Assembly: GCF_019236475.1 (NCBI RefSeq)
Contig: NZ_JAFAIX010000012.1
Span: forward strand, 1,120,619-1,184,618
Origin: Chitinophaga sp.
GTDB lineage: Bacteria; Bacteroidota; Bacteroidia; Chitinophagales; Chitinophagaceae
Direction: 5' to 3'
Length of the DNA: 64,000 bases
Shown: one piece after another, positions 1-64,000 of the stretch
Layout of the letters: every line of letters starts with the position of its first letter
Position numbering within the stretch: position 1 is the first letter of the stretch
Position numbers and translations under genes: made by a program
The notes under the pieces: generated by a model
Told to the model about the DNA's origin: nothing
The model's input: the letters and a program-made list of their open reading frames with translations, nothing else
The model's database searches: none

Positions 1-812
1 AACTCGCTGATTTCCCTTTCGGATTCATTGTACGGAAACTTGTTTGGCGCTGCATCCATGTATTGGAATTGCGCATTATCCGCATTGCTGCTGAGGGCAT
101 TCTGCCAATGGGCTTCGATGATCTGTTGGGCCAGTTGTGGATTCGCATCTGCCATACGGATAGCCATACGCAGCATGAGTGAATGTGCCAGCTTTTTCCA
201 GAGGGCCACTTTCCCATTATAGATAATATCTCCGGAATTAAAGCTGCTTTGGTTTTCATCCATTACATTAATCTGTTGCTGGAGTGTGTCCAGTAAAGAT
301 TTGTAGATGGTTTGGGCATCATCATATGCCGGAGTGATATTGGTAGTTACCTGAAATGCCTGTGTGTACGGAATATTGCCGTAGGTATCTGCCAATATTT
401 GGTAGATCCAGGATTTCATGATTAGCGCAATGGCGTTCTGGTTAGCAACACCCACTTTATTGGTTTTGGAATTGTTTTGTTTTACCAGATCGTCCAGGTT
501 GTGGAGGGCAGTGCTGTACAAAGTGTTCCACAATGCTGCGTTGTTGCCTTCATCCAGTTGGTATTGCGCGTCGTTGGTGCGGGAATTTCCTGTCCAGAAT
601 TGCGCGTATTCCATGGCGATATAACCATTTTGTAATCCACTATACAGTACATCCATAGCGGATTTTTGAGCGCCAGTCAGTAGATATTGTGGTTGTGTCT
701 CCGTAGGTTTTGTTGGATTACGGTTATAATCTTCCAGTTTTTTACAACCGGTGAAAGCTGCTGTGATGGCCACCAGGGCTATTGTGCTATATCTAGTTAT
801 CTTATTCATCAT
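1..812 (-). CDS. SusD/RagB-family nutrient-binding outer-membrane lipoprotein (N-terminal ~270 aa; 3' end runs off the left edge)
   Basis: Not in the ORF track because no stop lies in the window. Manual minus-strand translation from ATG at 812 gives MMNKITRYSTIALVAITAAFTGCKKLEDYNRNPTKPTETQPQYLLTGAQKSAMDVLYSG... and stays open to nt 1. Lipobox-like AFTGC. It starts 14 nt after the SusC stop, the canonical susC-then-susD order. Confidence 0.8.
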   Translation of the reverse strand, partial: MMNKITRYSTIALVAITAAFTGCKKLEDYNRNPTKPTETQPQYLLTGAQKSAMDVLYSGLQNGYIAMEYAQFWTGNSRTNDAQYQLDEGNNAALWNTLYSTALHNLDDLVKQNNSKTNKVGVANQNAIALIMKSWIYQILADTYGNIPYTQAFQVTTNITPAYDDAQTIYKSLLDTLQQQINVMDENQSSFNSGDIIYNGKVALWKKLAHSLMLRMAIRMADANPQLAQQIIEAHWQNALSSNADNAQFQYMDAAPNKFPYNESEREISE

Positions 813-825
813 ACATCTCAAAAGT

Positions 826-3800
826 TTAGAATGACACATTCAGGTTCAGGCCGATGGATCTGATAGATGGCAGTGCACCCCCTTCAATCCCTTGGATATT
901 CGAAGCGGAATTGAGGATGTTGGATGGATCCACATTAGGCGCATTGGACTTGATCAGCCATAGGTTACGACCATAGAGTGAAAGTCGTGCGGCTTGTGCT
1001 TTTATCTTCTTATACCATGCTTCCGGTAGTGTATAACCCAATTTCACCTCGCGGAGGTAGATATAGCTTGCATCGTACAGGTTGGCCTTACTGATAACAT
1101 TACCACCATTGAAGTTGAAATGATCTTTTGCAGTGATCAGGGTGGTATTAGGTTTACCATCGTCTGTTACACCTGGAACGATGATACCTTTATCGCGGAT
1201 ATCGTTGGCTACCGTGCTTTCCAGCAGACCTGATTTCTCTCCGTATAGGTTGGTATAGGAGAAGAAGTTGCCGCCTTTTTGGAAGTCGATCAGTGCAGAG
1301 AGGTAGATCCCTTTATAGCTGAAGCTATTGGTGATACCACCTACATAATCCGGATAGGCGTTACCGATAGGTTTAATACCACTTACTTGATAATAGCCAT
1401 TGGCATCCACTTTCCTGTTGCCGCGATCATCGTAGACATAATCCGTACCCATTATGGTACCCAGTGGCTCCCCTACTTTCGCTACCACAGAGACTTTCTG
1501 TGTACGTCTGTCTGTACCGATGTTCAGCAGCGATAGCGCCAGGTTATATTGGTTCACCTCCATATTCAACAGTTTGTTCCTGTTGCGGGCCACGTTGGCG
1601 TTGATATCCCAGCGGAAGCCGTTTTTCAGGCGGATAGGATTCAGGTTTATGCCGATTTCCACCCCTTTGTTCTGAACAGTACCACCATTGACATAAGTGC
1701 TGGTATAGCCAGTAGCAGCAGGGATTTGCAAAGGCAGCAGTTGGTCTTTAGTGGTTTTATCGTAGTAGGTAAAGTCAACGCCTATACGATTATCTAAGAA
1801 TTTCAATTCGATACCTGTTTCAAACTCTGAAGTACGTTCTGGTTTGAGTTGCAGGTTGTTTTTAGTTGGATCGAAGTTATTGATAGGGTTATTTCCGAAT
1901 GGCGGAATGAACTGGTAGGTATCATAGAGGCGGTATACATCCGCATCATTACCTACAGCAGCCACGCTACCGCGAAGTTTACCGAAGCTGAGCCATTTCC
2001 AGTCTTTCAGCAGATCGGAAAATACGAAGGATGCAGACGCAGAAGGATAGAAATACTGATTATTTCCTTTCAGGAGCGTTGAGCTCCAGTCGCTGCGGCC
2101 TGTCAGGTCCAGGAACAGGAAGTTTTTATAACCCAGGTTTGCTGTAGCAAAAACAGAGTTGATTTGTTTTTCTGCATATTCATCGATGATGTTAGCAGGT
2201 GTAACAGAGTTGAGCAAATTATAAATACCTGGCGTGATGAGTCCACCGTTGGTAGAACCGCCGGTGGTAGTCCATTTGCGGTGCATGATATTGCCGCCAG
2301 CAGTAGCATTCAATTGGAAGCTGCTGCTTAGTTCCTTGTGTACATTAGCAGAAAATTCGTAGTTCAATTCTCTTGACGTGCGGATACGTTTGATGTAACC
2401 ACCTACCAGATAATCTTTGGCCGTTCTTTCCTCTTCCAGTTGGTTGTAATCGTCCATATAAACGCGGCCGCGGAAGGTTAGCCATTTGGTAGCGTCGTAG
2501 TCGAGGCCAGCATAGCCGAACATACGGTTACGGCTATCCGTTTCGTAGTCCATATAACGGTTCCAGTAGGGGCCGTTGCTGGATGACATAGTATCGTTAT
2601 TCCAGGCGCGGCGATTCCAGGTCATTTGGGAGCCATCTGGATATTGGTAGATTTTCTCTTTATCGAGTTCCAATTGACGTTGACCGTACATGGTGAACTG
2701 GAGTGTAGGGTTAGGACCCGTGAAGCCAGTGCCAGGGCGGCCTTTCGCGCTCAGAGAGCTATAGTTGACAGCCGCAGTAGCCGTGAGGCCTTTACCCAGT
2801 TTATAGTTTCCGTTGAACGAGAGATTATTACGTTTCAGGGTGGAATTAGGCAGCACGAATTTCTGATCCATATTGCCATAGGAGAGGCGGAAAGCACCTT
2901 TATCGTTAGTGCCGCTCATCGCGATATTGTTGGTGACTGTGACGCCTGTTTTGTAGAAATTCCGCACATTATTCGGTTGTGGCGACCATTTAGTGGTTTG
3001 ACCGAAGAAAGGATTGTTTTTATCTTTTCCCCAAGACCAATATGGGCGGACGATCTGGCCGTTGAGACGAGGGCCCCAGGATTGATCTTCATAGTATTGC
3101 GGCATGAGATCGTAGCGGCCTTTCCCGTTGTTATCATCGTAGGTGGCAGCTTGTTCATTGAGGAATCCTTCCGGGTGTTGATTATAGTAGAGTGTATCAA
3201 ATTTTCCTGTAGCGCCGCCACCGTAAAGGTTTTGGTATTTAGGCAGTACAGAAACCTGGTCTATTTGTGCATTCAGGCTATAAGTAACGCCGATGCCACC
3301 TTCCGCATCGGGGCGTTTTTTGGTAGTGAGGAGGAGAACCCCATTTGCACCGCGGCTACCATAGAGGGCTGTAGCTGCCGCCCCTTTCAATACCGAGATA
3401 TTATCGATATCTTCTGGGTTGATATCTTGGAGGGGGCTACCATAGTCGTATCCGCCGCCACCATTGAGTTGTCCGCCTTGGTTTGTGTTTGTATTCATGA
3501 TAGGCACCCCGTCTACCACGAAGAAAGCGTTGTTATCGCCGAGGATGGATTTAACGCCGCGGATCGTAATTTTTGAGGAGCCGCCCATAGAGCCGCTGTT
3601 GGTGTTTACTTGGAGGCCAGGTACTTTACCGCTGAGGGCATTCACGAAGTTGGCCTCTTTCGCCTCTTGTACCGTATTTCCGGCCACTTCTTGCATCGCG
3701 AAGCCCACGCTACGAGGGTTTTTTCGTATACCCAGGGCAGTTACCACCACTTCATTCAGGACTTTTTTACCACTGTTGGCAGTAGATAATTTGATATTGA

Positions 3801-4278
3801 TCTCTCCCTTTTTAGTGATGGGTATTAGTTGTTCTGCGTAGGTAGGAGCGCTAACGATGATGGTATCATGGATAGCGGCTTTCATGGTGTAGGCGCCGGT
3901 AGCATCCGAAGTGGTGCCGGTACCTGACTTTTTATTTTTGATCATGGCGCCAGGAATGGGTGTTCCGGCATCATCTTTCACAGTACCGTTGATCGTAAAC
4001 TTATTGATATCCTGTCGGATGGTTTTTTCATCCGGAGGGAGGATAACACCGGTATCCTTTGTAGGATTGGGTTTGCTGGTATCTTTAGCTGAAACTGTTG
4101 TGTCCTTCTTGGGTTTCGCAGGAGTAGTGTCAGCAGCGGGTTTGATAACAGCAGGAGTTGTTGTATCCTGTTGTTGCTGCATAAGCAGAAACCCATGTGG
4201 GATTGTGTATGCACTGCTTGAGGTATAGCAGAAAAGGGCATAGCACAGCCCCAACCAGGCTGGTACTTGGCTTCTCAT
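826..4278 (-). CDS. SusC/RagA-family TonB-linked outer-membrane transporter
   Basis: 1150-aa ORF with a signal peptide and a CarboxypepD_reg-like segment (INGTVKDDAGTPIPGAMIKNKKSGTGTTSDATGAYTM). Plug-type motif ...AATALYGSRGANGVLLLTTKK, a long beta-barrel region, and a C-terminal ...LNLNVSF. A SusD-like gene follows immediately. Confidence 0.93.
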   Translation of the reverse strand: MRSQVPAWLGLCYALFCYTSSSAYTIPHGFLLMQQQQDTTTPAVIKPAADTTPAKPKKDTTVSAKDTSKPNPTKDTGVILPPDEKTIRQDINKFTINGTVKDDAGTPIPGAMIKNKKSGTGTTSDATGAYTMKAAIHDTIIVSAPTYAEQLIPITKKGEINIKLSTANSGKKVLNEVVVTALGIRKNPRSVGFAMQEVAGNTVQEAKEANFVNALSGKVPGLQVNTNSGSMGGSSKITIRGVKSILGDNNAFFVVDGVPIMNTNTNQGGQLNGGGGYDYGSPLQDINPEDIDNISVLKGAAATALYGSRGANGVLLLTTKKRPDAEGGIGVTYSLNAQIDQVSVLPKYQNLYGGGATGKFDTLYYNQHPEGFLNEQAATYDDNNGKGRYDLMPQYYEDQSWGPRLNGQIVRPYWSWGKDKNNPFFGQTTKWSPQPNNVRNFYKTGVTVTNNIAMSGTNDKGAFRLSYGNMDQKFVLPNSTLKRNNLSFNGNYKLGKGLTATAAVNYSSLSAKGRPGTGFTGPNPTLQFTMYGQRQLELDKEKIYQYPDGSQMTWNRRAWNNDTMSSSNGPYWNRYMDYETDSRNRMFGYAGLDYDATKWLTFRGRVYMDDYNQLEEERTAKDYLVGGYIKRIRTSRELNYEFSANVHKELSSSFQLNATAGGNIMHRKWTTTGGSTNGGLITPGIYNLLNSVTPANIIDEYAEKQINSVFATANLGYKNFLFLDLTGRSDWSSTLLKGNNQYFYPSASASFVFSDLLKDWKWLSFGKLRGSVAAVGNDADVYRLYDTYQFIPPFGNNPINNFDPTKNNLQLKPERTSEFETGIELKFLDNRIGVDFTYYDKTTKDQLLPLQIPAATGYTSTYVNGGTVQNKGVEIGINLNPIRLKNGFRWDINANVARNRNKLLNMEVNQYNLALSLLNIGTDRRTQKVSVVAKVGEPLGTIMGTDYVYDDRGNRKVDANGYYQVSGIKPIGNAYPDYVGGITNSFSYKGIYLSALIDFQKGGNFFSYTNLYGEKSGLLESTVANDIRDKGIIVPGVTDDGKPNTTLITAKDHFNFNGGNVISKANLYDASYIYLREVKLGYTLPEAWYKKIKAQAARLSLYGRNLWLIKSNAPNVDPSNILNSASNIQGIEGGALPSIRSIGLNLNVSF

Positions 4279-4415
4279 TATATAGTGCTTGATTTGGTTA
4301 CAAAATTTTTGGGACGGGATGGCAAATGCTAAGCCGTCTACAGTTAAATGGCACGATCTATCAAGTACTATACAATCGAGAAGTCTTTTACAATGGGTTG
4401 TAGATTAAAAAAAAA

Positions 4416-4871
4416 TCAGATTAGGTTTTTCTGCATTTCGTAGTGAGGTATCCCAACTTCTGTAAATTCTTTACCAGCAATGGAATAGCCGAGTTTCTCA
4501 TAGAATCCGGCTGCTTCTTTGCGGGCATGCATCATGAGCGTTTTAAAGCCATCATTGCGCGCGATATTTTCTGCGTAGATGATGATATCTCTGCCGATGC
4601 CTTTGCCTTGAAGGATTGATGATACCGCCATTTGGCGAAGCTGCACGATGTCTTGATTTTCTGTTGGAGAGAGAATACAGCAGCCGACGAGGGTTGTTTT
4701 TTCATTTTCGGTGTAGAAGGCGCCGATCAGGACATCATTGATTTCCTGTTGGAGATATTCTTCGGAGAAGGTTAGCCCTAGCGGTTTTCGTAATATTTCA
4801 TCGCGGAGGGCAACCATGTCGTGGTAGTCGCAACTACCGTATTCGAGTATACGAAAAGTTATCATGAGCAT
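4416..4871 (-). CDS. GNAT-family N-acetyltransferase
   Basis: 151 aa. Acetyl-CoA-binding motif region QLRQMAVSSILQGKGIGRDII (Q/R-x-x-G-x-G) and a typical GNAT length. Confidence 0.85.
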   Translation of the reverse strand: MLMITFRILEYGSCDYHDMVALRDEILRKPLGLTFSEEYLQQEINDVLIGAFYTENEKTTLVGCCILSPTENQDIVQLRQMAVSSILQGKGIGRDIIIYAENIARNDGFKTLMMHARKEAAGFYEKLGYSIAGKEFTEVGIPHYEMQKNLI

Positions 4872-4948
4872 CAGGTATTAAGCAAAGATGGGCTATGCCG
4901 TTGTTTTAGCACGTGTCTCCCGAAATAATATTTACAAATATATTGCCA

Positions 4949-5884
4949 TCAGGTGAAAAGTTGTTCTTCGAAGAACTGGATGATGAGATGATCTATAGAT
5001 CTTACTTCCAACATTTCATCTTGAATGCGGAGGGCATTTGGGTGGGTATCTGTACAGATGACTTTTTTGATGATACCGCTATTTTTAATGCGTTGCCAGC
5101 CATTTCCCGCGAAGATGCCGTGGGTAGTGATCACATTTATCTCGGCAGCGCCGGCTTCTTTATAAGCCTCCGCAGCATGAATTAAGGAGCCACCGGTGCG
5201 GATCATATCATCGTAGATAATGACTGTTTTGTCTTTCACATCAGCGCTGATGGCCGTGATGGCGGTTTCGTCTCCGGAGAGGCGGCGTTTAAAGACAAAA
5301 GCAGCGGGCACATGCAGGTCGTTAGCGAGCGATTCCACCCATTTAGCGCGGCCAGCGTCTGTACTGGCCAGGACAAAGGGATGGCCATCTGCCAGTTCCC
5401 AGGCGGCCTCTTTAACAAAGGTTTTAGCGTATATGTGGACAGGGCGGACACCGCTTTCAAAATAGTGGGTGATACCGTCTACATGGAGATCTATCAGCAC
5501 TATTTGGTTCCCATGGGCCGTTTGTGGCAGGGATGAGAACAGGACGGCACGTGTTTTAGCTTTTACGATTTCGCCGTATTTCACTGCTCTTTCCATCGTA
5601 GAATAGCCGAAAAACGGGATAACGATCGAAATAGCCGTGGCGCCCATTTGGATACAGCCGCTAGCGAGGTCATAGAGCTCCAGGGTTTCTTTATCGTCAA
5701 TAGTGCCGCCCAGGAGGACTACCTCGCGGTTTCTCACATTAGAGAGGATGCGGTGATAGTGTTCCCCATCGGGGAAATCGCGAATATCGAGTTGTCCATT
5801 TTCCCATTGTGGCAGGGAAATGGCGAGGATTCGATCTTTCAAGTATTGATAGCGCTGGGTAGCGAAAATGATTTTTTGCGGCAT
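4949..5884 (-). CDS. Ribose-phosphate pyrophosphokinase-like protein (divergent Prs paralogue)
   Basis: 311 aa. Prs-like landmarks are FPDGEHY, IDLHVDGI (DLH region) and the PRPP loop VIIYDDMIRTGGSL. The canonical GYARQDRK motif is replaced by FGYSTMERA. Confidence 0.75.
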   Translation of the reverse strand: MPQKIIFATQRYQYLKDRILAISLPQWENGQLDIRDFPDGEHYHRILSNVRNREVVLLGGTIDDKETLELYDLASGCIQMGATAISIVIPFFGYSTMERAVKYGEIVKAKTRAVLFSSLPQTAHGNQIVLIDLHVDGITHYFESGVRPVHIYAKTFVKEAAWELADGHPFVLASTDAGRAKWVESLANDLHVPAAFVFKRRLSGDETAITAISADVKDKTVIIYDDMIRTGGSLIHAAEAYKEAGAAEINVITTHGIFAGNGWQRIKNSGIIKKVICTDTHPNALRIQDEMLEVRSIDHLIIQFFEEQLFT

Positions 5885-6065
5885 GATTAAAGAGTCGTCT
5901 ATAGTAAAATTAGCTAATAATACGGACAGGTGGGATATTTATCCCCCTGATAATTAATAAATTTGCCGCTGAGCACTGTCGCACTGCAAAAAAATACGTT
6001 TAGCCAATTTCATTTTAACGTTTCTTTTGCGGGTGGAAGATTAATTTTGAAAGATTACAACTTAC

Positions 6066-6818
6066 ATGGTTCGTTTTTTCGCATATATCGGAGCACTTAT
6101 TATTTTCTTATTCATCAACCTACAGGATACTGTTGCACAAGTACGATTGTCCGGTATGGTGGCGGATCAGGATACCAAGGTGGGAATTCCTTTTGTTTCT
6201 GTTTTAAATAAGAAAGCAATGACGGGCACTCTCAGTGCTGAGAATGGTCGTTTTTATATTGAGGCAATGCCTGGAGATACGGTAGAATTCTCCATGGTAG
6301 GTTATGCCACACGGGTAATCGTGACACCAGGAATGAGTGCCACTTTTGACGTATTAATGCAAAAGCGTTTGTATGAATTAGGAGGCGTGAATGTGCAGGG
6401 GAAAAGTCATTTGAAGGATTCTATCGCGATGCGAGAAGAGTATAAAAAGTATTTCAATTATAAAAAGCCAGGAGCAGTGGATGTGTTGAAGACATTACCC
6501 ACTAATCCGATAACAGCGCTCACTTACCTGGTGCCTAGCAAAACGAGGAAGCGTAAAGAAGAATTTAAGGAGCAGTTGATGTACTGGGAGAAAGAGAAGT
6601 TCATTGACTATCGTTATTCTCCTGAAGTAGTGGGTAGAATGACGAAATTGCAAAGTCCGGAATTGGATTCTTTCATGTTGCATTATCGCCCTACTTACCA
6701 GTTTCTGAATGATGCTTCTGAATATGATTTGTTGTTATATATCAAGAACTCATTTGAAGAGTGGAAGAAGCAGCATGGTGCTACAGGCACCGTTAGTAGC
6801 GGGACTGCAGTACACTAA
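6066..6818 (+). CDS. CarboxypepD_reg-like domain protein (secreted, function unknown)
   Basis: 250 aa with an N-terminal hydrophobic signal. VRLSGMVADQDTKVGIPFVSVLNKKAMTGTLSAENGRFYIEAMPGDTVEFSMVGY fits the carboxypeptidase regulatory-like fold pattern. Confidence 0.6.
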   Translation: MVRFFAYIGALIIFLFINLQDTVAQVRLSGMVADQDTKVGIPFVSVLNKKAMTGTLSAENGRFYIEAMPGDTVEFSMVGYATRVIVTPGMSATFDVLMQKRLYELGGVNVQGKSHLKDSIAMREEYKKYFNYKKPGAVDVLKTLPTNPITALTYLVPSKTRKRKEEFKEQLMYWEKEKFIDYRYSPEVVGRMTKLQSPELDSFMLHYRPTYQFLNDASEYDLLLYIKNSFEEWKKQHGATGTVSSGTAVH

Positions 6819-6832
6819 GATTAAGATATAGC

Positions 6833-6854
6833 GGCATCTTCGGATGCCTTTTTT
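6833..6854. terminator. Bidirectional hairpin terminator between convergent genes
   Basis: ggcatc-ttcg-gatgcc (6-bp GC-rich stem, TTCG loop) followed by tttttt. It lies between the stops at 6818 (+) and 6853 (-). Confidence 0.6.
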
Positions 6855-7296
6855 AATACATGATATTTACCTGGTAGCCAGCTTCACCCAGTATTAGTAT
6901 ACCATCATCTTCCAAGCGTACTGGCTCTTTACATTCTATTCTCTCCCCTTTTACTAAGACGAATGTACCGTAGGTAGAACCTACATCTACTACCCAATAT
7001 TGATTTTTAGTCAATTTTATCATACAGTGTCGTCTGCTGATACTATTATTCAGGAAGAAAGTGCTACCTATTTCTTGTCTGCCGAAGAAAGCGGTATGAA
7101 AGAATTTAAGTTCGAATGTTCGTTGCGAGGACTGTTCCGTTAGTCTTATGCCTATGGGGGCGCGTAAGGTGATGACAGTGGCATCGGCAGGCAGTGGGGC
7201 TCCGCAATTGCTGCAGGCAATAGGTTGATTGGAGGGGGAAGAGAAGAGATTGTCCTGTTGGCATTGAGGACAAACAATTTTAAAATGGTTATTCAT
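6853..7296 (-). CDS. Zinc-ribbon + FHA domain protein
   Basis: 147 aa. N-terminal CPQC...CSNC pair. C-terminal FHA pattern FGRQEIGSTFFLNNSISRRHCMIKLTKNQYWVVDVGSTYGTFV...LEDDGILILG. Confidence 0.8.
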   Translation of the reverse strand: MNNHFKIVCPQCQQDNLFSSPSNQPIACSNCGAPLPADATVITLRAPIGIRLTEQSSQRTFELKFFHTAFFGRQEIGSTFFLNNSISRRHCMIKLTKNQYWVVDVGSTYGTFVLVKGERIECKEPVRLEDDGILILGEAGYQVNIMY

Positions 7297-7746
7297 ACTG
7301 AAGGCTGATTGAAACGTGTCTCACTAAAAAATAATCCGGACTATAAATATCGACATGAATACTGTCTTACTGCCGCAGTGGTGGGAGAATTTGGGGGATA
7401 TTGCGACTATTACAGATTTCTATTCAGCTAGATAAACCTATTTATTTTATTTTTTAATGGACCATATAATGTCTAAGTTAATTTTCTGATAAGGAGCCGA
7501 GTCAGAAGGATTGATCTATAAATTACCACAGTAGCCATTCTAATAGCCTCTTTACTAGTTATTTTTTATCATGTATTAAATTGATTTTGAGAAAGGATTA
7601 AATTTTAGTTGTATTGCATGAAATTTGTTAACGCCGTAATTTTAGCACCCAAATAAAAACCTATCGGTTGTTTTTCGGAATGCAATTTATGTACGTAATA
7701 AGTAACCTATAAAAATCAATATTCGTAGTCCCTATATTTAAACCAC

Positions 7747-10101
7747 ATGGTAAGAAAACTCTGTTGTGTTCTTCTTGCATTGTGCCCTGTTACCCTTGTT
7801 TATGCACAACAAGAAGTTGTTACCCTTGATCTGAAGAGAGATCCTGTAGCAACGCGGGCTGTCAGAGCGGTAATGCTGGATTCTATTTTGAAGAAATACC
7901 CTATGGATACGGCTTTGCATAAAGCCGGGATACAATCAGGATTTCAGCAATACGTTTCCCGTAACTATGGCACGCAAGAATTATCCAAAATGAAGGATGC
8001 ATCCAAGATGATGTCTGATTCTCTCAGCGCCAAGAAATATTTTGATACCAGATTACGTAGCCTGTATGCCATGAAGGATAACTTTCCGGGCCTGTCTGCA
8101 TTTCCTAAGCATGTGCTGGGAAATAAGTTTGGTGGCGCTAATGCTGCCATCACCTACAATAATGCACCTGGAAATATTGCACCTGTTCAGGTTACAGGAT
8201 CTGTGAACGATCAGGTAACGCTGATGAATATCCCTTTTGATGTGAATTATACTTATCACACCGGACAGCCATGGGATTACCAGGAAGTGTTTGCAAGAGG
8301 TATGAAGCAGGTCAGTTTCAATAAAGAAGAATACGTGGAAAGACTAAGTAAACAGGTGAATAAGTCTTTTGATGTAAATAAATATTTCCTCCAGGATATT
8401 AATGTATCCGATGCTGTGAAAAAATACCTGCAAAACAAGCTGGATGAAGTAAAGACAGGCATTTCGCATCTTACTGGCGACAGTACGCTTCGGGATATTA
8501 TTAGTCCGGAAGAGTTGATCTACCTGGATTCTGCGCAAATAAAAAATGTACTTTCCTCTAATCAAACTATTCGGAATTTTCATCCGACGGATAGTAGTTC
8601 CATGCAGCAATACCTGGACAAGATTTATGCACTGAAGGCACAGGTGGCAAAGGATAAAACCGTGCAGCGGTTGATATCATCGCAGGATAAGCTGAACAAA
8701 ACTATTACTGGGGCTGTGGAAAATCCGGAATCAAAAAAAGATGCACTGCGCTCCCTCCTACCATTAAACTTTATGCAGAAACTTTTTTTGCAGATGAGAA
8801 GTTTGCAGATAGGAAATCTTTCCGGTGAAGGCAATGGATTGACGAAAGATCTTTTCCTGTCTGGGCTGCAAGGCTCCCTGCTTGCGAATAATAAGTTTGT
8901 GATGCTGGGATTAGGTAGTCGTAATGATGCACGTGATTTAAAGAATATCGGCTTAAACAATAGTATGGAGCCGGGTAGCTTTGCAATACAGTTTATGCAG
9001 TTAGGAACTGGTGATCTTAACGGTGCGCATACACATGTAGGCGTATTGAACGCGAACTCCAGGCAGCAGGGAAACTCCTTTAATATGCCAGTATTGCCAA
9101 GAAATATTTTTGTAGGCGCTGTTTCGGAGCAGATTGATTTAGGGCAATATGGAGTGATAGCAGCGGAGTTGGAGAAATCAAATGTTAGTTTGAAGAATGT
9201 TATGGGAGATAACAATTCTCTCCTGGCTTCTAAGGTAGCAGCAGCGGGCATGTTTAATGATTTTATGGAAACGATGTCCTTTGGACTGGATTATAACGGG
9301 GAGTTGAAATCGTGGAATCTTTCCCAGCGGGCATATGCCAAGTTCAGTGGGATGGCTTATAGTAATCCAGGATCGCCAGGTTCCACTAGAGGATCAGTGA
9401 AGTATGGGGTGAAGCTGGACAGGCAATTTCAGAAGAGAAGGATTGCGGTAGGATTCAGAATGGACAGGCAGGATACGCGTATTGCTGCCATGGGTGATTC
9501 CAAATGGAAGAACAGCCAGTTGGCGTTGGACTTCAGAATGCGTGTGAAAAAGAATTTATCTGTTAGTTCCCGCATTGCACAATCTATGATGAAAGGGGTT
9601 ACCGATAGTACCTCCTCCACTGGTTACGTGAATAGGAATATCACTGTTTCTTCGCAATGGAATGGACGCTTGTTTGCCGTGAATAATGCTACCAATGCCA
9701 CTTTTAGTCTGCAACAGGTGGATGTAGCTCCTGTGAAGAGTGTGTTATTGAACATGAACCTGAATCACAATATTATTTTGGGTAGTCATTTATTGTCGGT
9801 GAATGTGATGTACAATAAGGATTTGCGAGATGAAGCATTGTATGGTAACCTCATGACAGCGGAAACATCCTGGAGTTATAAGTTGACCAAGTTGCTAAAC
9901 TGTAGTTCCGGCATTACCTACCTGAATAACAAAGCGGTGGTACAGCAGGCAGGGGTAAGACAAACCATTGGCGCTAACCTGATGAAAAGAATGGATGTTA
10001 ACCTGTTCTTAGACTGTAGGAAGAATCTGCAGAATACAACTCAAAATTATTTATTCGGAACCTTTACCACTTCGCTGGCAATACATTATCAATTGAACTA
10101 A
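7747..10101 (+). CDS. Secreted protein, first gene of the RHS operon; C-terminal part possibly an outer-membrane beta-barrel
   Basis: 784 aa with signal peptide MVRKLCCVLLALCPVTLVYA/QQ. The N-terminal half is K/E/Q/S-rich and looks helical. The last ~280 aa show alternating hydrophobic/polar strands (IAVGFRMDR, LALDFRMRV, ITVSSQWNG, LSVNVMYN, TSWSYKL, VNLFLDC, TTSLAIHYQLN). No family recognised. Confidence 0.7.
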   Translation: MVRKLCCVLLALCPVTLVYAQQEVVTLDLKRDPVATRAVRAVMLDSILKKYPMDTALHKAGIQSGFQQYVSRNYGTQELSKMKDASKMMSDSLSAKKYFDTRLRSLYAMKDNFPGLSAFPKHVLGNKFGGANAAITYNNAPGNIAPVQVTGSVNDQVTLMNIPFDVNYTYHTGQPWDYQEVFARGMKQVSFNKEEYVERLSKQVNKSFDVNKYFLQDINVSDAVKKYLQNKLDEVKTGISHLTGDSTLRDIISPEELIYLDSAQIKNVLSSNQTIRNFHPTDSSSMQQYLDKIYALKAQVAKDKTVQRLISSQDKLNKTITGAVENPESKKDALRSLLPLNFMQKLFLQMRSLQIGNLSGEGNGLTKDLFLSGLQGSLLANNKFVMLGLGSRNDARDLKNIGLNNSMEPGSFAIQFMQLGTGDLNGAHTHVGVLNANSRQQGNSFNMPVLPRNIFVGAVSEQIDLGQYGVIAAELEKSNVSLKNVMGDNNSLLASKVAAAGMFNDFMETMSFGLDYNGELKSWNLSQRAYAKFSGMAYSNPGSPGSTRGSVKYGVKLDRQFQKRRIAVGFRMDRQDTRIAAMGDSKWKNSQLALDFRMRVKKNLSVSSRIAQSMMKGVTDSTSSTGYVNRNITVSSQWNGRLFAVNNATNATFSLQQVDVAPVKSVLLNMNLNHNIILGSHLLSVNVMYNKDLRDEALYGNLMTAETSWSYKLTKLLNCSSGITYLNNKAVVQQAGVRQTIGANLMKRMDVNLFLDCRKNLQNTTQNYLFGTFTTSLAIHYQLN

Positions 10102-10103
10102 TT

Positions 10104-11207
10104 ATGCGCAAGATATTTTTTGGTATTTGCATATTTTTTTTATGTCTCCCGATGTTAGGGGCTGCGCAGGTAACAACAGTGTTTCTCCCCGAAATACAGG
10201 GGCGTACGCTAGATGGATTGTTACAGGCTAAATTCAGCAGTTCCTTGAATTCCAGGCAGCGGGTAGTACTTACTATTACTGTTACCGCTGCATCTGTAGG
10301 AAAGGTGGTGGTGGTGAAAACGTCTCCATTTGATTTGCAACCAGGTGTTAATTCATTGCCCGGTGGAATGTTGAATGGCGCCAGTGTACAGTTTGGTAAT
10401 AATAAAATAGCAACGATACTGCGACAGGCAGGATTTTTTTCAGAAGCAGATTATGAATATTGTTTCGAATTGACTTCTGGAGAGAGCCATGGGAGTGGTA
10501 TGCCAGTAGGACAGCAATGTTTTGATTATGCCCTGAAGCCATTTTCTCCTTTAATGCTTACCTCCCCGATGGATGAGGATAAGATATGTGATAAACGTCC
10601 GAACTTTTTCTGGCAGCCATTATTGCCTGCTATACCTGGTGTGCAGTACAGGATAATACTGACTAAAGTAAATACTGGTCAGCGAAAGGCAGATGCATTG
10701 AGATATAATGTACCGTTGATTAATCAGTCTTTTATCAATACGCCGATGATGTATTTTCCTCCGGCGATTCCTGAATTGGTAGAAGGGGAGAAATATGCAT
10801 GGCAGGTGACAGCTTATCGTGGGGATATGTTATTACAATCTTCCGAGATGTGGGTGTTTACTGTGCAATGTAAGGATAGTAGCAAAGCCTTGACTCCAGA
10901 AAGTTTCCGTGATATTGATGATCTGGCAAAAGGTAATTTTTACCTGGCGAATGGCTATATACGATTTGCTGTGAGGAATGTGTACACCAATGTGAAACTG
11001 AGGTATGACATTCAATGTCTGACAGCGCCTGATAAGAAAGTAAAATATTTGCCGGTTATAGCCTTACAACAAGGTAATAATCATATAGAGATTGATTTGT
11101 CTGAGAACCGTTCTATGCAGGATGGCGCCTATTATATATTGACATTGCATCTCCCAGATGGTACTACAAAACAATTAAGATTCCTGTTTAAAAAAGAAGT
11201 GAACTGA
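10104..11207 (+). CDS. Secreted hypothetical protein (RHS operon gene 2)
   Basis: 367 aa with signal peptide MRKIFFGICIFFLCLPMLGAAQ. It starts 2 nt after the previous stop. No family recognised. Confidence 0.7.
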   Translation: MRKIFFGICIFFLCLPMLGAAQVTTVFLPEIQGRTLDGLLQAKFSSSLNSRQRVVLTITVTAASVGKVVVVKTSPFDLQPGVNSLPGGMLNGASVQFGNNKIATILRQAGFFSEADYEYCFELTSGESHGSGMPVGQQCFDYALKPFSPLMLTSPMDEDKICDKRPNFFWQPLLPAIPGVQYRIILTKVNTGQRKADALRYNVPLINQSFINTPMMYFPPAIPELVEGEKYAWQVTAYRGDMLLQSSEMWVFTVQCKDSSKALTPESFRDIDDLAKGNFYLANGYIRFAVRNVYTNVKLRYDIQCLTAPDKKVKYLPVIALQQGNNHIEIDLSENRSMQDGAYYILTLHLPDGTTKQLRFLFKKEVN

Positions 11208-11737
11208 TGAAGAATTATATAGTAGGAATGCTGGTTGTTACTGGGTTCCTGGCCTGTAACCAGGTGAAGAAAGAACTGAAGGAGAAAATCGTGTCTCCCG
11301 AAACAAATCTTATACAAACAAAACAGATACATGAAACAACCGTTGGCATGTCCTATTTACCGGCTGGTTGGTTGCGTAAGCAAACACAGGATGCAGAGCG
11401 GGATTTCAATCATCAGTTGACCTTTAAAATTAACATCAAAAGTGTTAATGGCGCGCAGTTGCAAGAAGTTAGTCAGCGTCAGGCAGCATCTTATGGATTA
11501 GACACTGTTTTTCAGTTGATATCTGGACGGGATACATTAGCACCGTTGGTAGCAGAGCGGGAAGCGAATGGAAATATTGGAGGCGTGGTATACCTGGTTA
11601 CATTTATCCGACCAGAACAGCCTGCCAATGAAATGCTGCTGGTATACAAAGATTGGCTGTATACCTCTACCAGATTGGTATTCCCGTTAAAAAAACTATT
11701 CATTCATCAAGCAGATTCCCTTAGCCAAAGATTATGA
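11207..11737 (+). CDS. Lipoprotein (RHS operon gene 3)
   Basis: 176 aa. Lipobox MLVVTGFLAC. The ATG overlaps the previous TGA by 1 nt. Confidence 0.7.
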   Translation: MKNYIVGMLVVTGFLACNQVKKELKEKIVSPETNLIQTKQIHETTVGMSYLPAGWLRKQTQDAERDFNHQLTFKINIKSVNGAQLQEVSQRQAASYGLDTVFQLISGRDTLAPLVAEREANGNIGGVVYLVTFIRPEQPANEMLLVYKDWLYTSTRLVFPLKKLFIHQADSLSQRL

Positions 11738-14700
11738 TATTAAGAAACAAAAGAGTAAAGAAGCCGCTAGCGATATTCTTTTTATCGTTGTGGGCATCCG
11801 AATTGTTACTCCCATTACAGTCGCTGGCATTGACTTCCGGCCCCAAACAGCCAGAGACTATGCAATTTCAGCCAGCGGGTACTACAGATATGGTTAACCT
11901 GTTTTCAGGTGCATTTAAATATAATATTCCGTTACTGGATATTGATGGTTATCCTGTCAATTTAAACTATGCTTCTGGCGCCGGTATGGACGATGAAGCT
12001 AGTTGGGTTGGCTTAGGATGGAACCTGAGCGTAGGAGCTATTAACAGGCAATTGCGTGGTGTTCCGGATGATATGAGCGGAGATAATATCCTCACAGAAC
12101 ATTCTACCGAAGATAATTTGACCTATGGTGTTACGGGGACGGTTAGAGGAGAATTATTTGGGTCTAATCTGGCAAAATTATCTGGTTCTATAAATGTGGG
12201 TATATTCAGTAATAATTATACCGGTATGGGCGCTGAAGTGGGTGCCAATGCGGGTTTGAAGTTAGGTTTGGTGACTTCCGGATATTTAACAGCAGGCCTG
12301 AATGCTGGGATTAATTCTAATACCAGCAGTGGTGTGTCTGTGGATGCGGGCATGTCGTTAAGTTCTCAGTTAACCCGGTATGATAAAGGGAATGTGAGTG
12401 TTGGACTTTCTGCGAACCTGGGATATAATACCAGGGAAGGGTTGAAAGCATTGACGCTTGGTGCTAACTTTTCCGCCATCACCTGGCCTTTTTCTGTAGG
12501 CCATGTGTATATGTTCAATACCCCTCCGTTTAATCCTAAGATTAATATACCCTACAAGAACACTAGTAGGTCTTACTCGTTGGATCTGGGATTTTCAGGA
12601 TTTGGCGCATTCACCGGAGCTGGTCTTACGGGATATATGACTCGCCAGAGCGTTGCGAGTAAATCGCGTAATACTCCCTCTTATGGCGCTTTGTATGCCG
12701 ATAAGGGGTCCAATAATGTGAATGCCGTGATGGACTTCATGCGGGAGAAAGATAATCCCGCTATTCCTAATCTGCCTAATCTTCCGGTATCTACTTTGAC
12801 ACCAGATGTATTTACCTATGATCATCAGGCTGGTTCCGGACAGTTCCGACTTAGAAGAGGTGGGGCTGCAGTTATTTTTGATAATGGGACCAAGGATCTA
12901 TCCGACAACTTTACAGCTGGTGGCGACTTTGGTGTTGGAGGTTATTTTCATGGAGGGGTTACCCTTTATAATCAATCGATCGTAAATAAGTCAGGTAAAT
13001 GGTCATCTGAGAATAGTTATCTGAGAATAGGCGATTATAAAAATGATATAACCAATCCTGCTGAAGAGCAGGCTTATTTCAAGCCGGATGGTGACCTTAT
13101 TGCGGAAGATGGGCAATATGATAATATGATTTATGGAGAGGATATCGTTGATGTACCGTTGAGTGGGAAATCCACCTTAAAGCAGTTAAAGAATATTAAG
13201 AATGATGCTGTTACTACTGTTCCGCTGAAGAAAAACGGTCGCCAGCCCAGGACCACTGTTATTTCATATCTGACAAATGCACAAGCATCCAAGTTAAAAG
13301 GTAAGCGTATTTTCAGTTATCCTTTGTTGAATGATAACTTTAATGCGCCTAGTTGCAGTGCAGTTGGAGGACAGGAAGTACCACGATTGGGAGGATATCG
13401 CAAGGCAAACCACATCAGTATGTTTACAATTACAGAAACAGATGGTAAACGTGCTGAATATGGTATTCCCGTTTATAATATAGCGCATGATGAGTTCACT
13501 GTAGCGGCTGACCCCTCATTAAGGACAGCAGAAGGGGACAAAAATGGCCTTACAGGCCTTAGGTTGGATCCCAATAACAGTGAAAACCTGGCGCCTTACA
13601 GCGCTTCCAAGGATAAATTTTATCATCATGAGCAGCAGCCAGCATATGCCTCTTCTTACCTGTTGACAGCATTATATAGTCCTGATTATGTCGATGTGAC
13701 CAATGATGGTATTTCAGATGATGATCCTGGTACTGCTATTAAATTTAACTATTCCCGTGCTACCGCTAATTACAGGTGGAGAACGCCTATGGCCGTAGGA
13801 ATGGGGAGTTTGAACAAAGGGTTGAATGCAGATCCGGAGGATGATCGTGTATCTGTTGTTACTGGTGCTAAAGAATTATGGTATATACATTCTATCGAGA
13901 CTAAAACAAAGATTGCCTATTTCCTGACGGACGACAGAGAGGATGCATTGGGAGTAAAGAATCTAAATGGAGAGCTGGATTTGAACAATAGGCAGCGTCG
14001 TTTGAAGAAGATTGTGTTGTACTCAAAGTCGGATCTGACCAAACCTATTAAGACGGTGGTTTTAAATTATGATCCAAATTATGCTCTTTGTGGGGGGGTA
14101 CCTAACAATGCAAATGGGCATGGTAAGTTAACGTTAGCAGAGGTATATTTCCAATATGGCACCTCCGATAAGGGAAAGTATAACAGGTACACGTTTGATT
14201 ACGAAAATGCTGCTTTCTCTTATATGTCTACCGACCGGTGGGGAGGTTATAAACCTCAGAACTTTAATGCTTTAGGCGGTTTCGGAGAGATGAAGAATGA
14301 TGAGTTCCCGTATGTCATCCAGCATGAGAGTACTGCTACTGGTTATCCCGCTCAGTGGAACCTGATATTCATTAGTCTGCCGAGTGGCGGCCGAGTATCG
14401 GTGAACTATGAATCTGGAGATTATGCTTATGTGCAGGATAGGAAGGCGATGCAAATGGTAAAGCCAACGGGATTGATCACTGATATAAATGCGACTACCA
14501 CCACCAATTCACTACAGATAGCGCGTGGGTTTGTATTACCTGCACCTGGACCATTACGAGGAAGTTCAGATGAAGAAAAGGTACGGAATTTTGTAAATGA
14601 TTACCTGGGAGGCCGAAACGACTTTTATGCCCGACTAAAAGTAAATATGACGGACACTCCAGATGCGACGGATGATTCGAATTATGATATAGTGCCGGCT

Positions 14701-17700
14701 TATGGGGAGGTGGAAGCCGTGAAGGACAATGGCAATGGCACATTCAATGTTATTTTCAAGAATGTTACAGAAGGAGGTGTTTCTACCAATCCGTTCCAGA
14801 TGGCAGCCTGGCAGAAAATGCGGCTAGATTACCCCATGTATGCTTATCCGGGTTATAAGAACCGTATTAGAAATGATATGCCTATTGAAGCGGCATTAAA
14901 TGCATTAGTAAACGCCATTGGAAACTTATCAGAGATCAGGCAGAATTTCAACAAACGTGCAGCCAGGAAAATGTTTGCCAGTAAGGTAAATCTGGAGCGG
15001 AGTTTTGTACGTCTTGTAAAGGCCGATGGGCGTAAGTATGGTGGTCCTTCAAGGGTGCGTAGTATTGAGCTAACAGATCTCTGGAGTGTGATGGGAGGTA
15101 CTCCGGCAAGTGATGCATATTATGGCCAGACGTATGAATATACTCTCCATGAAAATGGTAAGGAGATCAGTAGTGGAGTCGCTTCTTATGAGCCATATAT
15201 TGGAGGAGACGAGAACCCTATGAGGATGCCGGTGCCTTATAGTCAAATATCCAGAGGTACCCTGAATAATAATTTCTATTTAGAAGAGCCATTTGGAGAA
15301 TCCCTGTTCCCTGCCCCAAGTGTGGGATATCGTAGTGTGCGTGTCCGTGATATGGTAAATGGCGGTGTAGATCCGAACAAGCTTACCGGCTGGGTGCAGC
15401 ATGAATTTTATACGGCTAAAGATTTCCCTGTAATTGTAAAAAGTCAGCCAAGGCCGGAAGTATTCCAAAATGGACCATACGGAACTACCAGCTTTACTGG
15501 AGGTCGGGAAATATACCAGTTAAGCATGTCGCAGGGGTATGTGGTGATGACTAATGATATGCATGGAAAGCCCAAAGCAGAAAGAGTATTTAACCGTTCT
15601 GGCGCTGAGATATCTTCTACAGCATATTTCTACAAATCGGATCCGTTGGATGCTGGGAGAATGAAGTTAAATAATGCTGTTACTACGGTAGATGAGAATG
15701 GTGTACTTCATCAGAATGAGGTCATTGGACGGCAGATAGAACTGGTGACGGATATGAGAGAAGCCGAGAATACTAATACCGGAACGTCAATACAAATAGG
15801 CGTAGATGTTATTCCTATTTGGGGCTTTTCGGTGCCAATCCCTCACTGGCCGAAGCGGAATAATGACAGTTATAAACTCTTCAGGTCTGCATCTACTTTA
15901 AAACTTATAGAACAGACGGGCATCCTGGATCATGTTGTGAAAACTGTCAATGGATCTTCCGCAGTTACTAATAACCTGGTGTTTGACCGTAATACCGGTG
16001 GCCCGGTTGTAACCTCCACAACCAATGAATTCAATGATCCAGTATATAGTGTGACGATGCCAGCATATTGGAAATATACAGGTATGTCTGGTGCCTATAA
16101 GAATATCGGTTCGGAGTTTCCTCCCATTGCGACTAATAGTACAGGGTACATTGTGTCTGGTTATATTAACCTCTTCACGCAGGGCGACGAATTAATGGAT
16201 CTGGCTACAGGGCAACGTTTGTGGGTTATCAAGACCGCTGCTAATGGAACAGGGACTAAGTATCTCCGGCTTATCAATGATGCTGGAACAGTAGTGCCTA
16301 ATTATGCTGGTATGGTGAAAGTAATCAGATCTGGTTACCGGAATCTCCTTGGTGCTCCGGCTGAATCAGTAGTATGTTTGAAGAATCCATTGGGAGGTAA
16401 TAGGATTAATGTGCTTTCTGAAGGAGATATGAGTGCATATAAGGTTTTGAGTGCTTCTGCTGTATTATATGAAGAAGAGTGGTCAGCCAGGAGGGATTGC
16501 AATTGCCCTACTGGATATGTGAGTGCTCCGGACGGAAATACTTGTTATAAATTGGCAGATAAGAATCCCAATCCTTTACTGAACCTGATACGCGGATTAC
16601 AGCATCCATTATATGGTACGGATGGAGTGGTAATTGATTCCTCTGGGATGACAACGAAGAGTAATTTTTGGGGTGGCAGTTGTGGGATAGTGACATTTAT
16701 GTCTGCCAATACTATGCGAATGGCAGGAGATACCCCGCTTATGGCCAAAAAGGCGGCTAATGCAGGAGTGTATAGCCAGAATACTACAACAGACACTTAT
16801 TGCGGAAGATTGAATACATGTGGAATCTGGTTTAATGAGGCGCCCGATTATCCTTATACGAATAGGTGGATTGTGTTGGAAACCTGTCTGAAAGTGGACC
16901 AGTCAGGCAATTATACCTTAGGGTATGGGGTTGATAATGCAGCAAAAATTTACATTGACGGGAATCAGGTAGTTAATGCTGATGCTAATGATTGTTGCAC
17001 GTATCTGAAATGGCATTTAAACCGAGTGTATCTGACAGCAGGTACACACAGGCTGAGAATAGAGGGAATGAATACTGGGTATAACGCAGTCCTGGGAGTG
17101 GAAGTTTACAGAGGAACACCTGAGCCGCTGATCACCACAGGAATAGAAGGTGGTGGAGTAGATATAGTTTTTAGTACAAAAGATTTACTGGGGTCAGGTA
17201 CTTTTTATACTGCCGAATTGCTTAACGCAGATCGTACATCTTTTATGCGTCTATACAATTGCAATACGATAGATGTTTGTCGCGGTATTCCAACATGTGA
17301 TAGTGTAACCGGCAATCCACCAATCAATCCTTTCATTAAAAATATCCTGGGTAACTGGCGTCCATCAGAAGAGAAAACTTACCTGGTTAACAGGAATGAC
17401 AACGGTGTGGTGGATAATCGTCAGGATGGGGCCATGGTACGTAGTGGTGGAACATTCACTTCATTTAAGCCTTATTGGTATTTCAGTGCCAGCTTAGGTG
17501 GATGGGTGAATGATACGAACAGTAATAAATGGATTACGAGTAGGTATATCACGTCTTTCAATCAGAATGGAGAGGAAGAAGAAAATAAGGATGCTTTGTT
17601 GCGTTACAGTGCCGCTTTATTTGGATATCAGCATCTTCTTTCTGTGGCAGTTGGCGCTAATGCCATGAAACGGGAGTTATACTTTGATGGCTTTGAAGAT

Positions 17701-18405
17701 TATAAGTATAGACGGGACTGTTATGAAAACCATGCATGTTTCCAGGATCCCTTTAACATGGAGACAGCCTTACCCAACCTATTCTATAATCTGGAAACTG
17801 CGGATGCACATTCAGGTAATTACTCACTAAAACTAACGGAGCCGATTACACTAAAGATGATCGCACATAACCTGGAACACAAGCCTGGATATGGACAATA
17901 TACGGACGTAGATGCTAATGGGGAGTACATACAAAAGCAGGACAAAAGAATTTATCCTGTAGGGTTCCAGCCAGTACCGGGAAAGAGATACATATTTAGT
18001 GCCTGGGTAAAAGATAAGAGTGCTGGTAATATCAAACCATCTCTTTCAATAAAGGTAGATGATAAGGCATTGGATTATCAACTAAAAGCAACGGTAGAAA
18101 AATGGAAGCAGATTGAAGGCGAGTTTGTGGTATCTGGGACTGGTACGTTCCAGTTATTTATTCCATCTGCCGCAGGAACGTTGATAGACGACATCCGCAT
18201 ATATCCGTATAACGGTAGCATGCAAACACATGCCTATGATGAAAAAACCTTGCGTCTGATGGCCACCATGGATGAAAACAACTTTGCTACATTCTATGAG
18301 TATGACGATGAGGGAACCCTCATCCGGGTGAAGAAAGAAACAGATCGTGGTATCATGACCCTGAAGGAAACAAGATCGGGTTTATGGAAAAATCCATTTC
18401 AATAA
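11734..18405 (+). CDS. Giant secreted protein with TcB/SpvB-like N-terminus, PA14-like module and terminal YD repeat (RHS operon gene 4)
   Basis: 2223 aa. ATGA overlap with the upstream gene. Signal peptide ...LLLPLQSLALTSG. See the sub-features. The C-terminus ...NNFATFYEYDDEGTLIRVKKETDRG is a YD-repeat consensus. Confidence 0.85.
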   Translation: MILRNKRVKKPLAIFFLSLWASELLLPLQSLALTSGPKQPETMQFQPAGTTDMVNLFSGAFKYNIPLLDIDGYPVNLNYASGAGMDDEASWVGLGWNLSVGAINRQLRGVPDDMSGDNILTEHSTEDNLTYGVTGTVRGELFGSNLAKLSGSINVGIFSNNYTGMGAEVGANAGLKLGLVTSGYLTAGLNAGINSNTSSGVSVDAGMSLSSQLTRYDKGNVSVGLSANLGYNTREGLKALTLGANFSAITWPFSVGHVYMFNTPPFNPKINIPYKNTSRSYSLDLGFSGFGAFTGAGLTGYMTRQSVASKSRNTPSYGALYADKGSNNVNAVMDFMREKDNPAIPNLPNLPVSTLTPDVFTYDHQAGSGQFRLRRGGAAVIFDNGTKDLSDNFTAGGDFGVGGYFHGGVTLYNQSIVNKSGKWSSENSYLRIGDYKNDITNPAEEQAYFKPDGDLIAEDGQYDNMIYGEDIVDVPLSGKSTLKQLKNIKNDAVTTVPLKKNGRQPRTTVISYLTNAQASKLKGKRIFSYPLLNDNFNAPSCSAVGGQEVPRLGGYRKANHISMFTITETDGKRAEYGIPVYNIAHDEFTVAADPSLRTAEGDKNGLTGLRLDPNNSENLAPYSASKDKFYHHEQQPAYASSYLLTALYSPDYVDVTNDGISDDDPGTAIKFNYSRATANYRWRTPMAVGMGSLNKGLNADPEDDRVSVVTGAKELWYIHSIETKTKIAYFLTDDREDALGVKNLNGELDLNNRQRRLKKIVLYSKSDLTKPIKTVVLNYDPNYALCGGVPNNANGHGKLTLAEVYFQYGTSDKGKYNRYTFDYENAAFSYMSTDRWGGYKPQNFNALGGFGEMKNDEFPYVIQHESTATGYPAQWNLIFISLPSGGRVSVNYESGDYAYVQDRKAMQMVKPTGLITDINATTTTNSLQIARGFVLPAPGPLRGSSDEEKVRNFVNDYLGGRNDFYARLKVNMTDTPDATDDSNYDIVPAYGEVEAVKDNGNGTFNVIFKNVTEGGVSTNPFQMAAWQKMRLDYPMYAYPGYKNRIRNDMPIEAALNALVNAIGNLSEIRQNFNKRAARKMFASKVNLERSFVRLVKADGRKYGGPSRVRSIELTDLWSVMGGTPASDAYYGQTYEYTLHENGKEISSGVASYEPYIGGDENPMRMPVPYSQISRGTLNNNFYLEEPFGESLFPAPSVGYRSVRVRDMVNGGVDPNKLTGWVQHEFYTAKDFPVIVKSQPRPEVFQNGPYGTTSFTGGREIYQLSMSQGYVVMTNDMHGKPKAERVFNRSGAEISSTAYFYKSDPLDAGRMKLNNAVTTVDENGVLHQNEVIGRQIELVTDMREAENTNTGTSIQIGVDVIPIWGFSVPIPHWPKRNNDSYKLFRSASTLKLIEQTGILDHVVKTVNGSSAVTNNLVFDRNTGGPVVTSTTNEFNDPVYSVTMPAYWKYTGMSGAYKNIGSEFPPIATNSTGYIVSGYINLFTQGDELMDLATGQRLWVIKTAANGTGTKYLRLINDAGTVVPNYAGMVKVIRSGYRNLLGAPAESVVCLKNPLGGNRINVLSEGDMSAYKVLSASAVLYEEEWSARRDCNCPTGYVSAPDGNTCYKLADKNPNPLLNLIRGLQHPLYGTDGVVIDSSGMTTKSNFWGGSCGIVTFMSANTMRMAGDTPLMAKKAANAGVYSQNTTTDTYCGRLNTCGIWFNEAPDYPYTNRWIVLETCLKVDQSGNYTLGYGVDNAAKIYIDGNQVVNADANDCCTYLKWHLNRVYLTAGTHRLRIEGMNTGYNAVLGVEVYRGTPEPLITTGIEGGGVDIVFSTKDLLGSGTFYTAELLNADRTSFMRLYNCNTIDVCRGIPTCDSVTGNPPINPFIKNILGNWRPSEEKTYLVNRNDNGVVDNRQDGAMVRSGGTFTSFKPYWYFSASLGGWVNDTNSNKWITSRYITSFNQNGEEEENKDALLRYSAALFGYQHLLSVAVGANAMKRELYFDGFEDYKYRRDCYENHACFQDPFNMETALPNLFYNLETADAHSGNYSLKLTEPITLKMIAHNLEHKPGYGQYTDVDANGEYIQKQDKRIYPVGFQPVPGKRYIFSAWVKDKSAGNIKPSLSIKVDDKALDYQLKATVEKWKQIEGEFVVSGTGTFQLFIPSAAGTLIDDIRIYPYNGSMQTHAYDEKTLRLMATMDENNFATFYEYDDEGTLIRVKKETDRGIMTLKETRSGLWKNPFQ
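11836..12080 (+). other. SpvB/TcB N-terminal-like motif region
   Basis: ...FSGAFKYNIPLLDIDGYPVNLNYASGAGMDDEASWVGLGWNLSVGAINRQLRGVPDD. This has the same motif order as the remembered TcB/SpvB N-terminal consensus (LxYxSGAG..FGLGW....I.R.T..GVP.Y). No HMM run. Confidence 0.5.
16798..17118 (+). other. PA14-like module, preceded by an EGF-like Cys motif at 16498-16548
   Basis: ...VDQSGNYTLGYGVDNAAKIYIDGNQVVNAD...LTAGTHRLRIEGMNTGYNAVLGVEVY resembles the PA14 pattern (G-Y-F..DD...L-IDG--V). CNCPTGYVSAPDGNTCY lies upstream. Confidence 0.5.
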
Positions 18406-18460
18406 TTAAATCAGCCTATTACCATATAGGGGACGTAAAAATATCTTACTGAAAATTGTA

Positions 18461-19213
18461 TTGCCACTTATGTTAGTGGCAGTAGTTGGGATCGCGTTTG
18501 CATGGAGTAAAAAGGGGGGGGATTTTAAATCTGCCCCAGTGGTAACTTCAACAGTGGAGCCCTTTAAATATTCCGTGGAGGAAAAGGATGTACTTCGACG
18601 GGTAGCGGACGTATTCCAGAAAGCTATGATGAATGAGCGTGTGATCATTTCCGGAAGCATCGATTACACAGATCCTGCTGATACAGCAGGATCTGTTCAC
18701 CAGGAATTTAAGTACTGCAGGAAGGACAATATGTGCTATTACAAAACAGATAGCAACGAGGTAATTGCATTGGAAGATGTTTATGTAGTCATCAATCATA
18801 CTTCCCGGCAGATATACCTTGCTCCACCCCGGAAGGTGGAAGCTCCATTAACAGTTCCTAATGATTCGCTGATCAATACATGGCAACAAGATGGGTATAA
18901 ACTGACAATGGCAGGCGCTGGAGAAGACTCCCTTGTTCAGCTCAAATGTGATAACCATATCAGTTGTAAGTTGTATGGCTATAAGTTAAATTTTACCACA
19001 GGTAAAATATCCGAAATCAACCTGCGCATGACGGATCTGGATGATCCGCTGAATCCTGCTGCGGACAAAGTTTATCACTGCCCTATTTCCAGATGGGAAG
19101 TTGGAAAGGCCGATGACGACTTATTTGTAAAGCATCGTTATCTCATCAAGAAAGACAATGGTTATGTTCCGGCAAAGCAATATGCCGACTATGAGCTGAT
19201 CAATAAATTGTAA
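18461..19213 (+). CDS. Hypothetical membrane-anchored or secreted protein (RHS operon gene 5)
   Basis: 250 aa. Start uncertain: TTG at 18461 or ATG at 18470, and the frame is open from 18410 with a hydrophobic ILLKIVLPLMLVAVVGIAFAW. No family recognised. Confidence 0.6.
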   Translation: MPLMLVAVVGIAFAWSKKGGDFKSAPVVTSTVEPFKYSVEEKDVLRRVADVFQKAMMNERVIISGSIDYTDPADTAGSVHQEFKYCRKDNMCYYKTDSNEVIALEDVYVVINHTSRQIYLAPPRKVEAPLTVPNDSLINTWQQDGYKLTMAGAGEDSLVQLKCDNHISCKLYGYKLNFTTGKISEINLRMTDLDDPLNPAADKVYHCPISRWEVGKADDDLFVKHRYLIKKDNGYVPAKQYADYELINKL

Positions 19214-19227
19214 GTAACTCCAATCTA

Positions 19228-22200
19228 TTGCCTGTGAAGATATTATCGCTATACCTTAGAAACCTTTTACTGACTGTAGTGTGCCTGTTATTTGCTATTA
19301 CAGCAATGGCGGGAATAGAACCTTATCAGCAAAAGTTGCAGGGTACTCTGAAGAAGGGAGATACCCTGATTGTAAAAGACGAAAAATTTCAGAATAGTTC
19401 CTATAACTGGGCTCAGATACGTAATAACAAAGTAGTGAATGTGATCACATTGGGCTTACGATCAGATACTGTTTTTAAGAAAATTCCGACTTTCAAATGT
19501 GAAGCAGATCTCAAAATCGAATACTGGAGTAGTCCAGATCAGGATCTGCCGATTACCTTGCAACATGTGTCGCTTAAAATTGGTTATGATTCAGTTGCTG
19601 GGAGTATTTACCAGCAAATGGACCAATATCGGTTTGCCAATGCGTATAAAATCAAGGTAACCATTAATGATATCAGTAGTAAGGAGCTGGGAAAATTGCC
19701 TCCGTTATTTTATTTAAATGCAGAGGTGATTGTTAACAGGGATTACCTCCCTGATCCAAAGGCTGATCTGGTACCTATTGTTACGGGGGCTTCTGGAGGT
19801 GCCACCAGTCCCAAAATGCGTACCACGCAGTTAAACGCAACGACTGCCGGCGCGGCACCTGCGTATACCGTTAATGTAGTCTGGGAGGGGGCTCCCTCTA
19901 ACGAACTGTATGACCTGGAGTGGACATTTGTGGATGAAACGTCTGCAAATGGGAAAAGTCTGGCTGCTGCGGGAGCAAATCCAAGTGATGCTTTGCTAGC
20001 TGGTATGTTCAGGAATAATAGTACTCGTATTTCCATTGAAGGTAATACCTATTCAATTCCACTGGTGCAACAGCATCAGTATTTACTTACGCGTATTCGT
20101 AGAGTAGATGAGACAAAAGGTTATCGGGATGAGGGAGATTGGGTGTATAAGTTGATGGTAAATGGTCAGAAAGTACCAGCGGTGTTGACTTTGGCCAATG
20201 GTATTGACTGGTATGAATCTGGCCGTAACTGGCAGTACAGTGCTGTGTATGCAGAAGATGGGAAGCGAAAAGAAGTAGTTTCCTTCTTTGATGGTACATT
20301 ACGTAACAGACAGTCTGTTACTTTATCCTCTACAGCCAATAAGGCAATTGTGCAGGAAACCATCTATGATGCTTACGGTCGGGCAGTAGCCAATATTCTG
20401 CCTGCACCTGTTAACAATGAAACATTGCGGTTTTATGAAGGTGTTAACCTCGGTCCTGATGGACAGCCATATACTTGGCAGAATGTATTGAAAAATGAAA
20501 CGGGTAGTTGTACTATAAAACCAGATCCATTAAATACCAGCAATGGGGCATCCAGGTATTATTCCGCTAACAATGATATTACCACGGATCCATTTAGAAA
20601 AAATATCCCTGATGCAGAAGGTTATCCAATTGCTGTAACTACCTACACTCCTGATAACACGGGAAGGCCAAGTGTGCAGGGGGGCGTTGGGTTCCAGTTA
20701 CAGCCTGATAATTCAAATCCGCTCACGAACCGTAGTACGCGACTGTATTACGGGAAGCCTGAACAATGGGAGTTGGACCGCATTTTTGGGAATGACATAG
20801 GGTATGCAGATCATTATCTGAAGAACATGACCATTGATCCGAATGGGCAAGTGTCTGTTTCCTATCAGAACAGTAATGGAAAGGTAATCGCTACAGCATT
20901 GACTGGTAGTAATCCGGATACTTCCCTCCTGCCCTTGTCGGACCGTCCGGAGCCTAGGAGAATAAAATACAGGATGTTTACTCCAGACAGGTTTAAATTT
21001 GATGCACAGTTATTAAAGTTAACGGCTACCTCTACTTATCTGGCAGCTGTTCCCTATGTGAAAGATACACTGGAACTGAATATTCCGGACCTGATCAAAA
21101 AGTACCAGGAGAATAATGTTACCATTTGCAGTAATTGTTTTTATGAGTTGAGTGTACAGGTGAGTGATGATTGTGGTCAAATACTGGTAGATATTAAAAA
21201 CGATGAGATAGGTAGCAAATTACCTGATTGTGGTAAAAATGGTAATACCCAGCGTATAATTAATATACCTGTAAATAAGATAGGTGAGTACTATGTTACA
21301 GTTACACTTGCACTCAATCCTTATGCTATCGAGGCATTTACAGACGATTTTATTAAAAACAATACCAATCTGAAGACACAGTTCTATTTTGTGCTGGAGC
21401 TGTTGAAACGTGAGAATTTTACTAAATGCTTTTCTGATTGTTCTTCCTGTAAAGCGGCGCTGGGTGAAAGGTCTGATTTCATGCAGGCATTTAAACAGCG
21501 TATGCAGCAGAATGGTATTGACGTTGTTGCCAATCAAGCGACGATTGATGTGTGGGTATCTGCATGGTATGATGTATTATACAGCAATTGTCAAGCGTCA
21601 CGGGAAACATGTACACCATCTCCTTGTGATCGGCTGAAGGGATTGTTGATGGAAGATGTTAGTCCGGGTGGGCAGTTCGCACTATTTGATGCGAATGGTA
21701 ACCCGCTGGAACCTACGATTAACGTTATCAGTAATAACTGGAGGGCTGTATTCCCCGCTATGACCAGTGGACCTGACTATGAGAATAACAAGTTCGAGGT
21801 GAATGATGGTGTCATTCTGACCCCTAATAGCCCTGATTTTACATTGCAGATGCTGGTTCAATATTGGCAGCCACAATGGGCAGAGAAATTTATCAATTTC
21901 CATCCTGAAAGATGTGCCTATGATTTCTGTTTGGGGAATAGTCAATATAAAAAATGGGATCAACGTTTGACAGAGGTCTATACTTCAATCGCGGAATTAC
22001 CGGCAGTGCTGAACGGAGTACAATATAGCAGAACTGATCCTGCATGGTTGCTGGCAGCAGATCCGTACTTCAAACCTGGTGCTCCTGGAGCAGCGTATAT
22101 GGGTTCATTCCAGAATGATCTGATTAGGTATTCAGAAAGGGTATTGAAAATTTCGGCTCCATTAAAGAGCATATCCGATTTTGTGGACTTTAGTCTCTAC

Positions 22201-25200
22201 TGCGTTGATATAACTGGTTCTATCAATCGTTATCAACCTGCCAATACCTCCACCGCCTGGACACAATGTGATCCTGAGCCATCCTGTCGGATTCCAGATC
22301 TGGAATGGCAGTATTATTTAAAGTTTTATCTGGAACTGAAAGACAAGTATTATCAACAATACATGGATAGTGCTTTTTGTAAGGGTAAATGTAGGGTAGG
22401 CACGTCTTCTGCCCCTGTACCGGGAACAGAATTACCTGGGGCAGATTGTAGTGGAATCTTGCCAAGCGACTTTAGAGCTTATTATGAGGTAATCAACTAT
22501 GAGGGTTATGTAACTTACGAGTATACAGGGAATCCTATCAAAGAAGGGGTTACTGTAAAGGTTTCGGTTTTTGACAACGGGGATTATCGCGATGAATTTG
22601 GTACTGATGTAATGGGAGCTGAATTTACTCATTATACTCCAACTAAGCTGGTGTTCAATGCGGGTAGGGGTAAACATGGGCGTATTCCCAAAGTATTTCT
22701 GGAAACGGTATTACAAAGTTGTACTTCAGATCCGGTCTATGTTGACACCTGCGATCCACTCTATCGCAATAAGCAATCCAGAATAGGGAATGCAGCACTT
22801 CCGTTTGCAGTTAGTACAGATACCATGACGCTTAAACAGCAGGTCAAAGACTCATTAAATAAGCAGTTGAATTCTGCTTGTTCTGTTAATGTAGATTCTT
22901 TCATTGCGAAGCTATCACATTCCAGTACGTATAGTGGTCTGAGTACAACAATGAGAAGTAGCTTACGTGCAGGTCTTCTGGAGATATGTACGAAAGGCGG
23001 TGATCTTGAACATATTTTTGGTAGTAATACTGTAAAGCCAGGGGAATCAACAGCAAATGGAGATGTGTCTATGGAGCAGGTAATGAAGCGAGTAATAGGT
23101 TATAGTGTATTTACATTAGATTTTAATCCGTGGTTGACAGATGCATTTTATGCTTATGATAAGCCGGGGCAAAGTGTTGCTAAAGTAACTTCCAAGACTA
23201 CGGCTGCTATCTGTACAAAGTTGGATGCGCTCAGGGCTGAACAGCAGGTCAATCAGCCTGGAATGTCCCTTTACAATTACCTGGTTTCGCAGTATGGTAG
23301 TGCGATGAATTTGAAGGAGGCCGATTTTAATGCATTGGTGAAATCATGTAGTAATTGTCGTTACCTGATAGATAGAGAGATCAAATTACCGGTATTCCTA
23401 GATGGAACGGCTAAGGGTTGTATTACCGGCATTGAGTTTAATGCGGCTATGAGTGACCTATCTGCGGCTATTTCAGATTTTCAGAATACATCCAATCCGA
23501 ATTACAACGATGTAGTAAGAAATTACCTGAACCAACGTTGGGGTTTCACACTTGGTGAAACAGAATATGCCCTTTATAAGGATCAGTTACAAACATCACC
23601 CAATGCGATACTCTGTAATATTCCTGTTTATGATCAGATAGACCAGAATCCTTTGCAGTGTATGTTTAACCTGATTGATGGTGCTGTTGAAGGTGGTAAG
23701 CGCCAATACGACCAGTATATCGATTCCGTACGTAAGGATTTCAAAAACAGATATATAGCAGTTTGTAGTGGTGTGAAGGCTACCGGGGATTATTCCACCT
23801 CTGTGCAGAATTACCACTATACGTTGTATTACTATGATCAGGCTGGTTCTTTGGTGCGTACCATTCCGCCGGCTGGCGTAAAACTGATTGATAGTCCTGA
23901 GCAGTTGGAGTATATACGTAAGGCAAGGGATGCAGGTAACAGTTGTAATTACAATGGTCCGATGCAGAATACACCAGTGAGTGATGCATTATTGGCTATA
24001 GGGGATGCTGTGGTGAATAATAATCAGGCACTGGAAATGTGGGTAGCAGGATCCAAAGATCCCGTACACCTGGTGACGCCTGTTGGTAATAACAAGGCTT
24101 ACTTTACAATGGCTGTTCATAATGGTCATATGGAGATAGCCATTTATCGACTCACCTCTCCTTCTCCCGAAATAGAGATCGTAAACAGTAATATCATTTC
24201 TGTGGCGGTGGGGACTGACTTTGCATTGCGTCCATTTAACCATATTGTTATCCAGGGTACGAATTTATCTGATGCTACTTCTCCGATGTCTGTCTATATG
24301 AACGGGGTATTATTGCAGGAAGAGCAGAATGTACCGGGTTCTCCATTGGAATGGGAGATTGATGGTAGTGGCACCTTTACCACTGATATTGCCATGTTGC
24401 GCCAGATGAGGGTGTATAACAGACTGCTGGCCAGCAATGAAATTATGGCGAATGCAGACGAGATGTGTATGGGCTTGTCGCCGGATTATGAAAGTGGATT
24501 GCGTAATAACCTGGTAAACTGGAGTAGAATAAATACCACTGATGCAGATGGCTTGCCAACGCAAAACCCGGATGGAACTGTAGTTGGTTATACTGGTGGT
24601 ATCTATCCAAAACATAATCTGAAAACCAGCTATGCTTATAACTCTTTGGGAGGGGTGGTACGCCAGCGTACACCGGATGCTAAAGAAAGCAAATTCTGGT
24701 ATGATTACACTGGTAAACTGGTGTTTTCCGCAAATGCCGAGCAACAGCGAGAAGCTGGTCGATACAGCTATACGAAATATGATGACCTGGTTAGAATTGT
24801 GGAGGTTGGTGAGAAAAGAAATGCCGCTGTACTGACGATGCCTGATTTTCTGCCTGAGTCGACTGTTCAACAACAATATGGATCTGGTACAGATGGTCAG
24901 ATGACCACCACCATTTATGACGTACCTGTTTTGAATACCTCGTTATATCCACAAGATAACCTGCGTAAACGCGTAGCAGCAAGCATTTATAGAGATGCCG
25001 CCGGTGCAAATCCGATAGCAACCTACTATAGTTATGATCCGTTGGGGAATGTGAAGTCTTTATGGCAACAGTTGGATGGGTTACACGAGATGAAGCGTCT
25101 GGAATATAAGTATGACCTGGTGAGTGGGAAAGTAAATGAGGTAAGATACCAGTTTGGCAAGCCGGATCAGTTCTTCTATAATTATAGTTATGATGCAGAT

Positions 25201-27498
25201 AACCGTTTAATTGCAGCTACTTCTGGTATTGCGGATAATGGTAATGGCTGGAAAATTTCCACTCCTTCCAATGATGCGCAATATAGCTACTATCTACATG
25301 GTCCACTGGCAAGAACTCTTATCGGTTCCAAATTTGTCCAGGGTATCGATTATGCCTATACGTTACAAGGTTGGTTGAAGTACATCAATGGGGTGCAGTT
25401 GGATCCACAGAAGGATCTTGGTAAAGATGGTACTAACGGATATGCACCTGATGTAATGGCTTATTCCCTGGATTACTTTACCGGTGATTATAAGAACATT
25501 GGTGGTCAGAAATTGGGTATTAATTATCAGCATGCCACCACTGATATCACTGGTCAGAATTTGTACAATGGGAATATTAGTCGTACTACAGCGGCACTGA
25601 GTAATATTAATGGAGGCATGCCTGTGGGATATTCTTATCGTTATGATCAGTTGAACCGTATCCGCTCCATGCGCCGTCATCCATTGACTAATACCACTTC
25701 CACATGGGGAGCGGCACAAATTGGCACCAATCGTAATGGAGAAGACTATACCTATGATGCGAATGGTAACATCCTGACTTTGAACCGTAACGGTAATGAT
25801 GATAACCATCTTGCCATGGATAGGTTGGCATATCAGTATGAACGTGATGGAGAGGGGTATCTGTTGAATAACCAATTACAGTTAGTACATGATGCTGTTC
25901 CTGCATCTACCTATCCTTCGGATGTAGATGATATGACTACTGCATTCCGTTATGATTCTATTGGTAATCTGATTGCAGATGAGTCCAATGGCATTTCGGA
26001 GATCAAATGGACAGTTTATGGTAAGATACAATCCATTAGTAGTACAAATGGCTCATTAATTTACAAATATGATGCTGGTGGAAACAGGATTTACAAAGAA
26101 TTCCATCCTGCTTCTTCACCTTCCACCGTACAGCGTACGTGGTATCTCCGTGATCCTCAAGGACAAGTATTGGCAACCTATGGAAATACCAATGGGGATA
26201 ATGCAACCTATTGGAAAGAACAGTATCTTTATGGAAGTAGCAGGTTAGGCATGTGGCAGCCTGATATGCTGGTGGCGGGTGGATCTGTTGGAAACGCGAG
26301 TTCCATCTGGGGGCAGGGTAACCGTAAACGTTATGAGTTATCCAATCACCTGGGGAACGTATTGGCTACTATTGGTGATGAGAAAAGTGGAGATTATGCT
26401 ACGGTGTTTAACCAGACAGATTATACACCGTTTGGAGCGCAGATGGATGGTGCGGTTTGGAATTTAGGAGCAGGCTACAGGTATGGGTTTAATGGTAAGG
26501 AGAATGATAATGAGGTGAAGGGTGATGGGAATCAGCAGGATTATGGGATGAGGGTGTATGATCCGAGGATTGCGAAGTTCTTATCTGTGGACCCGTTGAC
26601 GCAAGATTATCCGTTTTATACACCTTATCAATTTGCTGGTAATAATCCAATAAAGTACATAGACTTGGATGGTGGTGAGCAATTAGACCCCATTTCTAGG
26701 TATTTATTTAATAATGCTGCTTTAACTATTGTCAAAGATCCGACATCTACTAAAGCAAAGGCGCTTAGCATCGGAATGGGAGTTGGTGGTTCAGTGGAAA
26801 AGCAAATAGGTTTTTACATTAACGCATTTAGGCATCCTATTAATACGGTTAAGTCCTTAGGAAAGATGCTGGTGCAGACTAATGAAGAACGTATTGCCGA
26901 CTATGCAAACTCTATTACTCTTAAATATACTGCTCTAGGCGATAACAATGCCATTTATGGAGCTGGCGCTGAGGCAACAACGGATATAATCTTTGGGCTA
27001 AGTAGTTTGAAGGCTGGGTTTAAATCGCCTACTGTTGCGGAGCCTCCCGCTCCATCAGAACCAGCTGGACCACCTCCAATAACCTTTGAATATGAAGGTG
27101 TTCAGCATGAGGTTCAGGCAACGACTCCATATAGAAGACCAACTAATGCTACTACCAATGCCCAAAGACGGGCAGTGAACCAGCCTGGAGCTACTTGTGT
27201 TACTTGCGGTGTATCAAATGTTAGAATGAATGCAGACCATATTACACCATTGTCTATCGAATTTTTGACAAGTGGTAATATAGATGCAACACATATGCGG
27301 TCATTAGAAGCTGTTCAGCCTCAGTGCGGAAACTGTTCAAATGCACAAGGTGTAACATTGCGAAATATAACCAGAGTAGTAAATAATCAGATACGACTGA
27401 GACAAAGCTCGAATCCAAGCCCAAGTCCAAGTCCAAATCCGCCTGCTACTCCAACTAATATTAATCAAATAGGACAAAATGGATCAACAACTCCTTAA
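19228..27498 (+). CDS. RHS-repeat polymorphic toxin with N-terminal signal peptide and C-terminal HNH-type nuclease tip
   Basis: 2756 aa. Start is TTG 19228 or GTG 19234. Signal peptide LLLTVVCLLFAITAMAG. DUF6443-like stretch (VVSFFDGTLRNRQSVTL...ETIYDAYGRAVANILPAP). Many YD repeats, an RHS core and a variable C-terminus (see sub-features). Confidence 0.92.
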   Translation: MPVKILSLYLRNLLLTVVCLLFAITAMAGIEPYQQKLQGTLKKGDTLIVKDEKFQNSSYNWAQIRNNKVVNVITLGLRSDTVFKKIPTFKCEADLKIEYWSSPDQDLPITLQHVSLKIGYDSVAGSIYQQMDQYRFANAYKIKVTINDISSKELGKLPPLFYLNAEVIVNRDYLPDPKADLVPIVTGASGGATSPKMRTTQLNATTAGAAPAYTVNVVWEGAPSNELYDLEWTFVDETSANGKSLAAAGANPSDALLAGMFRNNSTRISIEGNTYSIPLVQQHQYLLTRIRRVDETKGYRDEGDWVYKLMVNGQKVPAVLTLANGIDWYESGRNWQYSAVYAEDGKRKEVVSFFDGTLRNRQSVTLSSTANKAIVQETIYDAYGRAVANILPAPVNNETLRFYEGVNLGPDGQPYTWQNVLKNETGSCTIKPDPLNTSNGASRYYSANNDITTDPFRKNIPDAEGYPIAVTTYTPDNTGRPSVQGGVGFQLQPDNSNPLTNRSTRLYYGKPEQWELDRIFGNDIGYADHYLKNMTIDPNGQVSVSYQNSNGKVIATALTGSNPDTSLLPLSDRPEPRRIKYRMFTPDRFKFDAQLLKLTATSTYLAAVPYVKDTLELNIPDLIKKYQENNVTICSNCFYELSVQVSDDCGQILVDIKNDEIGSKLPDCGKNGNTQRIINIPVNKIGEYYVTVTLALNPYAIEAFTDDFIKNNTNLKTQFYFVLELLKRENFTKCFSDCSSCKAALGERSDFMQAFKQRMQQNGIDVVANQATIDVWVSAWYDVLYSNCQASRETCTPSPCDRLKGLLMEDVSPGGQFALFDANGNPLEPTINVISNNWRAVFPAMTSGPDYENNKFEVNDGVILTPNSPDFTLQMLVQYWQPQWAEKFINFHPERCAYDFCLGNSQYKKWDQRLTEVYTSIAELPAVLNGVQYSRTDPAWLLAADPYFKPGAPGAAYMGSFQNDLIRYSERVLKISAPLKSISDFVDFSLYCVDITGSINRYQPANTSTAWTQCDPEPSCRIPDLEWQYYLKFYLELKDKYYQQYMDSAFCKGKCRVGTSSAPVPGTELPGADCSGILPSDFRAYYEVINYEGYVTYEYTGNPIKEGVTVKVSVFDNGDYRDEFGTDVMGAEFTHYTPTKLVFNAGRGKHGRIPKVFLETVLQSCTSDPVYVDTCDPLYRNKQSRIGNAALPFAVSTDTMTLKQQVKDSLNKQLNSACSVNVDSFIAKLSHSSTYSGLSTTMRSSLRAGLLEICTKGGDLEHIFGSNTVKPGESTANGDVSMEQVMKRVIGYSVFTLDFNPWLTDAFYAYDKPGQSVAKVTSKTTAAICTKLDALRAEQQVNQPGMSLYNYLVSQYGSAMNLKEADFNALVKSCSNCRYLIDREIKLPVFLDGTAKGCITGIEFNAAMSDLSAAISDFQNTSNPNYNDVVRNYLNQRWGFTLGETEYALYKDQLQTSPNAILCNIPVYDQIDQNPLQCMFNLIDGAVEGGKRQYDQYIDSVRKDFKNRYIAVCSGVKATGDYSTSVQNYHYTLYYYDQAGSLVRTIPPAGVKLIDSPEQLEYIRKARDAGNSCNYNGPMQNTPVSDALLAIGDAVVNNNQALEMWVAGSKDPVHLVTPVGNNKAYFTMAVHNGHMEIAIYRLTSPSPEIEIVNSNIISVAVGTDFALRPFNHIVIQGTNLSDATSPMSVYMNGVLLQEEQNVPGSPLEWEIDGSGTFTTDIAMLRQMRVYNRLLASNEIMANADEMCMGLSPDYESGLRNNLVNWSRINTTDADGLPTQNPDGTVVGYTGGIYPKHNLKTSYAYNSLGGVVRQRTPDAKESKFWYDYTGKLVFSANAEQQREAGRYSYTKYDDLVRIVEVGEKRNAAVLTMPDFLPESTVQQQYGSGTDGQMTTTIYDVPVLNTSLYPQDNLRKRVAASIYRDAAGANPIATYYSYDPLGNVKSLWQQLDGLHEMKRLEYKYDLVSGKVNEVRYQFGKPDQFFYNYSYDADNRLIAATSGIADNGNGWKISTPSNDAQYSYYLHGPLARTLIGSKFVQGIDYAYTLQGWLKYINGVQLDPQKDLGKDGTNGYAPDVMAYSLDYFTGDYKNIGGQKLGINYQHATTDITGQNLYNGNISRTTAALSNINGGMPVGYSYRYDQLNRIRSMRRHPLTNTTSTWGAAQIGTNRNGEDYTYDANGNILTLNRNGNDDNHLAMDRLAYQYERDGEGYLLNNQLQLVHDAVPASTYPSDVDDMTTAFRYDSIGNLIADESNGISEIKWTVYGKIQSISSTNGSLIYKYDAGGNRIYKEFHPASSPSTVQRTWYLRDPQGQVLATYGNTNGDNATYWKEQYLYGSSRLGMWQPDMLVAGGSVGNASSIWGQGNRKRYELSNHLGNVLATIGDEKSGDYATVFNQTDYTPFGAQMDGAVWNLGAGYRYGFNGKENDNEVKGDGNQQDYGMRVYDPRIAKFLSVDPLTQDYPFYTPYQFAGNNPIKYIDLDGGEQLDPISRYLFNNAALTIVKDPTSTKAKALSIGMGVGGSVEKQIGFYINAFRHPINTVKSLGKMLVQTNEERIADYANSITLKYTALGDNNAIYGAGAEATTDIIFGLSSLKAGFKSPTVAEPPAPSEPAGPPPITFEYEGVQHEVQATTPYRRPTNATTNAQRRAVNQPGATCVTCGVSNVRMNADHITPLSIEFLTSGNIDATHMRSLEAVQPQCGNCSNAQGVTLRNITRVVNNQIRLRQSSNPSPSPSPNPPATPTNINQIGQNGSTTP
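24031..24460 (+). other. LamG/concanavalin-like insertion inside the RHS protein
   Basis: ...LEMWVAGSKDPVHLV...FNHIVIQGTNLSDATSPMSVYMNGVLLQEE...IAMLRQMRVYNRLLASNEI. This is the typical LamG_3-style ending (R-x-Y-N-R-x-L-S-x-x-E-I). Confidence 0.55.
24631..26679 (+). other. YD/RHS repeat block and RHS-associated core
   Basis: Repeats such as YAYNSLGGVVRQ, WYDYTGKLVFS, YSYDPLGNVKSL, YKYDLVSGKVNEV, YSYDADNRLIAA, YRYDQLNRIRSM, YTYDANGNILTL and YKYDAGGNRIYK. The core ends YGMRVYDPRIAKFLSVDPLTQDYPFYTPYQFAGNNPIKYIDLDGGE. Confidence 0.9.
26680..27498 (+). other. Variable C-terminal toxin region (linker, Pro-rich hinge, HNH/EndoVII-like nuclease, PS-rich tail)
   Basis: 273 aa after the RHS core. Hinge AEPPAPSEPAGPPP. 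Then CVTCG(27196)...NADHITPL...QPQCGNCSNAQG(27325), i.e. CxxC...DH...CxxC as in zinc-stabilised beta-beta-alpha-metal nucleases. Tail SSNPSPSPSPNPPATP. Confidence 0.6.
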
Positions 27499-27859
27499 GT
27501 TAGAATTGGAAATATCACATAGGCAACAGGAACTGTGCAGGAAATATGGAGCACCATATTTTGAAACATCAATAGATAAATTATTGGGAATTGCAACAGA
27601 AACCTTTGCAAAGCCTATGAAGTGGCCTATAAATGGTTTACGCCATCCGATAGAATCGGAGAATTCTTCTAATTGGTATATCTGGGCAGGTGAGGATTTT
27701 AAGGAGACGGATGATTTTTTTCAACCAATGCATATTTATCATCTGAATAAAGTATACCCCAAAATATTAGATTATTTGGGGTTACCTCCTGGTTGGCGCT
27801 TTTTGTTCGATGATACTTATGAAGATGTTTGGTATGATGAAAGTTTACTACATATTTAA
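27479..27859 (+). CDS. Putative cognate immunity protein
   Basis: 126 aa with no signal peptide. The ATG overlaps the toxin 3' end by 20 nt, the classic toxin-immunity arrangement. No family recognised with confidence. Confidence 0.7.
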   Translation: MDQQLLKLELEISHRQQELCRKYGAPYFETSIDKLLGIATETFAKPMKWPINGLRHPIESENSSNWYIWAGEDFKETDDFFQPMHIYHLNKVYPKILDYLGLPPGWRFLFDDTYEDVWYDESLLHI

Positions 27860-27910
27860 TAAGCTTAGTCTATCATGTTTTTCTGAAAGAACTCTTTAAA
27901 CTTAGACTTG

Positions 27911-27946
27911 GTAAGCATTGTATCGATAATCCGGTACAATGCTTAC
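27911..27946. terminator. Strong hairpin terminator ending the RHS operon (between convergent genes)
   Basis: gtaagcattgta-(12-nt loop)-tacaatgcttac, a perfect 12-bp stem followed by tcatttat. Confidence 0.65.
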
Positions 27947-27961
27947 TCATTTATAAACGTA

Positions 27962-28294
27962 TTATTTATAAGCCGCTCTTGTTTTAGCATCCCTGATATA
28001 GGTGTCAATCAGATCAAAAAGGGTATGTTTCTTTTCTTCTTCGAGTAGTTCAATCTCCTCCAATCTTTTAAGTGTCTTTTTATCGAAATGGGCATTAATA
28101 CCTTCTCCTACCAGGTAGTCCAGGCTTACTTCCAGGGCGTCAGCAATTTTTTTAGCTGCATCAATAGACGGCAATGCTTCGCCACGTTCATATTTACCAA
28201 TCATTACACGGGATACATCACTTTTATCAGCCAGGTCAGTCTGTGACCAGCCTTTCTGGTCTCTCAAATCGGCTATAATCTTACCAATGTTCAT
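27962..28294 (-). CDS. XRE-family helix-turn-helix transcriptional regulator
   Basis: 110 aa. IGKIIADLRDQKGWSQTDLADKSDVSRVMIGKYERGEALPSIDAAKKIADALEVSLDYLVG is a textbook HTH_3/Cro-C1 pattern. Confidence 0.9.
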   Translation of the reverse strand: MNIGKIIADLRDQKGWSQTDLADKSDVSRVMIGKYERGEALPSIDAAKKIADALEVSLDYLVGEGINAHFDKKTLKRLEEIELLEEEKKHTLFDLIDTYIRDAKTRAAYK

Positions 28295-28396
28295 ATCTGA
28301 AAGGATAAAAAATATTATAATAATTACGGGTTAAAGCAAAAATAAGTAACTAAAAGGGAAAAATAAATCTGATAGGAAGTTGTTAAAATGAAATAA

Positions 28397-28618
28397 TTGG
28401 ATACATTACCTCTAGTTCCAATTCCTGTACCGCCTAAAAAGAAGGATGAGTTTAATTTGGAGGAACTGAGAAAGCAAATAGATAATATGCCTAAGAGAGC
28501 TCCTTCTACTGGTTATCGTGGGGAAGCAATTGAAAAGTTGGCGGAGAAATTATTTAATATAAAAATTCCACCTTTGTTTAGCCCGACTCCAGCTCCAGTT
28601 CCGGCTCCTATTCCATAA
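28397..28618 (+). CDS. Small ORF, possible orphan toxin C-terminal remnant
   Basis: 73 aa with a TTG start only. It ends in the Pro-rich tail SPTPAPVPAPIP, reminiscent of the PS/P-rich tail of the main toxin, and sits 13 nt before an immunity-like gene. Weak support as a real gene. Confidence 0.3.
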   Translation: MDTLPLVPIPVPPKKKDEFNLEELRKQIDNMPKRAPSTGYRGEAIEKLAEKLFNIKIPPLFSPTPAPVPAPIP

Positions 28619-28631
28619 ATTAAAAATTGAA

Positions 28632-29222
28632 ATGACAATAGGAATAAAAGAAACTTTACATCGTTTTGATACCTTTTTGAAAACAGAATGCACTTATGTG
28701 TATGATTACTATGATGCTCCTTTGTCTGATGATATGATTTTAGAGATGCTTGGAGAATTGGAGATATCCGATAATAATTTTTTTAGTTTGTATAGCTGGA
28801 AAAATGGCATTTCAGTAGAAAAGTTAGATTATTCAGTGGATTTATCTATTCTGCCCTGGGGTAACTTATTAAGTTTAAAAGATGCTTTGGATGTCGAAAT
28901 TGATAATAGGGGAAATAATTACTGGAAATTCAGTCTTAAACCCATTTTTGCAAACTTTGAAGGCGAACATTATTTAGTTGAAACAGAAGAAACCTCTGAG
29001 TTTTATGGGGTGATATACTTTTATTCTCCAAACTTGGCTTATGCAGTAAATCCTATACCCTATTTTGATAACTTAGAATCAATGCTGAGTTCTATAATGA
29101 GGTTTTTTGAAATGAAGGCACAATGGTATGATATTAAAAAAGAACGGCTTGTGTTTGATTTTGATAAATTAGATCAGATTAGGGAAGAATTAAATCCTAA
29201 AGTAAGTGGTAGTAAAGGATAG
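28632..29222 (+). CDS. Putative immunity protein, SMI1/KNR4 (SUKH)-like
   Basis: 196 aa, cytoplasmic. ...LSDDMILEMLGELEISDNNFFSLYSWKNGIS... resembles the SUKH-1 N-terminal pattern. Located in a toxin-immunity island. Family call by eye only. Confidence 0.45.
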   Translation: MTIGIKETLHRFDTFLKTECTYVYDYYDAPLSDDMILEMLGELEISDNNFFSLYSWKNGISVEKLDYSVDLSILPWGNLLSLKDALDVEIDNRGNNYWKFSLKPIFANFEGEHYLVETEETSEFYGVIYFYSPNLAYAVNPIPYFDNLESMLSSIMRFFEMKAQWYDIKKERLVFDFDKLDQIREELNPKVSGSKG

Positions 29223-29243
29223 AGCGACAGAAAGATTTAGACT

Positions 29244-29289
29244 AAATAGTATAATGGCTAGGTCTTCCAACCTGGCCATTATACTATTT
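29244..29289 (+). terminator. Hairpin terminator
   Basis: aaatagtataatggc...gccattatactattt, a perfect 15-bp stem with a 16-nt loop, directly after the stop at 29222. Confidence 0.6.
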
Positions 29290-29709
29290 AAGTATTGTTT
29301 GCAATTTAGCTTTGGTAAGGAATGCAAGATCACGAGATGAAAATCAAGAGTGTTTGCGTAGCAGATGAAGCTGCGTTACTGGTGGAGTATGCGGGTAAAA
29401 TCCTTGGCAGTGGCTCCACTATCCAGGAGGCGCTTATCCGCTATGGTCAGCGTGAAAGTTAAGCCTGGCGCCGGGGCATCTTTGCCCCGGTTCCTTTTAT
29501 AGGAAAAACCCAACCTGGCGAAGTTCCCCGGATGAAGAAGAGTTTTTGTTTCAGTTGAAAATTGTATATGAAAAAAAATATAACTTGTTGACAGTTCTTT
29601 GATGGAAATTTTTGTAGCAGGCATCGTATGGATAACTGAATTATTTGGAGCTTTAGAGTTTGATATAGCTGATGATTAGCCAGAATTGCCTCTTTAAGTA
29701 AAAGTACTG

Positions 29710-30351
29710 ATGATTTTATATCTTAACACAGTTAGAAAACATATCTCCAATGGTGATGCCAAAGCAGCAATAGATTGCTTAGAAACCTATTGCAATAATA
29801 CTATTAACGATACAGAAGCAGCCTTCTGGTTGGCATTCTTATTTGTAAATACGCAAGTTTACACTGATGGATTTTTGTCCTCGATAAATTTGTTAAAGAA
29901 TAGTTTACGAGTAGATCCTTTCGATGTCAAGTCCCTGTTACTGCTCTCCTATATTGAAAGTTGGTACACTGGTGGTATGGAAGAGGATTCGAATAAGTTA
30001 TTGGAAAGTTATCTGGTGAGTAAAGAAAAGAATAATTATAAAAAGCACTTACTTCTGTTGAATGCGGACTATTATTTTGAACTTGATAAGACAATATATG
30101 TTTCTCTACTAAGAAAATCGATTAAAGAAGATCCTACTGCTGCTTATAATTATATTTATCTTGGAAGAGAACTTGCCGATAAGGAAATGTTTCAAAAAGG
30201 AATCAATAATATCAAAACTATTGTTACTCCTACTTCCTCGGAAACCTATGATCCATTGAACTTTGATAGTTTTATAGATGAAAATGTAAGAGGTGTCAGT
30301 ATGACTTCTGTAAACTATGATAGCCTTATTGTGGAAATGAATAGTATGTGA
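29710..30351 (+). CDS. Hypothetical helical (TPR-like?) protein, possible orphan immunity gene
   Basis: 213 aa with no signal peptide, AT-rich coding. No family recognised. Confidence 0.5.
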   Translation: MILYLNTVRKHISNGDAKAAIDCLETYCNNTINDTEAAFWLAFLFVNTQVYTDGFLSSINLLKNSLRVDPFDVKSLLLLSYIESWYTGGMEEDSNKLLESYLVSKEKNNYKKHLLLLNADYYFELDKTIYVSLLRKSIKEDPTAAYNYIYLGRELADKEMFQKGINNIKTIVTPTSSETYDPLNFDSFIDENVRGVSMTSVNYDSLIVEMNSM

Positions 30352-30420
30352 TTATTCTAATATTATCGTACAACTCTAATCGTAAGCTTATAAAAGATTA
30401 ATAAAGATGATTAAAAATCA

Positions 30421-30819
30421 ATGAATGTAGTTATCACTAAAGTAGAATATCCATATGTATCATTCATTAGTAACCATGGAGAAGGTATTGCATATACTAC
30501 TGGTCAGAAATTTGAGCTAGGAGTGACGCATGGTGTTGAATTTGATCTATTGTCGGAGCTTAATATAGATGAGAATACAAAAGTAGTGACAAATCAGAAA
30601 GCAGGTTTTTATTGTGAAGATGATCGTACTTTAATTGTAGCATTGGTAGAAAGTATTGAGGAAGATGGTGCTATGTGGTTACGTATTGCCATAGATTGTA
30701 TAATTGAGGCTTATGGAGTTGATGATACTATTAAAACAGGAGATAGACTGGAAATTAGAATGCCAAAAGATAAATTTAAAATGACCAGTATTGGGACTCT
30801 TTTTAAAAGCCGAACGTAA
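30421..30819 (+). CDS. Hypothetical small cytoplasmic protein, possible orphan immunity gene
   Basis: 132 aa, acidic, no signal peptide, same island. Confidence 0.5.
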   Translation: MNVVITKVEYPYVSFISNHGEGIAYTTGQKFELGVTHGVEFDLLSELNIDENTKVVTNQKAGFYCEDDRTLIVALVESIEEDGAMWLRIAIDCIIEAYGVDDTIKTGDRLEIRMPKDKFKMTSIGTLFKSRT

Positions 30820-30839
30820 AAGTCAAGTAAAAAACTAGC

Positions 30840-31124
30840 ATGGAATATATATTATTTCCTATATGGTTATTCTATTCAATTCTTATGTTTTGGAGTGGTT
30901 TCCGGTGGTCAGCATTATATAACCAGGGACTTCATAACAGCATGACCAAGAAGATATCATTGAAAGGGTTAAAAGAATGTCTTTTAGCAGCCAAGACACC
31001 GGATGATGTTGCGTATGTGAAAAGAACGAAAGTAATTTACTGCATAGCTTTGGTAGTGTTCTATAGTTCAATAATTTTGATATTGTGTCCCTTAATATAT
31101 AAGTTATATCAGCATTCAGAATGA
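30840..31124 (+). CDS. Small membrane protein
   Basis: 94 aa with two clear hydrophobic segments (ILFPIWLFYSILMFWSGF and IALVVFYSSIILILCPLIY). 4-nt overlap with the next ORF. Confidence 0.5.
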   Translation: MEYILFPIWLFYSILMFWSGFRWSALYNQGLHNSMTKKISLKGLKECLLAAKTPDDVAYVKRTKVIYCIALVVFYSSIILILCPLIYKLYQHSE

Positions 31125-31711
31125 TAAAGTCACTATTAATAACAGCGCTAGTTTTTGTAATAGGTATGCCGATTTTTACTCCCGATCGTACCATGCCTGC
31201 GACACCTACTGATAGCGGTAAAATTCAAGTTGATACCATAACAGGAGATTTTTTGTTTGAGTTGAATGTTGCTTACTCTTGCTACTCAAGATTTGACCAG
31301 ATTGAGCAATTAGATGATATCATCATTTACGATTCGCTATTGCTTAAAAGGGACTTGCAAAGGCTCTATCGGAAAGGCATGTACGTAATTTTACCTGCTA
31401 AGAGAATTCAAGATTTTTTAAAGCAACCAGAAATTCGGAGTAGACGAAAAGATTCTTCTGTGTTTAACTTCCTGCGACCAACTTTTGTTAAAAAAAGGGC
31501 TGGCGATTCCCTCTTTTATGCATCAGCTACAAGTGATAGAACGGGCAGATTATTGTATAGGAAATTCCATGCTACATTAGTTTGTGCTAAAATCGGACCT
31601 GTTGAAACAATGATCCCTGATATGAGAAAGTATAAATGTTGCTATGCCAACAAAAAAGAACAAATTGATTCCTGGTATATTTTGGAAGTTATAAATGGTG
31701 AATGGTATTAA
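31121..31711 (+). CDS. Hypothetical protein with N-terminal anchor or signal
   Basis: 196 aa. MIKSLLITALVFVIGMPIF. No family recognised. Confidence 0.5.
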   Translation: MIKSLLITALVFVIGMPIFTPDRTMPATPTDSGKIQVDTITGDFLFELNVAYSCYSRFDQIEQLDDIIIYDSLLLKRDLQRLYRKGMYVILPAKRIQDFLKQPEIRSRRKDSSVFNFLRPTFVKKRAGDSLFYASATSDRTGRLLYRKFHATLVCAKIGPVETMIPDMRKYKCCYANKKEQIDSWYILEVINGEWY

Positions 31712-31760
31712 GGGTATAATTCAATGAGAAGACCTATTAGATCTCCTCATTGCCTCTACC

Positions 31761-32672
31761 CTACTCTGTCTGAAAGCCATACATCCTGTAAATTCGCTTA
31801 CCTTCTGCGGATTTTATAAACTTAATGAAATCCTCTGCAGCCTTGGGATGTGGCGCTTTTTTCAATTGGCCAATCATATACGTAGCGCGGATATTTTCTT
31901 TTTCTGGAATTACAATCTCTTCCACTGGATGTCCCAGCATATTTTGATAGATTACTTCCGAAGACCATACAGGGGCTACATCGCTCTCTTGGTATAAGAT
32001 ACGCAAGGGGCTCTCACGGTGATGAATCCGTGTCAGATAAGTAGAGCTATCTTTCGTTTTCGCCTGCATTACTGCTTGCAATAGCTCCTCCCCTCCTGCT
32101 TTTTTATAGGCAGTTTCGATCTGCCTGCCAATTCCTTCCCAGGCGGGATTCGGCATGCTGATGCGTATACCTTGCTGACGAAGATCAGTAAGTCCATGAA
32201 TGTTTTTCGGGTTGCCTTTATATACCATCAAACTAAGTTGATTATAAGCATAGGCCGCTGTGGTAGACATGTACGGTGTCATCTCGGTCATGCGGGTTTT
32301 GCCTGCTGCATATACATCTGGTTGGGTGGTGATACGCAGATTTCCCATAGTAAGGCTCCCTTGTTTAATTTGATCCGCTAGAATGCCTGGTGGTAGCGTT
32401 TCTACAAAGATGCGCTGGTATTGTGGATATGCCTTTTTAAACGATGCCAGTAAGGAATCCAGGCACATAAACTGATTACCTGCAAAGAAGATGACCAATT
32501 GCGGATCAGTGATATCGCCGTAGAGGTCTGGTATGTTATCCACACCAGGAACGGTGAAGTTAACACCTGCGGCTGGTGGTTGATTCCAAGGAGGATCAAA
32601 CTGATGATTTTGCTGCGCAGACACGTGTCTGGCTAGTAGTAGCGTGATCCCTGCTAATAGTATTCTTTTCAT
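31761..32672 (-). CDS. Periplasmic substrate-binding protein (ModA/PBP2-like)
   Basis: I prefer ATG at 32672 (MKRILLAGITLLLARHVSAQ, signal peptide) over the ORF-track start at 32825, which would overlap the upstream gene. The size and the ...PEKENIRATYMIGQLKKAPHPKAAEDFIKFIKSAEGKRIYRMYGF ending resemble molybdate/oxyanion-type binding proteins. Confidence 0.5.
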   Translation of the reverse strand: MKRILLAGITLLLARHVSAQQNHQFDPPWNQPPAAGVNFTVPGVDNIPDLYGDITDPQLVIFFAGNQFMCLDSLLASFKKAYPQYQRIFVETLPPGILADQIKQGSLTMGNLRITTQPDVYAAGKTRMTEMTPYMSTTAAYAYNQLSLMVYKGNPKNIHGLTDLRQQGIRISMPNPAWEGIGRQIETAYKKAGGEELLQAVMQAKTKDSSTYLTRIHHRESPLRILYQESDVAPVWSSEVIYQNMLGHPVEEIVIPEKENIRATYMIGQLKKAPHPKAAEDFIKFIKSAEGKRIYRMYGFQTE

Positions 32673-32685
32673 AATGCATGATTGA

Positions 32686-33144
32686 TTACGGTTTAATAAT
32701 GCTCCACCCTTCAGCAGCTCTGATAACCAGTTCTCCATTGGCAGAAGGCACATAGGCAATGAAATCGTATAGTTGCTCTTTTGGGATTTTCCTTTCCCGG
32801 AGAGTGTTTTCGCATTCCGCGACAATCACGCCTCTATTAATGAGCGCTACTAGTTTTTCTTCAAAGCCGGAAGTTTTGAGGTAAGCATCTGCCCCTTTGG
32901 AAAAGGCGATTAGCTCCACCTGTATTTTTCCTTTCAGCCTGGGATCATCCAGTAGGTTATTGATATTACGAATAGCTTTCTCGATTCTTTCTGGCGCGTT
33001 GGTGTCTAGCTGATAGATTGCCTTGTAGGTGTTTGCAGTAGCAACAGCGCCATGGAAAGATTTGTTGAGAGATAGTTTATCCTGGGCTTGGGAGATGCCA
33101 GCTAGTAAACAGCAGACTGTTATTATGCTGAGGAGCTTTTTCAT
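32686..33144 (-). CDS. DsrE-like (COG1416-type) periplasmic protein
   Basis: 152 aa with a signal peptide. ...IQVELIAFSKGADAYLK...RGVIVAECENTL...VPSANGELVIRAAEGWSIIKP matches the remembered COG1416/DsrE-like pattern ending G-[YW]-x-[YI]-I-[KR]-P. Confidence 0.6.
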   Translation of the reverse strand: MKKLLSIITVCCLLAGISQAQDKLSLNKSFHGAVATANTYKAIYQLDTNAPERIEKAIRNINNLLDDPRLKGKIQVELIAFSKGADAYLKTSGFEEKLVALINRGVIVAECENTLRERKIPKEQLYDFIAYVPSANGELVIRAAEGWSIIKP

Positions 33145-33150
33145 GGTGTA

Positions 33151-34167
33151 TTATTTTGATGAGAAGTTATATGGTCCGAATTGATGTTGTTCTTGAGAGA
33201 TATCGTCTGCATAGGGCGGATATGGGCTATCCTTGGGTTTCTTCGTTAAATCTGGGTAGTCCTTTTCCTTATTGCTTTTTGCAGGTCTTGGTTGGCTGTT
33301 GATGTATGCTGCCACGTCCAAGGCTTCTTCATCAGAAAGTTGTGGATTATTGGCGGTGGCGCCGTAGGGCATATTACCTTTGATGAAGGCCGCAGCGGTG
33401 AGGAGTCGCGCCATACCAGCGCCATCGTTGTAACTATCAGGGCCCCAAAGTGGTGGATACAGATATCCGCCAGGTTTATTGTCGGGGGTACCTGGTAATC
33501 CTTGGCCATCTTTGCCGTGACAGCTCGCGCATTTAGCGGTGTATATTGTTTGTCCTTTTTGTGGACTAGCGGCTCTGTGAAGTGTATTTATCCGGGTGAA
33601 GCCGCGGCCGGTAAGAGTATCTCCGGGCTGGGTTCCCCGACTGATATGCTTGATGTAAGTCGCGATGGCACGTATCTCCCGGGAATTCGTATCTATCGCA
33701 TTGCCATTCATACTACGTTCCAGACAACCGTTAATTCTTTCTTCGAGGGTTTCTATTTTATTTTCACGGCCTATATAAGCAGGGAATTTTCCCGTTAGGC
33801 CGATATATGGCGCGGCAAAGGGTTTGGTGCCAGCCTGTAGATGGCAGTTGGTGCAGGCGAGTTTGTTGCCTGTGATTTTCTTTTCCGTTTCAGGACCAAT
33901 TAATGCATAGGTGTTGGTGACCAGTTGTTCTCCATAGGAGGCTAATCTCCCTTCTTGGGTGGTATCATAGGGGGGCGCCTGAAAATGGTCGATCTTGGGG
34001 CTTTCGGTATCGGCAACGGGTATACGTTGTTTGGTATTATACATCCAATATATCCCTCCGCAAAGTATTACCACCATCAAGGAAAGAATAATACAATAGG
34101 TTACCAGTTTGTTTATGCGTGAAATTTGGTCTGGATCAATATGCTTACTATCGCGTTCAGTGTTCAT
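33151..34167 (-). CDS. Membrane-anchored diheme c-type cytochrome, TsdA (thiosulfate dehydrogenase)-like
   Basis: 338 aa with an N-terminal TM helix. Two CxxCH motifs (CTNCH, CASCH). ERINGCLERSMNG lies ~39 aa after heme-1 His (candidate Cys ligand). YPPLWGPDSYNDGAGMARLLTAAAFIKGNMPYG follows heme 2. Both are TsdA-like as I remember the family. Confidence 0.6.
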   Translation of the reverse strand: MNTERDSKHIDPDQISRINKLVTYCIILSLMVVILCGGIYWMYNTKQRIPVADTESPKIDHFQAPPYDTTQEGRLASYGEQLVTNTYALIGPETEKKITGNKLACTNCHLQAGTKPFAAPYIGLTGKFPAYIGRENKIETLEERINGCLERSMNGNAIDTNSREIRAIATYIKHISRGTQPGDTLTGRGFTRINTLHRAASPQKGQTIYTAKCASCHGKDGQGLPGTPDNKPGGYLYPPLWGPDSYNDGAGMARLLTAAAFIKGNMPYGATANNPQLSDEEALDVAAYINSQPRPAKSNKEKDYPDLTKKPKDSPYPPYADDISQEQHQFGPYNFSSK

Positions 34168-34741
34168 GGTCTCAAAAGTACTATGGGCCTACGTGGAATG
34201 AAAATTACAATCTATTATAGGTCATAACATAAAGTTATAACTGTTATAAAAATGCTGCATGTACGAAACGTTGCTGGTATGTATTATCGTCAAAAAAAAA
34301 GAAGGTACATGATATGAATGATGAGTGGTTTGTAATATTCCTTAAAGCGGGCATATTCTTTATGAATAAATGTTTGTCAAGTAGGCCATGGTAGAAGGAT
34401 GTATGGTTTTTTTGTGGAGTTGTAAAAGTGCATACCACAATAGTGCTATTTAAAGTTTTTTCTTTAAAGAATGGAATTGAATGGTTATTTTTGCTTATGT
34501 AGATATCCTATATCTGTCGAAGATATTTAACGTTAGCCCGAAATAGGAGTGTTATTCTTTTATTCTGTGAGACCATATAAATTAATACTACTATGCCTAT
34601 TATTCGCTCTGGAAGCGATTTTCGAGAAACGCAGCATTCCATTCATATCAATGAATTTGATATAGTGGGGATTTATATCAATCATCAGTCTTGGATGGGT
34701 ATCCACTAAATCAAAGTTATCTAGTTCATTGTAATGTTCTC

Positions 34742-37357
34742 ATGAAGAAAATTATCGCTCTATTTATCCCGCTATTGATAGCGAAGATCTCCTATGCCCA
34801 GAAAGTTTACCAGATACGAGCAGACAGTGTTCGGATTTATAATGTCTGTGATACGGCTGAATTGATTCTGGAAAACAGGACGCAAGGTGTGAATGGTTAC
34901 TTGTATAACAAAGGGGCCGGCCGTACTGAGTTTAGGAAGATTCAATTAAAGAAGATTGGTACCTCTCAGATTGCGATTGTGGGGCAGGATACGTTGGATT
35001 TGAATACGCTTCCTGGTATTGGCGGAATAGATACCGCTTACAGGGAAGGAGATTATATTAAGTATCTGAAGAGAAGCAATCTGTATGCTATTTATGCGCC
35101 CTTGCCGGATTTTAAGGTAGTACCCAATGGTGCGGAAACTCCATTTTCAGATTTTAAGGGTGATGCTATAACTGGTTTCTTTGCGTATAACTCACCAGAC
35201 ATGCCGCCGATTTCAGATCAGGCTCAAATAAATCCAGGCACAGGAAAGCAATTCTATGTAGGGCATGCTGTAAAGTCGGCCGCCATAGGTTATCAGATGG
35301 CTGTTAACTGGGATGGAGAAACACTTGGTCCTAAAGGCGCGTTCTTAAGAATAAAGGATGATACTAACACTGCTGGATGGGGAGCTTGGAGGGAACTGTT
35401 GTTTAAGGATTATGCAGACAGTAAGTACGCATTGACAAATAGTAGTCAAGATGACTTGCATGCTGTATTGAGCAGGGGAAATCAGAGTACCAATAGAATG
35501 TTGATAAATGCTATTCGTGATCCGGGCCCTCCTACCATCTCATTGGCTGTTGGTGATTATGACAGCGGTATCAATTCAGAAAGGGATGGTATACTGACGC
35601 TGCGTGCAGATGGGTTTGAAGCAGCGAGATGGATGAAATCAGTATTTGCAGTGAGTGATACGCTGAAAGTGGCTGGTAATATAGCTTGGCATCAGGGTAA
35701 TGATCAGCTCTTATTAAGAAATCGTGGTGAGTTTGACAATTCGGAACTTGATAATCTTGGCGGTTTGAATGGAACTGCACGAATTGCGTATCCTGATCAC
35801 TTTTCGAGTTTGTTAAGCTTCTCTAATCAGGGGAGCACGGGTACTTTCCAATTATTAGCGGGTTATACTGGTTCACTTCAATTCCGTAGTAAAATAGATG
35901 AAAGAATTTGGTCGCAATGGAAAACTATTTGGCATGATCAAAATGATGGCGCTGGTTCAGGTCTGGATGCGGATCTGCTGGATGGTTATGAACAAAAAAC
36001 AGAACCGGTAAATAATACCATTGTAAGAAGAGATAATGCTGGTAATATCAGCGCGCAATATTTTAACACCACTGCTGTTACCCAGCCAGGGTTTGATATT
36101 ACCAAAGTATTTGCAAGTAATGATAACTATGTCCGTGCAGTAGATGCAACCAGTATTAGGAAGTTTATAGGCTTGCCGGATGCGGGGGAAACCTTGCAGA
36201 GTGTAACGACTCGTGGGAATACTACAGACAAAACTTTGGTGGCTCCTGGATTACAGTTATCTCCAAGTGTAACGCTTGTAGCACCTCCTATTAGTGAATC
36301 ATATCTGAGTGTGAATACACCAAGTGGTTCTTTGTCTATAGGTTGTGCTAATCAGGGATGGGCACATTTCTTTACTAGTAACCCTCGTTTCTATTTTGAT
36401 AAGGAAATAGCTGTCAATGGTGGATTCCGTATTTATTCTTCCAATACGGTTTTAGATGACAAATATCTGAACTTCAATGAGGGACACGGTAATGGTATTC
36501 GTTTCTGGAATGGTTCTAATGACTATAAAATATTTATGTCTGCCACCAATGCATCTGGATTTCCGATTCCGAGCATTAGCGCACAAGAGAGCGATTATAA
36601 TATGTACTTCCGCATGAATGGTCTTAACCGTGGATTTGTTTTTGTGACGGGAGATAATCAACCTAAAGTGCAGATTGATGCTTCTGGGCTGACTTCAGGT
36701 GCGTGGCTACGTGTTAGAGGGGATAATGGGCTCTTTTTTGAAGATCATCATGGAGGGTTTCATATGATAGATGATTCCTGGATACGTACATATAATCATG
36801 TTTCATTTTTTGTTCCGAATGGATCTATTCTTAGAACTGACGGGGAATTACAAGTGGGTACGGATGGTTCAAAATTGAGAGTTCCAATGGGAGGAATTCC
36901 AACCATTGATGGCAACACTATTTTTCACGCTGGAAACTTACTGTATTCTGTAGCTGCAAATCCTGATAGGTTAGCCCAACGCGATGCCAGCGGAAACCTC
37001 TTCGCCAGCGGATTTTACCAATCTTCCAAAGCAAGCCTGAAGAAAAATATTGCTGATTTCAATGAAGCCGCGTTGCCGTTACTGAACAAAGTGCAGATCA
37101 AGCAATTTGTCTATAAAGACGATACAGCGGAAAACCTGCATTTTGGTATCATCGCAGATAGTACTGATTGGCATTTCTCTACCCGTAATCAGGATAAATT
37201 CGATACGAACAGTTCCCTTGCTATCACGATGAAAGCCGTGCAAGAATTGAGTGTTCAGAATAAAACGCTGGCGGAAGAAAATGAACAGTTGAAGAATCAG
37301 GTGGCTGAATTGCTGAAACGAATGGAAAACCTGGAAAAAAAGATTAGCAAAGATTAA
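34742..37357 (+). CDS. Exported tail-fibre-like protein, paralogue 1 (C-terminal intramolecular chaperone/S74-like domain)
   Basis: 871 aa from ATG 34742; the ORF-track TTG at 34691 adds 17 non-signal residues. Signal peptide MKKIIALFIPLLIAKISYAQ. Fibre-type motifs GSGLDADLLDG and TIVRRDNAGNISAQYF. C-terminal S74-like domain plus a coiled coil. Confidence 0.85.
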   Translation: MKKIIALFIPLLIAKISYAQKVYQIRADSVRIYNVCDTAELILENRTQGVNGYLYNKGAGRTEFRKIQLKKIGTSQIAIVGQDTLDLNTLPGIGGIDTAYREGDYIKYLKRSNLYAIYAPLPDFKVVPNGAETPFSDFKGDAITGFFAYNSPDMPPISDQAQINPGTGKQFYVGHAVKSAAIGYQMAVNWDGETLGPKGAFLRIKDDTNTAGWGAWRELLFKDYADSKYALTNSSQDDLHAVLSRGNQSTNRMLINAIRDPGPPTISLAVGDYDSGINSERDGILTLRADGFEAARWMKSVFAVSDTLKVAGNIAWHQGNDQLLLRNRGEFDNSELDNLGGLNGTARIAYPDHFSSLLSFSNQGSTGTFQLLAGYTGSLQFRSKIDERIWSQWKTIWHDQNDGAGSGLDADLLDGYEQKTEPVNNTIVRRDNAGNISAQYFNTTAVTQPGFDITKVFASNDNYVRAVDATSIRKFIGLPDAGETLQSVTTRGNTTDKTLVAPGLQLSPSVTLVAPPISESYLSVNTPSGSLSIGCANQGWAHFFTSNPRFYFDKEIAVNGGFRIYSSNTVLDDKYLNFNEGHGNGIRFWNGSNDYKIFMSATNASGFPIPSISAQESDYNMYFRMNGLNRGFVFVTGDNQPKVQIDASGLTSGAWLRVRGDNGLFFEDHHGGFHMIDDSWIRTYNHVSFFVPNGSILRTDGELQVGTDGSKLRVPMGGIPTIDGNTIFHAGNLLYSVAANPDRLAQRDASGNLFASGFYQSSKASLKKNIADFNEAALPLLNKVQIKQFVYKDDTAENLHFGIIADSTDWHFSTRNQDKFDTNSSLAITMKAVQELSVQNKTLAEENEQLKNQVAELLKRMENLEKKISKD
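37022..37357 (+). other. Peptidase S74 / intramolecular chaperone-like domain plus coiled-coil tail (paralogue 1)
   Basis: YQSSKASLKKNIADFNEAALPLLNKVQIKQFVYKDDTAENLHFGIIADSTDWHF...SSLAITMKAVQELSVQN fits the remembered S74 pattern (S-D-x-R-L-K-x-N-I ... L..L..V.Y.YK ... h-G-x-I-A-Q ... lv..l..a.qEL). Confidence 0.7.
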
Positions 37358-37379
37358 TTATAAAACCTGTATTCTTCTC

Positions 37380-39749
37380 ATGAAGATAATTATCGCCCTA
37401 TTTATTCCATTACTATTAGGAATAGCTACCTACGCTCAGAAAGTATATCAAATACGTGCCGACAGTGTTCGTATTTATAATGTCTGTGATACTGCTGAAT
37501 TGATCCTAGAAAACAAGACACAAGGTGTGAATGGTTACCTGTATAACAAAGGTTCCGGCCGTACTGAATTTAGCAAAATACAATTAAGGAAGATTGGTAC
37601 CTCGCAGATTGCGATTGTGGGTCAGGATACCTTGGATTTGAATACCCTGCCTGGTATTGGTGGTATTGATACTGCTTACAGGGAGGGAGATTATATTAAG
37701 TATCAGAAGAAAAGTAACCTCTACACTATTTATGCACCATTACCCGATTTTAGAGTAGTGCCCGATGGCCAGAATAATCCTTTTACAGATTACAAGGATA
37801 ACGCTATGACAGGCTTTAGTGCTTACAATTCTCCGGATATGCCGACTGTTTCAGATCAGGCTCAGGTGAATCCAGGCACTGGAAAACTATTTTATACCGG
37901 TCATGCAGTGAGGTATGGCGCTACCGGATATCAAATGGCGGTGAATTGGGATGGTGAAACCTTTGGACCTAAAGGCGCTTTTTTAAGAATCAAGGATGAT
38001 ACGAACCTTGCTGGATGGGGAGCCTGGAGAGAATTGTTATTTAAAGATTATGGGGATAAAAAATACGCAAAGACAGACAGTACCTACACAAAACTGAATC
38101 TTTCTACTCCTGGTCAGGCGCAGGTTTCCTGGAATAACCTGATCAATGTACCCACGCTAAGTGTCGTAGAACAGGATAATTTGACTACCGTACTAACGCG
38201 AGGAAATGTCAGCAAACTGAAAATGTATGTGCATGCCGGGACTGACATGGCAGCTCCCACTATTTCACTGGGTATAGGAGGTAATAATAGCGGTATCAAT
38301 GCAGAAAGTGGATTAGGTATACTAACACTGCGTTCTTATGGTAAGGAAATCGCCAGATGGAGGTACGATTCATTCACTGTGAGTACGGTCTTAAAAGTAA
38401 ATGGGGATGTATATGCACCGAAATTCAATACCGCTGTTTCTTTGGAGACAAGTATGGTCCCTTCCAGGGTGTATGCCGGTACAGAGGATGGCTTTATCCG
38501 CCCAATGGATCAATATAGTATTAAAAAATTTCTCGGTATACCTCGTGATGGAGAAACCTTGGCAAGTGTTTGCAATCGTAACAACCTTACTAACAGAATA
38601 CTGATTGCACAGGGACTTCAGCTTGACTCAACAAATGAAAATATAAGTATCACTAAATCCAATGATCTAATTCTAGCGATAAATAGTCCGTATGGTACTG
38701 TGAACATTGGCTGTAATACGCAAGCCAATGCTAGTTTTACTACCACTGCTAACGGATATTATTTCGATAAGGATTTATATGTACCAACTGCAATACGTGT
38801 TGGCGATTATGGTTATAATACAGTCCTGGATGGAAAAAATTTAAGCCTCGCTTCTGGAGATGGTAATGGTATTCGATTCTTGAATGGTAGTGACGAATCG
38901 AAAATTTTCGTGTCGTCATCAGCTACTTCTGGATATCCGATGTTGGGACCCTTCTCCAGTGATGTTAATATGTACTTCCGTATGAACAGGGATAACCGCG
39001 GATTTGTGTTCGTAACTGGAGATAATAACCCAGCAGTTCAGATTGATGCCCAGGGGATGTATGTTGCACAAGCGCTCCGTTTGATGGGGACTGGTGGTTT
39101 AATCTTCCAGAAATATGGAGGTGGATTCGAAATGCCCGATAATTCATGGGTACGTGTATATGGCGGGAAAAATTTCACTACAGCTACAGGCATACTCCGC
39201 ACTGAAAGTGAGTTGCAAGTAGGCGTGAATGGAACAAAATTGAAAGTACCGGCAACAGGTATTCCTACGATAGATGGTAAGACTATTTTCCATGCTGGAA
39301 ACTTGCAGTATTCTTCAGATGTATACCCTAATTACCTCGCACAGCGCGATGCCAGCGGTAGCCTCTTTGCCAGCGGCTTTTACCAATCCTCCAAAGCAAG
39401 CCTGAAGAAAAATATCGCTGATTTCAATGAAGCCGCATTACCATTACTGAACAAAGTGCAGATCAAACAATTTGTCTATAAAGATGATAAAGATGAAAAC
39501 CTGCATTTCGGTATCATCGCGGATAATACGGACTGGCACTTCTCTACACGTAATCAGGATAAATTCGATACCAACAGTTCCTTGGCTATTACTATGAAAG
39601 CCGTGCAGGAATTGAGTGAGGAAAATACAGTGCTTAAAAAACAGGTAGCTGCATTACAGCAAAACGAGGAAGTAGAACAGTTGAAAAATGAAGTGTCTGA
39701 ACTGCTGAAACGGGTGGAGAGTGTAGAGAAAATGATAAAGAAGGATTAA
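37380..39749 (+). CDS. Exported tail-fibre-like protein, paralogue 2
   Basis: 789 aa with signal peptide MKIIIALFIPLLLGIATYAQ. N- and C-termini are near-identical to the other paralogues. 22-nt spacer from paralogue 1. Confidence 0.85.
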   Translation: MKIIIALFIPLLLGIATYAQKVYQIRADSVRIYNVCDTAELILENKTQGVNGYLYNKGSGRTEFSKIQLRKIGTSQIAIVGQDTLDLNTLPGIGGIDTAYREGDYIKYQKKSNLYTIYAPLPDFRVVPDGQNNPFTDYKDNAMTGFSAYNSPDMPTVSDQAQVNPGTGKLFYTGHAVRYGATGYQMAVNWDGETFGPKGAFLRIKDDTNLAGWGAWRELLFKDYGDKKYAKTDSTYTKLNLSTPGQAQVSWNNLINVPTLSVVEQDNLTTVLTRGNVSKLKMYVHAGTDMAAPTISLGIGGNNSGINAESGLGILTLRSYGKEIARWRYDSFTVSTVLKVNGDVYAPKFNTAVSLETSMVPSRVYAGTEDGFIRPMDQYSIKKFLGIPRDGETLASVCNRNNLTNRILIAQGLQLDSTNENISITKSNDLILAINSPYGTVNIGCNTQANASFTTTANGYYFDKDLYVPTAIRVGDYGYNTVLDGKNLSLASGDGNGIRFLNGSDESKIFVSSSATSGYPMLGPFSSDVNMYFRMNRDNRGFVFVTGDNNPAVQIDAQGMYVAQALRLMGTGGLIFQKYGGGFEMPDNSWVRVYGGKNFTTATGILRTESELQVGVNGTKLKVPATGIPTIDGKTIFHAGNLQYSSDVYPNYLAQRDASGSLFASGFYQSSKASLKKNIADFNEAALPLLNKVQIKQFVYKDDKDENLHFGIIADNTDWHFSTRNQDKFDTNSSLAITMKAVQELSEENTVLKKQVAALQQNEEVEQLKNEVSELLKRVESVEKMIKKD
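39387..39749 (+). other. S74/intramolecular chaperone-like domain plus coiled coil (paralogue 2)
   Basis: Same SSKASLKKNIADFNEAALPLLNKVQIKQFVYKDD..NLHFGIIAD motif as paralogue 1. Confidence 0.7.
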
Positions 39750-39771
39750 TTAATAAAACTGAATTCTTCCC

Positions 39772-42135
39772 ATGAAGAAAATTATTGCGCTATTTATCCC
39801 ACTGTTGATAGGAACTATCTCCTATGCCCAAAAGGTATATCCGATTCGTGCAGATAGTGTTCGTATTTATAATGTCTGTGATACGGCTGAATTGATCCTG
39901 GAAAACAGGACACAAGGTGTGAATGGTTACCTGTATAACAAAGGGGCCGGCCATACTGAATTTAGGAAAATACAATTAAAGAAAGTGGGTGCCTCACAGA
40001 TTGCGATTGTGGGGCAGGATACCTTGGATTTGAATACGCTTCCTGGTATTGGCGGAATAGATACCGCTTACAGGGAAGGAGATTATATCAAGTATCTGAA
40101 GAGGAATAATCTGTATGCTATTTATGCACCGTTGCCGGATTTTAAGGTGGTGCCTAATGGCTCGGAAACGCCTTTTGCAGACTATAAAAGTAGTGCTGTG
40201 ACTGGTTTTAGCGCCTATGATTCACCAGATATGCCAGTAGTTTCAGATCAAGCACCAGTTAATGTTGGTCCAGACAAGAAATATTATGTGGGGCATGTGG
40301 TAAAATATGGGGATGTAGGTTATCAAATGGCAGTGAACTGGGATGGCGAAACATTTGGTCCTAAAGGAGCATTCCTAAGAATAAAGGATGATACAAACCT
40401 TGCTGGATGGGGGGCTTGGAGAGAACTGTTGTTTAAAGATTATGGGGATAAAAAATATGCAAATACAGACAGTACTTACACGAAACGGAACCTTTCTACC
40501 CCCGGTCAGGCGCAGGTTTCCTGGAATAACTTGATCAATGTATCCCCGTTGCCTGCCCTAGAGACGGATAATTTGACTACCGTACTAACGAGAGGGAATG
40601 TCAGCAAACAAATAATGTATGTGGATGCCGGGGATGACCAGGCAGCCCCCACTGTTTCACTGGCCATAGGAGGTCATGATAGCGGTATCAATGCAGAAGA
40701 TAATGGCATCCTGTCGATGCGCTCTCTGGGTAAGGAAATAGCCAGATGGAGCAACGATTCATTCACCGTGAATTCGATCTTCAAAGTAAATGGTTATGTA
40801 TTAGCACCGAAATTCAATACCAGTGCTCCTTTAGAGACAAATATAAAACCTACCAGGGTGTATGCTGATTATGGGGAGGGCACTCTCCGCGCAATGGATA
40901 CAATGAGTATTAGAAATTTTCTTGGCATCTCTATCAGAGGTGAAAACTTGTCTGATGTTATCTGGCGTGGAAGCGTCACTGACAAAATGCTGATTGCTCC
41001 TGGACTCCAGTTTTATGGCACAATGAATGGAATAACAAGTATCGATAAATCCAAGGAAGGTCCAGTACTGGCTATAAATAGTCAATATGGTACTATGAAC
41101 ATTGGTTGTAATACGCAAGACTCTGCTAAATTTACAACCACTGTCAACGGATATTATTTCGATAAGGGTTTAAATGTACCAGGTGCACTACATATTGGTG
41201 ATAAGGCAGGCCTGGATGGGAAAAATTTAAACCTCACTGTTGGAGATAATAATGGTATTCATTTCTGGAATGGTAGTGACGAATGGAAACTTATCATGTC
41301 GTCATCAGCAGCTTCCGGATATCCCATGCTGAGTCCTTTCTCCAGTGATTATAATATGTACTTCCGTATGAACAGGAATAACCGAGGATTTGTGTTCGTA
41401 ACTGGTGATAATAACCCAGCAGTTCAGATGGATGTCGTGGGGATGTATGTTGGGCAAACGCTCCGTTTGATGGGGACTGGTGGCTTAATCTTCCAGAAAT
41501 ATGGAGGTGGATTCGAAATGCTCGATAGTGCCTGGATACGTGTGTCTGGCGGGAAAAATTTCAATACAGTTGCGGGCATACTCCGAACTGAAAATGAGTT
41601 GCAAGTTGGCGTGAATGGGACGAAATTGAAAGTACCAGCAACAGGTATACCAACGATAGATGGTAAAGCTATTTTCCACGCTGGAAACTTCCTGTATTCA
41701 TCAGATGTATCCCCTAATTATATCGCACGGCGCGATGCCAGCGGTAGCCTCTTCGCCAGCGGCTTTTACCAATCCTCCAAAGCAAGCCTGAAGAAAAATA
41801 TCACTGATTTCAATGAAACAGCATTACCGTTGCTGAACAAAGTGCAGATCAAGCAATTTGTCTATAAAAATGATACAACAGAGAACTTGCATTTCGGTAT
41901 CATCGCGGATAATACGGACTGGCACTTCTCTACACGTAATCAGGATAAATTCGATACGAACAGTTCCCTTGCTATTACTATGAAAGCCGTGCAGGAATTG
42001 AGTGAGGAAAATGCAGCGCTTAGAAAACAGATAGCTGAATTACAAAAAAAGCAGGAAGTAGAACAGTTGAGAAATAAAGTGTCTGAACTGCTGAAACGCT
42101 TGGAGAGTCTGAAGAAAATGATAAAAGAGGATTAA
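39772..42135 (+). CDS. Exported tail-fibre-like protein, paralogue 3
   Basis: 787 aa with signal peptide MKKIIALFIPLLIGTISYAQ. Collinear with paralogue 2 throughout. Confidence 0.85.
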   Translation: MKKIIALFIPLLIGTISYAQKVYPIRADSVRIYNVCDTAELILENRTQGVNGYLYNKGAGHTEFRKIQLKKVGASQIAIVGQDTLDLNTLPGIGGIDTAYREGDYIKYLKRNNLYAIYAPLPDFKVVPNGSETPFADYKSSAVTGFSAYDSPDMPVVSDQAPVNVGPDKKYYVGHVVKYGDVGYQMAVNWDGETFGPKGAFLRIKDDTNLAGWGAWRELLFKDYGDKKYANTDSTYTKRNLSTPGQAQVSWNNLINVSPLPALETDNLTTVLTRGNVSKQIMYVDAGDDQAAPTVSLAIGGHDSGINAEDNGILSMRSLGKEIARWSNDSFTVNSIFKVNGYVLAPKFNTSAPLETNIKPTRVYADYGEGTLRAMDTMSIRNFLGISIRGENLSDVIWRGSVTDKMLIAPGLQFYGTMNGITSIDKSKEGPVLAINSQYGTMNIGCNTQDSAKFTTTVNGYYFDKGLNVPGALHIGDKAGLDGKNLNLTVGDNNGIHFWNGSDEWKLIMSSSAASGYPMLSPFSSDYNMYFRMNRNNRGFVFVTGDNNPAVQMDVVGMYVGQTLRLMGTGGLIFQKYGGGFEMLDSAWIRVSGGKNFNTVAGILRTENELQVGVNGTKLKVPATGIPTIDGKAIFHAGNFLYSSDVSPNYIARRDASGSLFASGFYQSSKASLKKNITDFNETALPLLNKVQIKQFVYKNDTTENLHFGIIADNTDWHFSTRNQDKFDTNSSLAITMKAVQELSEENAALRKQIAELQKKQEVEQLRNKVSELLKRLESLKKMIKED
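41773..42135 (+). other. S74/intramolecular chaperone-like domain plus coiled coil (paralogue 3)
   Basis: SSKASLKKNITDFNETALPLLNKVQIKQFVYKNDTTENLHFGIIADNTDWHF... Confidence 0.7.
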
Positions 42136-42157
42136 TTAATAAAACTGAATTCTTCCC

Positions 42158-44530
42158 ATGAAGAAACTTATTTCGCTATTTATCCCACTATTGATAGGAA
42201 CAATTTCCTACGCCCAAAAAGTATATCAGATTCGTGCGGACAGTGTTCGGATTTACAATGTATGTGATACCGCTGAATTGATCCTGGAAAACAGGACGCA
42301 AGGTGTAAATGGTTACCTATATAATAAAGGTGCCGGACGTACTGAGTTTAGGAAAATACAATTAAAGAAGATTGGTACCTCGCAGATTGCAATTGTGGGG
42401 CAGGATACCTTGGATTTGAGTACCCTGCCAGGTATTGGTGGTATTGATTCACTTAGATATGAATCATCAACTGGTATATTTTACGCACATAAAAGCGCCG
42501 GCGGCGAAATTGCAATTCCCACAGGTTTGGTTGATGACATGGCAGCCCGTTATACCAAGAAACAGACAGATATGGGTTTTATTCAGGCCTCACCAAGTTC
42601 ACCTCAATCTGCTGGGTTCTCCCTATCAGGTGTAGGAACGTTTTATAATTCTTCCTCCACATTTGATCCAGTAAATAATTCGAGCATAATGGTTCAGAAT
42701 AATTCAAGTATATATACTGGTGGTGCATCCATTGCATTTCGGGCAGCTAATTATCGGGCCACATCTTGGATCGCAGCCCAGACAGGTGGAGTAGGTCCTG
42801 GGAGGATAAGTTCGCTTAACTTTGGTAATGATGGTTATACATTGATGTCACTATGGGGATTTACTAACGCTAATACTATGCTGACAGTTAATGGACAAAT
42901 ATTAGCAAATGGCCCATTAACGGTACGTGGCTCCATATCAGGCAATAGTCTTGACGTAGCGGACATTAGATCCAATGGATTACAAAGTGGTCTTACACTG
43001 GCTGATCGGTATTTTGCAGGAGTTGATCCTACGGGATCTAATACTAATAGGTGGAGTATTGTGGCAGACACTGAACGGTTATCATTTTTGAATAATAACA
43101 TTCGCCGCAATGCAACTAATAAGGCGGCCCTCTCAATAGCACCCAGTAACTCAATAGCTTCAATATACAATGTTGGGATCAATGTTCTCGATCCACAATC
43201 CACATTGGATGTAAGAGGAGAAGATATGCGATTACGCGGAGCTGGTAGTAATTCTTCCCTATTAGTAAAAATGGATGCATTTAGTAATGGTGCTAGTATT
43301 CAGTCATTAGATAGTAATGGTGTTGAATCACGGAGTTTATACCTCAATCCTGCCGGAGGGGATGTAGTGGCTGGAGACCAAATTATTGCAAAAGGATTGT
43401 CTTTTAAAACTGCTACAGGATCTACCTCAAAGCTGAGCCTTACTGCAGCAACTAATGGAGATGCTGTGAGTGTAAATTCCGAATTTGGTTCCGTTACGAT
43501 GGGCTGCCATAACAATGGATGGGCACATTTTGAAACAACCAATCCCAGATTCTATTTTGATAAAGAAGTAGCTATAAAAGGGATATTACGCATTTATGAT
43601 AGTAATACTACCATCGAAAGGAATTATGTGAATATACATGCAGGTGAAGGCAATGGCCTCCGTTTCTGGGATGGAAGTGATGACTCTAAAATAGTTTTAT
43701 CCTCGCCCGCAGCATCTGGTTATACTAGCCCTAGTCAGTATACCAGTGACCTCAATATGTATTTTATTATGAAAGGGCTGAACCGTGGTTTTATTTTTGT
43801 GACTGGTGATAACCAACCTAAAGTTCAGATTGATAAATTTGGACTGACTTCTAGCGACTGGTTGCGGGTAAGAGGTGACCATGGGCTCTATTTTGAAGAC
43901 TTCGGAGGTGGTTTCTACATGACAGATAACGAATGGATTCGTACCTATAACGGAAAATCGTTCTTGGTGCAAGGTGGTACTCTCAGAGCTGATGGTGAAT
44001 TTCATGTGGGCCAGAATGGTTATACAATGAGAGTTCCTAACAACGGCGATCCGACTATTAAAAACAATGTAATTTATCACGCTGGGAATTTACTATTTTC
44101 TACCTCTGCCACTCCCAATTATTTAGCCCAGCGCGATGCCAGCGGCAGCCTCTTCGCCAGCGGCTTTTACCAATCCTCCAAAGCAAGCATGAAGAAAAAT
44201 ATCGCTGATTTCAACGAAGCGGCGCTACCGTTGCTGAATAAAGTGCAGATCAAACAATTTGTCTATAAGGATGATAAAGCAGAAAACTTGCATTTCGGTA
44301 TCATCGCGGATAGTACTGACTGGCATTTCGCTACGCGTAATCAAGATAAATTCGATACCAACAGTTCCTTGGCCATCACGATGAAAGCAGTACAAGAATT
44401 GAGTGAGCAGAATAAAACAATTGTAGCAGAAAATGCTGCGCTGAAAGATCAAAATGAAGTGCTGAAAAGCCAGATGGTGGAGTTGCTGAAACGCTTGGAG
44501 AATCTGGAGAAAAAAGTGAACAAGGATTAA
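42158..44530 (+). CDS. Exported tail-fibre-like protein, paralogue 4 (different shaft)
   Basis: 790 aa with signal peptide MKKLISLFIPLLIGTISYAQ. It shares residues 1-~97 and the last ~330 aa with the others. The middle is unrelated and contains the fibre-type motif VGINVLDPQSTLDVRG. Confidence 0.85.
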   Translation: MKKLISLFIPLLIGTISYAQKVYQIRADSVRIYNVCDTAELILENRTQGVNGYLYNKGAGRTEFRKIQLKKIGTSQIAIVGQDTLDLSTLPGIGGIDSLRYESSTGIFYAHKSAGGEIAIPTGLVDDMAARYTKKQTDMGFIQASPSSPQSAGFSLSGVGTFYNSSSTFDPVNNSSIMVQNNSSIYTGGASIAFRAANYRATSWIAAQTGGVGPGRISSLNFGNDGYTLMSLWGFTNANTMLTVNGQILANGPLTVRGSISGNSLDVADIRSNGLQSGLTLADRYFAGVDPTGSNTNRWSIVADTERLSFLNNNIRRNATNKAALSIAPSNSIASIYNVGINVLDPQSTLDVRGEDMRLRGAGSNSSLLVKMDAFSNGASIQSLDSNGVESRSLYLNPAGGDVVAGDQIIAKGLSFKTATGSTSKLSLTAATNGDAVSVNSEFGSVTMGCHNNGWAHFETTNPRFYFDKEVAIKGILRIYDSNTTIERNYVNIHAGEGNGLRFWDGSDDSKIVLSSPAASGYTSPSQYTSDLNMYFIMKGLNRGFIFVTGDNQPKVQIDKFGLTSSDWLRVRGDHGLYFEDFGGGFYMTDNEWIRTYNGKSFLVQGGTLRADGEFHVGQNGYTMRVPNNGDPTIKNNVIYHAGNLLFSTSATPNYLAQRDASGSLFASGFYQSSKASMKKNIADFNEAALPLLNKVQIKQFVYKDDKAENLHFGIIADSTDWHFATRNQDKFDTNSSLAITMKAVQELSEQNKTIVAENAALKDQNEVLKSQMVELLKRLENLEKKVNKD
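44174..44530 (+). other. S74/intramolecular chaperone-like domain plus coiled coil (paralogue 4)
   Basis: SSKASMKKNIADFNEAALPLLNKVQIKQFVYKDDKAENLHFGIIADSTDWHF... Confidence 0.7.
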
Positions 44531-44553
44531 TGATTAGAACTGAATTTATTTAT

Positions 44554-45108
44554 ATGAAGAAGATATCCATACTTATAATTTGTCTTTTTACTAGTTGCCT
44601 ATCATTTGCACAACTGCCAGGTGGTGCTGTCAGTCTTTTGAAGGATGTTTATATCTATTCAACTACCAATTCTCTACTGTATCGTTTAACAACGAACAAC
44701 TATCTGGTGACGCATAACGAAATTCGACAGAAAATATCACAAGGGTATTTTACAGCATTGAATCTGAATGCTATCCCCGCTGATAACAACTGCATCACAG
44801 CAACAAATGCCAAGTTGTGGATAAGTATTGATGCGACGAAATTACCTACAAATGGAAGACTACCTGTATGGCAGGAATTAGTTCCTAAGGCTTCCTGTAC
44901 AGGAGATTTACAAAAAATGATTAACGGCGTTTGTGAAACCGCAGTGTGGAGATGTTATGATCAGGAATTGGACCATGTTGACCCTCCATCACCTCCTAAC
45001 AGACCTTTTTCGCTCTATTGGTATCGTGTTTACTCGGACTATGTATGGAGTGATGGAACACGCGCTTATCGATCAACAATGGAGGTTACTATGGATGCAT
45101 GCTTTTAA
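44554..45108 (+). CDS. Small secreted Cys-containing protein, last gene of the fibre operon
   Basis: 184 aa from ATG 44554 (MKKISILIICLFTSCLSFAQ). The ORF-track start at 44530 overlaps the stop of paralogue 4. It is preceded by a diverged copy of the inter-paralogue spacer. Confidence 0.6.
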   Translation: MKKISILIICLFTSCLSFAQLPGGAVSLLKDVYIYSTTNSLLYRLTTNNYLVTHNEIRQKISQGYFTALNLNAIPADNNCITATNAKLWISIDATKLPTNGRLPVWQELVPKASCTGDLQKMINGVCETAVWRCYDQELDHVDPPSPPNRPFSLYWYRVYSDYVWSDGTRAYRSTMEVTMDACF

Positions 45109-45217
45109 TGCATGTTAGTGTTCTCTTTCTGAATTATAAGTAGGAGACTTTAGCCAGAAAATGGCGGGAAAAATTGAATCAGCTATAATTCTGAAATTTC
45201 TTATTTTCAGATTAAAA

Positions 45218-45937
45218 ATGAAATTTATCCCGCCATTGCTGTCTTTACTTCTGTTGGCCTGTAACAGTACAGAACATACGCCCATCCTTACAGATTCAGT
45301 TTCTGTTAGTCGTTCGAGGGATGCTATGATAGATGAGCAGGAAAATGAAAAAGCATATGGACTGGATGATTTTGATCATTACGTTTATGGCACATATGGA
45401 TACGATTCTACCCGATTTACGTTAATCCCCACCAAATCCACCATCACCAATCAATCTGATGAGGACGATCGCCTCCAGAATACCGCTGAATTTATAAACA
45501 AAGATTATCAACTGAAGTATATTTGGACTGGTACAGAAAATGGTGACTCCTCCACTTCGCAACTATTTGTCAATAATAAACCCGTACAATTCTTTGATCC
45601 ACAAACAAATAAGGAAGGAGACCTTCCCGGAGATCTGGATTTTGTAGAAGGAACGCAACTAGGGTTATATACCTGGCCCTCCAAAAAATATTTACTCATA
45701 GTAGGACAGGCACATGGGGCGCAAAGCTGGTACAGAGGAATCCTATATGGTATATTGGTGAACGTTTCAGTTGATCCTATGAGGGCTTATCTGCTCGGTA
45801 CTTATGAAGATCCTGGGGACTTTTACCTGAAATTAAATACCAATCAACAATTGACTTATATTTCTTGTATGCCGGATTTCGGTGAAAGAGGTGCTGTTGA
45901 TAGCTTGTATCCGCATCTGCATATCATTGAAAAATAA
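45218..45937 (+). CDS. Lipoprotein, function unknown
   Basis: I prefer ATG 45218 (MKFIPPLLSLLLLACNS, lipobox) over 45161. 239 aa. Confidence 0.6.
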   Translation: MKFIPPLLSLLLLACNSTEHTPILTDSVSVSRSRDAMIDEQENEKAYGLDDFDHYVYGTYGYDSTRFTLIPTKSTITNQSDEDDRLQNTAEFINKDYQLKYIWTGTENGDSSTSQLFVNNKPVQFFDPQTNKEGDLPGDLDFVEGTQLGLYTWPSKKYLLIVGQAHGAQSWYRGILYGILVNVSVDPMRAYLLGTYEDPGDFYLKLNTNQQLTYISCMPDFGERGAVDSLYPHLHIIEK

Positions 45938-45965
45938 TAGGGAGACAGAGCTGGCTGTCTCCCTA
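45938..45965. terminator. Bidirectional hairpin terminator (TAGGGAGACA family)
   Basis: tagggagacag-agctgg-ctgtctcccta, a perfect 11-bp stem between convergent stops (45937 + / 45975 -). T-rich on the minus-strand side. Confidence 0.65.
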
Positions 45966-45974
45966 TTAACTATT

Positions 45975-47519
45975 TTATAATTCGAGCCAAACCACTCGCA
46001 TATTGCTTCTTCTCCCATTAGTGATTTTTAATGTCGCCATGGTATTGGTGGATGGATTATAATCATAAGTGTTAAACTGCATCAGCGCCTGAGAGCCAGA
46101 GTTTCCAGTAGATGGGATTACCGGATTTACTTGCAGGACACCCCCACTTTTATCTCCAATCTCTGCATAATAAGCGTTGAAATCGCTCACTTTTTTAGTG
46201 GAGTTTGGCAGTTTCCCCGCCTGTATCCGTTCTGGATTTTCTTTGAGATCATTGATGAACAGATAATTTTTTTTGTTGGCAGCTACGTATATCGGTAATG
46301 TATAAACGTATCCTTTTCCCAGCTCTTGTCCATATTCTCTGTTAATGCGGCCAGACATGGGTTTAGCCGCCTCAAAGAATAACCGGCGATACATAGGATA
46401 AATACTACTGGACGTTTCTTTTCCGTTTGCATCCATTTGGAGTACCACCAGGTGGCTAAGCTTGGCGCCAGGAAACAGAAGCTGGTCAACTGCACCGTTT
46501 GAAATTTCATATTCGCGGTCGGATAGCCATGCGGTCATCTGACCATCCGGATGAACCATGAAATCTTCTACTGTTCCGGAGAAATTATCTGCTGTTTTGA
46601 ATCCATTTTTAAATGCCTCATTCGCTCTGTCAGTCGTCAATTCCATCTGTTTGCTATCATCCAGGTTTTCCGGATTGACTACCGCCATTCCATACTTGTA
46701 CTGTTTTTTTGAGTTAAGTATAGTGGCCATGATGAACAGTTTTTTACTAACGGGATTATACTGCATCATGAAACCTGCCACATTCAAATCCTGAAAGAAG
46801 GGTAATTTTTTTGCCGTCAGCTTGCCATTAATGATACATCTCAGTACAAAGCTGCTTCCTTTGTCATCCATGAAACTGGCTATTCTCGAAAGTATAGCGA
46901 AGTTATTACCTCCCAGGTGACATAGTTGTCGGTTATCATCATCAAACAGGGGATGTTTGTTGCCAAAACCTTGTTGCATAGAAGGGTTGTCGTATTCCTG
47001 ATTGGACACTAACTTATTGTCGCTGGAATAGGTACTAACCCAAACTTTTTCATCGGGCCAGTAGCTGCAAATCGCATATCCTTCTCTGTTATTAATACCT
47101 ATGATATTTTGGTATTTGCTATAATACTTGATTCTATCTCTTTTGAAGCTTCCATCCTTGCCATTGAATGTGGTTCGGTCTTGTTCTTCTTTGGTGGCGG
47201 GAGTTATTAGTATCAGGTTATCCTTTACTCTCACTAACTTATTGCTATAGTAAGGTGGGGTTTTGTCTCCGAAATCGTCTCCATTTAAGGTTTTTTCCAC
47301 TTTCAGATTATGCTGCGGATCATAATACTTGTAAAGAATTTTCTTTTTAAAGAAATGTAGATAAATGGTACTGCCATTATCCATAGTGTAAATGGTTGGA
47401 ATACCTTCGGTTTCCTCATCAAAGGTGCTGCTGCTTTCTGCAATTTGTTTTACCTGGGAATGTACTCCTGTAGCTAAAAGTAGACTTGTTGACAGCAGTA
47501 ATATTTTACTGGCTTTCAT
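45975..47519 (-). CDS. Secreted hypothetical protein
   Basis: 514 aa from ATG 47519 (MKASKILLLSTSLLLATGVHSQ). The longer ORF-track start (47630) would run through the upstream terminator hairpin. Confidence 0.65.
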   Translation of the reverse strand: MKASKILLLSTSLLLATGVHSQVKQIAESSSTFDEETEGIPTIYTMDNGSTIYLHFFKKKILYKYYDPQHNLKVEKTLNGDDFGDKTPPYYSNKLVRVKDNLILITPATKEEQDRTTFNGKDGSFKRDRIKYYSKYQNIIGINNREGYAICSYWPDEKVWVSTYSSDNKLVSNQEYDNPSMQQGFGNKHPLFDDDNRQLCHLGGNNFAILSRIASFMDDKGSSFVLRCIINGKLTAKKLPFFQDLNVAGFMMQYNPVSKKLFIMATILNSKKQYKYGMAVVNPENLDDSKQMELTTDRANEAFKNGFKTADNFSGTVEDFMVHPDGQMTAWLSDREYEISNGAVDQLLFPGAKLSHLVVLQMDANGKETSSSIYPMYRRLFFEAAKPMSGRINREYGQELGKGYVYTLPIYVAANKKNYLFINDLKENPERIQAGKLPNSTKKVSDFNAYYAEIGDKSGGVLQVNPVIPSTGNSGSQALMQFNTYDYNPSTNTMATLKITNGRRSNMRVVWLEL

Positions 47520-47610
47520 AGGCGTATACTGATTTAATGCAAAATTACTGCTGTTAAGAAAACATGCGATCGTGACTTTTATCTCGATAAGTTTATCTCC
47601 GCCCAAGCAT

Positions 47611-47643
47611 AAAAAAGGACACCAGGACAAAGGCCCTGGTGTC
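47611..47643 (-). terminator. Rho-independent terminator of the EEP nuclease gene
   Basis: Minus strand reads gacaccagg-gcctttgt-cctggtgtc followed by cttttttat. 9-bp stem. Confidence 0.7.
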
Positions 47644-47665
47644 TCCCTAAATAATACAAAATAGT

Positions 47666-48712
47666 TTATAACGCTTTGATAAAAGTCAGATATGTGGGGA
47701 AGTGATCGCTGAAACCACCTGCGTAATTATCAAAATCGTAGGTGCGTTTAGGATAGCCTTTATATTTTCCGGATGACTGGATCATATCATCTCTTTTGAA
47801 AATATTTGCTCTATAAAAGCGGAACTGATCGTCTTTCTTTGCCAGCAAGGCCTGTGAAATCATGATCTGATCAAAGAGTGCCCATGCATCTTGGTAGGCC
47901 AGGGTACCGATACCTTTGTTGTAGAAAGATACCCACGGGTTGAAGAGCTCACCCGCTTTCAGTTTATCCTGGTTACCTCCTGCTTTCAATACTTTGGTAA
48001 TGCTCTCGTTTGTAGGGTTATCATTCAGATCGCCCATTACAACGATGCTGGCATCTGGTTCTGATTGGGAAATAGAATCAATCATTTGGCGACAAACCTG
48101 TGCCGCTGCAGCCCTATTAGGCGCACTTGCAGCTTCTCCTCCCAGACGGCTTGGCCAGTGGTTTACAAAAATATGGAAGGTCTGACCATCCAGCGATCCT
48201 TTTACCCAGAGAACATCGCGGGTTTTATGACGGTATCCATTGGCATCTGCTGGAAGATCTACCCGCAGCGGACGACTATCTATTACCGTGAAATGTGTAG
48301 GATTATATAATAAACCAACATCTACGCCACGAGCATCTGGAGAATCATAATGTACAATTTTATAATTTCTGGATTTCAGATTTGGGTGATTCGTAAGGTC
48401 TTCTAACACGCCACGGTTCTCGATTTCAGAAACACCCAGGATGGTGAGTCCTTCTGGAGAAATGGCGGTACCAATGTCTTTGATAACAGAAGATAGGTTA
48501 TTCAGTTTGTCCAGATAAACTGCTCCTGTATATCTTTTTTTCCCTTCTGGAAGAAATTCGTAGTCGTTCACTCCTTGCTGGTGCACCGTATCGTAGAAGT
48601 TCTCCAGGTTATAGAACCCGATATTCACCACCTTGTACTGTTTGTTTTGGGCAAAGGCGCCGCAACAGAAGGCCAGCAGGAAACCTAAAAAGAAGAATTT
48701 TTTTCTTTGCAT
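47666..48712 (-). CDS. Secreted endonuclease/exonuclease/phosphatase (EEP)-family nuclease
   Basis: 348 aa with signal peptide MQRKKFFFLGFLLAFCCGAFAQ. EEP landmarks are VVNIGFYNLENFYD, VNHWPSR, VVMGDLND and GFSDHFPTYLTF. Confidence 0.8.
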   Translation of the reverse strand: MQRKKFFFLGFLLAFCCGAFAQNKQYKVVNIGFYNLENFYDTVHQQGVNDYEFLPEGKKRYTGAVYLDKLNNLSSVIKDIGTAISPEGLTILGVSEIENRGVLEDLTNHPNLKSRNYKIVHYDSPDARGVDVGLLYNPTHFTVIDSRPLRVDLPADANGYRHKTRDVLWVKGSLDGQTFHIFVNHWPSRLGGEAASAPNRAAAAQVCRQMIDSISQSEPDASIVVMGDLNDNPTNESITKVLKAGGNQDKLKAGELFNPWVSFYNKGIGTLAYQDAWALFDQIMISQALLAKKDDQFRFYRANIFKRDDMIQSSGKYKGYPKRTYDFDNYAGGFSDHFPTYLTFIKAL

Positions 48713-49095
48713 GTACTTAATATAGAATAAGGTATCGGTATAATGGTCGCATAGCTTTGTGTCAACAGGATAAGTTGATCTGCATTACGATCGCTGTATG
48801 TAAAAACGAGCGGCGAACTTCGTAAAAATACCTGGGATAAACAAAGCGGGTACTAAAATTAAATGTAAAGTTTCCTTGAATTAATGAATCGTTAATCTGG
48901 AATTATCATCTAGCCACCCTAAATTTGCACGTTCGTAAAAAAATGTACTGTCTAGCCTAAATGCACGAGATGCAGGTTTGTCAGCCATGATCACAACGAT
49001 ACCTATACGAAGTACGAGTGCCTATAAATGTCAGCATATCTACAAGATAGATGATTAGCTTATTTAACAAACGTGTATTGTACAAACTTTAATGC

Positions 49096-51636
49096 ATGAA
49101 TAGATCTGCCAGGTTTTTTTCAAAAAAACTTTTTGCCGGAATTGGCTTTGTACTGGCTGCTCCTGCTGTTTTCGCCCAGGTGAAAAAAGACAGCGTTGCC
49201 GTACAAGAGCTGAAGGATGATATTAAAAGTAATATCCCGGTTGTGGTACTGGATGAGAATGATGCGGATAACAACACCGGCTCATCAGGCCAGAGTATTT
49301 CTTCGATCCTCTATGGAGGCCGCGATCCTTATTATTCCGGTGTATTCAATTTCAATGTCGCGAGGTTCAGACTTCGTGGTTACGATGCATCTTACTTTGA
49401 TACCTATATCAATGGTGCGCCGGTTAAAAACCTTACCAATGGTTATACCTCCTGGAGTCTCTGGGGTGGCCTAAATGATGTAATGCATAGCAGGGTTACC
49501 AGTAATGGTCTGCGTCCTATCGATTTCGGTTTTGGAGATATCGGTGGTGCAAACTACATCGATATACGCGCTTCAAAGCAGCGTAAAGAACTGAGCGTAA
49601 GCTATGCACAGTCTAATCGTAACTATAATAACCGTGTAATGGCAAGTTGGTCGTCAGGAATGCTTGCCAATGGCTGGGCCTTCTCGCTGGCTGGATCTTT
49701 CCGCTATGCCGGCGAAGGATTTGTACAAGGTACTTATTATAACGGCGCCTCTTACTATGCTTCTGTTGATAAGAAAATCAACAAAAATCACCTGTTGTCA
49801 TTCACTACCTTCGGTACGCCCACAGCCACCGGCGGACAGTCCGCTGCTACGCAGGAAATGTACGATCTCGCTGGAAGTAACTTCTACAACCCTTCCTGGG
49901 GATATCAAGAAGGCAAGAAACGTAGCGCTAACTACACTACTACTTTCCAACCGTTCTTTATCCTGAGCCACGAATGGACGATCAATAATAAGAGCAGTCT
50001 GAAAACCGCTGTGAGCTACAACTTCGGTGAAAGAGCCCGCACTGTATTAGATTGGTACAATGCACCAGACCCAAGACCAGATTACTACCGCAATCTACCT
50101 AGCTATGCTACCGATCCGGCTGTAAAAGCAATGCTGACAGACCTCTACAGAAATAATATCAGCTACCGTCAGGTAAACTGGGATAACCTATATGATGTCA
50201 ACCGTCATAATGCTGCCGGCATGAAAGGTGTAGCTGGTCATATGTCCCGCTATATCCTGGAAGATAAAGTGACTTATACCAAGAAAGCAAACTTCAATAC
50301 GGTATATAACACCACTTATGGTAAAAATCATGAGTTCACTGCAGGCTTCACTTATAACAGACAAGAAGACCGCAATTTCGAAAGGGTAAATGATCTGCTG
50401 GGTGGCGATTACTTCGTAAACCTCAATCAGTTTGCTGAAAGAGACTTTCCAGGTAATACCAATATGAACCAGTTTGATGTGGATAACCCGAACCGTATCC
50501 TGAAAAAAGGAGATGAATTCGGCTACAACTACACCCTGACGCTGAATGAAGCGAAAGCTTTTGCACAGACGGTACTGAAATTTGATCACTTTGATGTGTT
50601 CCTCGCTGGAAACTATACTTATACCAGCATGTGGAGAACCGGTAACGTGAGAAATGGTCTGTATCCTGATAATTCAAAAGGTAAATCTGATGTATTTACT
50701 TTCAATAATGTATCTGCAAAAGGCGGCGTGACCTATAAAATAGATGGTCGTAACTATCTGTTCGCAAATGCTGCTTATACTTCAAGAGCTCCTTTCGTAG
50801 AGAATGTATTTATCTCTCCTCGTAATCGTAATACAGCTCAGGGAGATCTTCGTTCCGAGAAAATCCTGGATATAGAAGCTGGTTATGTATTGAACTGGGA
50901 GAAACTGAAATTCCGTCTGAATGGTTACTATACCAACTTCAAAGATGGTATGGATGTACTATCTTATTATGACGACAGCTACCAGAACCTCGTAAACTAC
51001 GCCCTGACCAATATTGGTAAAGAGCATTATGGAGTGGAAATCGGCGTGGAAGCTCCGATTTATAAAGGCCTGAGCGTGAAAGCTGCTGCTAATATCGGTC
51101 GTTACTACTATAATAGTCGCCAGAATGCGATTGTAACGGTAGATAACAGTTCTGCAATCCTGGCCAACGAAACGGTATATTCCAAAAACTACCGCATCGG
51201 TCAAACTCCGCAAGAGGCATATACTGTAGGCCTGAACTATCAAGGTAAGAAATACTGGTTTGCTAACCTGAACTTCAACTACTTTGATCAGATGTGGGTA
51301 GATATGAACCCTATCAGGCGCACAGAGCGCGCTACTACTGGCGTGAAACCTGGTTCTGATCTCTGGAAGAGCATCCTCGCTCAGGAGCAATTGCCATCTC
51401 AATACACTGTTGATATCTATGGTGGTAAAACCTTCTCTGTAAAAACTGGTAAAGTAAGATCTACACTGGTGTTTACCGCAGGTATTAACAACCTCCTGAA
51501 CAATACCAAGATGAGAACTGGCGGCTTTGAACAGCTCCGTTTCGACTATACCGATAAAAACGTAAACAAATTCCCGGCTAAATACTACTACGCCTACGGT
51601 CTGAATTACTTTGTCAGCCTGGGTCTGAGAATGTAA
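49096..51636 (+). CDS. TonB-dependent receptor (no SusD partner)
   Basis: 846 aa with a signal peptide. Plug-like ...ILYGGRDPYYSGVFNFNVARFRLRGYD...YINGAPV. Long beta-barrel with alternating strands. Confidence 0.85.
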   Translation: MNRSARFFSKKLFAGIGFVLAAPAVFAQVKKDSVAVQELKDDIKSNIPVVVLDENDADNNTGSSGQSISSILYGGRDPYYSGVFNFNVARFRLRGYDASYFDTYINGAPVKNLTNGYTSWSLWGGLNDVMHSRVTSNGLRPIDFGFGDIGGANYIDIRASKQRKELSVSYAQSNRNYNNRVMASWSSGMLANGWAFSLAGSFRYAGEGFVQGTYYNGASYYASVDKKINKNHLLSFTTFGTPTATGGQSAATQEMYDLAGSNFYNPSWGYQEGKKRSANYTTTFQPFFILSHEWTINNKSSLKTAVSYNFGERARTVLDWYNAPDPRPDYYRNLPSYATDPAVKAMLTDLYRNNISYRQVNWDNLYDVNRHNAAGMKGVAGHMSRYILEDKVTYTKKANFNTVYNTTYGKNHEFTAGFTYNRQEDRNFERVNDLLGGDYFVNLNQFAERDFPGNTNMNQFDVDNPNRILKKGDEFGYNYTLTLNEAKAFAQTVLKFDHFDVFLAGNYTYTSMWRTGNVRNGLYPDNSKGKSDVFTFNNVSAKGGVTYKIDGRNYLFANAAYTSRAPFVENVFISPRNRNTAQGDLRSEKILDIEAGYVLNWEKLKFRLNGYYTNFKDGMDVLSYYDDSYQNLVNYALTNIGKEHYGVEIGVEAPIYKGLSVKAAANIGRYYYNSRQNAIVTVDNSSAILANETVYSKNYRIGQTPQEAYTVGLNYQGKKYWFANLNFNYFDQMWVDMNPIRRTERATTGVKPGSDLWKSILAQEQLPSQYTVDIYGGKTFSVKTGKVRSTLVFTAGINNLLNNTKMRTGGFEQLRFDYTDKNVNKFPAKYYYAYGLNYFVSLGLRM

Positions 51637-51691
51637 TACCGGCACCTGAATACATCTAACTAAATAAATAACTTATTAAATAATACATCTG

Positions 51692-53779
51692 ATGAACAAA
51701 TTGTGTAAACAATTCGTAAGGTTTTCTGGAGGTTTAGCCCTGCTGGGAGCATTAGCAATCGTTTCATGTAAAAAAACTTTTGACGAGCCTCCTTATAACA
51801 GTGGAGAGCCTGCCATCGTGGTTAATAGCGGCATCGCTGACCTGCAGGCGCTGTATAAAGGCAGCCCTGTAACTATCACCGACAACATGGTATTTTCCGG
51901 TGTAGTAATCGGTGATGATAAATCCGGTAACTTATTTAAACAGATTGTTATCCAAGATAGCACTGGCGGTATCAACATTCAGTTGGATGCATCTAACCTG
52001 AATGCAAAATATCCTATTGGTCGTAAAGTGTTCGTAAAAGCGAAAGGTCTGACCCTGGGCGCTTATGGCGGACTGTTGGAACTGGGTCTGGGTGTAAATG
52101 ACCAAAACCAGCCAGTACGTATTCCTTCTGCTGTAATCGACTCTTTCCTGGTGGGAGGTAGCTCTGGCAACGTAGTAGTTCCATTGGAACTGACTGTGGA
52201 TAAACTGAGCCAGAAATACCAGAATATGCTGATTACGCTGAAAGACATGCAAGTAGCTACTGCTGATATGAATAAAACCTATGCAGATACTACTAAAGCC
52301 GCTGCTAACGTAAATATCAACCTGGTAAACTGTGCTAGCGGTGCTGTAGTAATGCGTACTTCCAGCTATGCCAACTTCGCTGGTATTAAAGTGCCTGGTG
52401 GTAAAGGTAATATCACTGGTATCTATACTTTCTTTAACACTACCAGCCAGTTCGTGATCCGTGATACTGCTGACGTGCGCCTGATGACTGGCACTCGTTG
52501 CGACGGTACTTCTGCTACTACCATTACTATCGGCGATCTGAGAAAAATGTATAAAGGTGCGGATGTAGTAATCCCTGCTAATACTTCTATCATCGGTACC
52601 GTAGTTTCTTCTTCAGCGAACGAATCTACTGGCAACGTAAGAATTGCGCAGGCAGACAACTCTGCAGGTGTGCTCTTGTATACTTTGAAAGGTTCTCCTG
52701 ACTATGCACAAGGATCTATCCTGAATATCAATGTAGGTGGTGCTACCCTGACAGCCTTCCAAGGTGAACTGGAACTGAAAAACGTTCCTATTGCCAATGT
52801 AGTAGCGAATGGTACAGGTGGTGTAACGCCACGTCAGACAGATGTGAAAACAGCTATCGCTAATAAATCTATCTGGTCATCTACCCTGGTAACATTGAAA
52901 AATGTAAACGTATCTGCTGGTACTCCTGCTGGTAGCGGTGCAAACTATACCATTACAGATGCAACTACCGGTAACATCGTAGCATATGTGAAAGATCCTG
53001 CTATCGCAATCAATGCTCCATTGACGAATGCAACTGTAACTGGATATTTATCCGTATTCTTGTCTGCAACCGCTACCGATACTGTAACTCAACTGGGACT
53101 GCGTTCTTCTAGCGACATTGTAGGTGGTGCGGTAAACCCTGCTACCAACATCGTACTGGGTACTTCTCCATATCTGATTGATTTTAATAATCTCAGCAAT
53201 GGTCTGCCTGCAGGGGTTACGTTGAAAATTCCTACTGCTACAACTTTGGGTGCTGATCCTGCTGCAGCGAATGCGCTGAAACCAGCTTTGAGACCTATGT
53301 GGAAAGAAACAACCGGTGCATTCAAAAACTTAGCTTCTGCTAATGATGCCTCTATCACTGCAGCCAGCGATAGCCTGACCCAGGCAGCTTCTACAAACAG
53401 GGCACTGGGTGTTCGTCAAACAGGTACATTTGAAGCGGTTGCCTACACATTTGAAGTGAACGATACCAAAGGTAAATCGAACCTGAAAATGTCTTTCTCC
53501 CTGCAATCACTGGATGCTACCTCTGGAAGAACAACCACTTGGTATGTAGATTATGGTTTCGGCGATAATCCAAGCACTTTTACGAAAGCTACTAACGTAA
53601 CTGGCACCCTGACAACAGGGGGACTGGCGCAGTCTAACAATACGATTAATGTAGACTTTGGCTCTGCACTGGATAACCAGACAGGTAAAGTATACATTCG
53701 TATTATCACCACAGCCGCTACTACTGGTACTGGTAACCGTGCTACCAGTGCTATTGATGATGTGAAATTCTCATGGTAA
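51692..53779 (+). CDS. Surface lipoprotein, DUF5689-like N-terminal (OB-fold-type) region with a C-terminal jelly-roll-like domain
   Basis: 695 aa with lipobox LAIVSCKK. ...IADLQALYKGSPVTITDNMVFSGVVIGDDKSGNLFKQIVIQDSTGGINIQL...VFVKAKGLTLGAYGGLLELG matches my memory of DUF5689 proteins, which accompany TonB receptors and nucleases in Bacteroidota. It ends ...SAIDDVKFSW. Confidence 0.55.
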   Translation: MNKLCKQFVRFSGGLALLGALAIVSCKKTFDEPPYNSGEPAIVVNSGIADLQALYKGSPVTITDNMVFSGVVIGDDKSGNLFKQIVIQDSTGGINIQLDASNLNAKYPIGRKVFVKAKGLTLGAYGGLLELGLGVNDQNQPVRIPSAVIDSFLVGGSSGNVVVPLELTVDKLSQKYQNMLITLKDMQVATADMNKTYADTTKAAANVNINLVNCASGAVVMRTSSYANFAGIKVPGGKGNITGIYTFFNTTSQFVIRDTADVRLMTGTRCDGTSATTITIGDLRKMYKGADVVIPANTSIIGTVVSSSANESTGNVRIAQADNSAGVLLYTLKGSPDYAQGSILNINVGGATLTAFQGELELKNVPIANVVANGTGGVTPRQTDVKTAIANKSIWSSTLVTLKNVNVSAGTPAGSGANYTITDATTGNIVAYVKDPAIAINAPLTNATVTGYLSVFLSATATDTVTQLGLRSSSDIVGGAVNPATNIVLGTSPYLIDFNNLSNGLPAGVTLKIPTATTLGADPAAANALKPALRPMWKETTGAFKNLASANDASITAASDSLTQAASTNRALGVRQTGTFEAVAYTFEVNDTKGKSNLKMSFSLQSLDATSGRTTTWYVDYGFGDNPSTFTKATNVTGTLTTGGLAQSNNTINVDFGSALDNQTGKVYIRIITTAATTGTGNRATSAIDDVKFSW

Positions 53780-53801
53780 TAGGGGCAACCCTTTCCTGCA
53801 T

Positions 53802-53830
53802 GTCGTTCCTGCCCGATGGGCAGGAACGAC
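53802..53830. repeat. REP-like palindromic element (solo copy)
   Basis: gtcgttcctgccc-gat-gggcaggaacgac (13-bp perfect stem) followed by gaaaag. Related to the tandem units at 60044-60178. Confidence 0.6.
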
Positions 53831-53845
53831 GAAAAGATAAAAAAA

Positions 53846-53877
53846 GGATTGACGTCGCAGACGTCAATCCTTTTTTT
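53846..53877. terminator. Bidirectional rho-independent terminator
   Basis: aaaaaaa-ggattgacgtc-gca-gacgtcaatcc-ttttttt between convergent genes (53779 + / 53906 -). Confidence 0.8.
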
Positions 53878-53905
53878 ATTCAGCTCTATTTTACACAATA
53901 AACAT

Positions 53906-54271
53906 TTAACTGTTATCCCCTTGTAACGCACGTTGTTTGCTCCCCCAGGTGCTTAGTAAATCCAATATAGGAATCAATTCAGTAGCGGCAGGAGTAAGCG
54001 TATATTCCACGCGAATAGGCACTTCTGCAAATACGTTCCTAATAATGAGTCCATCTTGTTCCATGGATTTTAGCTGTAAAGTGAGCATACGTTCACTGAT
54101 ATACGAAAATTCCTTTTTGAGGTCGCTGTACCTGGAGGTACCTTTCCTGATTTTGTCCAATAGTAGTAGCTTCCATCGCCCACCTATTACGTGTACTGCA
54201 TAAGACATATTACAGTTGATAATGAGCTTTTCATTTCGGGTATACGTTGAGCTTTGTTTTCTGGTTCCCAT
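53906..54271 (-). CDS. HxlR-family winged-helix transcriptional regulator
   Basis: 121 aa. ...AVHVIGGRWKLLLLDKIRKGTSRYSDLKKEFSYISERMLTLQLKSMEQDGLIIRNVFAEVPIRVEYTLTP is the HxlR signature. Confidence 0.88.
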   Translation of the reverse strand: MGTRKQSSTYTRNEKLIINCNMSYAVHVIGGRWKLLLLDKIRKGTSRYSDLKKEFSYISERMLTLQLKSMEQDGLIIRNVFAEVPIRVEYTLTPAATELIPILDLLSTWGSKQRALQGDNS

Positions 54272-54401
54272 AACTAACTAACATGTTTGTTCGTACCACA
54301 CAATTGGTAGTACCTATTCTAAAATTAATATCAACCACCTACTTTTACAAAAGAATTTCTGGCCAGACATTCTGCTAAACATTACATAAAGCAGAAAGTA
54401 T

Positions 54402-55154
54402 ATGAACTTACATTTAAGCGGGAAAAAAGCGGTTGTAACCGGCGCAAGTCAAGGGCTCGGACGAGCTATCACGAAAGAATTAGCGCTGGAAGGGGTGGAA
54501 GTATTGGCTGTAGCAAGAGATGAGGTAGCACTCCAGGAAATGAGAGATGAAATTATCCAAGCAGGAGGAGTAGCACCACAGTTGTTGAGTCAGGATTTCA
54601 CCGCCGCCGATGGACCGCAGAAAATAGCTGCAGCAGCATTTGACCGATTGAAACAGGTAGATATCCTGGTGAACAATGCTGGCCGTAGTCAGCCTTTGGA
54701 CGTGATAGGATCGGATGAAGCCTGGGAAGCCTCTCTTACACTTGATTTTACGCAGCACAGAAGACTGACCCAATTAATATTGCCACATTTTATGGAGCGG
54801 AAAGAAGGCGTTATCCTGAATTTGGCCAGTACATACGAATTACGTTCCGTCAATGCATCTGCTGTAGCCAAAGCCAGTCTGATCGTATGGGCTAAACAGT
54901 TAGCCTCTCAGTTGGCGCCTTATGGCATTCGGGTGAATTCTATCCAACCAGGTATTATTGACAGTGCGCAGATCAGGCGCATATTCGCAGGAGAAGAGCG
55001 TAAAAAATTTGCAGAGCGGGAAATACCCATGGGAGATTTCGGAAAGCCGGAGGATATCGCTAATATGGCTGTATTCCTGGCATCGCCCAGAGCGAGTTAT
55101 GTCACAGGAACCGTAGCGGTAGTAGATGGAGGAATGAGAAGATATGCTTTTTAG
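54402..55154 (+). CDS. Short-chain dehydrogenase/reductase (SDR) family oxidoreductase
   Basis: 250 aa. VTGASQGLGRAI (TGxxxGxG), NNAG, and a Rossmann layout. The catalytic YxxxK is not obvious by eye, since the region reads NASAVAKASL. Divergent from the HxlR gene, a common pairing. Confidence 0.8.
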   Translation: MNLHLSGKKAVVTGASQGLGRAITKELALEGVEVLAVARDEVALQEMRDEIIQAGGVAPQLLSQDFTAADGPQKIAAAAFDRLKQVDILVNNAGRSQPLDVIGSDEAWEASLTLDFTQHRRLTQLILPHFMERKEGVILNLASTYELRSVNASAVAKASLIVWAKQLASQLAPYGIRVNSIQPGIIDSAQIRRIFAGEERKKFAEREIPMGDFGKPEDIANMAVFLASPRASYVTGTVAVVDGGMRRYAF

Positions 55155-55195
55155 GGAGACAGCCAGTTCTCGGTATAATACCGTCAAAAGAAAAA

Positions 55196-55236
55196 GCCGA
55201 AGTAGGATGATGTCCTGCTCCGGCTTTTCGTTTTCG
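55196..55236 (+). terminator. Hairpin terminator after the SDR gene
   Basis: gccgaagtagga-tgatg-tcctgctccggc (10/12 bp) followed by ttttcgttttcg. An A-run upstream may also serve the convergent minus gene. Confidence 0.55.
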
Positions 55237-55251
55237 TAGGGGGAAATAGGC

Positions 55252-56223
55252 TTATTTGAATAATTTTGCCTTCAGTTGTGTTCTGATTCCTTCAGGAATA
55301 TTTTTAAACAGGTTGAGCGTAAGGCCTTGGTCTTTAATAGACGCGTTTACTCTAGCTTCCAGTTCATTAACGGTCAGTACGTAATTTTTCCAGGCAGCTT
55401 TTCCGGTACCGCTGGTGGTATACAAGGTATTGTCATTAGGCATGTCAACCGCCACGATGGTAGCATTGGCATCAATACGAGCAAGGTCGTTATTGCCTTT
55501 AGGAATTACCAGTATTACTTTCCATACAGAAGCAGGAACGGTAATATTACCATTGTCAACAGTTGTTACACTAACCGCGCTGGAGTTTTTGCCTCCTTTG
55601 CCATAAGAACCCATGATGATCCAAGCTTCATAACCGGTACCTACAAGGGTATTACGGGCATAGTCTTCCAGACCTTCCCATGGGCCTTGGTTTTGCATAG
55701 GCGCCTGCGGGATCATGTTGGTCATGAGGAAGGTGGTGTTATTGGCAATGTCAGTATTGGTACGGTCGCCGGAAGGACAATTATGTCCGCGGTCAAAACC
55801 ACTGTTTTTATAACTATTTTCATTTACCGCATACCAGGATAAAGGTAGACTCGGGTCTGCGTGAAAATTATTGCTTCTACCGCTGCTGCCGATATCATCG
55901 GAAGAGAGGTGCCAGCTTACCCATACAGGCGTACCACGATTTTTACTATATGCTTCAACAAAATATTTCTGATCCATCAGATAGTTCTCAATCTGTGTCA
56001 GGTTTCTAGTAGCATCAGTAGGGTTGCCCAGCAACAGATGGGTATCATCGCTCAGAGAAGTGCCGTTATCAATAGGGCCATTGTCTACAGGTGGTTTATA
56101 GACGATGGTATCAGGTTTGTTTTGGTTTACTGGTGGTGCTGCTTTACGAATATCATCTTTGGTACAGGCGGCGATCACTAACATGGCGGCATAAATACCC
56201 CATAATCTGAAATTCAGTCTCAT
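55252..56223 (-). CDS. DNA/RNA non-specific endonuclease (lipoprotein)
   Basis: 323 aa with lipobox VIAACTKD. Active-site region GFDRGHNCPSGDRT plus FLMTNMIPQ (the DRGH...N..PQ pattern of the Endonuclease_NS family). Confidence 0.85.
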   Translation of the reverse strand: MRLNFRLWGIYAAMLVIAACTKDDIRKAAPPVNQNKPDTIVYKPPVDNGPIDNGTSLSDDTHLLLGNPTDATRNLTQIENYLMDQKYFVEAYSKNRGTPVWVSWHLSSDDIGSSGRSNNFHADPSLPLSWYAVNENSYKNSGFDRGHNCPSGDRTNTDIANNTTFLMTNMIPQAPMQNQGPWEGLEDYARNTLVGTGYEAWIIMGSYGKGGKNSSAVSVTTVDNGNITVPASVWKVILVIPKGNNDLARIDANATIVAVDMPNDNTLYTTSGTGKAAWKNYVLTVNELEARVNASIKDQGLTLNLFKNIPEGIRTQLKAKLFK

Positions 56224-56478
56224 ATAAGTTCGACGTTGTGAATTTAAACGTTAATGTTAAAGTACAATTAGGAATATAGTTACTATCGACGATTTTAGAG
56301 GACGCAATTTAGCGATTATTTCGTGGAATAGACCGTCAGGATAAATTCTTAATGAGTTGTTTATATTGCAATATTATCTTGATGATGAAAACTGGGATGG
56401 CAGCTATGTTTTTGATAAATTTGCTCCCCGAGTCAACAGTACGTAGCAAATTTGTTGTTTAAATTTTAATCCTTTACT

Positions 56479-57453
56479 ATGAAGAAAAGTTTATTGTTGT
56501 TTGGTTTAATCCTTATTGGAGGTGGTGCATTTGCACAAGAAGTTAAATGGGGCGAAGCAGGTTCCCGTACAGATTACAGAAATAATGCTGACGATACGAG
56601 TAATCTTTCTGGCTTCTACCAAGCCTTTGACCCCATTAATTATCCTGCCGGAGCTGCTGATTGGTGGCATTTGTTGGATGTAAAGCACTCCAATCCTCAG
56701 AACCATTTTGCCATGCAGTTTGCGGGGAGTTTCTTTGATCAAAAACTGTATTTCCGGAAAACCCAGAATCTTCCTAATACGCCTTGGTCTCAGGTGGTAT
56801 TGATCAGAGATGGTAAAACCGGATTGATGACCGATAATCCAAGAGCGCAATTCGATGTGGGATTGGCTTCCACAAATAATACAGAGGTAATTACCAGTAT
56901 ACTCGCACGCCTACCAGAATGGAATGATAATGCTATTGGTAACTGTCTGGCTGTAAAGGCAGGTAATACGCAACCCATAAACGCCCGATCTTATTCCCTG
57001 GAGCATTATTTTGGACCTTACCTCAATTCATCGATTAACTTTCATCGGGGAGCTAATGCCGGAGATGGATTTCTTACTTTTGCCACCTCTGCGGGTTCAG
57101 AAAGAATGCGTATCACCTATTGGGGAGATGTTGGTATCGGAACAACCGCACCTCAGTCAAAACTGGCGGTGGCAGGTACTATCACCGCACAAAAAGTAAA
57201 AGTAACCGCGACCGGCTGGCCTGATTATGTGTTTGCAGATGATTACCCATTACCATCCTTATCAGCAGTGGAAGAATATATCCGTACCCATCGTCATTTG
57301 CCTGAAATTCCTGCCGCTAATGATGTTGAAAAGAATGGCCAGGACCTCGGAGAAATGAATAAAAAACTCTTGCAAAAAGTAGAAGAACTTACCCTATACG
57401 TAATTGAACTTCAAAAACAGGTCAATGCCCTACAGGAAAAAGTGAATAAATAA
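56479..57453 (+). CDS. Secreted fibre-like protein with a GIGT motif and a C-terminal GWPDYVF/coiled-coil domain
   Basis: 324 aa with a signal peptide. ...WGDVGIGTTAPQSKLAVAGTITAQKVKVTATGWPDYVFADDYPLPSLSAVEEYIRTHRHLPEIP...KLLQKVEELTLYVIELQKQV. I recall this architecture as common in Bacteroidota hypothetical or 'tail fiber' proteins. Confidence 0.7.
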   Translation: MKKSLLLFGLILIGGGAFAQEVKWGEAGSRTDYRNNADDTSNLSGFYQAFDPINYPAGAADWWHLLDVKHSNPQNHFAMQFAGSFFDQKLYFRKTQNLPNTPWSQVVLIRDGKTGLMTDNPRAQFDVGLASTNNTEVITSILARLPEWNDNAIGNCLAVKAGNTQPINARSYSLEHYFGPYLNSSINFHRGANAGDGFLTFATSAGSERMRITYWGDVGIGTTAPQSKLAVAGTITAQKVKVTATGWPDYVFADDYPLPSLSAVEEYIRTHRHLPEIPAANDVEKNGQDLGEMNKKLLQKVEELTLYVIELQKQVNALQEKVNK

Positions 57454-57462
57454 TAAGTGTGA

Positions 57463-57491
57463 AGCCTGGCGAATGCCAGGCTGTTGTTTTA
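57463..57491 (+). terminator. Rho-independent terminator
   Basis: agcctggc-gaat-gccaggct followed by gttgtttta. Confidence 0.7.
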
Positions 57492-57611
57492 TAGATAGGC
57501 TAGTATCATCACTCATAGTTGTCTTGTTCCCAAAATATCCAAGTATTGCTATGATATGGCAACAAAATTGCATAGGAATGTTGTATCTTTTATACCTAGA
57601 TATTTCCCTGT

Positions 57612-58163
57612 ATGCCAGGTTACTATGAACTAACAATAGAGCAAAATCGGTTAATCCTCATTAAAAACAGACAAAGAGTAATTATCCTCACGATCCTGTT
57701 TTCTGTGCTCACAATATCTGCTGTTACTTATTTTTCCCTCGCGGAATATATGGCGGGCGTAACGCAGTTACAAGATAATTATATCTCACTCATCATCTTT
57801 GTTGCACTAATGTTGGGAGTAGCAGTGTACACCATTGTTCGCACATTGAAGGATAAGGATATTGAGATTATCCGCGAAGGGAAAACGCATTTTTATGTCA
57901 ATGGAGAATTCCTTCCAATCAATACGCAAACGGATTACCTGGAAGCCCGAAAGCAAAACAACTCGAAGGGAATCCCCTACTACACTTTATTCATTGTAAC
58001 AGAAACCCGTCAAATCCAGATCTGTAGAAGAATGAGGAAGAATGATTATGAACGAAACAGTACACTAATCGCCGACTTTTTAGGCGTTCCTATTAAATTA
58101 GGAAAACCCTGGATAGTACGACAGGTACGGAAATGGATGGGGCGTTCAGATAAAGTGTCATAA
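57612..58163 (+). CDS. Small membrane protein, tandem paralogue A
   Basis: 183 aa. N-terminal YELTIEQNRLILIKNR, two hydrophobic helices, then LKDKDIEIIREGKTHFYVNGE... Confidence 0.6.
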   Translation: MPGYYELTIEQNRLILIKNRQRVIILTILFSVLTISAVTYFSLAEYMAGVTQLQDNYISLIIFVALMLGVAVYTIVRTLKDKDIEIIREGKTHFYVNGEFLPINTQTDYLEARKQNNSKGIPYYTLFIVTETRQIQICRRMRKNDYERNSTLIADFLGVPIKLGKPWIVRQVRKWMGRSDKVS

Positions 58164-58188
58164 GTCTTCCTATATAAAACTGTGTTGC

Positions 58189-58416
58189 GTGGCTTACTAT
58201 CAACTTACAATTGAGAACGATAAACTATCGCTGACCAAAAATCGGAAGGGTGCTATTATAAACACGATTATAATAGGTGCTCTCATGATAGCGGTTCCCA
58301 TAATAGTATTCATCAGTAAACGTTTAGAAGAACCCCATCCGAAGATAGAGAGAGAAGGTGTTTTCACGATGGTAATATTTTCTATCCTGTTTTTAGATCA
58401 GCAGCTTTTTATGTGA
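58189..58416 (+). CDS. Small membrane protein, tandem paralogue B (lacks the C-terminal domain; possibly degenerate)
   Basis: 75 aa with a GTG start. YQLTIENDKLSLTKNR plus one helix. It stops before the DKDIEIIR-type domain but keeps the downstream tcttcctata boundary sequence. Confidence 0.35.
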   Translation: MAYYQLTIENDKLSLTKNRKGAIINTIIIGALMIAVPIIVFISKRLEEPHPKIEREGVFTMVIFSILFLDQQLFM

Positions 58417-58470
58417 TTAAATCTTCCTATACACTCATTTCTAAACCTATACCTTTTAATTCAATGCACT

Positions 58471-58974
58471 ATGTTTAAGTTCAACCAATTTACAATCGAG
58501 AATAACAGAATTTTAATTACAAAGAACCGAATAATGAGACTCGGCTTCCTATTCTTAATGGCTGCACTGAGTGTCGGTTTTATCATCTTCTTTATGCAAT
58601 CGGTGGAGCTCTTTAAAGGTAATAACTGGGTATTTAAAGGTTATTTCGTTTTAATAATTTTCTCGTTCTGCTATCATCTTATCATCACTTTACGAGATAA
58701 AGACATTGAAATTATCCGCCATAGTGAACAAACTTTTGATCTTAATGGGGAACGTTTATTACTGGATAAAAATACGGATTCCCTGGAGGTCCTCGAATCC
58801 AGTGGTAGAGGAGGCTCTTTCTATAGTATCAAATTGCACTATGGAGATCGGAAAGTAGAACTCTGTTACGGGCTAAGAGAGAAAGATTATGACGCGTATA
58901 TGCCACAAATAACTAGTTTCCTAGGATTGCCTGTCACCAAAGGACGTCCTTGGTATGCTAAAATATTCGGATAA
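58471..58974 (+). CDS. Small membrane protein, tandem paralogue C
   Basis: 167 aa. FNQFTIENNRILITKNR, two helices, LRDKDIEIIRHSEQTFDLNGE..., collinear with paralogue A. Confidence 0.6.
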   Translation: MFKFNQFTIENNRILITKNRIMRLGFLFLMAALSVGFIIFFMQSVELFKGNNWVFKGYFVLIIFSFCYHLIITLRDKDIEIIRHSEQTFDLNGERLLLDKNTDSLEVLESSGRGGSFYSIKLHYGDRKVELCYGLREKDYDAYMPQITSFLGLPVTKGRPWYAKIFG

Positions 58975-59136
58975 CCTTAAAGGTTAAATCCCCTTGCATT
59001 ATTACCAATTATAAACTGGTGTAATGCTGCAACCGCATTAATAAATGATTATGATTTTTATCGTAGAGAGGCCGTTGCTTTTACTTCGTAATTGAATACT
59101 GTATCTTCGTTTAATCACAATCATGAACATTCCTGC

Positions 59137-60033
59137 ATGAAAATTTTATCTATTGTACTGGGAGCCGGATTACTGACTACCCAGGCATTTGCACAAACTA
59201 AGCTAGATGTACAAGCGCATCGTGGCGGTATGGGACTGAAGCCGGAAAATACGATTCCTGCCATGATCAATGCCATCAAACTGGGAGCCCGCACATTGGA
59301 GATGGACTGCATCATTTCCGCAGATAGTAAAGTAGTGGTATCGCATGATGCGTATATGTCGGCAGCCTTTATGCGTAAGCCAGACGGATCTGATATTTCC
59401 AAGGAAGAACAAAAGTCATTGATTCTCTTCTCTATGCCTTACGATAGTATCCGTAAATATGATGCGGGTACCAAACCTTATGATCGTTTTCCACAACAGG
59501 ATAAATTCAAAACTTATCGCCCACTGCTCTCCGAGCTGATTGATAGCGTGGAGGCATATGTGAAAAAGAATCACCTCAAACCTGTTTATTACAATATCGA
59601 AACCAAGTCGGAGTTAAACGGCGATGGTCGCTTGAATCCTACGCCAGATGTGTTTACAGCCCTGGTAATGGAAGTAATCAACAAGAAAAAAATCGCCAAC
59701 AGGGTTACCATCCAGTCTTTCGACCCGCGTACCCTACAAGTATTGCACAAAACATTCCCGAAACAAAAAACAGCATGGCTCGTTGCAAATAAAGAAAGCT
59801 TCGCAGACAACATTAAAACATTAGGATTTACGCCATCTATTTACAGTCCTGCGTTTCAGATGGTGACCGCAGACCTGATTAAAGAAGCACACGCACAGAA
59901 AGTGGAAGTATTACCCTGGACGGTAGATGAAGTAGCAGATATGAAGCGAATGATGGAATTAGGGGTAGATGGGATTATCACCAATTATCCGGATAGACTA
60001 ATTAACATCACTGGTAGTTATCAGAAAAAATAA
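59137..60033 (+). CDS. Glycerophosphodiester phosphodiesterase (secreted)
   Basis: I prefer ATG 59137 (MKILSIVLGAGLLTTQAFAQ) over TTG 59092. VQAHRGGMGLKPENTIPAM...LEMDCIISADSKVVVSHD is the GDPD signature. Confidence 0.85.
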   Translation: MKILSIVLGAGLLTTQAFAQTKLDVQAHRGGMGLKPENTIPAMINAIKLGARTLEMDCIISADSKVVVSHDAYMSAAFMRKPDGSDISKEEQKSLILFSMPYDSIRKYDAGTKPYDRFPQQDKFKTYRPLLSELIDSVEAYVKKNHLKPVYYNIETKSELNGDGRLNPTPDVFTALVMEVINKKKIANRVTIQSFDPRTLQVLHKTFPKQKTAWLVANKESFADNIKTLGFTPSIYSPAFQMVTADLIKEAHAQKVEVLPWTVDEVADMKRMMELGVDGIITNYPDRLINITGSYQKK

Positions 60034-60043
60034 ATTTGGCGAT

Positions 60044-60178
60044 ACGCTCCTGCCTATCGTCCCTGCTGGGTATGGACAACGAAAAGACGCTCCTGTCTTT
60101 CGTCGCTGCCAGGCATGGACAACGAAAAAACACTCCTGTCTGTTTTCCCTGCCCGCAGGGCAGGGAAAACTAAAAAAA
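60044..60178. repeat. Three tandem ~43-bp REP-like units, each with an internal palindrome
   Basis: Unit 1, 60044-60086: acgctcctgcctatcgtccctgctgggtatggacaacgaaaag. Unit 2, 60087-60129: acgctcctgtctttcgtcgctgccaggcatggacaacgaaaaa. Unit 3 from 60130: acactcctgtctgttttccctgcccgcagggcagggaaaactaaaaaaa, with a perfect 12-bp stem at 60143-60169. Confidence 0.75.
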
Positions 60179-60212
60179 CAGCCTCTTTAATGGGGCTTAC
60201 TCGTAAGTAAAT

Positions 60213-61547
60213 TTAGTTCAGAATAGAACCATTCAGTCTACGTAGTTCCGTTTCTGCCAACTTAGTATTATAGCGGGCTAATATCAGCCTGGTATAAGAA
60301 TCCTCCAAACTCTGCTGCGCTTGTTTCACTTCAATGGTAGTAGAAACACCCTGTTTGAATCTTTCCAACGCTACCATCATGTTTTCTTTCGCCAGCTCTA
60401 AGTTCTCTTCTTCCAGTGCCAAGGCCTGTTTGTAATATTCATAATCTTTAAATGCATTGCTCAGCGACAGCGATATCTGCGATTTAATGTTGTCTAAAGA
60501 AATATGTTGATACTCCAAATCCAACTGTGCATTGCGTACTTGTCGTTTCACATTAAAGCCATTGAAAATAGGTACTGTAGCAGTTAAACCATAGTTCAAG
60601 ACCCCGTTCCTATTGAATTTCGGGCTAAAGTTATTCGATGCCGCGTTAGACGTATTCCTGTTGAAGTTGTACGCAGAGTTGAAAGAAACAATTGGGAAAT
60701 AGTCCGCTCTCTTTTCTTTAACGGTTAATGAAGAAACGGCCACATTCTGTTCTTGCACTTTAATGCTGGCGTTATTCTGTGCAATATTCTCCTGCAATTC
60801 GCCCAGTGATAATGCGGAGTTCAGTGGAATAGAGTCTACCACATCATAAAAAGTAGAGGTCTCTGGTACGGCCATCAGTTGATTCAATAAGGCTTTGCTT
60901 TGCTCTATTACTGTTTGCTGACGCAGATACAACGCTTTCTGCGCATTCAGGTCCACTTTAGATTGGAGCCAATCTGTTTTAGGTCCCAGTCCGGTTTGAA
61001 ATTTCGCATCGGAGAGTTTCACTCTTTCCTCGGAAATAGACATTTGTTCTGCCAGGGCTTTCAACTGTTGCTTTTCCTGCACGATGTTGTAATAGCCGCC
61101 AATAACAGTAGCAATGCTATTTTGCACCTGGCTCTTGATGGCCAGTTCCCCAAGGTTTTTGATGGCTTCCAGTTTATTACGGGTAGCGAACATCTTCATA
61201 CCATCGAATAATGTCCAGTTGAGATTGACGCTAGCATTGACGTTCTGCCCTTTGATACCGCTGGTATCTCTTTTAGTACCGTTGGCGAATTCCTGTTTGG
61301 TGGCAGTACGACTCCAAGTGGTACCGGCAGTGGCATTGAGTCGGGGGGCAAATGCGAAATTCGCATAGGCGTAATCGTTAGCAGACATCTCTGCCGTATT
61401 TTTTGCCAGACGTATATCGAAGTTATTTTTCAGCGCTACATCTATCGCCTGTTCCAGTGTAAGCACCTGCTGCTGTGCCATCGCTACTGAACCAGCAGCG
61501 ATGATGCACAAAACAGACAAACAAAATTTAGCTATATAATTTTTCAT
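60213..61547 (-). CDS. TolC-family outer-membrane efflux protein
   Basis: 444 aa with a signal peptide. Two-fold repeat of coiled-coil/beta segments typical of OEP/TolC (...LTLEQAIDVALKNNFDIRLAKN..., ...ARYNTKLAETELRRLNG). Directly downstream of an RND pump gene. Confidence 0.88.
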   Translation of the reverse strand: MKNYIAKFCLSVLCIIAAGSVAMAQQQVLTLEQAIDVALKNNFDIRLAKNTAEMSANDYAYANFAFAPRLNATAGTTWSRTATKQEFANGTKRDTSGIKGQNVNASVNLNWTLFDGMKMFATRNKLEAIKNLGELAIKSQVQNSIATVIGGYYNIVQEKQQLKALAEQMSISEERVKLSDAKFQTGLGPKTDWLQSKVDLNAQKALYLRQQTVIEQSKALLNQLMAVPETSTFYDVVDSIPLNSALSLGELQENIAQNNASIKVQEQNVAVSSLTVKEKRADYFPIVSFNSAYNFNRNTSNAASNNFSPKFNRNGVLNYGLTATVPIFNGFNVKRQVRNAQLDLEYQHISLDNIKSQISLSLSNAFKDYEYYKQALALEEENLELAKENMMVALERFKQGVSTTIEVKQAQQSLEDSYTRLILARYNTKLAETELRRLNGSILN

Positions 61548-61564
61548 ATTTCTCTAAAGTAAAT

Positions 61565-64000
61565 TTAAGCGTGCGCCATTTCCGTCTCTGCCTCAGCTTC
61601 TTCCTCTTCTTCTGATTGACCAGTTTTCCTGCGACTCAAATAGGTATACATGGCAGGAATTACGTAGAGTGTCAGTACCAGGGAGAAGATAATTCCTCCC
61701 ACAATCACAATACCCAAAGGAATACGGCTAGTGGCCGCAGCTCCCAAGGACATCGCGATTGGCAGTGCACCCAGCGCCATGGCCAAGCTCGTCATCAGGA
61801 TCGGACGCAAACGCAAAGAGGACGCAGTAATTACCGCAGCAGATTTGTCGATACCCTCGTCCCGCTTCTGGTTCGCAAATTCCACGATCAGGATACCATT
61901 CTTGGTAACAAGACCAATCAACATAATTACCCCAATCTGTGAGAAGATGTTCCACGTCTGGTTAAAGAGCCAGAGCGATAACAATGCACCGGCAAATGCC
62001 AACGGTACAGTAATCATGATAATCAGCGGATCGATCCAGCTTTCGAACTGTGCTGCCAAGACCAGGTAAATCAGTATTAGAGCCAGACTCAGCGCAAACA
62101 TAGTATTGGAGCCACTCTCTGCATAGTCGCGGGATGAGCCGGATAATGCCGTGCTATAGTTATCATTCAATACATGGTCTTTCTTCAGCTTTTCGTATAT
62201 GCGATACATTTCCTTGATACCGTCCCCAATGGTTTTGCCAGGGGCCAGACCTGCGGAAATCGTAGCGGATTTGAATCGGTTGAAGTGATAAATGATAGGA
62301 GGACTCGTTTCTTCTTCTATCGTTACCAGGTTGTCTAGCTGAATGGCTTCTCCGCGAGCGTTACGCACATACAGGTTCTGAAGATCGTTTGGATCATCTC
62401 TGTCTTTACGGAAAACTTGCCCCATTACCTGGTATTGTTTTCCGTTTCGGATGAAGTAACCATAGCGCAAGTTACTCAGGGCCAACTGCAGGGTCTGGGA
62501 AATATCCTGTACAGATACTCCCAACTGCGTAGCCTTATTACGATCAATATGTATACGTAGTTCTGGTTTGTTGAATTTTAGGTCGACATCAGTCCCTTGG
62601 AATACAGGGCTATTCCCCACTTCGTCCATGAATTTAGGTAACACGGAGCTGAGTGAGTCAAAGTTGATATGTTCCAGTACGAAAGCAATCGGCAGACCGC
62701 CACGACGTCCTACCTGGATGGTCTGTTGCTCAATCGCAAACACCTTACCGGTAGGGAATTTGGCCATATTCCTATTGACCATATTCACAATCTCCTTCTG
62801 GGATCTTTGCCGTTCATTTGGCTCCGACAGCATGACGTTCACAAATGCACTGTTTACCGCACCGGCGCCACTAAAGCCCGGGGAAGTCACACTCAGCACG
62901 ATTTTACGTTCAGGTACGGAGTCGGCCATGAACTGTGTCAGTCTGTCTACATAATTATCCATATAGTCAAACGACGTCCCTTCCGGTGCGGTCACCGACA
63001 AACGGAAGGAGCTTCTGTCTTCCAGGGGCGCCAATTCCGACTGCAATACCTTAAACAGACCATAAATCATCCCCAAGCAGGCCAATACAATCAGTACGGC
63101 TGTCCAACGGAAACGCATAAACGATTCCAGGGAGTTTTTATAACCATCTTCCATCCAGCGGAAGAAAGGTTCGGTTTTCAGGTAGAACCAGGAATGGGTA
63201 TGTGTTTTACGACCAAGTTTAACGTTGAGTACAGGCGTCAGGGTTAGGGAGACGAAAGCCGAAATCAATACAGCCCCTGCCACCACAATACCAAACTCAC
63301 GGAACAACTGTCCTACGAAGCCTTGCAAGAAGATAATTGGGAGGAATACGAACGCCAGTGTGATGGACGTAGCGATGACCGCAAAGAAGATTTCTTCAGA
63401 ACCTTCGCGGGCTGCACGCATACGTGGCATACCGGCTTCGATCTTTTTATAGATATTTTCCGTTACCACGATTCCATCATCCACCACCAGACCGGTAGCG
63501 AGTACGATCGCCAGGAGGGTCAGGATATTAATGGTGAATCCGCAAGCATACATGATAAAGAATGCCCCGATAAGAGATACCGGGATATCTATCAGTGGAC
63601 GGAAGGCCATGAGCCAATCGCGGAAGAAGAGGTATACAATGATGATCACCAGTGTTAACGCGATGATGAGGGTTTCCTCCACTTCTTCAATAGATTTCTT
63701 AATGAAGCGGGTGTTATCCATCGCGATATTGATGTTGATATCATCAGGTATTTCCTTTTGCAGTTGTGCATATCGTTTATAGAACTCATCTGCAATGGCC
63801 ACATAGTTGGAGCCTGGTTGCGGGATCAGTGCGAGGGAAATCATCGGGATACCGGATTCCTTCAGTACAGTTTCCTCATTTTCCGGGCCTAGAACGGCCT
63901 GTCCGACGTCGCGAATCCGTATCTCGCTACCATTGACATTCTGGATAATCAAGTTATTAAAATCATCTTCGCTGACCAATCGGCCGAAAGTACGCACGGT
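61565..64000 (-). CDS. RND efflux transporter permease (AcrB/HAE1-type), C-terminal ~810 aa; 5' end beyond the right edge
   Basis: Open to the window edge. Multiple TM clusters and periplasmic loops typical of RND pumps (...VVDDGIVVTENIYKKIE..., ...IGLVTKNGILIVEFANQ...). Acidic C-terminal tail. Confidence 0.92.
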   Translation of the reverse strand, partial: TVRTFGRLVSEDDFNNLIIQNVNGSEIRIRDVGQAVLGPENEETVLKESGIPMISLALIPQPGSNYVAIADEFYKRYAQLQKEIPDDININIAMDNTRFIKKSIEEVEETLIIALTLVIIIVYLFFRDWLMAFRPLIDIPVSLIGAFFIMYACGFTINILTLLAIVLATGLVVDDGIVVTENIYKKIEAGMPRMRAAREGSEEIFFAVIATSITLAFVFLPIIFLQGFVGQLFREFGIVVAGAVLISAFVSLTLTPVLNVKLGRKTHTHSWFYLKTEPFFRWMEDGYKNSLESFMRFRWTAVLIVLACLGMIYGLFKVLQSELAPLEDRSSFRLSVTAPEGTSFDYMDNYVDRLTQFMADSVPERKIVLSVTSPGFSGAGAVNSAFVNVMLSEPNERQRSQKEIVNMVNRNMAKFPTGKVFAIEQQTIQVGRRGGLPIAFVLEHINFDSLSSVLPKFMDEVGNSPVFQGTDVDLKFNKPELRIHIDRNKATQLGVSVQDISQTLQLALSNLRYGYFIRNGKQYQVMGQVFRKDRDDPNDLQNLYVRNARGEAIQLDNLVTIEEETSPPIIYHFNRFKSATISAGLAPGKTIGDGIKEMYRIYEKLKKDHVLNDNYSTALSGSSRDYAESGSNTMFALSLALILIYLVLAAQFESWIDPLIIMITVPLAFAGALLSLWLFNQTWNIFSQIGVIMLIGLVTKNGILIVEFANQKRDEGIDKSAAVITASSLRLRPILMTSLAMALGALPIAMSLGAAATSRIPLGIVIVGGIIFSLVLTLYVIPAMYTYLSRRKTGQSEEEEEAEAETEMAHA

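Follow-up and report, generated by a model that had tools for sequence, protein, structure and literature searches.

Few bacterial weapons are as widespread as RHS toxins, for which we know of no delivery route in Gram-negative bacteria other than those that use a T6SS or a Tc-type injector. In the T6SS Rhs effectors, such as Photorhabdus Rhs1 (7q97) and Vibrio RhsP (8h8a), an RHS/YD shell with a core that ends in a DPxG-type motif is combined with a swappable toxin and an adjoining immunity gene; these proteins are T6SS-linked and carry a PAAR/VgrG-binding domain. In the Tc cocoons (TcdB2-TccC3, YenB-YenC2), the gene for a giant partner lies upstream of the gene for the RHS protein, which has a core protease and a variable tip. 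CdiB/CdiA systems (T5SS) use a different carrier, the filamentous haemagglutinin repeat: they are Sec-dependent and involve no ATPase, and in them a dedicated barrel gene precedes the gene for a giant surface protein whose polymorphic C-terminal toxin comes with an immunity gene. WapA of Bacillus subtilis, in the work of Koskiniemi et al. from 2013, is said to be a Sec-dependent RHS toxin of Gram-positives; it has a signal peptide, RHS repeats, a C-terminal toxin and an immunity gene, with no dedicated injection machine, no outer membrane to pass and no conserved accessory operon. Within the Bacteroidota, the Rhs/YD locus PGN_1816-1825 of P. gingivalis has the core motif PxxxxDPxGE and variable tips, and the large gene upstream of its main RHS gene is a reported T9SS cargo (PMC6775972).

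The locus compared with these systems here lies in a 64,000-nucleotide stretch of Chitinophaga sp. DNA (the window). It belongs to a six-gene module of which no description was found in the literature. Seven plus-strand ORFs, called p1 to p6 and the immunity gene, run in the same direction and are tightly coupled, with the positions and the spacings (2, -1, -4, 55, 14 and -20 nt from p1 to the immunity gene) that an earlier sequence-only reading had given. Coordinates below are on the plus strand of the window, the unstranded hairpin excepted. Gene calls made independently on this contig give the same ORFs, with other starts for the 367-aa (p2) and 250-aa (p5) genes. An AT-rich leader of about 450 bp, also reported in that reading, measures 450 bp (7297..7746) with 31.6% GC vs 42.4% for the operon; it is presumed to be the promoter region, and lies between p1 and a divergent FHA gene. 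A terminator-like hairpin separates the operon from a convergent HTH gene; it had been described as a 12-bp stem at 27911-27946, but is stronger than that, with a stem of 16 bp at 27910..27947 (-23.1 kcal/mol). Direct reading of the translations bears out a signal peptide, lipobox or hydrophobic segment on every product except the immunity protein, with classical signal peptides on p1, p2, p4 and p6; all six conserved products have Sec-type N-termini.

The sequence-only reading had taken the five upstream genes for a dedicated partner set of the signal-peptide RHS toxin, and synteny tests run in both directions give this strong support. Among the 80 best p4 matches in GTDB loci, BLAST finds p1 in 71, p2 in 73 and p6 in 77; p1 is present in 73 of 79 p4-anchored loci, and the order p1-p2-lipoprotein-p4-p5-RHS holds in ~92% of 79 p4-anchored genome loci. 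Nearly all BLAST misses are contig ends (L027, L044, L073) or weak matches; L055 has full flanks, yet no p6 match. The reverse test used 58 p2-anchored metagenome loci: every contig that extends far enough upstream carries p1 there (with some doubt over L135), and 24 of the 24 loci of sufficient length have p4, p5 and the p6 N-terminus downstream. In the loci sampled, the upstream genes are thus not usually found apart from RHS genes, and the p1 family is found solely together with the module. Flanking genes are unrelated from locus to locus, the upstream neighbours of 62 loci being heterogeneous; a seventh conserved gene, sought among these flanks, was not found. By sequence comparison, then, the six genes are inherited as a single module. 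Six loci depart from the pattern (L013, L035, L041, L044, L049 and L060; Sphingobacteriaceae, mostly Mucilaginibacter), keeping p4-p5-p6 with p1 and p2 missing; here p1 and p2 may either work in trans or be dispensable. The hosts are Chitinophagaceae and Sphingobacteriaceae, with one genome each of Flavobacteriaceae and Saprospiraceae; at least 560 p4 loci occur in GTDB species-representative genomes, from soil and rhizosphere Bacteroidota.

p6 (2756 aa, 19228..27498) is an RHS toxin in which the tip following the Rhs core is swapped between strains. Behind its signal peptide are a DUF6443 domain at residues 343-402 (20254..20433; Pfam E 4e-7, 30.8 bits vs a cutoff of 27.8) and an Rhs-associated core at residues 2399-2482 (26422..26673; TIGR03696, 45.8 bits vs a cutoff of 32.5) ending NPIKYIDLDG|GE. 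The family profile matches solved RHS/TcC structures (SGS1 8fjp, 1e-19; 8h8a, 1.5e-9; 7q97, 1.7e-6; and, in the core region, the TcC proteins YenC2 and RHS2). The YD motifs do not vary among 24 homologues, and the single sequence matches Pfam RHS_repeat marginally. Many conserved cysteines at residues 630-1520 fit an extracytoplasmic location. A LamG-like insert is also apparent, as judged by eye from the sequence. Across 43 complete homologues, similarity to the window protein stops within the core motif in ~30 (query ~2479-2494) and fades 20-120 residues further on in the remainder; the tails beyond are unrelated and 137-285 aa long. Those with Pfam names include Col-Pyo DNase, CDI EC869-like toxin, GH-E, WHH, AHH, LHH, HNH-HHH, deaminase, REase-5 and GH108 (a peptidoglycan hydrolase).

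The tip in the window itself (271 aa, 26683..27495) has no Pfam/HMM or PDB match. Its motif, CVTCG...DHITP...QPQCGNC...Q, resembles that of the 'CxxC, DH, CxxC, Q' NGO1392-like clade, for which Imm33 is among the listed immunities (PMC3482391). Because of this CxxC..DH..CxxC..Q motif and its Imm33-like partner, the tip is probably an NGO1392-type HNH/EndoVII nuclease; the HNH label given to it earlier is weaker than it was stated, with backing from motif and partner and none from HMMs or PDB chains. The partner is a cytoplasmic protein of 126 aa (27479..27859; Pfam Imm33-like, E 1.7e-37) with no signal sequence, and its gene overlaps the toxin gene by 20 nt. None of the other 80 loci was found to carry that gene, as is expected for a cognate variable pair. 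By these features p6 and its neighbour are recognizable as a standard polymorphic RHS toxin/immunity pair. Shell, swappable toxin, adjoining immunity, the form of the core ending and the profile matches are common to p6 and the T6SS Rhs effectors; in place of the PAAR/VgrG-binding domain, however, p6 has a signal peptide, DUF6443 and a Cys-rich conserved N-terminus of ~1500 aa, and it has no T6SS genes nearby. It is like WapA in its signal peptide, RHS repeats, C-terminal toxin, immunity gene and lack of a dedicated injection machine, and differs in having an outer membrane to pass and a conserved accessory operon.

The reading had also claimed that no secretion system is recognizable around the toxin, and the scan of window ORFs (those of at least 150 aa and four shorter ones) agrees. 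No T6SS or T9SS genes were found among them, nor any match to PAAR, VgrG or Hcp in p6 or any other scanned ORF. The T9SS C-terminal domains (CTDs) of type A (TIGR04183) and type B (TIGR04131) are absent from p4 and p6 (NCBIfam at E<=0.1, and Pfam); at that NCBIfam threshold p4 matches nothing and p6 matches Rhs_assc_core alone. HMM searches therefore find neither a T6SS adaptor nor a T9SS sorting domain in the RHS protein. There is no TcA-sized gene (~2500 aa) in the window or among the flanking genes examined at other loci; the largest further window ORF is a TonB-dependent receptor of 1150 aa. ShlB, POTRA and Haemagg_act do not match p1, p4, p6 or 30 p1 homologues. The module genes include no ATPase, energy source or inner-membrane component.

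The giant partner, p4 (2223 aa, 11734..18405), is a secreted protein with a signal peptide and >1000 homologues, every one annotated as hypothetical or PA14. The sequence-only reading had called it TcB/SpvB-like and had proposed a repurposed Tc-like B/C pair. The label comes down to a short N-terminal motif at residues 75-122 (11956..12099), SG.G...GLGW.L....I.R...G.P, with a sub-threshold match to Pfam SpvB (15.7 bits, E 0.009, cutoff 22; 48 residues covering 45 of 287 profile positions). The motif residues are invariant over 67 homologues. An AF2 model of residues 1-1200 (pLDDT 77.5) matches the SpvB N-domain 6p0x weakly (Foldseek probability 0.84, E 0.013, TM 0.30). A whole-protein family profile finds no TcB/SpvB chain in the PDB, and a profile of the first 450 residues finds none at E<=10; TcdB_toxin_midN/midC give no Pfam match even at E<=10, and no TcB structure is among the Foldseek matches of the model of residues 1-1200. 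With no TcB propeller, no RHS shell and no TcB chain by profile or Foldseek, p4 is rejected as a TcB, and with it the proposed B/C pair.

At p4 residues 118-420 (12085..12993) lies a Gly/Ser/Asn-rich array of ~15 long antiparallel strands in AF2 secondary structure, of which the first six are strongly amphipathic: over strands 128-232 the family mean hydropathy is ~1.4 to 2.7 on one face (>=2.0 in five of six strands) and -0.95 to -2.1 on the opposite one. In Foldseek the array matches outer-membrane barrels and the SpvB N-domain weakly. Further on are a PA14 domain at residues 1699-1779 (16828..17070; Pfam E 3.5e-8, 33.8 bits vs a cutoff of 24), a CBM_4_9-like segment at residues 2081-2136 (17974..18141; sub-threshold, 22.6-24.4 bits vs a cutoff of 25.9), and a C-terminal YD-like peptide at residues ~2165-2215 (18226..18378) with near-invariant columns across the family. 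This peptide is the sole p4 segment to align with the p6 RHS repeats; profile-profile comparison of p4 with p6 is insignificant (hhalign probability 0.2).

The first three genes were guessed earlier to include an outer-membrane component and a lipoprotein. p1 (784 aa, 7747..10101) has a signal peptide, a helical/coiled-coil N-terminal half and a C-terminal half rich in beta-strands. It matched no Pfam or NCBIfam family, and belongs to a narrow family of its own, with 210 representatives among 1.84 billion; of 30 homologues, one reaches Pfam OMP_b-brl (E 0.003). The AF2 model has ~15 long strands at residues 524-781, many of them amphipathic, and in Foldseek it has 190 matches to the PDB at E<1e-3, all outer-membrane barrels among the 50 listed. 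p1 is thus probably an outer-membrane beta-barrel, an assignment that is only suggestive because the model is of low confidence (pLDDT 39.6); the earlier guess is to that extent plausible. p2 (367 aa, 10104..11207), which is better conserved than the other small components, is a secreted protein with a signal peptide; Pfam DUF928 is matched by 15 of 32 family members (best E 1.3e-6), and there is a weak match to the surface glycan-binding protein BT_4661. p3 (176 aa, 11207..11737) is a small lipoprotein with the lipobox FLAC, as guessed, and 67 of 72 loci have an ORF of 130-205 aa in the same position between p2 and p4, not counting a 68th ORF (511 aa, in L056) that represents the N-terminal portion of a split p4. 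Nearly all of the ORFs listed at this position have a signal peptide and Cys, despite strong sequence divergence. A probable dedicated barrel gene upstream of a giant surface protein, Sec dependence, the lack of an ATPase and overlapping toxin repertoires (the EC869-like CDI toxin, for example) recall CdiB/CdiA; the module differs in having no Omp85/POTRA or TPS (Haemagg_act) domain, an RHS shell as carrier, and four extra components.

The small protein p5 (250 aa, 18461..19213; 247 aa from the ATG at 18470), earlier guessed to be an anchor, does have a short, hydrophobic N-terminus and may be periplasmic or anchored; the protein is LolA3-like. It matches the NCBIfam equivalog LolA3_fam (NF053579) at E 2.3e-14, with a sub-threshold score of 53.5 bits (cutoff 83), as do all of the 25 relatives put to the model (best E 3.8e-21, apparently below cutoff). 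By these matches p5 is homologous to the LolA3 family, without reaching equivalog membership, and is a paralogous LolA3 subfamily tied to the module. The p5 family profile found no PDB chain. In 75 of 76 loci the interval from p4 to p6 contains an ORF of 230-304 aa (~260 aa), and a charged n-region with a hydrophobic h-region behind it is seen in 74 of 75 of these positional homologues. LolA3 has been described in F. johnsoniae and P. gingivalis (PMC11885536, PMC13103446); p5 has no Lys-rich tail such as has been described in Fjoh_0605.

The best reading, we infer, is that the module is dedicated to the export and presentation of an antibacterial RHS toxin, Sec-dependent and specific to the phylum. 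It is reasonably likely to be a self-contained, Bacteroidota-specific antibacterial polymorphic-toxin system: six conserved envelope proteins, a variable tip and an immunity gene. Export of the toxin by the module, display at the surface and killing would then proceed as follows. Sec would carry every part over the inner membrane; the probable p1 barrel, with its periplasmic coiled-coil half, would join the DUF928-like p2 and the p3 lipoprotein in an outer-membrane station that exports or anchors both giant proteins, p4 and p6. In the periplasm, the LolA3-like p5 would shield an element that is hydrophobic or amphipathic, its likeliest client being either p4's amphipathic hairpin array or a lipid anchor. 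On the surface, p4 would bind target-cell glycans via its PA14 and CBM-like domains; p6 would hold the toxin inside the RHS shell until the aspartyl protease of the Rhs core frees it, and the freed toxin would enter the neighbouring cell upon contact. That p1-p5 make up an undescribed, ATP-independent outer-membrane machine for export and presentation, Bacteroidota-specific, with its own barrel, a LolA-like periplasmic chaperone and a giant receptor-binding partner, and unrelated to T5SS, T6SS, T9SS and Tc, is a more tentative proposal, somewhat short of an even chance.

One might suppose instead that generic machinery elsewhere in the genome (T9SS, BAM/TAM or outer-membrane vesicles) moves p4 and p6, with p1, p2, p3 and p5 serving in assembly, as chaperones or in anchoring. 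Hosts of the module generally also encode a T9SS and BAM at other genomic sites. The module's lack of an energy source or inner-membrane part would find an explanation here, as would the six loci that do without p1 and p2; the fold family of p5 is of a chaperone type; and the P. gingivalis Rhs locus, likened to the module by description as a Bacteroidota RHS locus with a large upstream gene, adjoins a T9SS cargo gene (PMC6775972). Against this, neither p4 nor p6 has a type A or B CTD, the C-terminus of p6 being the variable toxin, and a narrow family confined to the module, as p1 is, is expected of a dedicated component and not of a helper in a general pathway. On balance such a division of labour is unlikely, though it is the most serious of the competitors.

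The PA14 and CBM-like domains of p4, the apparent LamG-like insert of p6 and a conserved p6 body of 2400 aa, far exceeding the need of a shell alone, would suit a structure mainly for adhesion or kin recognition, a teneurin-like YD protein with a PA14 adhesin, in which toxin delivery is secondary. This is improbable: variable tails, mostly classic antibacterial toxins where Pfam names them among the 43, and an immunity gene overlapping that of the window toxin are the signature of antagonism, not of adhesion alone. Still harder to sustain, and very improbable, is a BC toxin of the Tc type, with p4 as B and p6 as C, whose targets would be eukaryotic (insects, nematodes, amoebae). The SpvB-like motif and weak Foldseek match of p4 and the YenC2 and RHS2 matches in the p6 core speak for it, and the order of giant partner and RHS gene is shared with the Tc cocoons; but p4 has none of the TcdB mid domains, beta-propeller or RHS shell of a B component, no TcA-sized gene appears in the window or among the flanking genes examined at other loci, and Tc cocoons offer no counterpart for the four other conserved genes. 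The Pfam-named tips, moreover, are mostly nucleases, with one peptidoglycan hydrolase, and that of the window has a cognate cytoplasmic immunity protein.

A dedicated export and presentation module thus remains the preferred reading. A signal-peptide RHS toxin tied to five uncharacterised envelope proteins, with no known machine present, points to an undescribed route of export and delivery. If the module is the exporter, it would constitute a new outer-membrane route for proteins of 250-300 kDa, and would assign a function to the LolA3-like subfamily to which p5 belongs. The module also accounts for a large block of the giant genes annotated as 'hypothetical' in these genomes.

The RHS toxin operon at positions 7747-27859 of the window belongs to a six-gene module. 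Its proteins are designated p1 to p6 in order of their genes, which all lie on the plus strand: p1 (784 aa, 7747-10101), p2 (367 aa, 10104-11207), the lipoprotein p3 (176 aa, 11207-11737), the giant secreted protein p4 (2223 aa, 11734-18405), the LolA3-like p5 (250 aa, 18461-19213) and the RHS toxin p6 (2756 aa, 19228-27498); a 126-aa immunity gene (27479-27859) overlaps the end of p6. These coordinates and spacings, first read from the sequence alone, agree with independent gene calls for the same contig. The source genome is a metagenome-assembled genome of Chitinophaga sp., and p4 is 100% identical to NCBI JO154_20935. All seven products are annotated as hypothetical in the GenBank record; in RefSeq and UniRef p6 goes by the name RHS repeat-associated core domain protein, and UniRef also has labels for p4 (PA14 domain protein) and for the immunity protein (Imm33 domain protein). 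The 450-bp leader (7297-7746) has 31.6% GC, against 42.4% for the operon, and a hairpin with a 16-bp stem (-23.1 kcal/mol) closes the operon; inside it, counts of consensus promoters and terminators equal the shuffled expectation and so offer no argument against a single transcript. An FHA-domain protein (6853-7296, minus strand) is encoded divergently from the leader, and an XRE-type HTH_3 regulator (27962-28294, minus strand) is convergent on the 3' end.

The p4 family is large: clustered at 90% it has over 1000 members, and at least 560 loci are confirmed in GTDB species-representative genomes. Synteny was examined in the best 80 p4 loci with 10-kb flanks, plus 58 metagenome loci. BLAST with the window proteins located p1 in 71, p2 in 73, p4 in 80 and p6 in 77 of the best 80, and there the order was invariably p1-p2-(small ORF)-p4-(~260-aa ORF)-p6. 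HMM searches regained p1 or p2 in two further loci, so that both are present in 73 of the 79 with sufficient upstream sequence; p6 was not matched by BLAST in one locus with full flanks (L055). The fast-evolving p3 and p5 were counted by position: a lipoprotein (130-205 aa) is encoded in the p2-p4 interval of 67/72 loci, and an ORF of 230-304 aa occupies the p4-p6 interval of 75/76. The hosts span many Chitinophagaceae genera, Pedobacter, Mucilaginibacter, one Flavobacteriaceae genome and one Saprospiraceae genome. No seventh conserved gene was found: the upstream neighbours of p1, taken from 62 loci, match 81 unrelated Pfam families, none of them common, and the module therefore starts at p1. 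Genes flanking the operon in the window recur in the nearest relative alone, as do the HTH_3 and FHA genes beside the module. No ATPase and no inner-membrane protein is encoded within the module.

The metagenome loci were collected with a scan anchored on a narrowed p2 alignment. In these 58, p1 lies upstream of p2 wherever the contig reaches (L135 is doubtful, as its upstream sequence is too short), and in all 24 loci of adequate length the downstream sequence encodes p4, p5 and the conserved N-terminal part of p6. The sequence-only reading had proposed the upstream genes as a partner set for the RHS toxin; had they usually occurred without an RHS gene it would have failed, and the p2-anchored loci lead to p6 instead. 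These surveys show a six-gene module inherited as a unit.

Variants occur in Sphingobacteriaceae, mostly Mucilaginibacter, where six loci (L013, L035, L041, L044, L049 and L060) retain p4-p5-p6 and lack p1 and p2 by HMM. In Mucilaginibacter sp. PPCGB 2223 one of these p4-p6-only loci (L060) occurs together with a full locus, L056, whose p4 is split into 511 and 1719 aa; a full copy in the same genome as a p1/p2-less locus would fit p1 and p2 acting in trans. Two p4 genes can also share a contig (p4 homologues P0054/P0067 and P0019/P0020; locus tags six apart in Chitinophaga sp. S165), and RHS fragments adjoin some modules (L018:267-2072, L002:26230-26637, L017:26999-27472). The fragments and paired genes indicate, for some genomes, tandem copies of the module and orphan cassettes; downstream in the window, tblastn found no orphan RHS or toxin cassette.

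Upstream of about 38 loci lie secreted proteins of 360-810 aa, often in tandem, that have a common C-terminal domain of ~110 aa at ~50% identity (for example L056:2696-5140, L060:4410-9961 and L035:7206-9479). A protein of 960-973 aa directly precedes the p3-like lipoprotein in L041 and L044; in L033 and L039 it comes shortly before p1. At window positions 34691-45937 (plus strand), tail-fibre-like paralogues of 888, 789, 787 and 790 aa are encoded in tandem, and two ORFs (192 and 258 aa) come after them. Peptidase_S74 chaperone domains occur in all four paralogues and Shufflon_N-like segments in two; identity among the four is 80-89% over the N-terminal 100-110 aa, and their middles have diverged. 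The N-terminal segment recurs in proteins upstream of p1 in ~9-12 other loci, directly adjacent in, for example, L002, L014, L036 and L064. Past the operon and the HTH gene is a low-GC island (28632-31711, plus strand, 32-37% GC) of five small ORFs (196, 213, 132, 94 and 196 aa). The four that were scanned gave nothing significant in Pfam, and the island has no orphan RHS fragment; the ORFs could be orphan immunity genes.

The distal end of the module, comprising RHS, core, tip and immunity, is of an already known kind, a standard polymorphic toxin. DUF6443 is found at p6 residues 343-402, and the Rhs-associated core TIGR03696 scores above threshold at residues 2399-2482. A profile of 24 family members matches solved RHS shells and TcC (SGS1 8fjp at 1e-19, 8h8a, 7q97, YenC2 and RHS2). 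The conserved N-terminal body has many invariant cysteines (residues 630-1520, among them residues 1238-1411, approximately window 22939-23460), and what looks by eye like a LamG/ConA-like insert (residues ~1560-1790) separates the first YD repeat from the main RHS array. The core ends at NPIKYIDLDG|GE. Beyond it, the 271-aa tail has no match in Pfam or the PDB; its motif, CVTCG...DHITP...QPQCGNC...Q, fits the NGO1392-like HNH clade, which is characterized by CxxC, DH, CxxC and Q and has Imm33 among its immunities (Zhang et al. 2012; PMC3482391). The overlapping 126-aa gene is Imm33-like (Pfam, E 1.7e-37). Of the RHS-HNH toxin first proposed, then, the RHS part stands on its core and its shell matches, and the HNH tip is probable, on the basis of a motif and the partner gene.

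In 43 complete p6 homologues, resemblance to the window protein spans almost the entire length. It ends at query residues ~2480-2490, inside the D-x-D-G motif, in about 30 of them, and fades 20-120 residues later in the remainder. The tails beyond are unrelated (137-285 aa), and those named by Pfam include Col-Pyo DNase, CDI EC869-like toxin, GH-E, WHH, AHH, LHH, HNH-HHH, deaminase, REase-5, a GH108 lysozyme-like enzyme and reprolysin-like peptidases. At none of the other loci examined is there a counterpart to the immunity protein of the window. By their sequences, these swapped tips are the signature of interbacterial polymorphic toxins, which argues against an anti-eukaryotic Tc role.

A Tc-like pairing had also been supposed for p4, read as a TcB/SpvB-like protein; this identity did not survive. 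In Pfam, p4 yields PA14, CBM_4_9 below threshold and a Cys stretch of EGF type, and nothing more; the SpvB match amounts to 15.7 bits over residues 75-122, where the motif SG.G...GLGW.L....I.R...G.P is invariant across the family, yet short. Neither a whole-family profile nor one of the first 450 residues matched TcB/SpvB chains in the PDB. Modelled with AF2, residues 1-1200 (pLDDT 77.5) show ~15 long antiparallel strands at 118-420, then confident beta-rich domains; with this model Foldseek found no TcB or RHS cocoon, only weak outer-membrane barrel matches and the SpvB N-domain 6p0x (probability 0.84, E 0.013). The one part of p4 resembling p6, a nearly invariant C-terminal YD-like peptide, is non-significant by hhalign against the RHS family. 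Strands 1-6 (128-232) are strongly amphipathic across 67 homologues, and the modelled array could be either a barrel or set of hairpins inserted in a membrane, or a curved sheet like that of SpvB. Straight after the predicted signal-peptide cleavage site, the aligned 67 homologues have a (nearly) invariant LTSGPxQPE....F (p4 residues 33-45, window 11830-11868), which could be a sorting or processing signal.

Among the smaller partners, p1 has no family in Pfam or NCBIfam, and its PDB profile matches are coiled-coil noise (residues ~200-360). An AF2 model from 8 sequences is poor (pLDDT 39.6); its C-terminal part is strand-rich (~15 long strands at 524-781), and it has 190 Foldseek matches at E<1e-3, of which the 50 listed are without exception outer-membrane barrels (PorV and an F. 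johnsoniae BAM subunit among them), a result suggestive of a barrel in p1. The family profile finds 210 representatives among 1.84 billion proteins (150 listed, ~260 to 1130 aa, mostly 700-1060 aa); p1 thus belongs to a narrow family, unlike a general porin. A second search, started from a 30-sequence alignment of p1, brought in hardly any further homologues. DUF928 is matched by 15/32 relatives of p2, whose PDB profile search gave a weak BT_4661 match. The same search gave nothing for p5; NCBIfam LolA3_fam is matched by 25/25 relatives tested (best E 3.8e-21), p5 itself scoring 53.5 bits, under the cutoff of 83. In F. johnsoniae and P. gingivalis, LolA3 is a protein of unknown function that forms no pair with LolB (PMC11885536, PMC13103446); p5 is without the Lys-rich tail of Fjoh_0605, and so represents a paralogous subfamily.

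How the toxin leaves the cell can be considered from the N-termini. As first read, and as the translations bear out, every product except the immunity protein, which is without a signal sequence, has one: signal peptides in p1, p2, p4 and p6, a lipobox in p3, and in p5 a short hydrophobic segment (charged-then-hydrophobic in 74/75 positional homologues). A Pfam scan of window ORFs of at least 150 aa and four shorter ones found TonB-dependent receptors, an RND efflux pair, metabolic genes and the tail-fibre-like cluster, and upheld the absence of T6SS, T9SS and TcA-sized genes. Tested for membership of T6SS, T9SS, T5SS and Tc, the five-gene module belonged to none. Two-partner secretion/CDI is the closest working analogy in logic (Sec, a dedicated barrel, no ATP, giant polymorphic cargo), but its T5SS domains are absent from the module. 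T9SS and BAM encoded elsewhere in the genome may act as helpers; in P. gingivalis an Rhs locus adjoins a T9SS cargo gene (PMC6775972).

No description of the cluster was found in literature accessible without subscription; what comes nearest is that P. gingivalis locus, together with a remark of 2019 that how Rhs genes are organised in Bacteroidetes "has not yet been studied" (PMC6775972). All six products of the module are Sec-targeted, and the last of them, the RHS protein, has an antibacterial tip that is swapped between loci; its immunity protein is cytoplasmic and the hallmarks of known delivery are absent. That the five-gene module is a new export pathway is a tentative proposal, to which we give somewhat less than even credence. 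In the inferred mechanism p1, with the help of p2 and p3, would form an outer-membrane station; p5 would chaperone an amphipathic or lipidic element across the periplasm; p4 would be displayed on the surface and bind target glycans; and p6 would bear the toxin, freeing it upon contact.

Follow-up and report, generated by a model that had tools for sequence, protein, structure and literature searches.

What might a bacterium gain from a row of genes for phage-type fibres, each fitted with a signal peptide, in a neighbourhood that holds no phage? The question is raised by a locus of a soil Chitinophaga sp. within the stretch of DNA analysed here (64,000 nucleotides, hereafter the window), where four same-strand tandem open reading frames, g1 to g4, of 871, 789, 787 and 790 amino acids occupy positions 34742-44530 (Table 1). 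The answer we favour, and hold to be moderately probable, is that g1-g4 are exported, homotrimeric adhesin fibres like the 'mosaic adhesive trimers' (MATs) of Bdellovibrio bacteriovorus and together supply an Rhs toxin system with a set of alternative target binders; putative elements of this reading are passage beyond the periplasm, trimerisation, cleavage, attachment to the envelope and a working link with the toxin.

Table 1. Features of the fibre array and of the upstream toxin module, numbered from the first letter of the window
Feature	Position	Strand	Description
p784	7747-10101	+	Signal-peptide protein, first gene of linked module
p367	10104-11207	+	Signal-peptide protein
p176	11207-11737	+	Predicted lipoprotein
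PA14 giant	11734-18405	+	2223 aa; signal peptide, PA14 domain, YD-like C-terminus
p250	18461-19213	+	LolA3-like (below cut-off), between the two giants
Rhs giant	19228-27498	+	Rhs-type polymorphic toxin, 2756 aa; DUF6443, Rhs-associated core (aa 2399-2482), ~270-aa toxin tip
Imm33	27479-27859	+	Imm33-like immunity protein; overlaps 3' end of Rhs gene
Upstream region	34168-34741	+	Non-coding, 574 nt
g1	34742-37357	+	871-aa fibre (ORF call, Pfam, paralogue alignment)
g1 signal peptide	34742-34798	+	aa 1-19
g1 N-domain	34799-35032	+	aa 20-97
g1 remainder		+	Unique middle with gp37-like segments, shared core, 110-aa C-terminal chaperone and coiled coil
g1 S74 dyad	37025-37027	+	Ser762 (codon at this position) and Lys767
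Spacer 1	37358-37379	+	22 nt, TTATAAAACCTGTATTCTTCTC
g2	37380-39749	+	789-aa fibre; signal peptide and N-domain as g1
g2 predicted cleavage	39390-39392	+	Before Ser671 (codon at this position)
Spacer 2	39750-39771	+	22 nt, TTAATAAAACTGAATTCTTCCC
g3	39772-42135	+	787-aa fibre
g3 predicted cleavage	41776-41778	+	Before Ser669 (codon at this position)
Spacer 3	42136-42157	+	22 nt, identical to spacer 2
g4	42158-44530	+	790-aa fibre
g4 motif		+	Local Shufflon_N-like motif, aa 566-619
g4 predicted cleavage	44177-44179	+	Before Ser674 (codon at this position)
g5	44554-45108	+	184-aa Cys-rich protein, Q-rule signal peptide
g6	45161-45937	+	258-aa predicted lipoprotein (LLLLAC↓NS), last gene before terminator
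Hairpin	45935-45968		14-bp stem, bidirectional

The first-pass annotation had described four tandem genes of these lengths, separated by near-identical, terminator-free spacers of 22 nt, and the description holds: ORF calling returns the same four genes, every spacer measures exactly 22 nt, and none contains a terminator-like hairpin. The end that it gave for the array, 44553, lies 23 nt past the g4 stop, and its array of four is right for the fibre genes but stops short of a fifth signal-peptide gene, g5, which comes next after a spacer resembling the others. Homologues of g5 adjoin fibre genes in 13 related loci, mostly directly after one, and the succession of g5 and g6 is also kept in C. 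dinghuensis. The sole strong terminator-like hairpin follows these two further genes and likely marks the end of a g1-g6 transcription unit. Upstream of g1 the sole Bacteroidota-type -7 box (TATTTTTG, starting at 34486) is a candidate promoter, predicted from its motif match, sigma-70 promoter scans being uninformative for Bacteroidota. The g1 frame in the ORF list reaches back to a TTG at 34691; the ATG from which 871 residues are counted is preferred because it agrees with the paralogues and with the 871-aa database entry P0001. All fibre reading frames are intact, and g2 and g3 are the most recent duplicate pair. Besides the four copies in the array, the same MAG has at least one more and Chitinophaga sp. 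Hz27 at least eight, and tandem arrays of two to six fibre genes are common in the family defined by the N-terminal domain.

This N-domain and the signal peptide before it are shared by all four proteins. As had been claimed, all four begin with a predicted Sec-type signal, recognisable from an MKK or MKI start, a 10-residue hydrophobic core (mean Kyte-Doolittle 2.9-3.2) and an (S/T)YA↓Q site. These predicted signals obey the Bacteroidetes Q-rule; in keeping with it, 103 of 118 homologues have a Gln two positions ahead of the conserved start, VYQIRAD, and signal peptide followed by N-domain recurs in 119 of the 120 best homologues. The proposed N-terminal module of ~97 aa is likewise borne out, residues 21-97 being 90-99% identical between paralogues, although its limit applies to g4, which shares just the first 97 aa, and g1-g3 share the first ~235. 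Paralogue comparison gives the N-domain a dN/dS of 0.007-0.12 at dS 0.3-0.8, that is, purifying selection, and supports the view that the fibres are a set of variants built on one N-terminal module under strong constraint. Profile searches place at least 867 protein clusters in the family, always with the match at aa ~21-90, and the named matches among the best 120-150 listed are all Chitinophagaceae or Chitinophagales. The domain is predicted to be all-beta with ten strands; a search of the moderately confident structure model against the PDB gave nothing below E 0.9, and the sequence profile found no PDB match.

Beyond the N-domain the proteins diverge. A conserved N-terminus with a variable distal part had been proposed, and the constant N-terminus stands, but the paralogues resemble one another least in the middle, not at the far distal end, since all four share their C-terminal ~350 aa; between g4 and g1-g3 this stretch and aa 1-97 are all that is in common. 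The tip-proximal 'core' is 43-77% identical, and 43-58% between non-recent paralogue pairs. The fibre-typical motifs reported at first pass are present, GSGLDADLLDG and TIVRRDNAGNISAQYF in g1 only and VGINVLDPQSTLDVRG in g4 only, and a motif of LAQRDASG(S/N)LFASGFY type occurs in all four (IARRDASGSLFASGFY in g3). The shared chaperone-like C-terminus was also rightly recognised: the Pfam profile Peptidase_S74 (PF13884) matches the end of all four fibres at 30.2-32.6 bits against a cut-off of 22, and the segment is 88-95% identical between paralogues. In g1 the dyad reads S762-K-A-S-L-K767, the five-residue spacing of the SDxxxK type; it is invariant in 25 diverse family members, the residue after Ser varying (K/L/D/R/M). 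An AF2 monomer model of the C-terminal 330 aa reached pLDDT 69, and Foldseek returned no match at E<=0.001 for it, as would be expected when a single chain of an intertwined trimer is modelled, the top matches including 3GW6 and 7DC3 (prob 0.99) and 3GUD (prob 0.90). Across the family the tips are mosaic, with S74 and coiled coil in some members and one of at least four further recurrent endings in others. Pfam detected no S74 in the fibre-position proteins of Niastella, Mucilaginibacter and locus L073, and the idea that an S74 fibre always accompanies the toxin module described below was dropped.

Given such ends, one comparison is with the chaperone-ended fibres of phages (K1F endosialidase, the T5 pb1 L-shaped tail fibre, the GA-1 neck appendage; PF13884), which have the Ser-x4-Lys dyad and coiled coil in common with the Chitinophaga proteins and whose intramolecular-chaperone structures head the C-terminal fold search, none significantly. 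The T5-like L-shaped fibre gives a weak sequence match (E 0.013), and internal segments resemble gp37-like distal subunits and match distal long-tail-fibre proteins. Together with the PGAP family name, 'tail fiber domain-containing protein', these local similarities speak for fibres that belong to a particle (phage, prophage, tailocin or extracellular contractile injection system) whose genes lie elsewhere in the genome, or for decaying prophage remnants. This origin is largely refuted and highly improbable. The absence of phage context noted at first pass extends to the whole window, in which Pfam and PHROGs find no phage gene, structural genes included; the signal peptides of the homologues are incompatible with particle assembly in the cytoplasm; and purifying selection, intact frames and an N-domain family of this size, with its named matches listed from one bacterial family or order, point the same way. 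No phage attachment domain is related to the N-terminus, which is absent from GenBank phages and from the 2.9 million viral contigs of IMG/VR, while phage genomes match internal segments and the S74 end only, never aa 1-300. The fibres are thus cell-encoded and not phage-borne. R- and F-type tailocins nevertheless offer a functional parallel, in that alternative fibres decide which targets a killing device can reach, and the small g5 comes directly after the fibre genes, the place that genes for fibre-assembly chaperones take in tailocin clusters. Unlike those clusters, the array has no sheath, tube or baseplate genes, its fibres are predicted to be Sec-exported, and g5 has its own signal peptide and resembles no tail-fibre assembly protein.

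A closer precedent lies in the MAT superfamily of Bdellovibrio (Caulton 2024, PMC10769870), which overturns the first-pass statement that no system of this kind has been described. MATs combine a signal peptide, a conserved beta-rich N-domain, a trimeric fibre and a mosaic tip with or without S74; they are surface-displayed, one binds prey glycans, the superfamily is already recorded from the FCB group, and Peredibacter has contiguous MAT gene arrays (PMC10769870). The Chitinophaga fibres are also cell-encoded, with a predicted Sec signal directly before a conserved beta-rich N-domain in all paralogues, a long phage-like fibre, and mosaic tips in S74 and non-S74 subgroups, some self-cleaving (by prediction) and some not. 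Likewise shared are the many paralogues per genome, the tandem arrays known from Peredibacter, an N-domain without PDB homologue and the GenBank label 'tail fiber domain-containing'. The differences are an N-domain of ~78-115 aa as against ~130 aa in MATs, the absence of any Bdellovibrio protein or of the paper's Bacteroidota MATs among the N-domain matches listed, a host not known as an obligate predator, and tight linkage to a module for an Rhs polymorphic toxin, on which the MAT paper (PMC10769870) is silent. Homology between the two N-domains was not detected among the best 120-150 matches listed by the profile searches. The architecture is already known from Bdellovibrio MATs; what the present analysis adds is an N-domain family and its linkage to an Rhs module.

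For the route across the outer membrane, no T9SS C-terminal domain, autotransporter barrel or lipobox was found in the fibres. Type IX cargo was rejected because neither TIGR04183 nor TIGR04131 (NCBIfam) matches the fibres, g5, g6 or either giant, and the fibre C-terminus is S74; a trimeric autotransporter adhesin because Pfam finds no C-terminal YadA-type anchor in the fibres; and a lipoprotein route for want of a lipobox. The lack of a recognised outer-membrane export signal, the periplasm-directed nature of all module partners and the LolA-like carrier encoded among them would suit proteins that stay within the envelope, in the periplasm or on the inner face of the outer membrane, as tethers, as assembly or chaperone components of the giant proteins, or as decoys. 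We consider such an internal role improbable: phage-fibre segments of receptor-binding type and rapid divergence of middle and tip fit an externally exposed, diversifying surface, and the MAT precedent is surface-exposed. A different identity had entered the database with the PGAP name PilV for g4, which is a misannotation. A local motif of 54-66 residues, WLRVRGD.GL.FED.GGGF.M.D..WIR, matches positions ~224-290 of the 324-position Shufflon_N profile. Both systems offer alternative adhesin ends, but the fibres have a type I signal peptide and no prepilin leader, and their variants are separate genes, not invertible segments; Shufflon-type inversion was rejected, as a search of 34000-46000 revealed no inverted repeats; nor did the annotated ORFs yield a recombinase.

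What the array does have for company is a toxin module. The Rhs giant carries the features of a polymorphic toxin, namely an Rhs-associated core (TIGR03696, 45.8 bits against a cut-off of 32.5), then a variable toxin tip, then an immunity gene, and all module proteins in the window have a signal peptide or lipobox except the immunity protein and p250, whose start codon is uncertain. Homologues of p784 in other lineages (788-970 aa) end in outer-membrane beta-signal-like motifs, making p784 a putative outer-membrane protein; in 17 related loci a p367 homologue is found ahead of the PA14 giant. Homologues of the PA14 giant are all labelled 'hypothetical'. TANFOR polymorphic toxins (PMC7073777) were ruled out as the identity of the giants, with no TIGR02542 match, and a Tc-toxin (SpvB/TcB) identity of the PA14 giant was retained only as a lead, its SpvB signal being below threshold (E 0.057) and a PDB match absent. 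In the literature covered, a search on DUF6443, Chitinophaga fibres and Rhs-fibre linkage found nothing.

Contrary to the picture of an array free of context, an Rhs or PA14 giant lies within 10 kb of fibre genes in 51 of 70 related loci and in 45 of the 55 with full flanks. An Rhs toxin homologue adjoins fibre genes in 36 of the 70, usually upstream and on the same strand, with a median of 1659 nt from the Rhs core end to the first fibre, and a long-match PA14 giant homologue does so in 19. In Niastella koreensis three fibres abut genes for an 813-aa protein, a 367-aa protein and the PA14 giant, with gaps of 10-80 nt. The array is either part of a gene cluster for an Rhs polymorphic toxin or tightly linked to one, and the presence of fibres beside such a cluster in most related genomes suggests that they help aim the Rhs toxin at target cells. 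The linkage could instead reflect co-residence in variable islands, the fibres being a free-standing MAT-like repertoire for substrates, fungal hyphae, prey or partner cells, independent of Rhs and close to it through a shared hypervariable island. In the window the array lies 6.9 kb from Imm33 with three opposite-strand metabolic genes between, which, together with its own upstream region, excludes co-transcription with the toxin here, and it has its own terminator; ten of the 55 fully flanked loci lack giants within 10 kb, MAT fibres are not reported with toxins in Bdellovibrio, and the many kinds of non-S74 tips suggest general adhesion. Such independence nonetheless seems to us on the unlikely side, given a linkage in which gene order, strand and short gaps are conserved across at least five genera, fibre genes that sit between both giants in L060 and L032/33, and a reverse test in which L073, fetched through the giant alone, turned out to carry two fibres with the N-domain immediately upstream of its module.

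The survey of related genomes also brought out copy-number variation, for which such a survey had been suggested, the syntenic C. dinghuensis locus having one fibre where this one has four; between the two genomes the flanks are 96-97% identical, the fibres 58-68% and the Rhs giant 29-38%. In this turnover, fast relative to conserved flanks, and in the placing of an Rhs toxin and immunity gene beside fast-diversifying putative binders, the module recalls contact-dependent toxins (the CdiA receptor-binding domain, Rhs/Tc-type YD-repeat toxins). It differs in that binding would sit on separate trimeric fibres, not within the toxin polypeptide, and in that no T5, T6 or T7 secretion marker accompanies it.

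How targeting fibres of this kind might work can be sketched. The precursor would cross the inner membrane and be cut by signal peptidase I after Ala19, leaving Gln20, in keeping with the Bacteroidetes Q-rule and probably cyclised to pyroglutamate. The S74 intramolecular-chaperone domain and coiled coil would nucleate trimerisation of the phage-fibre-like shaft, after which the domain would remove itself by Ser762/Lys767 autoproteolysis (g1 numbering), freeing a fragment of 110-119 aa. The nearly invariant ~78-aa beta-rich N-domain would hold every paralogue on a common envelope partner, and the divergent middle and tip-proximal parts would bind different target-surface structures. The array would then form part of a wider conserved envelope system comprising the ~800-aa putative outer-membrane protein, the 367-aa protein, the lipoprotein, the PA14 giant, the LolA-like protein, the DUF6443-Rhs toxin and the immunity protein, for which the fibres most likely provide cell-cell contact or target choice in toxin delivery. 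The core of this module is found in Chitinophagaceae and Mucilaginibacter, with homologues of one giant (giant-A) in other Bacteroidota. A bolder and tentative proposal, possible though doubtful, is that an undescribed envelope system delivers Rhs toxins and uses the fibres as its exchangeable targeting part, the N-domain plugging any fibre in and the gain, loss and recombination of fibres re-aiming the toxin. If that is true, fibre swapping (one copy in C. dinghuensis, four here) would redirect the toxin at different neighbours in tailocin-like fashion.

Several consequences follow. PGAP labels such as phage tail fibre and PilV can mislead prophage prediction and plasmid annotation, and the combination of a constant adaptor, a swappable binder and a self-removing chaperone is attractive for engineering target specificity. 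For Bacteroidota Rhs toxins without T6SS or T9SS signals, the module and its fibre repertoires constitute a genetically testable candidate for how targets are reached and chosen. More broadly, exported, cell-encoded fibres of phage type would extend from obligate predators to a large and growing toolkit in abundant soil and rhizosphere Bacteroidota.

The first-pass annotation described four consecutive genes with 22-nt spacers, an export leader, a shared N-terminus and an S74-like end, and this description of the fibre genes g1-g4 was accurate, given that Pfam Peptidase_S74, the intramolecular chaperone domain, exceeds its curated cut-off in every one of them and that leaders, shared N-terminus and spacers agree as well. 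In this Chitinophaga metagenome-assembled genome, the ATG taken as the g1 start (34742) agrees with the paralogue alignment and with an identical 871-aa database entry. The spacers g1/g2, g2/g3 and g3/g4 are 22 nt each, two of the three being identical, and none holds a terminator-like hairpin; the sole strong hairpin lies 3' of g5 and g6, the two small genes following g4. Each fibre begins with MKK or MKI, continues through a strongly hydrophobic core and reaches (S/T)YA↓Q; residues 21-97 are 90-99% identical among the paralogues, the first ~235 residues are common to g1-g3 and the last ~350 to all four. Only the emphasis on a variable distal part shifts, as the least related region is the protein middle, not the extreme distal end. 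The NCBI pipeline names g4 and some relatives (P0008, P0009) 'shufflon system plasmid conjugative transfer pilus tip adhesin PilV' from a local motif of ~55 residues, an identity that was rejected because g4 has neither a prepilin leader nor an inverted repeat. Two antisense ORFs inside g4, with no homologues in the related loci, are most likely spurious. The g5 protein has no family match; 13 related loci have its homologues next to a fibre gene, directly 3' of it in most, where phages place the gene for a tail-fibre chaperone or a tip adhesin. GC skew is positive throughout the first 44 kb of the window (0.06-0.20) and about zero from there on.

Coordinates of the fibre array, the Rhs module and neighbouring features (window positions unless a locus is named)
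Feature	Position	Strand	Size or content
Module of exported proteins	7747-27859	one strand	784-aa, 367-aa, 176-aa lipoprotein, 2223-aa PA14 giant, 250-aa LolA3-like, 2756-aa predicted DUF6443-Rhs toxin, Imm33
First module protein	7747-10101; L071 13883-16324; L072 5518-8430; L073 6514-8880		~800-970 aa
p367	10104-11207		
PA14 giant	11734-18405		2223 aa
Rhs giant	19228-27498		2756 aa; DUF6443, Rhs-associated core aa 2399-2482
Four small ORFs, then three genes	27860-34167	+ (ORFs), - (genes)	genes: SBP_bac_11 solute-binding, DsrE-like, SoxA/TsdA-type dihaem cytochrome c
g1	34742-37357	same as g2-g4	871 aa
g2	37380-39749	same as g1, g3, g4	789 aa
g3	39772-42135	same as g1, g2, g4	787 aa
g4	42158-44530	same as g1-g3	790 aa
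Antisense ORFs in g4	42835-43203; 43697-44080	-	122 aa; 127 aa
g5	44554-45108		184 aa, Cys-rich, signal peptide
Hairpin	45935-45968		14-bp stem
551-aa protein	45975-47630	-	signal peptide

The N-module, the N-terminal domain common to the fibres, has a dN/dS of 0.007-0.12 at a dS of 0.3-0.8 (pairwise Nei-Gojobori, g1-g4) and is therefore conserved by selection, not merely through recent duplication. Among the 120 best database relatives, 119 carry a signal peptide ending in AQ, followed directly by a (K/H/Q)VYQIRADSVRIYNVCDTAEL module and then a variable body; total lengths run from 485 to 1477 aa, and most have an S74 C-terminal end. Of 118 relatives, 103 have a Gln two residues ahead of where VYQIRAD begins, a position that matches the Bacteroidetes Q-rule, which describes signal peptidase I substrates (PMC5837995). 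A profile search with just the N-module retrieved at least 867 clusters (50% identity) among 1.84 billion representatives, the match beginning around residue 20-30 in every match listed with an intact N-terminus; named members among the matches listed belong to Chitinophaga, Niastella, Longitalea, Terrimonas, Sediminibacterium and Puia. C-terminal ends across the family are mosaic, with S74 and coiled coil in some alongside several other recurrent endings. The AlphaFold2 model of the N-module (pLDDT 72) is all-beta and comprises ten strands, and no PDB relative was found by fold or by sequence. Its single, near-universally kept Cys (NVCDTAEL; Cys36 in g1, window 34847-34849), moved by one residue in Terrimonas and Sediminibacterium (NDSCTAEL), could form an intermolecular disulphide with a partner or between protomers.

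At the opposite end, Ser762 and Lys767 (g1 numbering) are spaced S-x4-K as in the S74 dyad, and neither varies across 25 diverse members; cleavage at the dyad Ser would free fragments of 110-119 aa. The S74 segment has a dN/dS of 0.04-0.18 (pairwise Nei-Gojobori), and the tip-proximal core shows 43-58% amino acid identity in non-recent pairs, with dS saturated. g2 and g3 (37380-42135) are a recent duplicate pair (dS ~0.2) with raised dN/dS, 0.5 in the tip-proximal core and 0.86 in the coiled coil, a hint that selection was relaxed or diversifying just after they were duplicated. A model of the C-terminal 330 residues (pLDDT 69) had no significant Foldseek match, the top-ranked entries including endosialidase, MyRF and GA-1 intramolecular chaperones. 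GenBank phages match g1 through distal long-tail-fibre subunits (aa ~300-760) and S74 ends (aa ~750-863) and not at all over aa 1-300, and the N-module is encoded by none of 2.9 million IMG/VR contigs; shaft and chaperone are thus of phage type, adaptor and export signal of cellular type. That the present fibre genes themselves come from a phage or tailocin is very unlikely; Pfam and PHROGs searches revealed no virion, lysis or integrase gene across the 64-kb window, as the first-pass annotation had maintained for the immediate surroundings.

The kind of protein is already known, namely S74 fibres like the "mosaic adhesive trimers" (MATs) of Bdellovibrio, of which that predator has 21, shown on its surface, one of them binding prey glycans (Caulton et al. 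2024, PMC10769870). In each, a signal peptide and a beta-rich N-domain of ~130 aa, conserved and without a PDB homologue or known surface partner, are joined to a long fibre, trimeric and variable at its tip, and 13 have a self-cleaving S74 end (PMC10769870). In Peredibacter, 20 of the 29 MAT genes are contiguous, and Table S3 of the same study lists MATs in other phyla, five from the FCB group (PMC10769870). The initial statement that no such system had been described was therefore wrong. No Bdellovibrio or Table S3 protein is among the N-module profile matches listed, and the Chitinophagaceae N-module may be a homologue or only an analogue of the MAT N-domain.

The window also holds a module of exported proteins, of which the 2756-aa giant is, by its domains, an Rhs polymorphic toxin: its Rhs-associated core, above the NCBIfam cut-off, is followed by a tip of ~270 aa and then by an Imm33-like gene. 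Every module protein bears a signal peptide or lipobox except the immunity protein and p250 (LolA-like, start codon uncertain). The core order is repeated in Niastella (L071), Mucilaginibacter (L072) and a Chitinophagales-like contig (L073). The first module protein is a candidate translocon or anchor; its C-termini (..ATYFKTF, ..VIWTKVF, ..LSLKYHFKN, ..LAIHYQLN) are typical of outer-membrane beta-barrels. Homologues of the PA14 giant, all annotated hypothetical, occur in Mucilaginibacter, Saprospiraceae, Flavobacteriaceae and Cytophagaceae. Its N-terminal 'SGPKQPE..MVNLFSGAFKYNIPLL' stretch gives a sub-threshold SpvB match (E 0.057) and its C-terminus is YD-like (FYEYDDEGTLIRV); the two giants might form a Tc-toxin-like B/C pair. 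No module part has a described function, so the whole might constitute an Rhs export system not yet described.

Across 70 loci fetched by the N-module alone, two to six distinct N-module genes occur in 37, nearly always on one strand; the copy-number variation for which a survey had been proposed exists. Rhs-giant homologues lie within 10 kb in 36 of these loci, usually upstream on the same strand, PA14-giant long-match homologues within 10 kb in 19, mostly downstream, and p367 homologues in 17; either giant is present in 51 of the 70, and in 45 of 55 when flanks are complete, a linkage that the first-pass annotation had not drawn. The median gap from Rhs core end to first fibre start, 1659 nt, is long enough to hold a toxin tip plus an immunity gene. 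One locus (L060) reads p367, PA14 giant, 249-aa gene, fibre, Rhs giant; in two others (L032, L033) a fibre sits between the two giants; and in Niastella koreensis, with independent gene calls, three fibres precede 813-aa, 367-aa and 2678-aa PA14 proteins at gaps of 10-80 nt. In the reverse test, on loci fetched only through PA14-giant homologues, two N-module fibres stand directly upstream of the module in L073, and in Mucilaginibacter (L072) the same core module follows a different protein of 814 aa, which carries a signal peptide and ends in a coiled coil and in which S74 is not detectable. The main rival reading is that the fibres are independent adhesins merely co-resident with the toxin in one island.

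The region is a fast-evolving island amid conserved flanks, as a conflict system would be expected to look. C. dinghuensis (L001) is syntenic with the window and 96-97% identical in its right-flank genes. It has one fibre gene (58-68% identical) where the window genome has four, at most 0.5 kb from its Rhs giant (29-38% identical) and followed by g5 and g6 homologues, and consequently has no room for the content of 27860-34167. In the window itself, an additional 6.9 kb separates Imm33 from g1 and comprises orphan ORFs of low GC and three metabolic genes on the opposite strand. GC is 34-36% at 28-32 kb, and the four small ORFs 3' of Imm33, without a family match, may be orphan immunity genes. 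The 551-aa protein likewise has no family match, and the C. dinghuensis locus, syntenic in other respects, lacks a counterpart of it; its gene is therefore probably a lineage-specific insertion.

In the mechanism we propose, the fibre precursors would be exported by Sec and cut between Ala19 and Gln20, S74 would nucleate trimerisation in the periplasm and the fibre would then cleave itself at Ser762; export would extend beyond the periplasm, the N-module would dock the fibres onto one common partner, and the divergent middle and tip would bind a target. The fibres may instead be purely periplasmic, since no outer-membrane route is recognisable for them. The first-pass annotation holds as observation and in part as interpretation, its S74 fibres being of a known, MAT-like kind. 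The literature searched yielded no account of the family-specific N-module, of its size (867 clusters or more) or of its consistent linkage to the Rhs module, and the fibres most probably serve the adjacent Rhs system as a contact or targeting element.

Follow-up and report, generated by a model that had tools for sequence, protein, structure and literature searches.

Have the four tandem fibre genes carried by this Chitinophaga chromosome diverged along a single duplication tree, or do their parts have different ancestries? The genes, four co-oriented full-length paralogues at positions 34742-44530, lie within the 64-kb stretch of DNA that was analysed (hereafter, the window). A preliminary description of the locus had proposed that segments were exchanged between the cassettes of the array. 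Our analysis gives good support to the view that the fibre genes are recombinant mosaics, with segments of different ancestries, and mosaics of this sort are well known among phage fibre genes. Exchange inside the array explains only part of the pattern, because nothing else in the array is related to the middle of copy 4, and module B of copy 2 is closest to a gene of Chitinophaga dinghuensis (97% bootstrap). Some donors of the exchanged segments thus appear to have been outside the array.

Four complete genes with a common modular architecture

The array is an operon-like tandem arrangement of complete paralogous genes (Table 1). Each of the four copies has its own start codon and its own signal peptide; they are complete genes, not silent cassettes. 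The mechanical open reading frame of copy 1 reaches further 5′, to TTG 34691. All spacers are 22 nt long. Those at 39750-39771 and 42136-42157 have the same sequence, and the first ~24 nt past the copy 4 stop codon are similar to the array spacers. The variable middles are separated by a conserved block of ~0.75 kb, which runs from the 3′ end of each gene through the 22-nt spacer into the 5′ end of its downstream neighbour.

The four copies are predicted to encode Sec-secreted, phage-tail-fibre-like proteins. The module order is signal peptide, A, B, stalk modules (C, optional I, D), distal domain E, S74 block F and coiled coil G. The predicted signal peptide is cut before Gln (between SYA and QKVY) and is directly followed by a beta-rich domain of ~76 residues (aa 21-96), which is conserved in the genus, 86-95% identical among the copies and presumably anchors the protein to the surface of the producer. 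Over the whole of module A, identity among the four copies is 84-90% in nucleotides and 86-95% in amino acids, with dS values of 0.46-0.85. At the other end of the fibre, the distal head E is presumably ligand-binding. Module F, 84-92% identical in nucleotides among the copies, is recognized by Pfam Peptidase_S74 (PF13884) in 4/4 copies, with scores of 30.2-32.6 bits (30.7 for copy 1) for a cut-off of 22. Ser762 and Lys767 (copy 1 numbering, YQS-S-KASL-K-KNI) are invariant across 54 family members. Their five-residue spacing is that of the SDxxxK motif, from which the family deviates by a K or L at the Asp position. As an S74 intramolecular chaperone, module F would be expected to bring about trimerisation of the fibre, followed by its own release through self-cleavage. 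The C-terminal coiled coil G has diverged (57-77% amino acid identity).

PHROG tail-fibre families match the chaperone region and some of the stalk motifs. AF2 gave a poor monomer model (mean pLDDT 62, pTM 0.26), in which the module boundaries correspond to low-confidence linkers (residues 90-94, 222-237, 400-428, 502-505 and 729-735). A Foldseek search gave no match at E<=0.001 and recovered the Bd2133 fibre of Bdellovibrio weakly. From their architecture, we infer that the proteins are probably surface adhesin or recognition fibres diversified by module exchange.

Table 1 Features of the fibre array and its surroundings (window coordinates; c1 to c4, copies 1 to 4)
Feature	Position	Strand	Remarks
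RHS-type polymorphic toxin and Imm33-like immunity gene	19228..27859	+	upstream; toxin of 2756 aa (DUF6443, Rhs_assc_core)
Fibre gene copy 1 (c1)	34742..37357	+	871 aa from ATG 34742; 871 aa also in public assembly
Fibre gene copy 2 (c2)	37380..39749	+	789 aa
Fibre gene copy 3 (c3)	39772..42135	+	787 aa
Fibre gene copy 4 (c4)	42158..44530	+	790 aa
Spacer c1/c2	37358..37379	+	22 nt
Module A (signal peptide and conserved N-terminal domain), c1	34742..35029	+	equivalents 37380-37667, 39772-40059, 42158-42445
65-nt identical run, c1	34994..35058	+	identical to 40024-40088 in c3; holds the five-site {1,3}/{2,4} haplotype, columns 267-288
Module B (compact beta domain), c1	35030..35365	+	equivalents 37668-38003, 40060-40395; c4 without B
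Breakpoint zone, c2	38004..38046	+	alignment columns 631-673; equivalents 35366-35408 (c1), 40396-40438 (c3)
Optional stalk module I (~121 aa)	35654..36016	+	within the array, c1 only; motif WH.GND...GSGLDADLLDG
Foreign middle of c4	42446..~43465	+	aa 97-436; non-homologous to c1 to c3
Distal domain E, c1	36263..36931	+	equivalents 38628-39296, 41017-41682, 43409-44083; pairs c1/c4 and c2/c3
Module F (S74 intramolecular chaperone block), c1	36932..37201	+	equivalents 39297-39566, 41683-41952, 44084-44353
Module G (C-terminal coiled coil), c1	37202..37357	+	equivalents 39567-39749, 41953-42135, 44354-44530
Accessory gene d192	44555..45108	+	small secreted Cys-containing protein; likely start ATG 44555, mechanical ORF from 44530
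Putative lipoprotein gene d258	45161..45937	+	downstream; 69% identical in C. dinghuensis
Bidirectional terminator hairpin	45935-45968		14-bp stem, after d258

Groupings of the copies shift along the gene

A sliding identity profile shows that the groupings of the copies shift along the gene, and the change of relationships reported in the preliminary description goes beyond chance. In a triplet max-chi2 analysis, the breakpoint falls near alignment column 672 (max-chi2 105, permutation p<=0.001), and 3′ of the breakpoint zone copies 2 and 3 turn into close relatives. Silent differences between these two copies fall 2.4-fold, from 38% left of column 630 to 16% right of it (p=6.6e-9), while those between copies 1 and 2 are steady (41% vs 42%). 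In the same manner, the middles of the genes are saturated in dS, except for copies 2 and 3, which show values of 0.2-0.4 from column 630 on; their segment B is saturated. Quartet site patterns vary along the gene, both with the C. dinghuensis homologue L003a included (p=1.8e-8) and among the four copies (p=4.6e-9), and PHI is significant on the fibre genes (p=0.0005 and 0.002). In a control array of the same family, L002a-d, the corresponding values are p=0.79 for PHI and p=0.16 for the quartets. The breakpoint and homoplasy tests pass their permutation thresholds, and the signal is also present at silent sites. Of the two outcomes that the preliminary description had named as refuting it, congruent segment trees and the lack of a breakpoint signal above threshold, neither was obtained.

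At the 5′ end, copies 1 and 3 had been grouped against copies 2 and 4 from a 65-nt run. The identity over this run is exact and the haplotype is real, since in one series of 7 consecutive polymorphic sites five support the grouping (p=0.004 in a post hoc permutation); by itself, the run, which spans 7 polymorphic sites, is not significant in a GENECONV-like permutation (p=0.37 over the first 288 columns, 0.15 over the first 630). In the distal domain, the described pairing of copy 1 with copy 4 and of copy 2 with copy 3 holds: amino acid identities are 61% and 76%, respectively, against 44-53% for the cross pairs. Quartet sites in this domain favour copies 1 and 4 against copy 2 and L003a by 50:22:17.

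The near-identity attributed to the last ~150 codons was overstated, since the copies are 72-84% identical in amino acids and 78-91% in nucleotides there. Within this region, only the chaperone block of ~90 codons is well conserved (82-89% amino acid identity), the final ~55 codons being at 57-77%. The gene ends have dN/dS values of about 0.05-0.1 and are conserved genus-wide at the protein level; therefore, their conservation is mostly due to purifying selection, to which some homogenisation within the genome has added. The longest identical tracts between copies are 65-70 nt, the pairs c1-c2 and c1-c4 have no identical tract of 30 nt or more, and GENECONV-like tests inside the conserved ends are non-significant, with no trace of recent conversion. 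The shortness of these tracts and the dS of the gene ends (0.46-0.85) show that the exchanges are old, ancient to intermediate in age. Nothing in these data points to current or programmed shuffling.

Replaced and optional modules

Copies 1-3 are collinear downstream of module A, as described (70-89% nucleotide identity), and copy 4 does switch to another sequence. The switch lies at nt 42446 (column 289), where identity falls to ~33% directly past LPGIGGID. The resulting grouping of copies 1, 2 and 3 against copy 4 had been counted as a tree conflict. On four taxa it is not a conflicting split; it corresponds to the replacement of a module by a non-homologous one. In an exhaustive HMMER search of 1.84 billion representative proteins, the copy 4 middle matches only three, named P0121, P0122 and P0123. 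P0122 covers aa 97-207 of copy 4 at 36% identity and P0121 covers aa 265-421 at 51%; these two fibre proteins bear a different N-terminal module from that of the array. The copy 4 middle is thus a near-orphan module with no relative inside the array.

Copy 1 does carry an extra segment, which is longer than the ~85 aa first described. The module has ~121 aa and the net gain is +82-84 aa because copy 1 lacks a ~29-aa segment found in copies 2 and 3. Homologues of the ~121-aa module occur in other Chitinophaga (47-62% identity), which makes it an optional module rather than a novel insertion.

Copy 4 is named ‘shufflon PilV adhesin’ by NCBI. Pfam Shufflon_N scores 36 bits on this copy (cut-off 27.5) and weakly on copy 1, and the match is limited to profile positions 233-290 of 324, in the distal domain. 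In view of the partial profile match, the Sec signal peptide and the absence of Rci from the 64-kb window, we regard the label as a domain-level misnomer.

Comparison with C. dinghuensis

No close strain turned up in the genomes and metagenomes scanned: the nearest relative among the genomes was C. dinghuensis, and the metagenomes yielded a single locus, 58% identical. The C. dinghuensis locus is syntenic, contains a single fibre gene, L003a, and is 84% identical over 8.1 kb downstream. L003a is collinear with copy 2 at its 5′ end, and with copy 4 and d192 at its 3′ end. It is the sole close outgroup gene and is itself mosaic, so that any direction given to an event is tentative.

Segment phylogenies are incongruent at 85-100% bootstrap, in NJ trees built on 96-447 gap-free columns, a crude method. 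In segments A and F, copies 1-4 are monophyletic with respect to L003a (99%). In segment B, copy 2 groups with L003a (97%) and copy 1 with copy 3 (85%), and in segments C and E, copies 2, 3 and L003a form a clade (99-100%). Module G of copy 4 is nearest to that of L003a (distance 0.27 vs 0.59 to copy 2). Overall, the conserved ends cluster by genome (99%) and the middle modules across species (97-100%). In C. varians and C. fulva, orthologues at matching positions have retained distinct N-terminal modules; therefore, concerted evolution is not general in the family.

Origin of the mosaic

The analysis shows incongruent segments, breakpoints, a foreign module and synteny with the single-gene locus of C. 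dinghuensis. In our opinion, these are probably best explained by a modular fibre array made mosaic through homogenised ends, a 3′ part shared by copies 2 and 3, and imported modules. Gene conversion or unequal crossing-over would have homogenised the conserved ends within the genome. The 3′ ~1.7 kb of copies 2 and 3 would be of relatively recent shared origin and their 5′ 630 nt would have separate histories. Whole modules would have been replaced from outside the array at linker boundaries, as for the copy 4 middle after LPGIGGID; the presence or absence of module I in copy 1 would be a second example. For the mechanism, we infer RecA-type homologous exchange.

It is also conceivable, though rather doubtful, that the array grew from one gene once the lineage had separated from C. 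dinghuensis, which would account for ends that coalesce inside the genome, and that its middles were then overwritten from fibre loci elsewhere or from other genomes, with no exchange between copies. Such a history agrees with the one gene at the syntenic site, with the relatives of the copy 4 middle and of module I outside the array, with the absence of recent conversion tracts and with the distance of copy 2 A-B-C to L003a, which is about species level (0.22-0.37, for a flank divergence of 16%). It fits less well with the {1,3}/{2,4} haplotype and the clustering of copies 1 and 3 in segment B, which point to sharing between non-adjacent copies, and with the identical spacers 2/3 and 3/4 and their similar flanks. 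Moreover, it still needs recombination and differs from the modular-array explanation in the donors only. A history free of recombination, with one duplication tree plus uneven constraint, lineage rate shifts and misalignment, is already contradicted and we consider it very unlikely. The genus-wide protein conservation of the ends, their low dN/dS and the non-significance of the 65-nt run alone would suit it, and with three taxa shifting ‘odd-one-out’ proportions could mean rate shifts. However, silent divergence shifts at the breakpoint between copies 2 and 3 and not between copies 1 and 2, quartet topologies conflict when the outgroup is included, and conflicting clades are found at 97-100% bootstrap. 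In addition, PHI is significant here and not in the same-family control array, and the copy 4 middle, which has matches in other proteins, shares no homology with those of copies 1-3.

Programmed variation, by shufflon-like inversion, silent-cassette antigenic variation or a diversity-generating retroelement, is hardly credible. Conserved ends around variable middles recall cassette systems and Shufflon_N does exceed its cut-off on copy 4, but the match covers a small part of the profile, the genes are full-length and co-oriented with their own start codons, and they encode a Sec signal peptide instead of a prepilin leader. Furthermore, we found no inverted repeats in 34000-46000, and no recombinase, integrase, reverse transcriptase or partial fibre gene copies elsewhere in the 64-kb window. 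The contig being metagenome-assembled, strain variants of one gene could have been collapsed or joined into a false tandem array. This is just as hard to believe, since the copies differ by 10-60%, have unequal lengths and some unique modules, the same four proteins are present on two long contigs (865 kb and 1.68 Mb), and isolate genomes of other Chitinophaga contain comparable arrays of 2-5 genes.

Relation to known systems

The closest analogues are phage tail-fibre mosaicism and the Bdellovibrio MAT fibres. Mosaic tail-fibre and tailspike genes include T-even gp37/gp38, P2 gpH and the K1/K5 endosialidase-type spikes, which have a C-terminal intramolecular chaperone; in phage fibres, recombination at conserved motifs swaps specificity. 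The Chitinophaga proteins have the same layout, in which a conserved attachment module at the N terminus and a conserved S74 chaperone at the C terminus enclose a middle or distal part that can be exchanged and that binds the receptor in phage fibres. Unlike phage fibres, they have Sec signal peptides and are encoded by four tandem chromosomal paralogues, with no tail genes in the 64-kb window. The R64-type shufflon PilV has a short distal motif region in common with copies 1 and 4 (Shufflon_N 233-290), and both systems diversify the distal part of an adhesin, a putative one here; in contrast, the Chitinophaga array has no inverted sfx-type repeats, Rci, prepilin leader or inverted segments.

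The mosaic adhesive trimer (MAT) fibre superfamily was described in Bdellovibrio bacteriovorus (Caulton et al. 2024, PMC10769870), where ‘tip swapping’ was proposed. Both families are chromosomal, non-phage multi-gene sets of secreted phage-like fibres, and the likeness is one of architecture: a signal peptide, then a conserved beta-rich N-terminal domain present in all paralogues, a fibre and a variable distal part. Both have members with and without a terminal S74 chaperone, which is autoproteolytic (SDxxxK) in MAT. They differ in phylum (Bacteroidota here) and in the size of the N-terminal domain (~130 aa in MAT vs ~76 aa). Unlike MAT, the Chitinophaga genes occur in tight tandem arrays that lie between an RHS toxin locus upstream and a small conserved accessory gene downstream, and another residue takes the place of Asp in SDxxxK. 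Another tandem paralogue cluster, lpl of Staphylococcus aureus (Tsuru & Kobayashi 2008, PMC2568036), underwent rearrangements that were demonstrated among >10 strains. As in the Chitinophaga array, surface-protein paralogues alternate conserved and variable blocks and have incongruent phylogenies within one ORF. In lpl, the 3′ part, the intergenic region and the next 5′ part act as a unit; in Chitinophaga, spacers 2/3 and 3/4 are likewise identical with similar flanks. The conserved block is mid-ORF in lpl, whereas it is at the gene ends in Chitinophaga.

Genomic context and possible function

Mosaicism itself is expected for fibre genes and will not surprise a specialist. The present array illustrates modular evolution, cleanly and with statistical support, in a secreted tail-fibre-like family that is bacterial and not phage. 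Its conserved ends, for attachment and chaperoning, group within the genome, and the putative binding modules predate the species and are exchanged at linker boundaries. The family appears to be uncharacterised so far. Should its members serve in recognition at the cell surface, like the Bdellovibrio fibres, the locus would offer a handle on cell or substrate recognition by soil Bacteroidota.

No phage, tailocin or eCIS tail or baseplate genes were found in the 64-kb window. The neighbours there are the RHS toxin, the Imm33-like gene, cytochrome c, an SBP, TonB-dependent receptors and housekeeping genes. The RHS toxin locus is a conserved upstream neighbour of fibre arrays in 13/23 Chitinophaga loci, and in at least 10 further Chitinophaga loci the final fibre gene is followed by a d192 homologue. 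One speculative and rather unlikely reading is that the fibres, rather than being adhesins that act by themselves, are the targeting part of a conserved Chitinophaga antagonism or predation module comprising an RHS toxin, immunity, N secreted S74 fibres and d192. Surface-anchored fibres would then recognise different target-cell surfaces, and module exchange would retune the target range. If true, Bacteroidota would have a counterpart of the Bdellovibrio MAT fibres that is linked with the contact-dependent delivery of a toxin.

The fibre family was found only in Chitinophaga, mostly as arrays of 2-5 genes. Its members have a high-identity chaperone, a divergent one (33-40%) or none, and vary in their middles and distal domains.

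Organization of the fibre gene array

The four tandem full-length fibre genes (c1 to c4) are complete open reading frames in the same orientation. All spacers measure 22 nt, and those between c2 and c3 and between c3 and c4 are identical. A mechanical ORF call opens c1 at TTG 34691; similarity to the other copies begins 12 nt before ATG 34742, the start of the public gene call (871 aa). The DNA is chromosomal and belongs to a Chitinophaga metagenome-assembled genome. The same proteins are encoded on ENA ERZ27313825 k141_2715699 (865 kb) and on a 1.68-Mb NCBI MAG contig (tags JO154_21005 onward). Downstream of c4 lie a spacer-like stretch of ~24 nt, a gene for a small secreted Cys-containing protein (d192), a putative lipoprotein gene (d258) and a strong bidirectional terminator. 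Since no prominent terminator was found within the stretch from c1 to d258, this stretch appears to form a single operon of six genes. A scan with the sigma-70 consensus, from which Bacteroidota promoters deviate, returned fewer sites than in shuffled sequence and was not used.

Positions of genes and neighbouring regions (window coordinates), of module boundaries in c1, and of database matches to the middle of c4. Modules: A, signal peptide and N-terminal domain; B, beta domain; C, optional I and D, stalk; E, distal head; F, S74 chaperone; G, coiled coil.
Feature	Position	Description
Upstream gene set	7747-19213	upstream of the RHS gene
RHS-type toxin	19228-27859	2756 aa, DUF6443 and Rhs_assc_core, followed by an Imm33-like gene
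Block before c1	27900-34200	~6.9 kb, between the Imm33-like gene and c1
c1	34742-37357	fibre gene
Extra segment of c1	35654-36016	~121 aa
c2	37380-39749	fibre gene
c3	39772-42135	fibre gene
c4	42158-44530	fibre gene
d192	44530-45108	small secreted Cys-containing protein, likely start 44555
Terminator	45935-45968	strong, bidirectional
Boundary A/B	c1 aa 96/97	low-confidence linker aa 90-94 (AF2)
Boundary B/C	c1 aa ~210-224	low-confidence linker aa 222-237 (AF2)
End of I	c1 aa 425	low-confidence linker aa 400-428 (AF2)
Start of E	c1 aa 508	low-confidence linker aa 502-505 (AF2)
Start of F	c1 aa 731	low-confidence linker aa 729-735 (AF2)
P0122 match	c4 aa 97-207	36%, starts at the same G-x-G-I-D-S junction
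P0121 match	c4 aa 265-421	51%
P0123 match	c4 aa 360-413	38%

Recombination among the fibre genes

A preliminary description held that the groupings of the four copies change along the gene and that segments were exchanged between cassettes. The observation is partly confirmed, and its core holds. As described, c4 parts from the other copies; the switch lies at nt 42446, after LPGIGGID, and the shared sequence resumes at about 43409-43465. The distal domains do pair as c1-c4 (61% aa identity) and c2-c3 (76%). The segment said to be particular to c1 exists, its size had to be revised to ~121 aa, and c1 also lacks a ~29-aa segment of c2 and c3. Calling the last 150 codons near-identical was an overstatement: together they are 72-84% identical, with 82-89% aa identity in the chaperone block and 57-77% in the last ~55 codons. 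c1 and c3 are indeed identical over the 65 nt; this run spans only 7 polymorphic sites, is non-significant in a GENECONV-like test, and does not hold as a stand-alone signal. The associated {1,3}/{2,4} haplotype (columns 267-288) forms a cluster that is genuine, if small (post hoc p=0.004), located exactly at the A/B junction, where the switch in c4 also occurs.

Recombination tests were run on a codon alignment, with the fibre gene of the syntenic C. dinghuensis locus (L003a) as outgroup. PHI gave p=0.0005 for c1, c2, c3 and L003a, and p=0.002 for the homologous columns of c1 to c4. In the triplet c1, c2, c3, max-chi2 placed a breakpoint at column ~672, with c1 the odd copy at 40/159 sites on the left and 391/556 on the right (permutation p<=0.001); breakpoint signal thus exceeds the permutation threshold. 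Quartet sites including L003a favoured c1c3|c2L003a in B (20:9:5) and c2c3|c1L003a in C to G (e.g. 62:9:6 in E), and this pattern is heterogeneous along the gene (p=1.8e-8). Segment-wise neighbour-joining trees are not congruent and contain conflicting, well-supported clades: c1 to c4 group to the exclusion of L003a in A and F (99% bootstrap), (c2, L003a) at 97% and (c1, c3) at 85% appear in B, (c2, c3, L003a) at 99-100% in C and E, and (c1, c4) at 69% in E. In G, the distance from c4 to L003a is 0.27, against 0.59 to c2. A control, the five-gene array of Chitinophaga sp. Hz27, gave no significant mosaic signal (PHI p=0.79, quartet heterogeneity p=0.16).

Synonymous divergence is 0.46-0.85 in A and 0.2-0.8 in F, and is saturated in the middles. 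The pair c2-c3 is exceptional: its dS is 0.63 in A, saturated in B, and 0.2-0.4 over the rest of the alignment from column 630. When only silent differences in codons for the same amino acid are counted, c2 and c3 differ at 38% of sites to the left and 16% to the right of column 630 (Fisher p=6.6e-9), whereas c1 and c2 differ at 41% and 42%. Because the shift is seen at silent sites, protein-level selection is ruled out as its cause.

The exchange is not recent. The GENECONV-like longest-concordant-run permutation test was non-significant in all regions tested, so no recent conversion tracts are claimed. No identical tract exceeds 70 nt, and c1-c2 and c1-c4 share none of 30 nt or more. Any homogenisation of the ends would be old. 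Overall, the recombination reading is partly supported: recombination itself stands, its events are old, and the donors lie partly outside the array.

Age of the modules

A genome scan identified C. dinghuensis as the nearest relative; a metagenome scan found one locus, at 58% identity. The C. dinghuensis locus is syntenic (8.1 kb downstream are 84% identical) and carries an RHS gene and a small gene directly upstream of a single fibre gene, followed by homologues of d192 and d258. Jukes-Cantor distances among c1 to c4 are 0.10-0.13 in A and 0.08-0.18 in F, versus 0.21-0.32 to the C. dinghuensis gene; the flanks of the two genomes diverge by ~16%. The ends of c1 to c4 coalesce within their own genome; the middle modules predate the species split.

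Two histories fit this pattern. The array may be old, its ends homogenised by gene conversion or unequal crossing-over; or it may be young, its middles having been overwritten from other sources. Both are recombination, and their comparison uses one outgroup that is itself mosaic: the 5' ~1 kb of the C. dinghuensis gene is c2-like, its coiled coil c4-like, and its distal domain resembles none of the four copies. Conservation of the ends is partly plain purifying selection (dN/dS about 0.05-0.1), and within the genus the N-terminal domains share 65-93% identity. Concerted evolution as a family-wide rule is ruled out by C. varians and C. fulva, whose five-gene arrays consist of positional orthologues with a distinct N-terminal variant at each position. 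The first array gene of C. fulva appears split (ORFs 9968-10570 and 10688-11923) and is possibly a pseudogene.

Modules from outside the array

Among 120 family proteins, none is related to the middle of c4 (aa 97-436). A word-indexed protein search with this S/N/G-rich region (42446-43465, 340 aa) found no match and missed even the parent protein, and was uninformative. When 1.84 billion representatives were scanned exhaustively with HMMER, the parent and only three partial relatives (P0121 to P0123) were recovered. Two of these, P0121 and P0122, have a signal peptide followed by a conserved N-terminal module of another kind (AQ[TS][SA]GNF..V..DSI.L.G.WIK.W). Pieces of the c4 middle are therefore common to fibre families with different anchors, which hints at module exchange between them. 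The extra module of c1 recurs at 47-62% identity in genes of other species and is thus an optional stalk module.

Probable routes of exchange

Between successive variable middles, the 3' chaperone and coiled coil, the spacer and the 5' region of the next gene form a conserved block of ~0.75 kb. The pattern points most to homologous recombination in these blocks, whether among the copies or with further loci of the family, as a source of conversion, duplication, deletion and chimeras. Short conserved linkers such as LPGIGGID probably serve as junctions for module replacement. The 3' and 5' sequences adjoining the two identical spacers are similar, which is consistent with a duplication unit spanning two genes, like that described for the lpl cluster of S. 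aureus (PMC2568036).

There is no sign of a programmed device (shufflon, DGR or silent cassette): no inverted repeats were found at the array, and no recombinase or silent partial fibre copy in the window. NCBI names c4 (P0001) [quoted passage not shown]. This is a misnomer, explained by a partial Shufflon_N motif in c1 and c4 (profile positions 233-290 of 324, ~55 residues) and unaccompanied by shufflon features. Homologues in Chitinophaga sp. Hz27 bear the same label.

Architecture and putative function of the fibre proteins

All four proteins exceed the Pfam threshold for Peptidase_S74, an intramolecular chaperone with self-cleaving activity known from endosialidases and tail fibres, and the Ser and Lys of its S(D)xxxK dyad are invariant across 54 aligned family members. 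PHROG tail-fibre families match the chaperone and some stalk motifs. NCBIfam gave no meaningful match, and a PDB sequence search with c4 gave none. The AF2 monomer model of c1 is poor (pLDDT 62, pTM 0.26) and was used for linker positions alone; the proximity of these linkers to the module boundaries fits the exchange of folding units. Each protein begins with a Sec signal peptide ending ...SYA|QKVY, in agreement with the Bacteroidota "Q-rule" for extracytoplasmic proteins (PMC10653852).

The family was seen in Chitinophaga alone, where it usually forms tandem arrays of 2-5 genes. The N-terminal ~98 residues are common to every member, and the C-termini carry a close chaperone, a divergent one or none. 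Signal peptide, conserved beta-rich N-terminal domain, fibre, variable distal domain and, in some members, S74 chaperone make up the same architecture as in the MAT fibres of Bdellovibrio, which sit on the predator surface and bind prey glycans, their invariable N-terminal domain being thought to bind an element of the producer surface (PMC10769870). Foldseek matches are weak and thematically consistent (pyocin, Mu and endosialidase fibres, the Bd2133 MAT fibre, S74/MyRF chaperones). On these grounds we expect c1 to c4 to be trimeric recognition fibres anchored to the surface, each of the four with a binding specificity of its own, and give this function about even odds.

Among phages, fibre genes that are mosaic between conserved ends for attachment and chaperone are textbook knowledge, and they are now described for Bdellovibrio also, so that mosaicism as a phenomenon is already known. 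The Chitinophaga family and its conserved neighbourhood appear undescribed: our literature search on Chitinophaga tail fibres and chaperones returned an eCIS survey alone, and that on DUF6443 no paper.

A conserved neighbourhood

The neighbours of the array are non-phage: the RHS-type toxin and Imm33-like genes, a SoxA/TsdA-type cytochrome c, a solute-binding protein, TonB-dependent receptors and housekeeping genes. The window has neither a tail gene nor an integrase or recombinase. In 13 of 23 Chitinophaga loci (L002-L005, L007-L011, L015, L016, L018, L019), a homologue of the RHS toxin precedes the first fibre gene by 1-4 kb on the same strand; in C. dinghuensis, the small gene after the RHS gene stops 40 nt short of the fibre gene. 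This suggests that polymorphic toxin and fibre array are functionally linked. In at least 10 further loci, a d192 homologue (31-61% identity) comes immediately after the final fibre gene; d192 has no match in Pfam or NCBIfam and is a conserved accessory.

The ~6.9-kb block before c1 is missing from the syntenic C. dinghuensis site. It holds small ORFs of low GC (0.34-0.36), an HTH gene and, on the minus strand, the solute-binding protein and cytochrome c genes. Two of its small ORFs have weak homologues adjoining fibre genes in two other loci (L006 and L021) and may be orphan immunity-type genes. A gene set that precedes the RHS gene encodes proteins of 784, 367 and 176 aa, a 2223-aa PA14/CBM protein and a 250-aa LolA3-like protein. 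This set is listed with loci L017, L021, L011 and L012, and in L017 and L021 it adjoins genes with the fibre N-terminal module.
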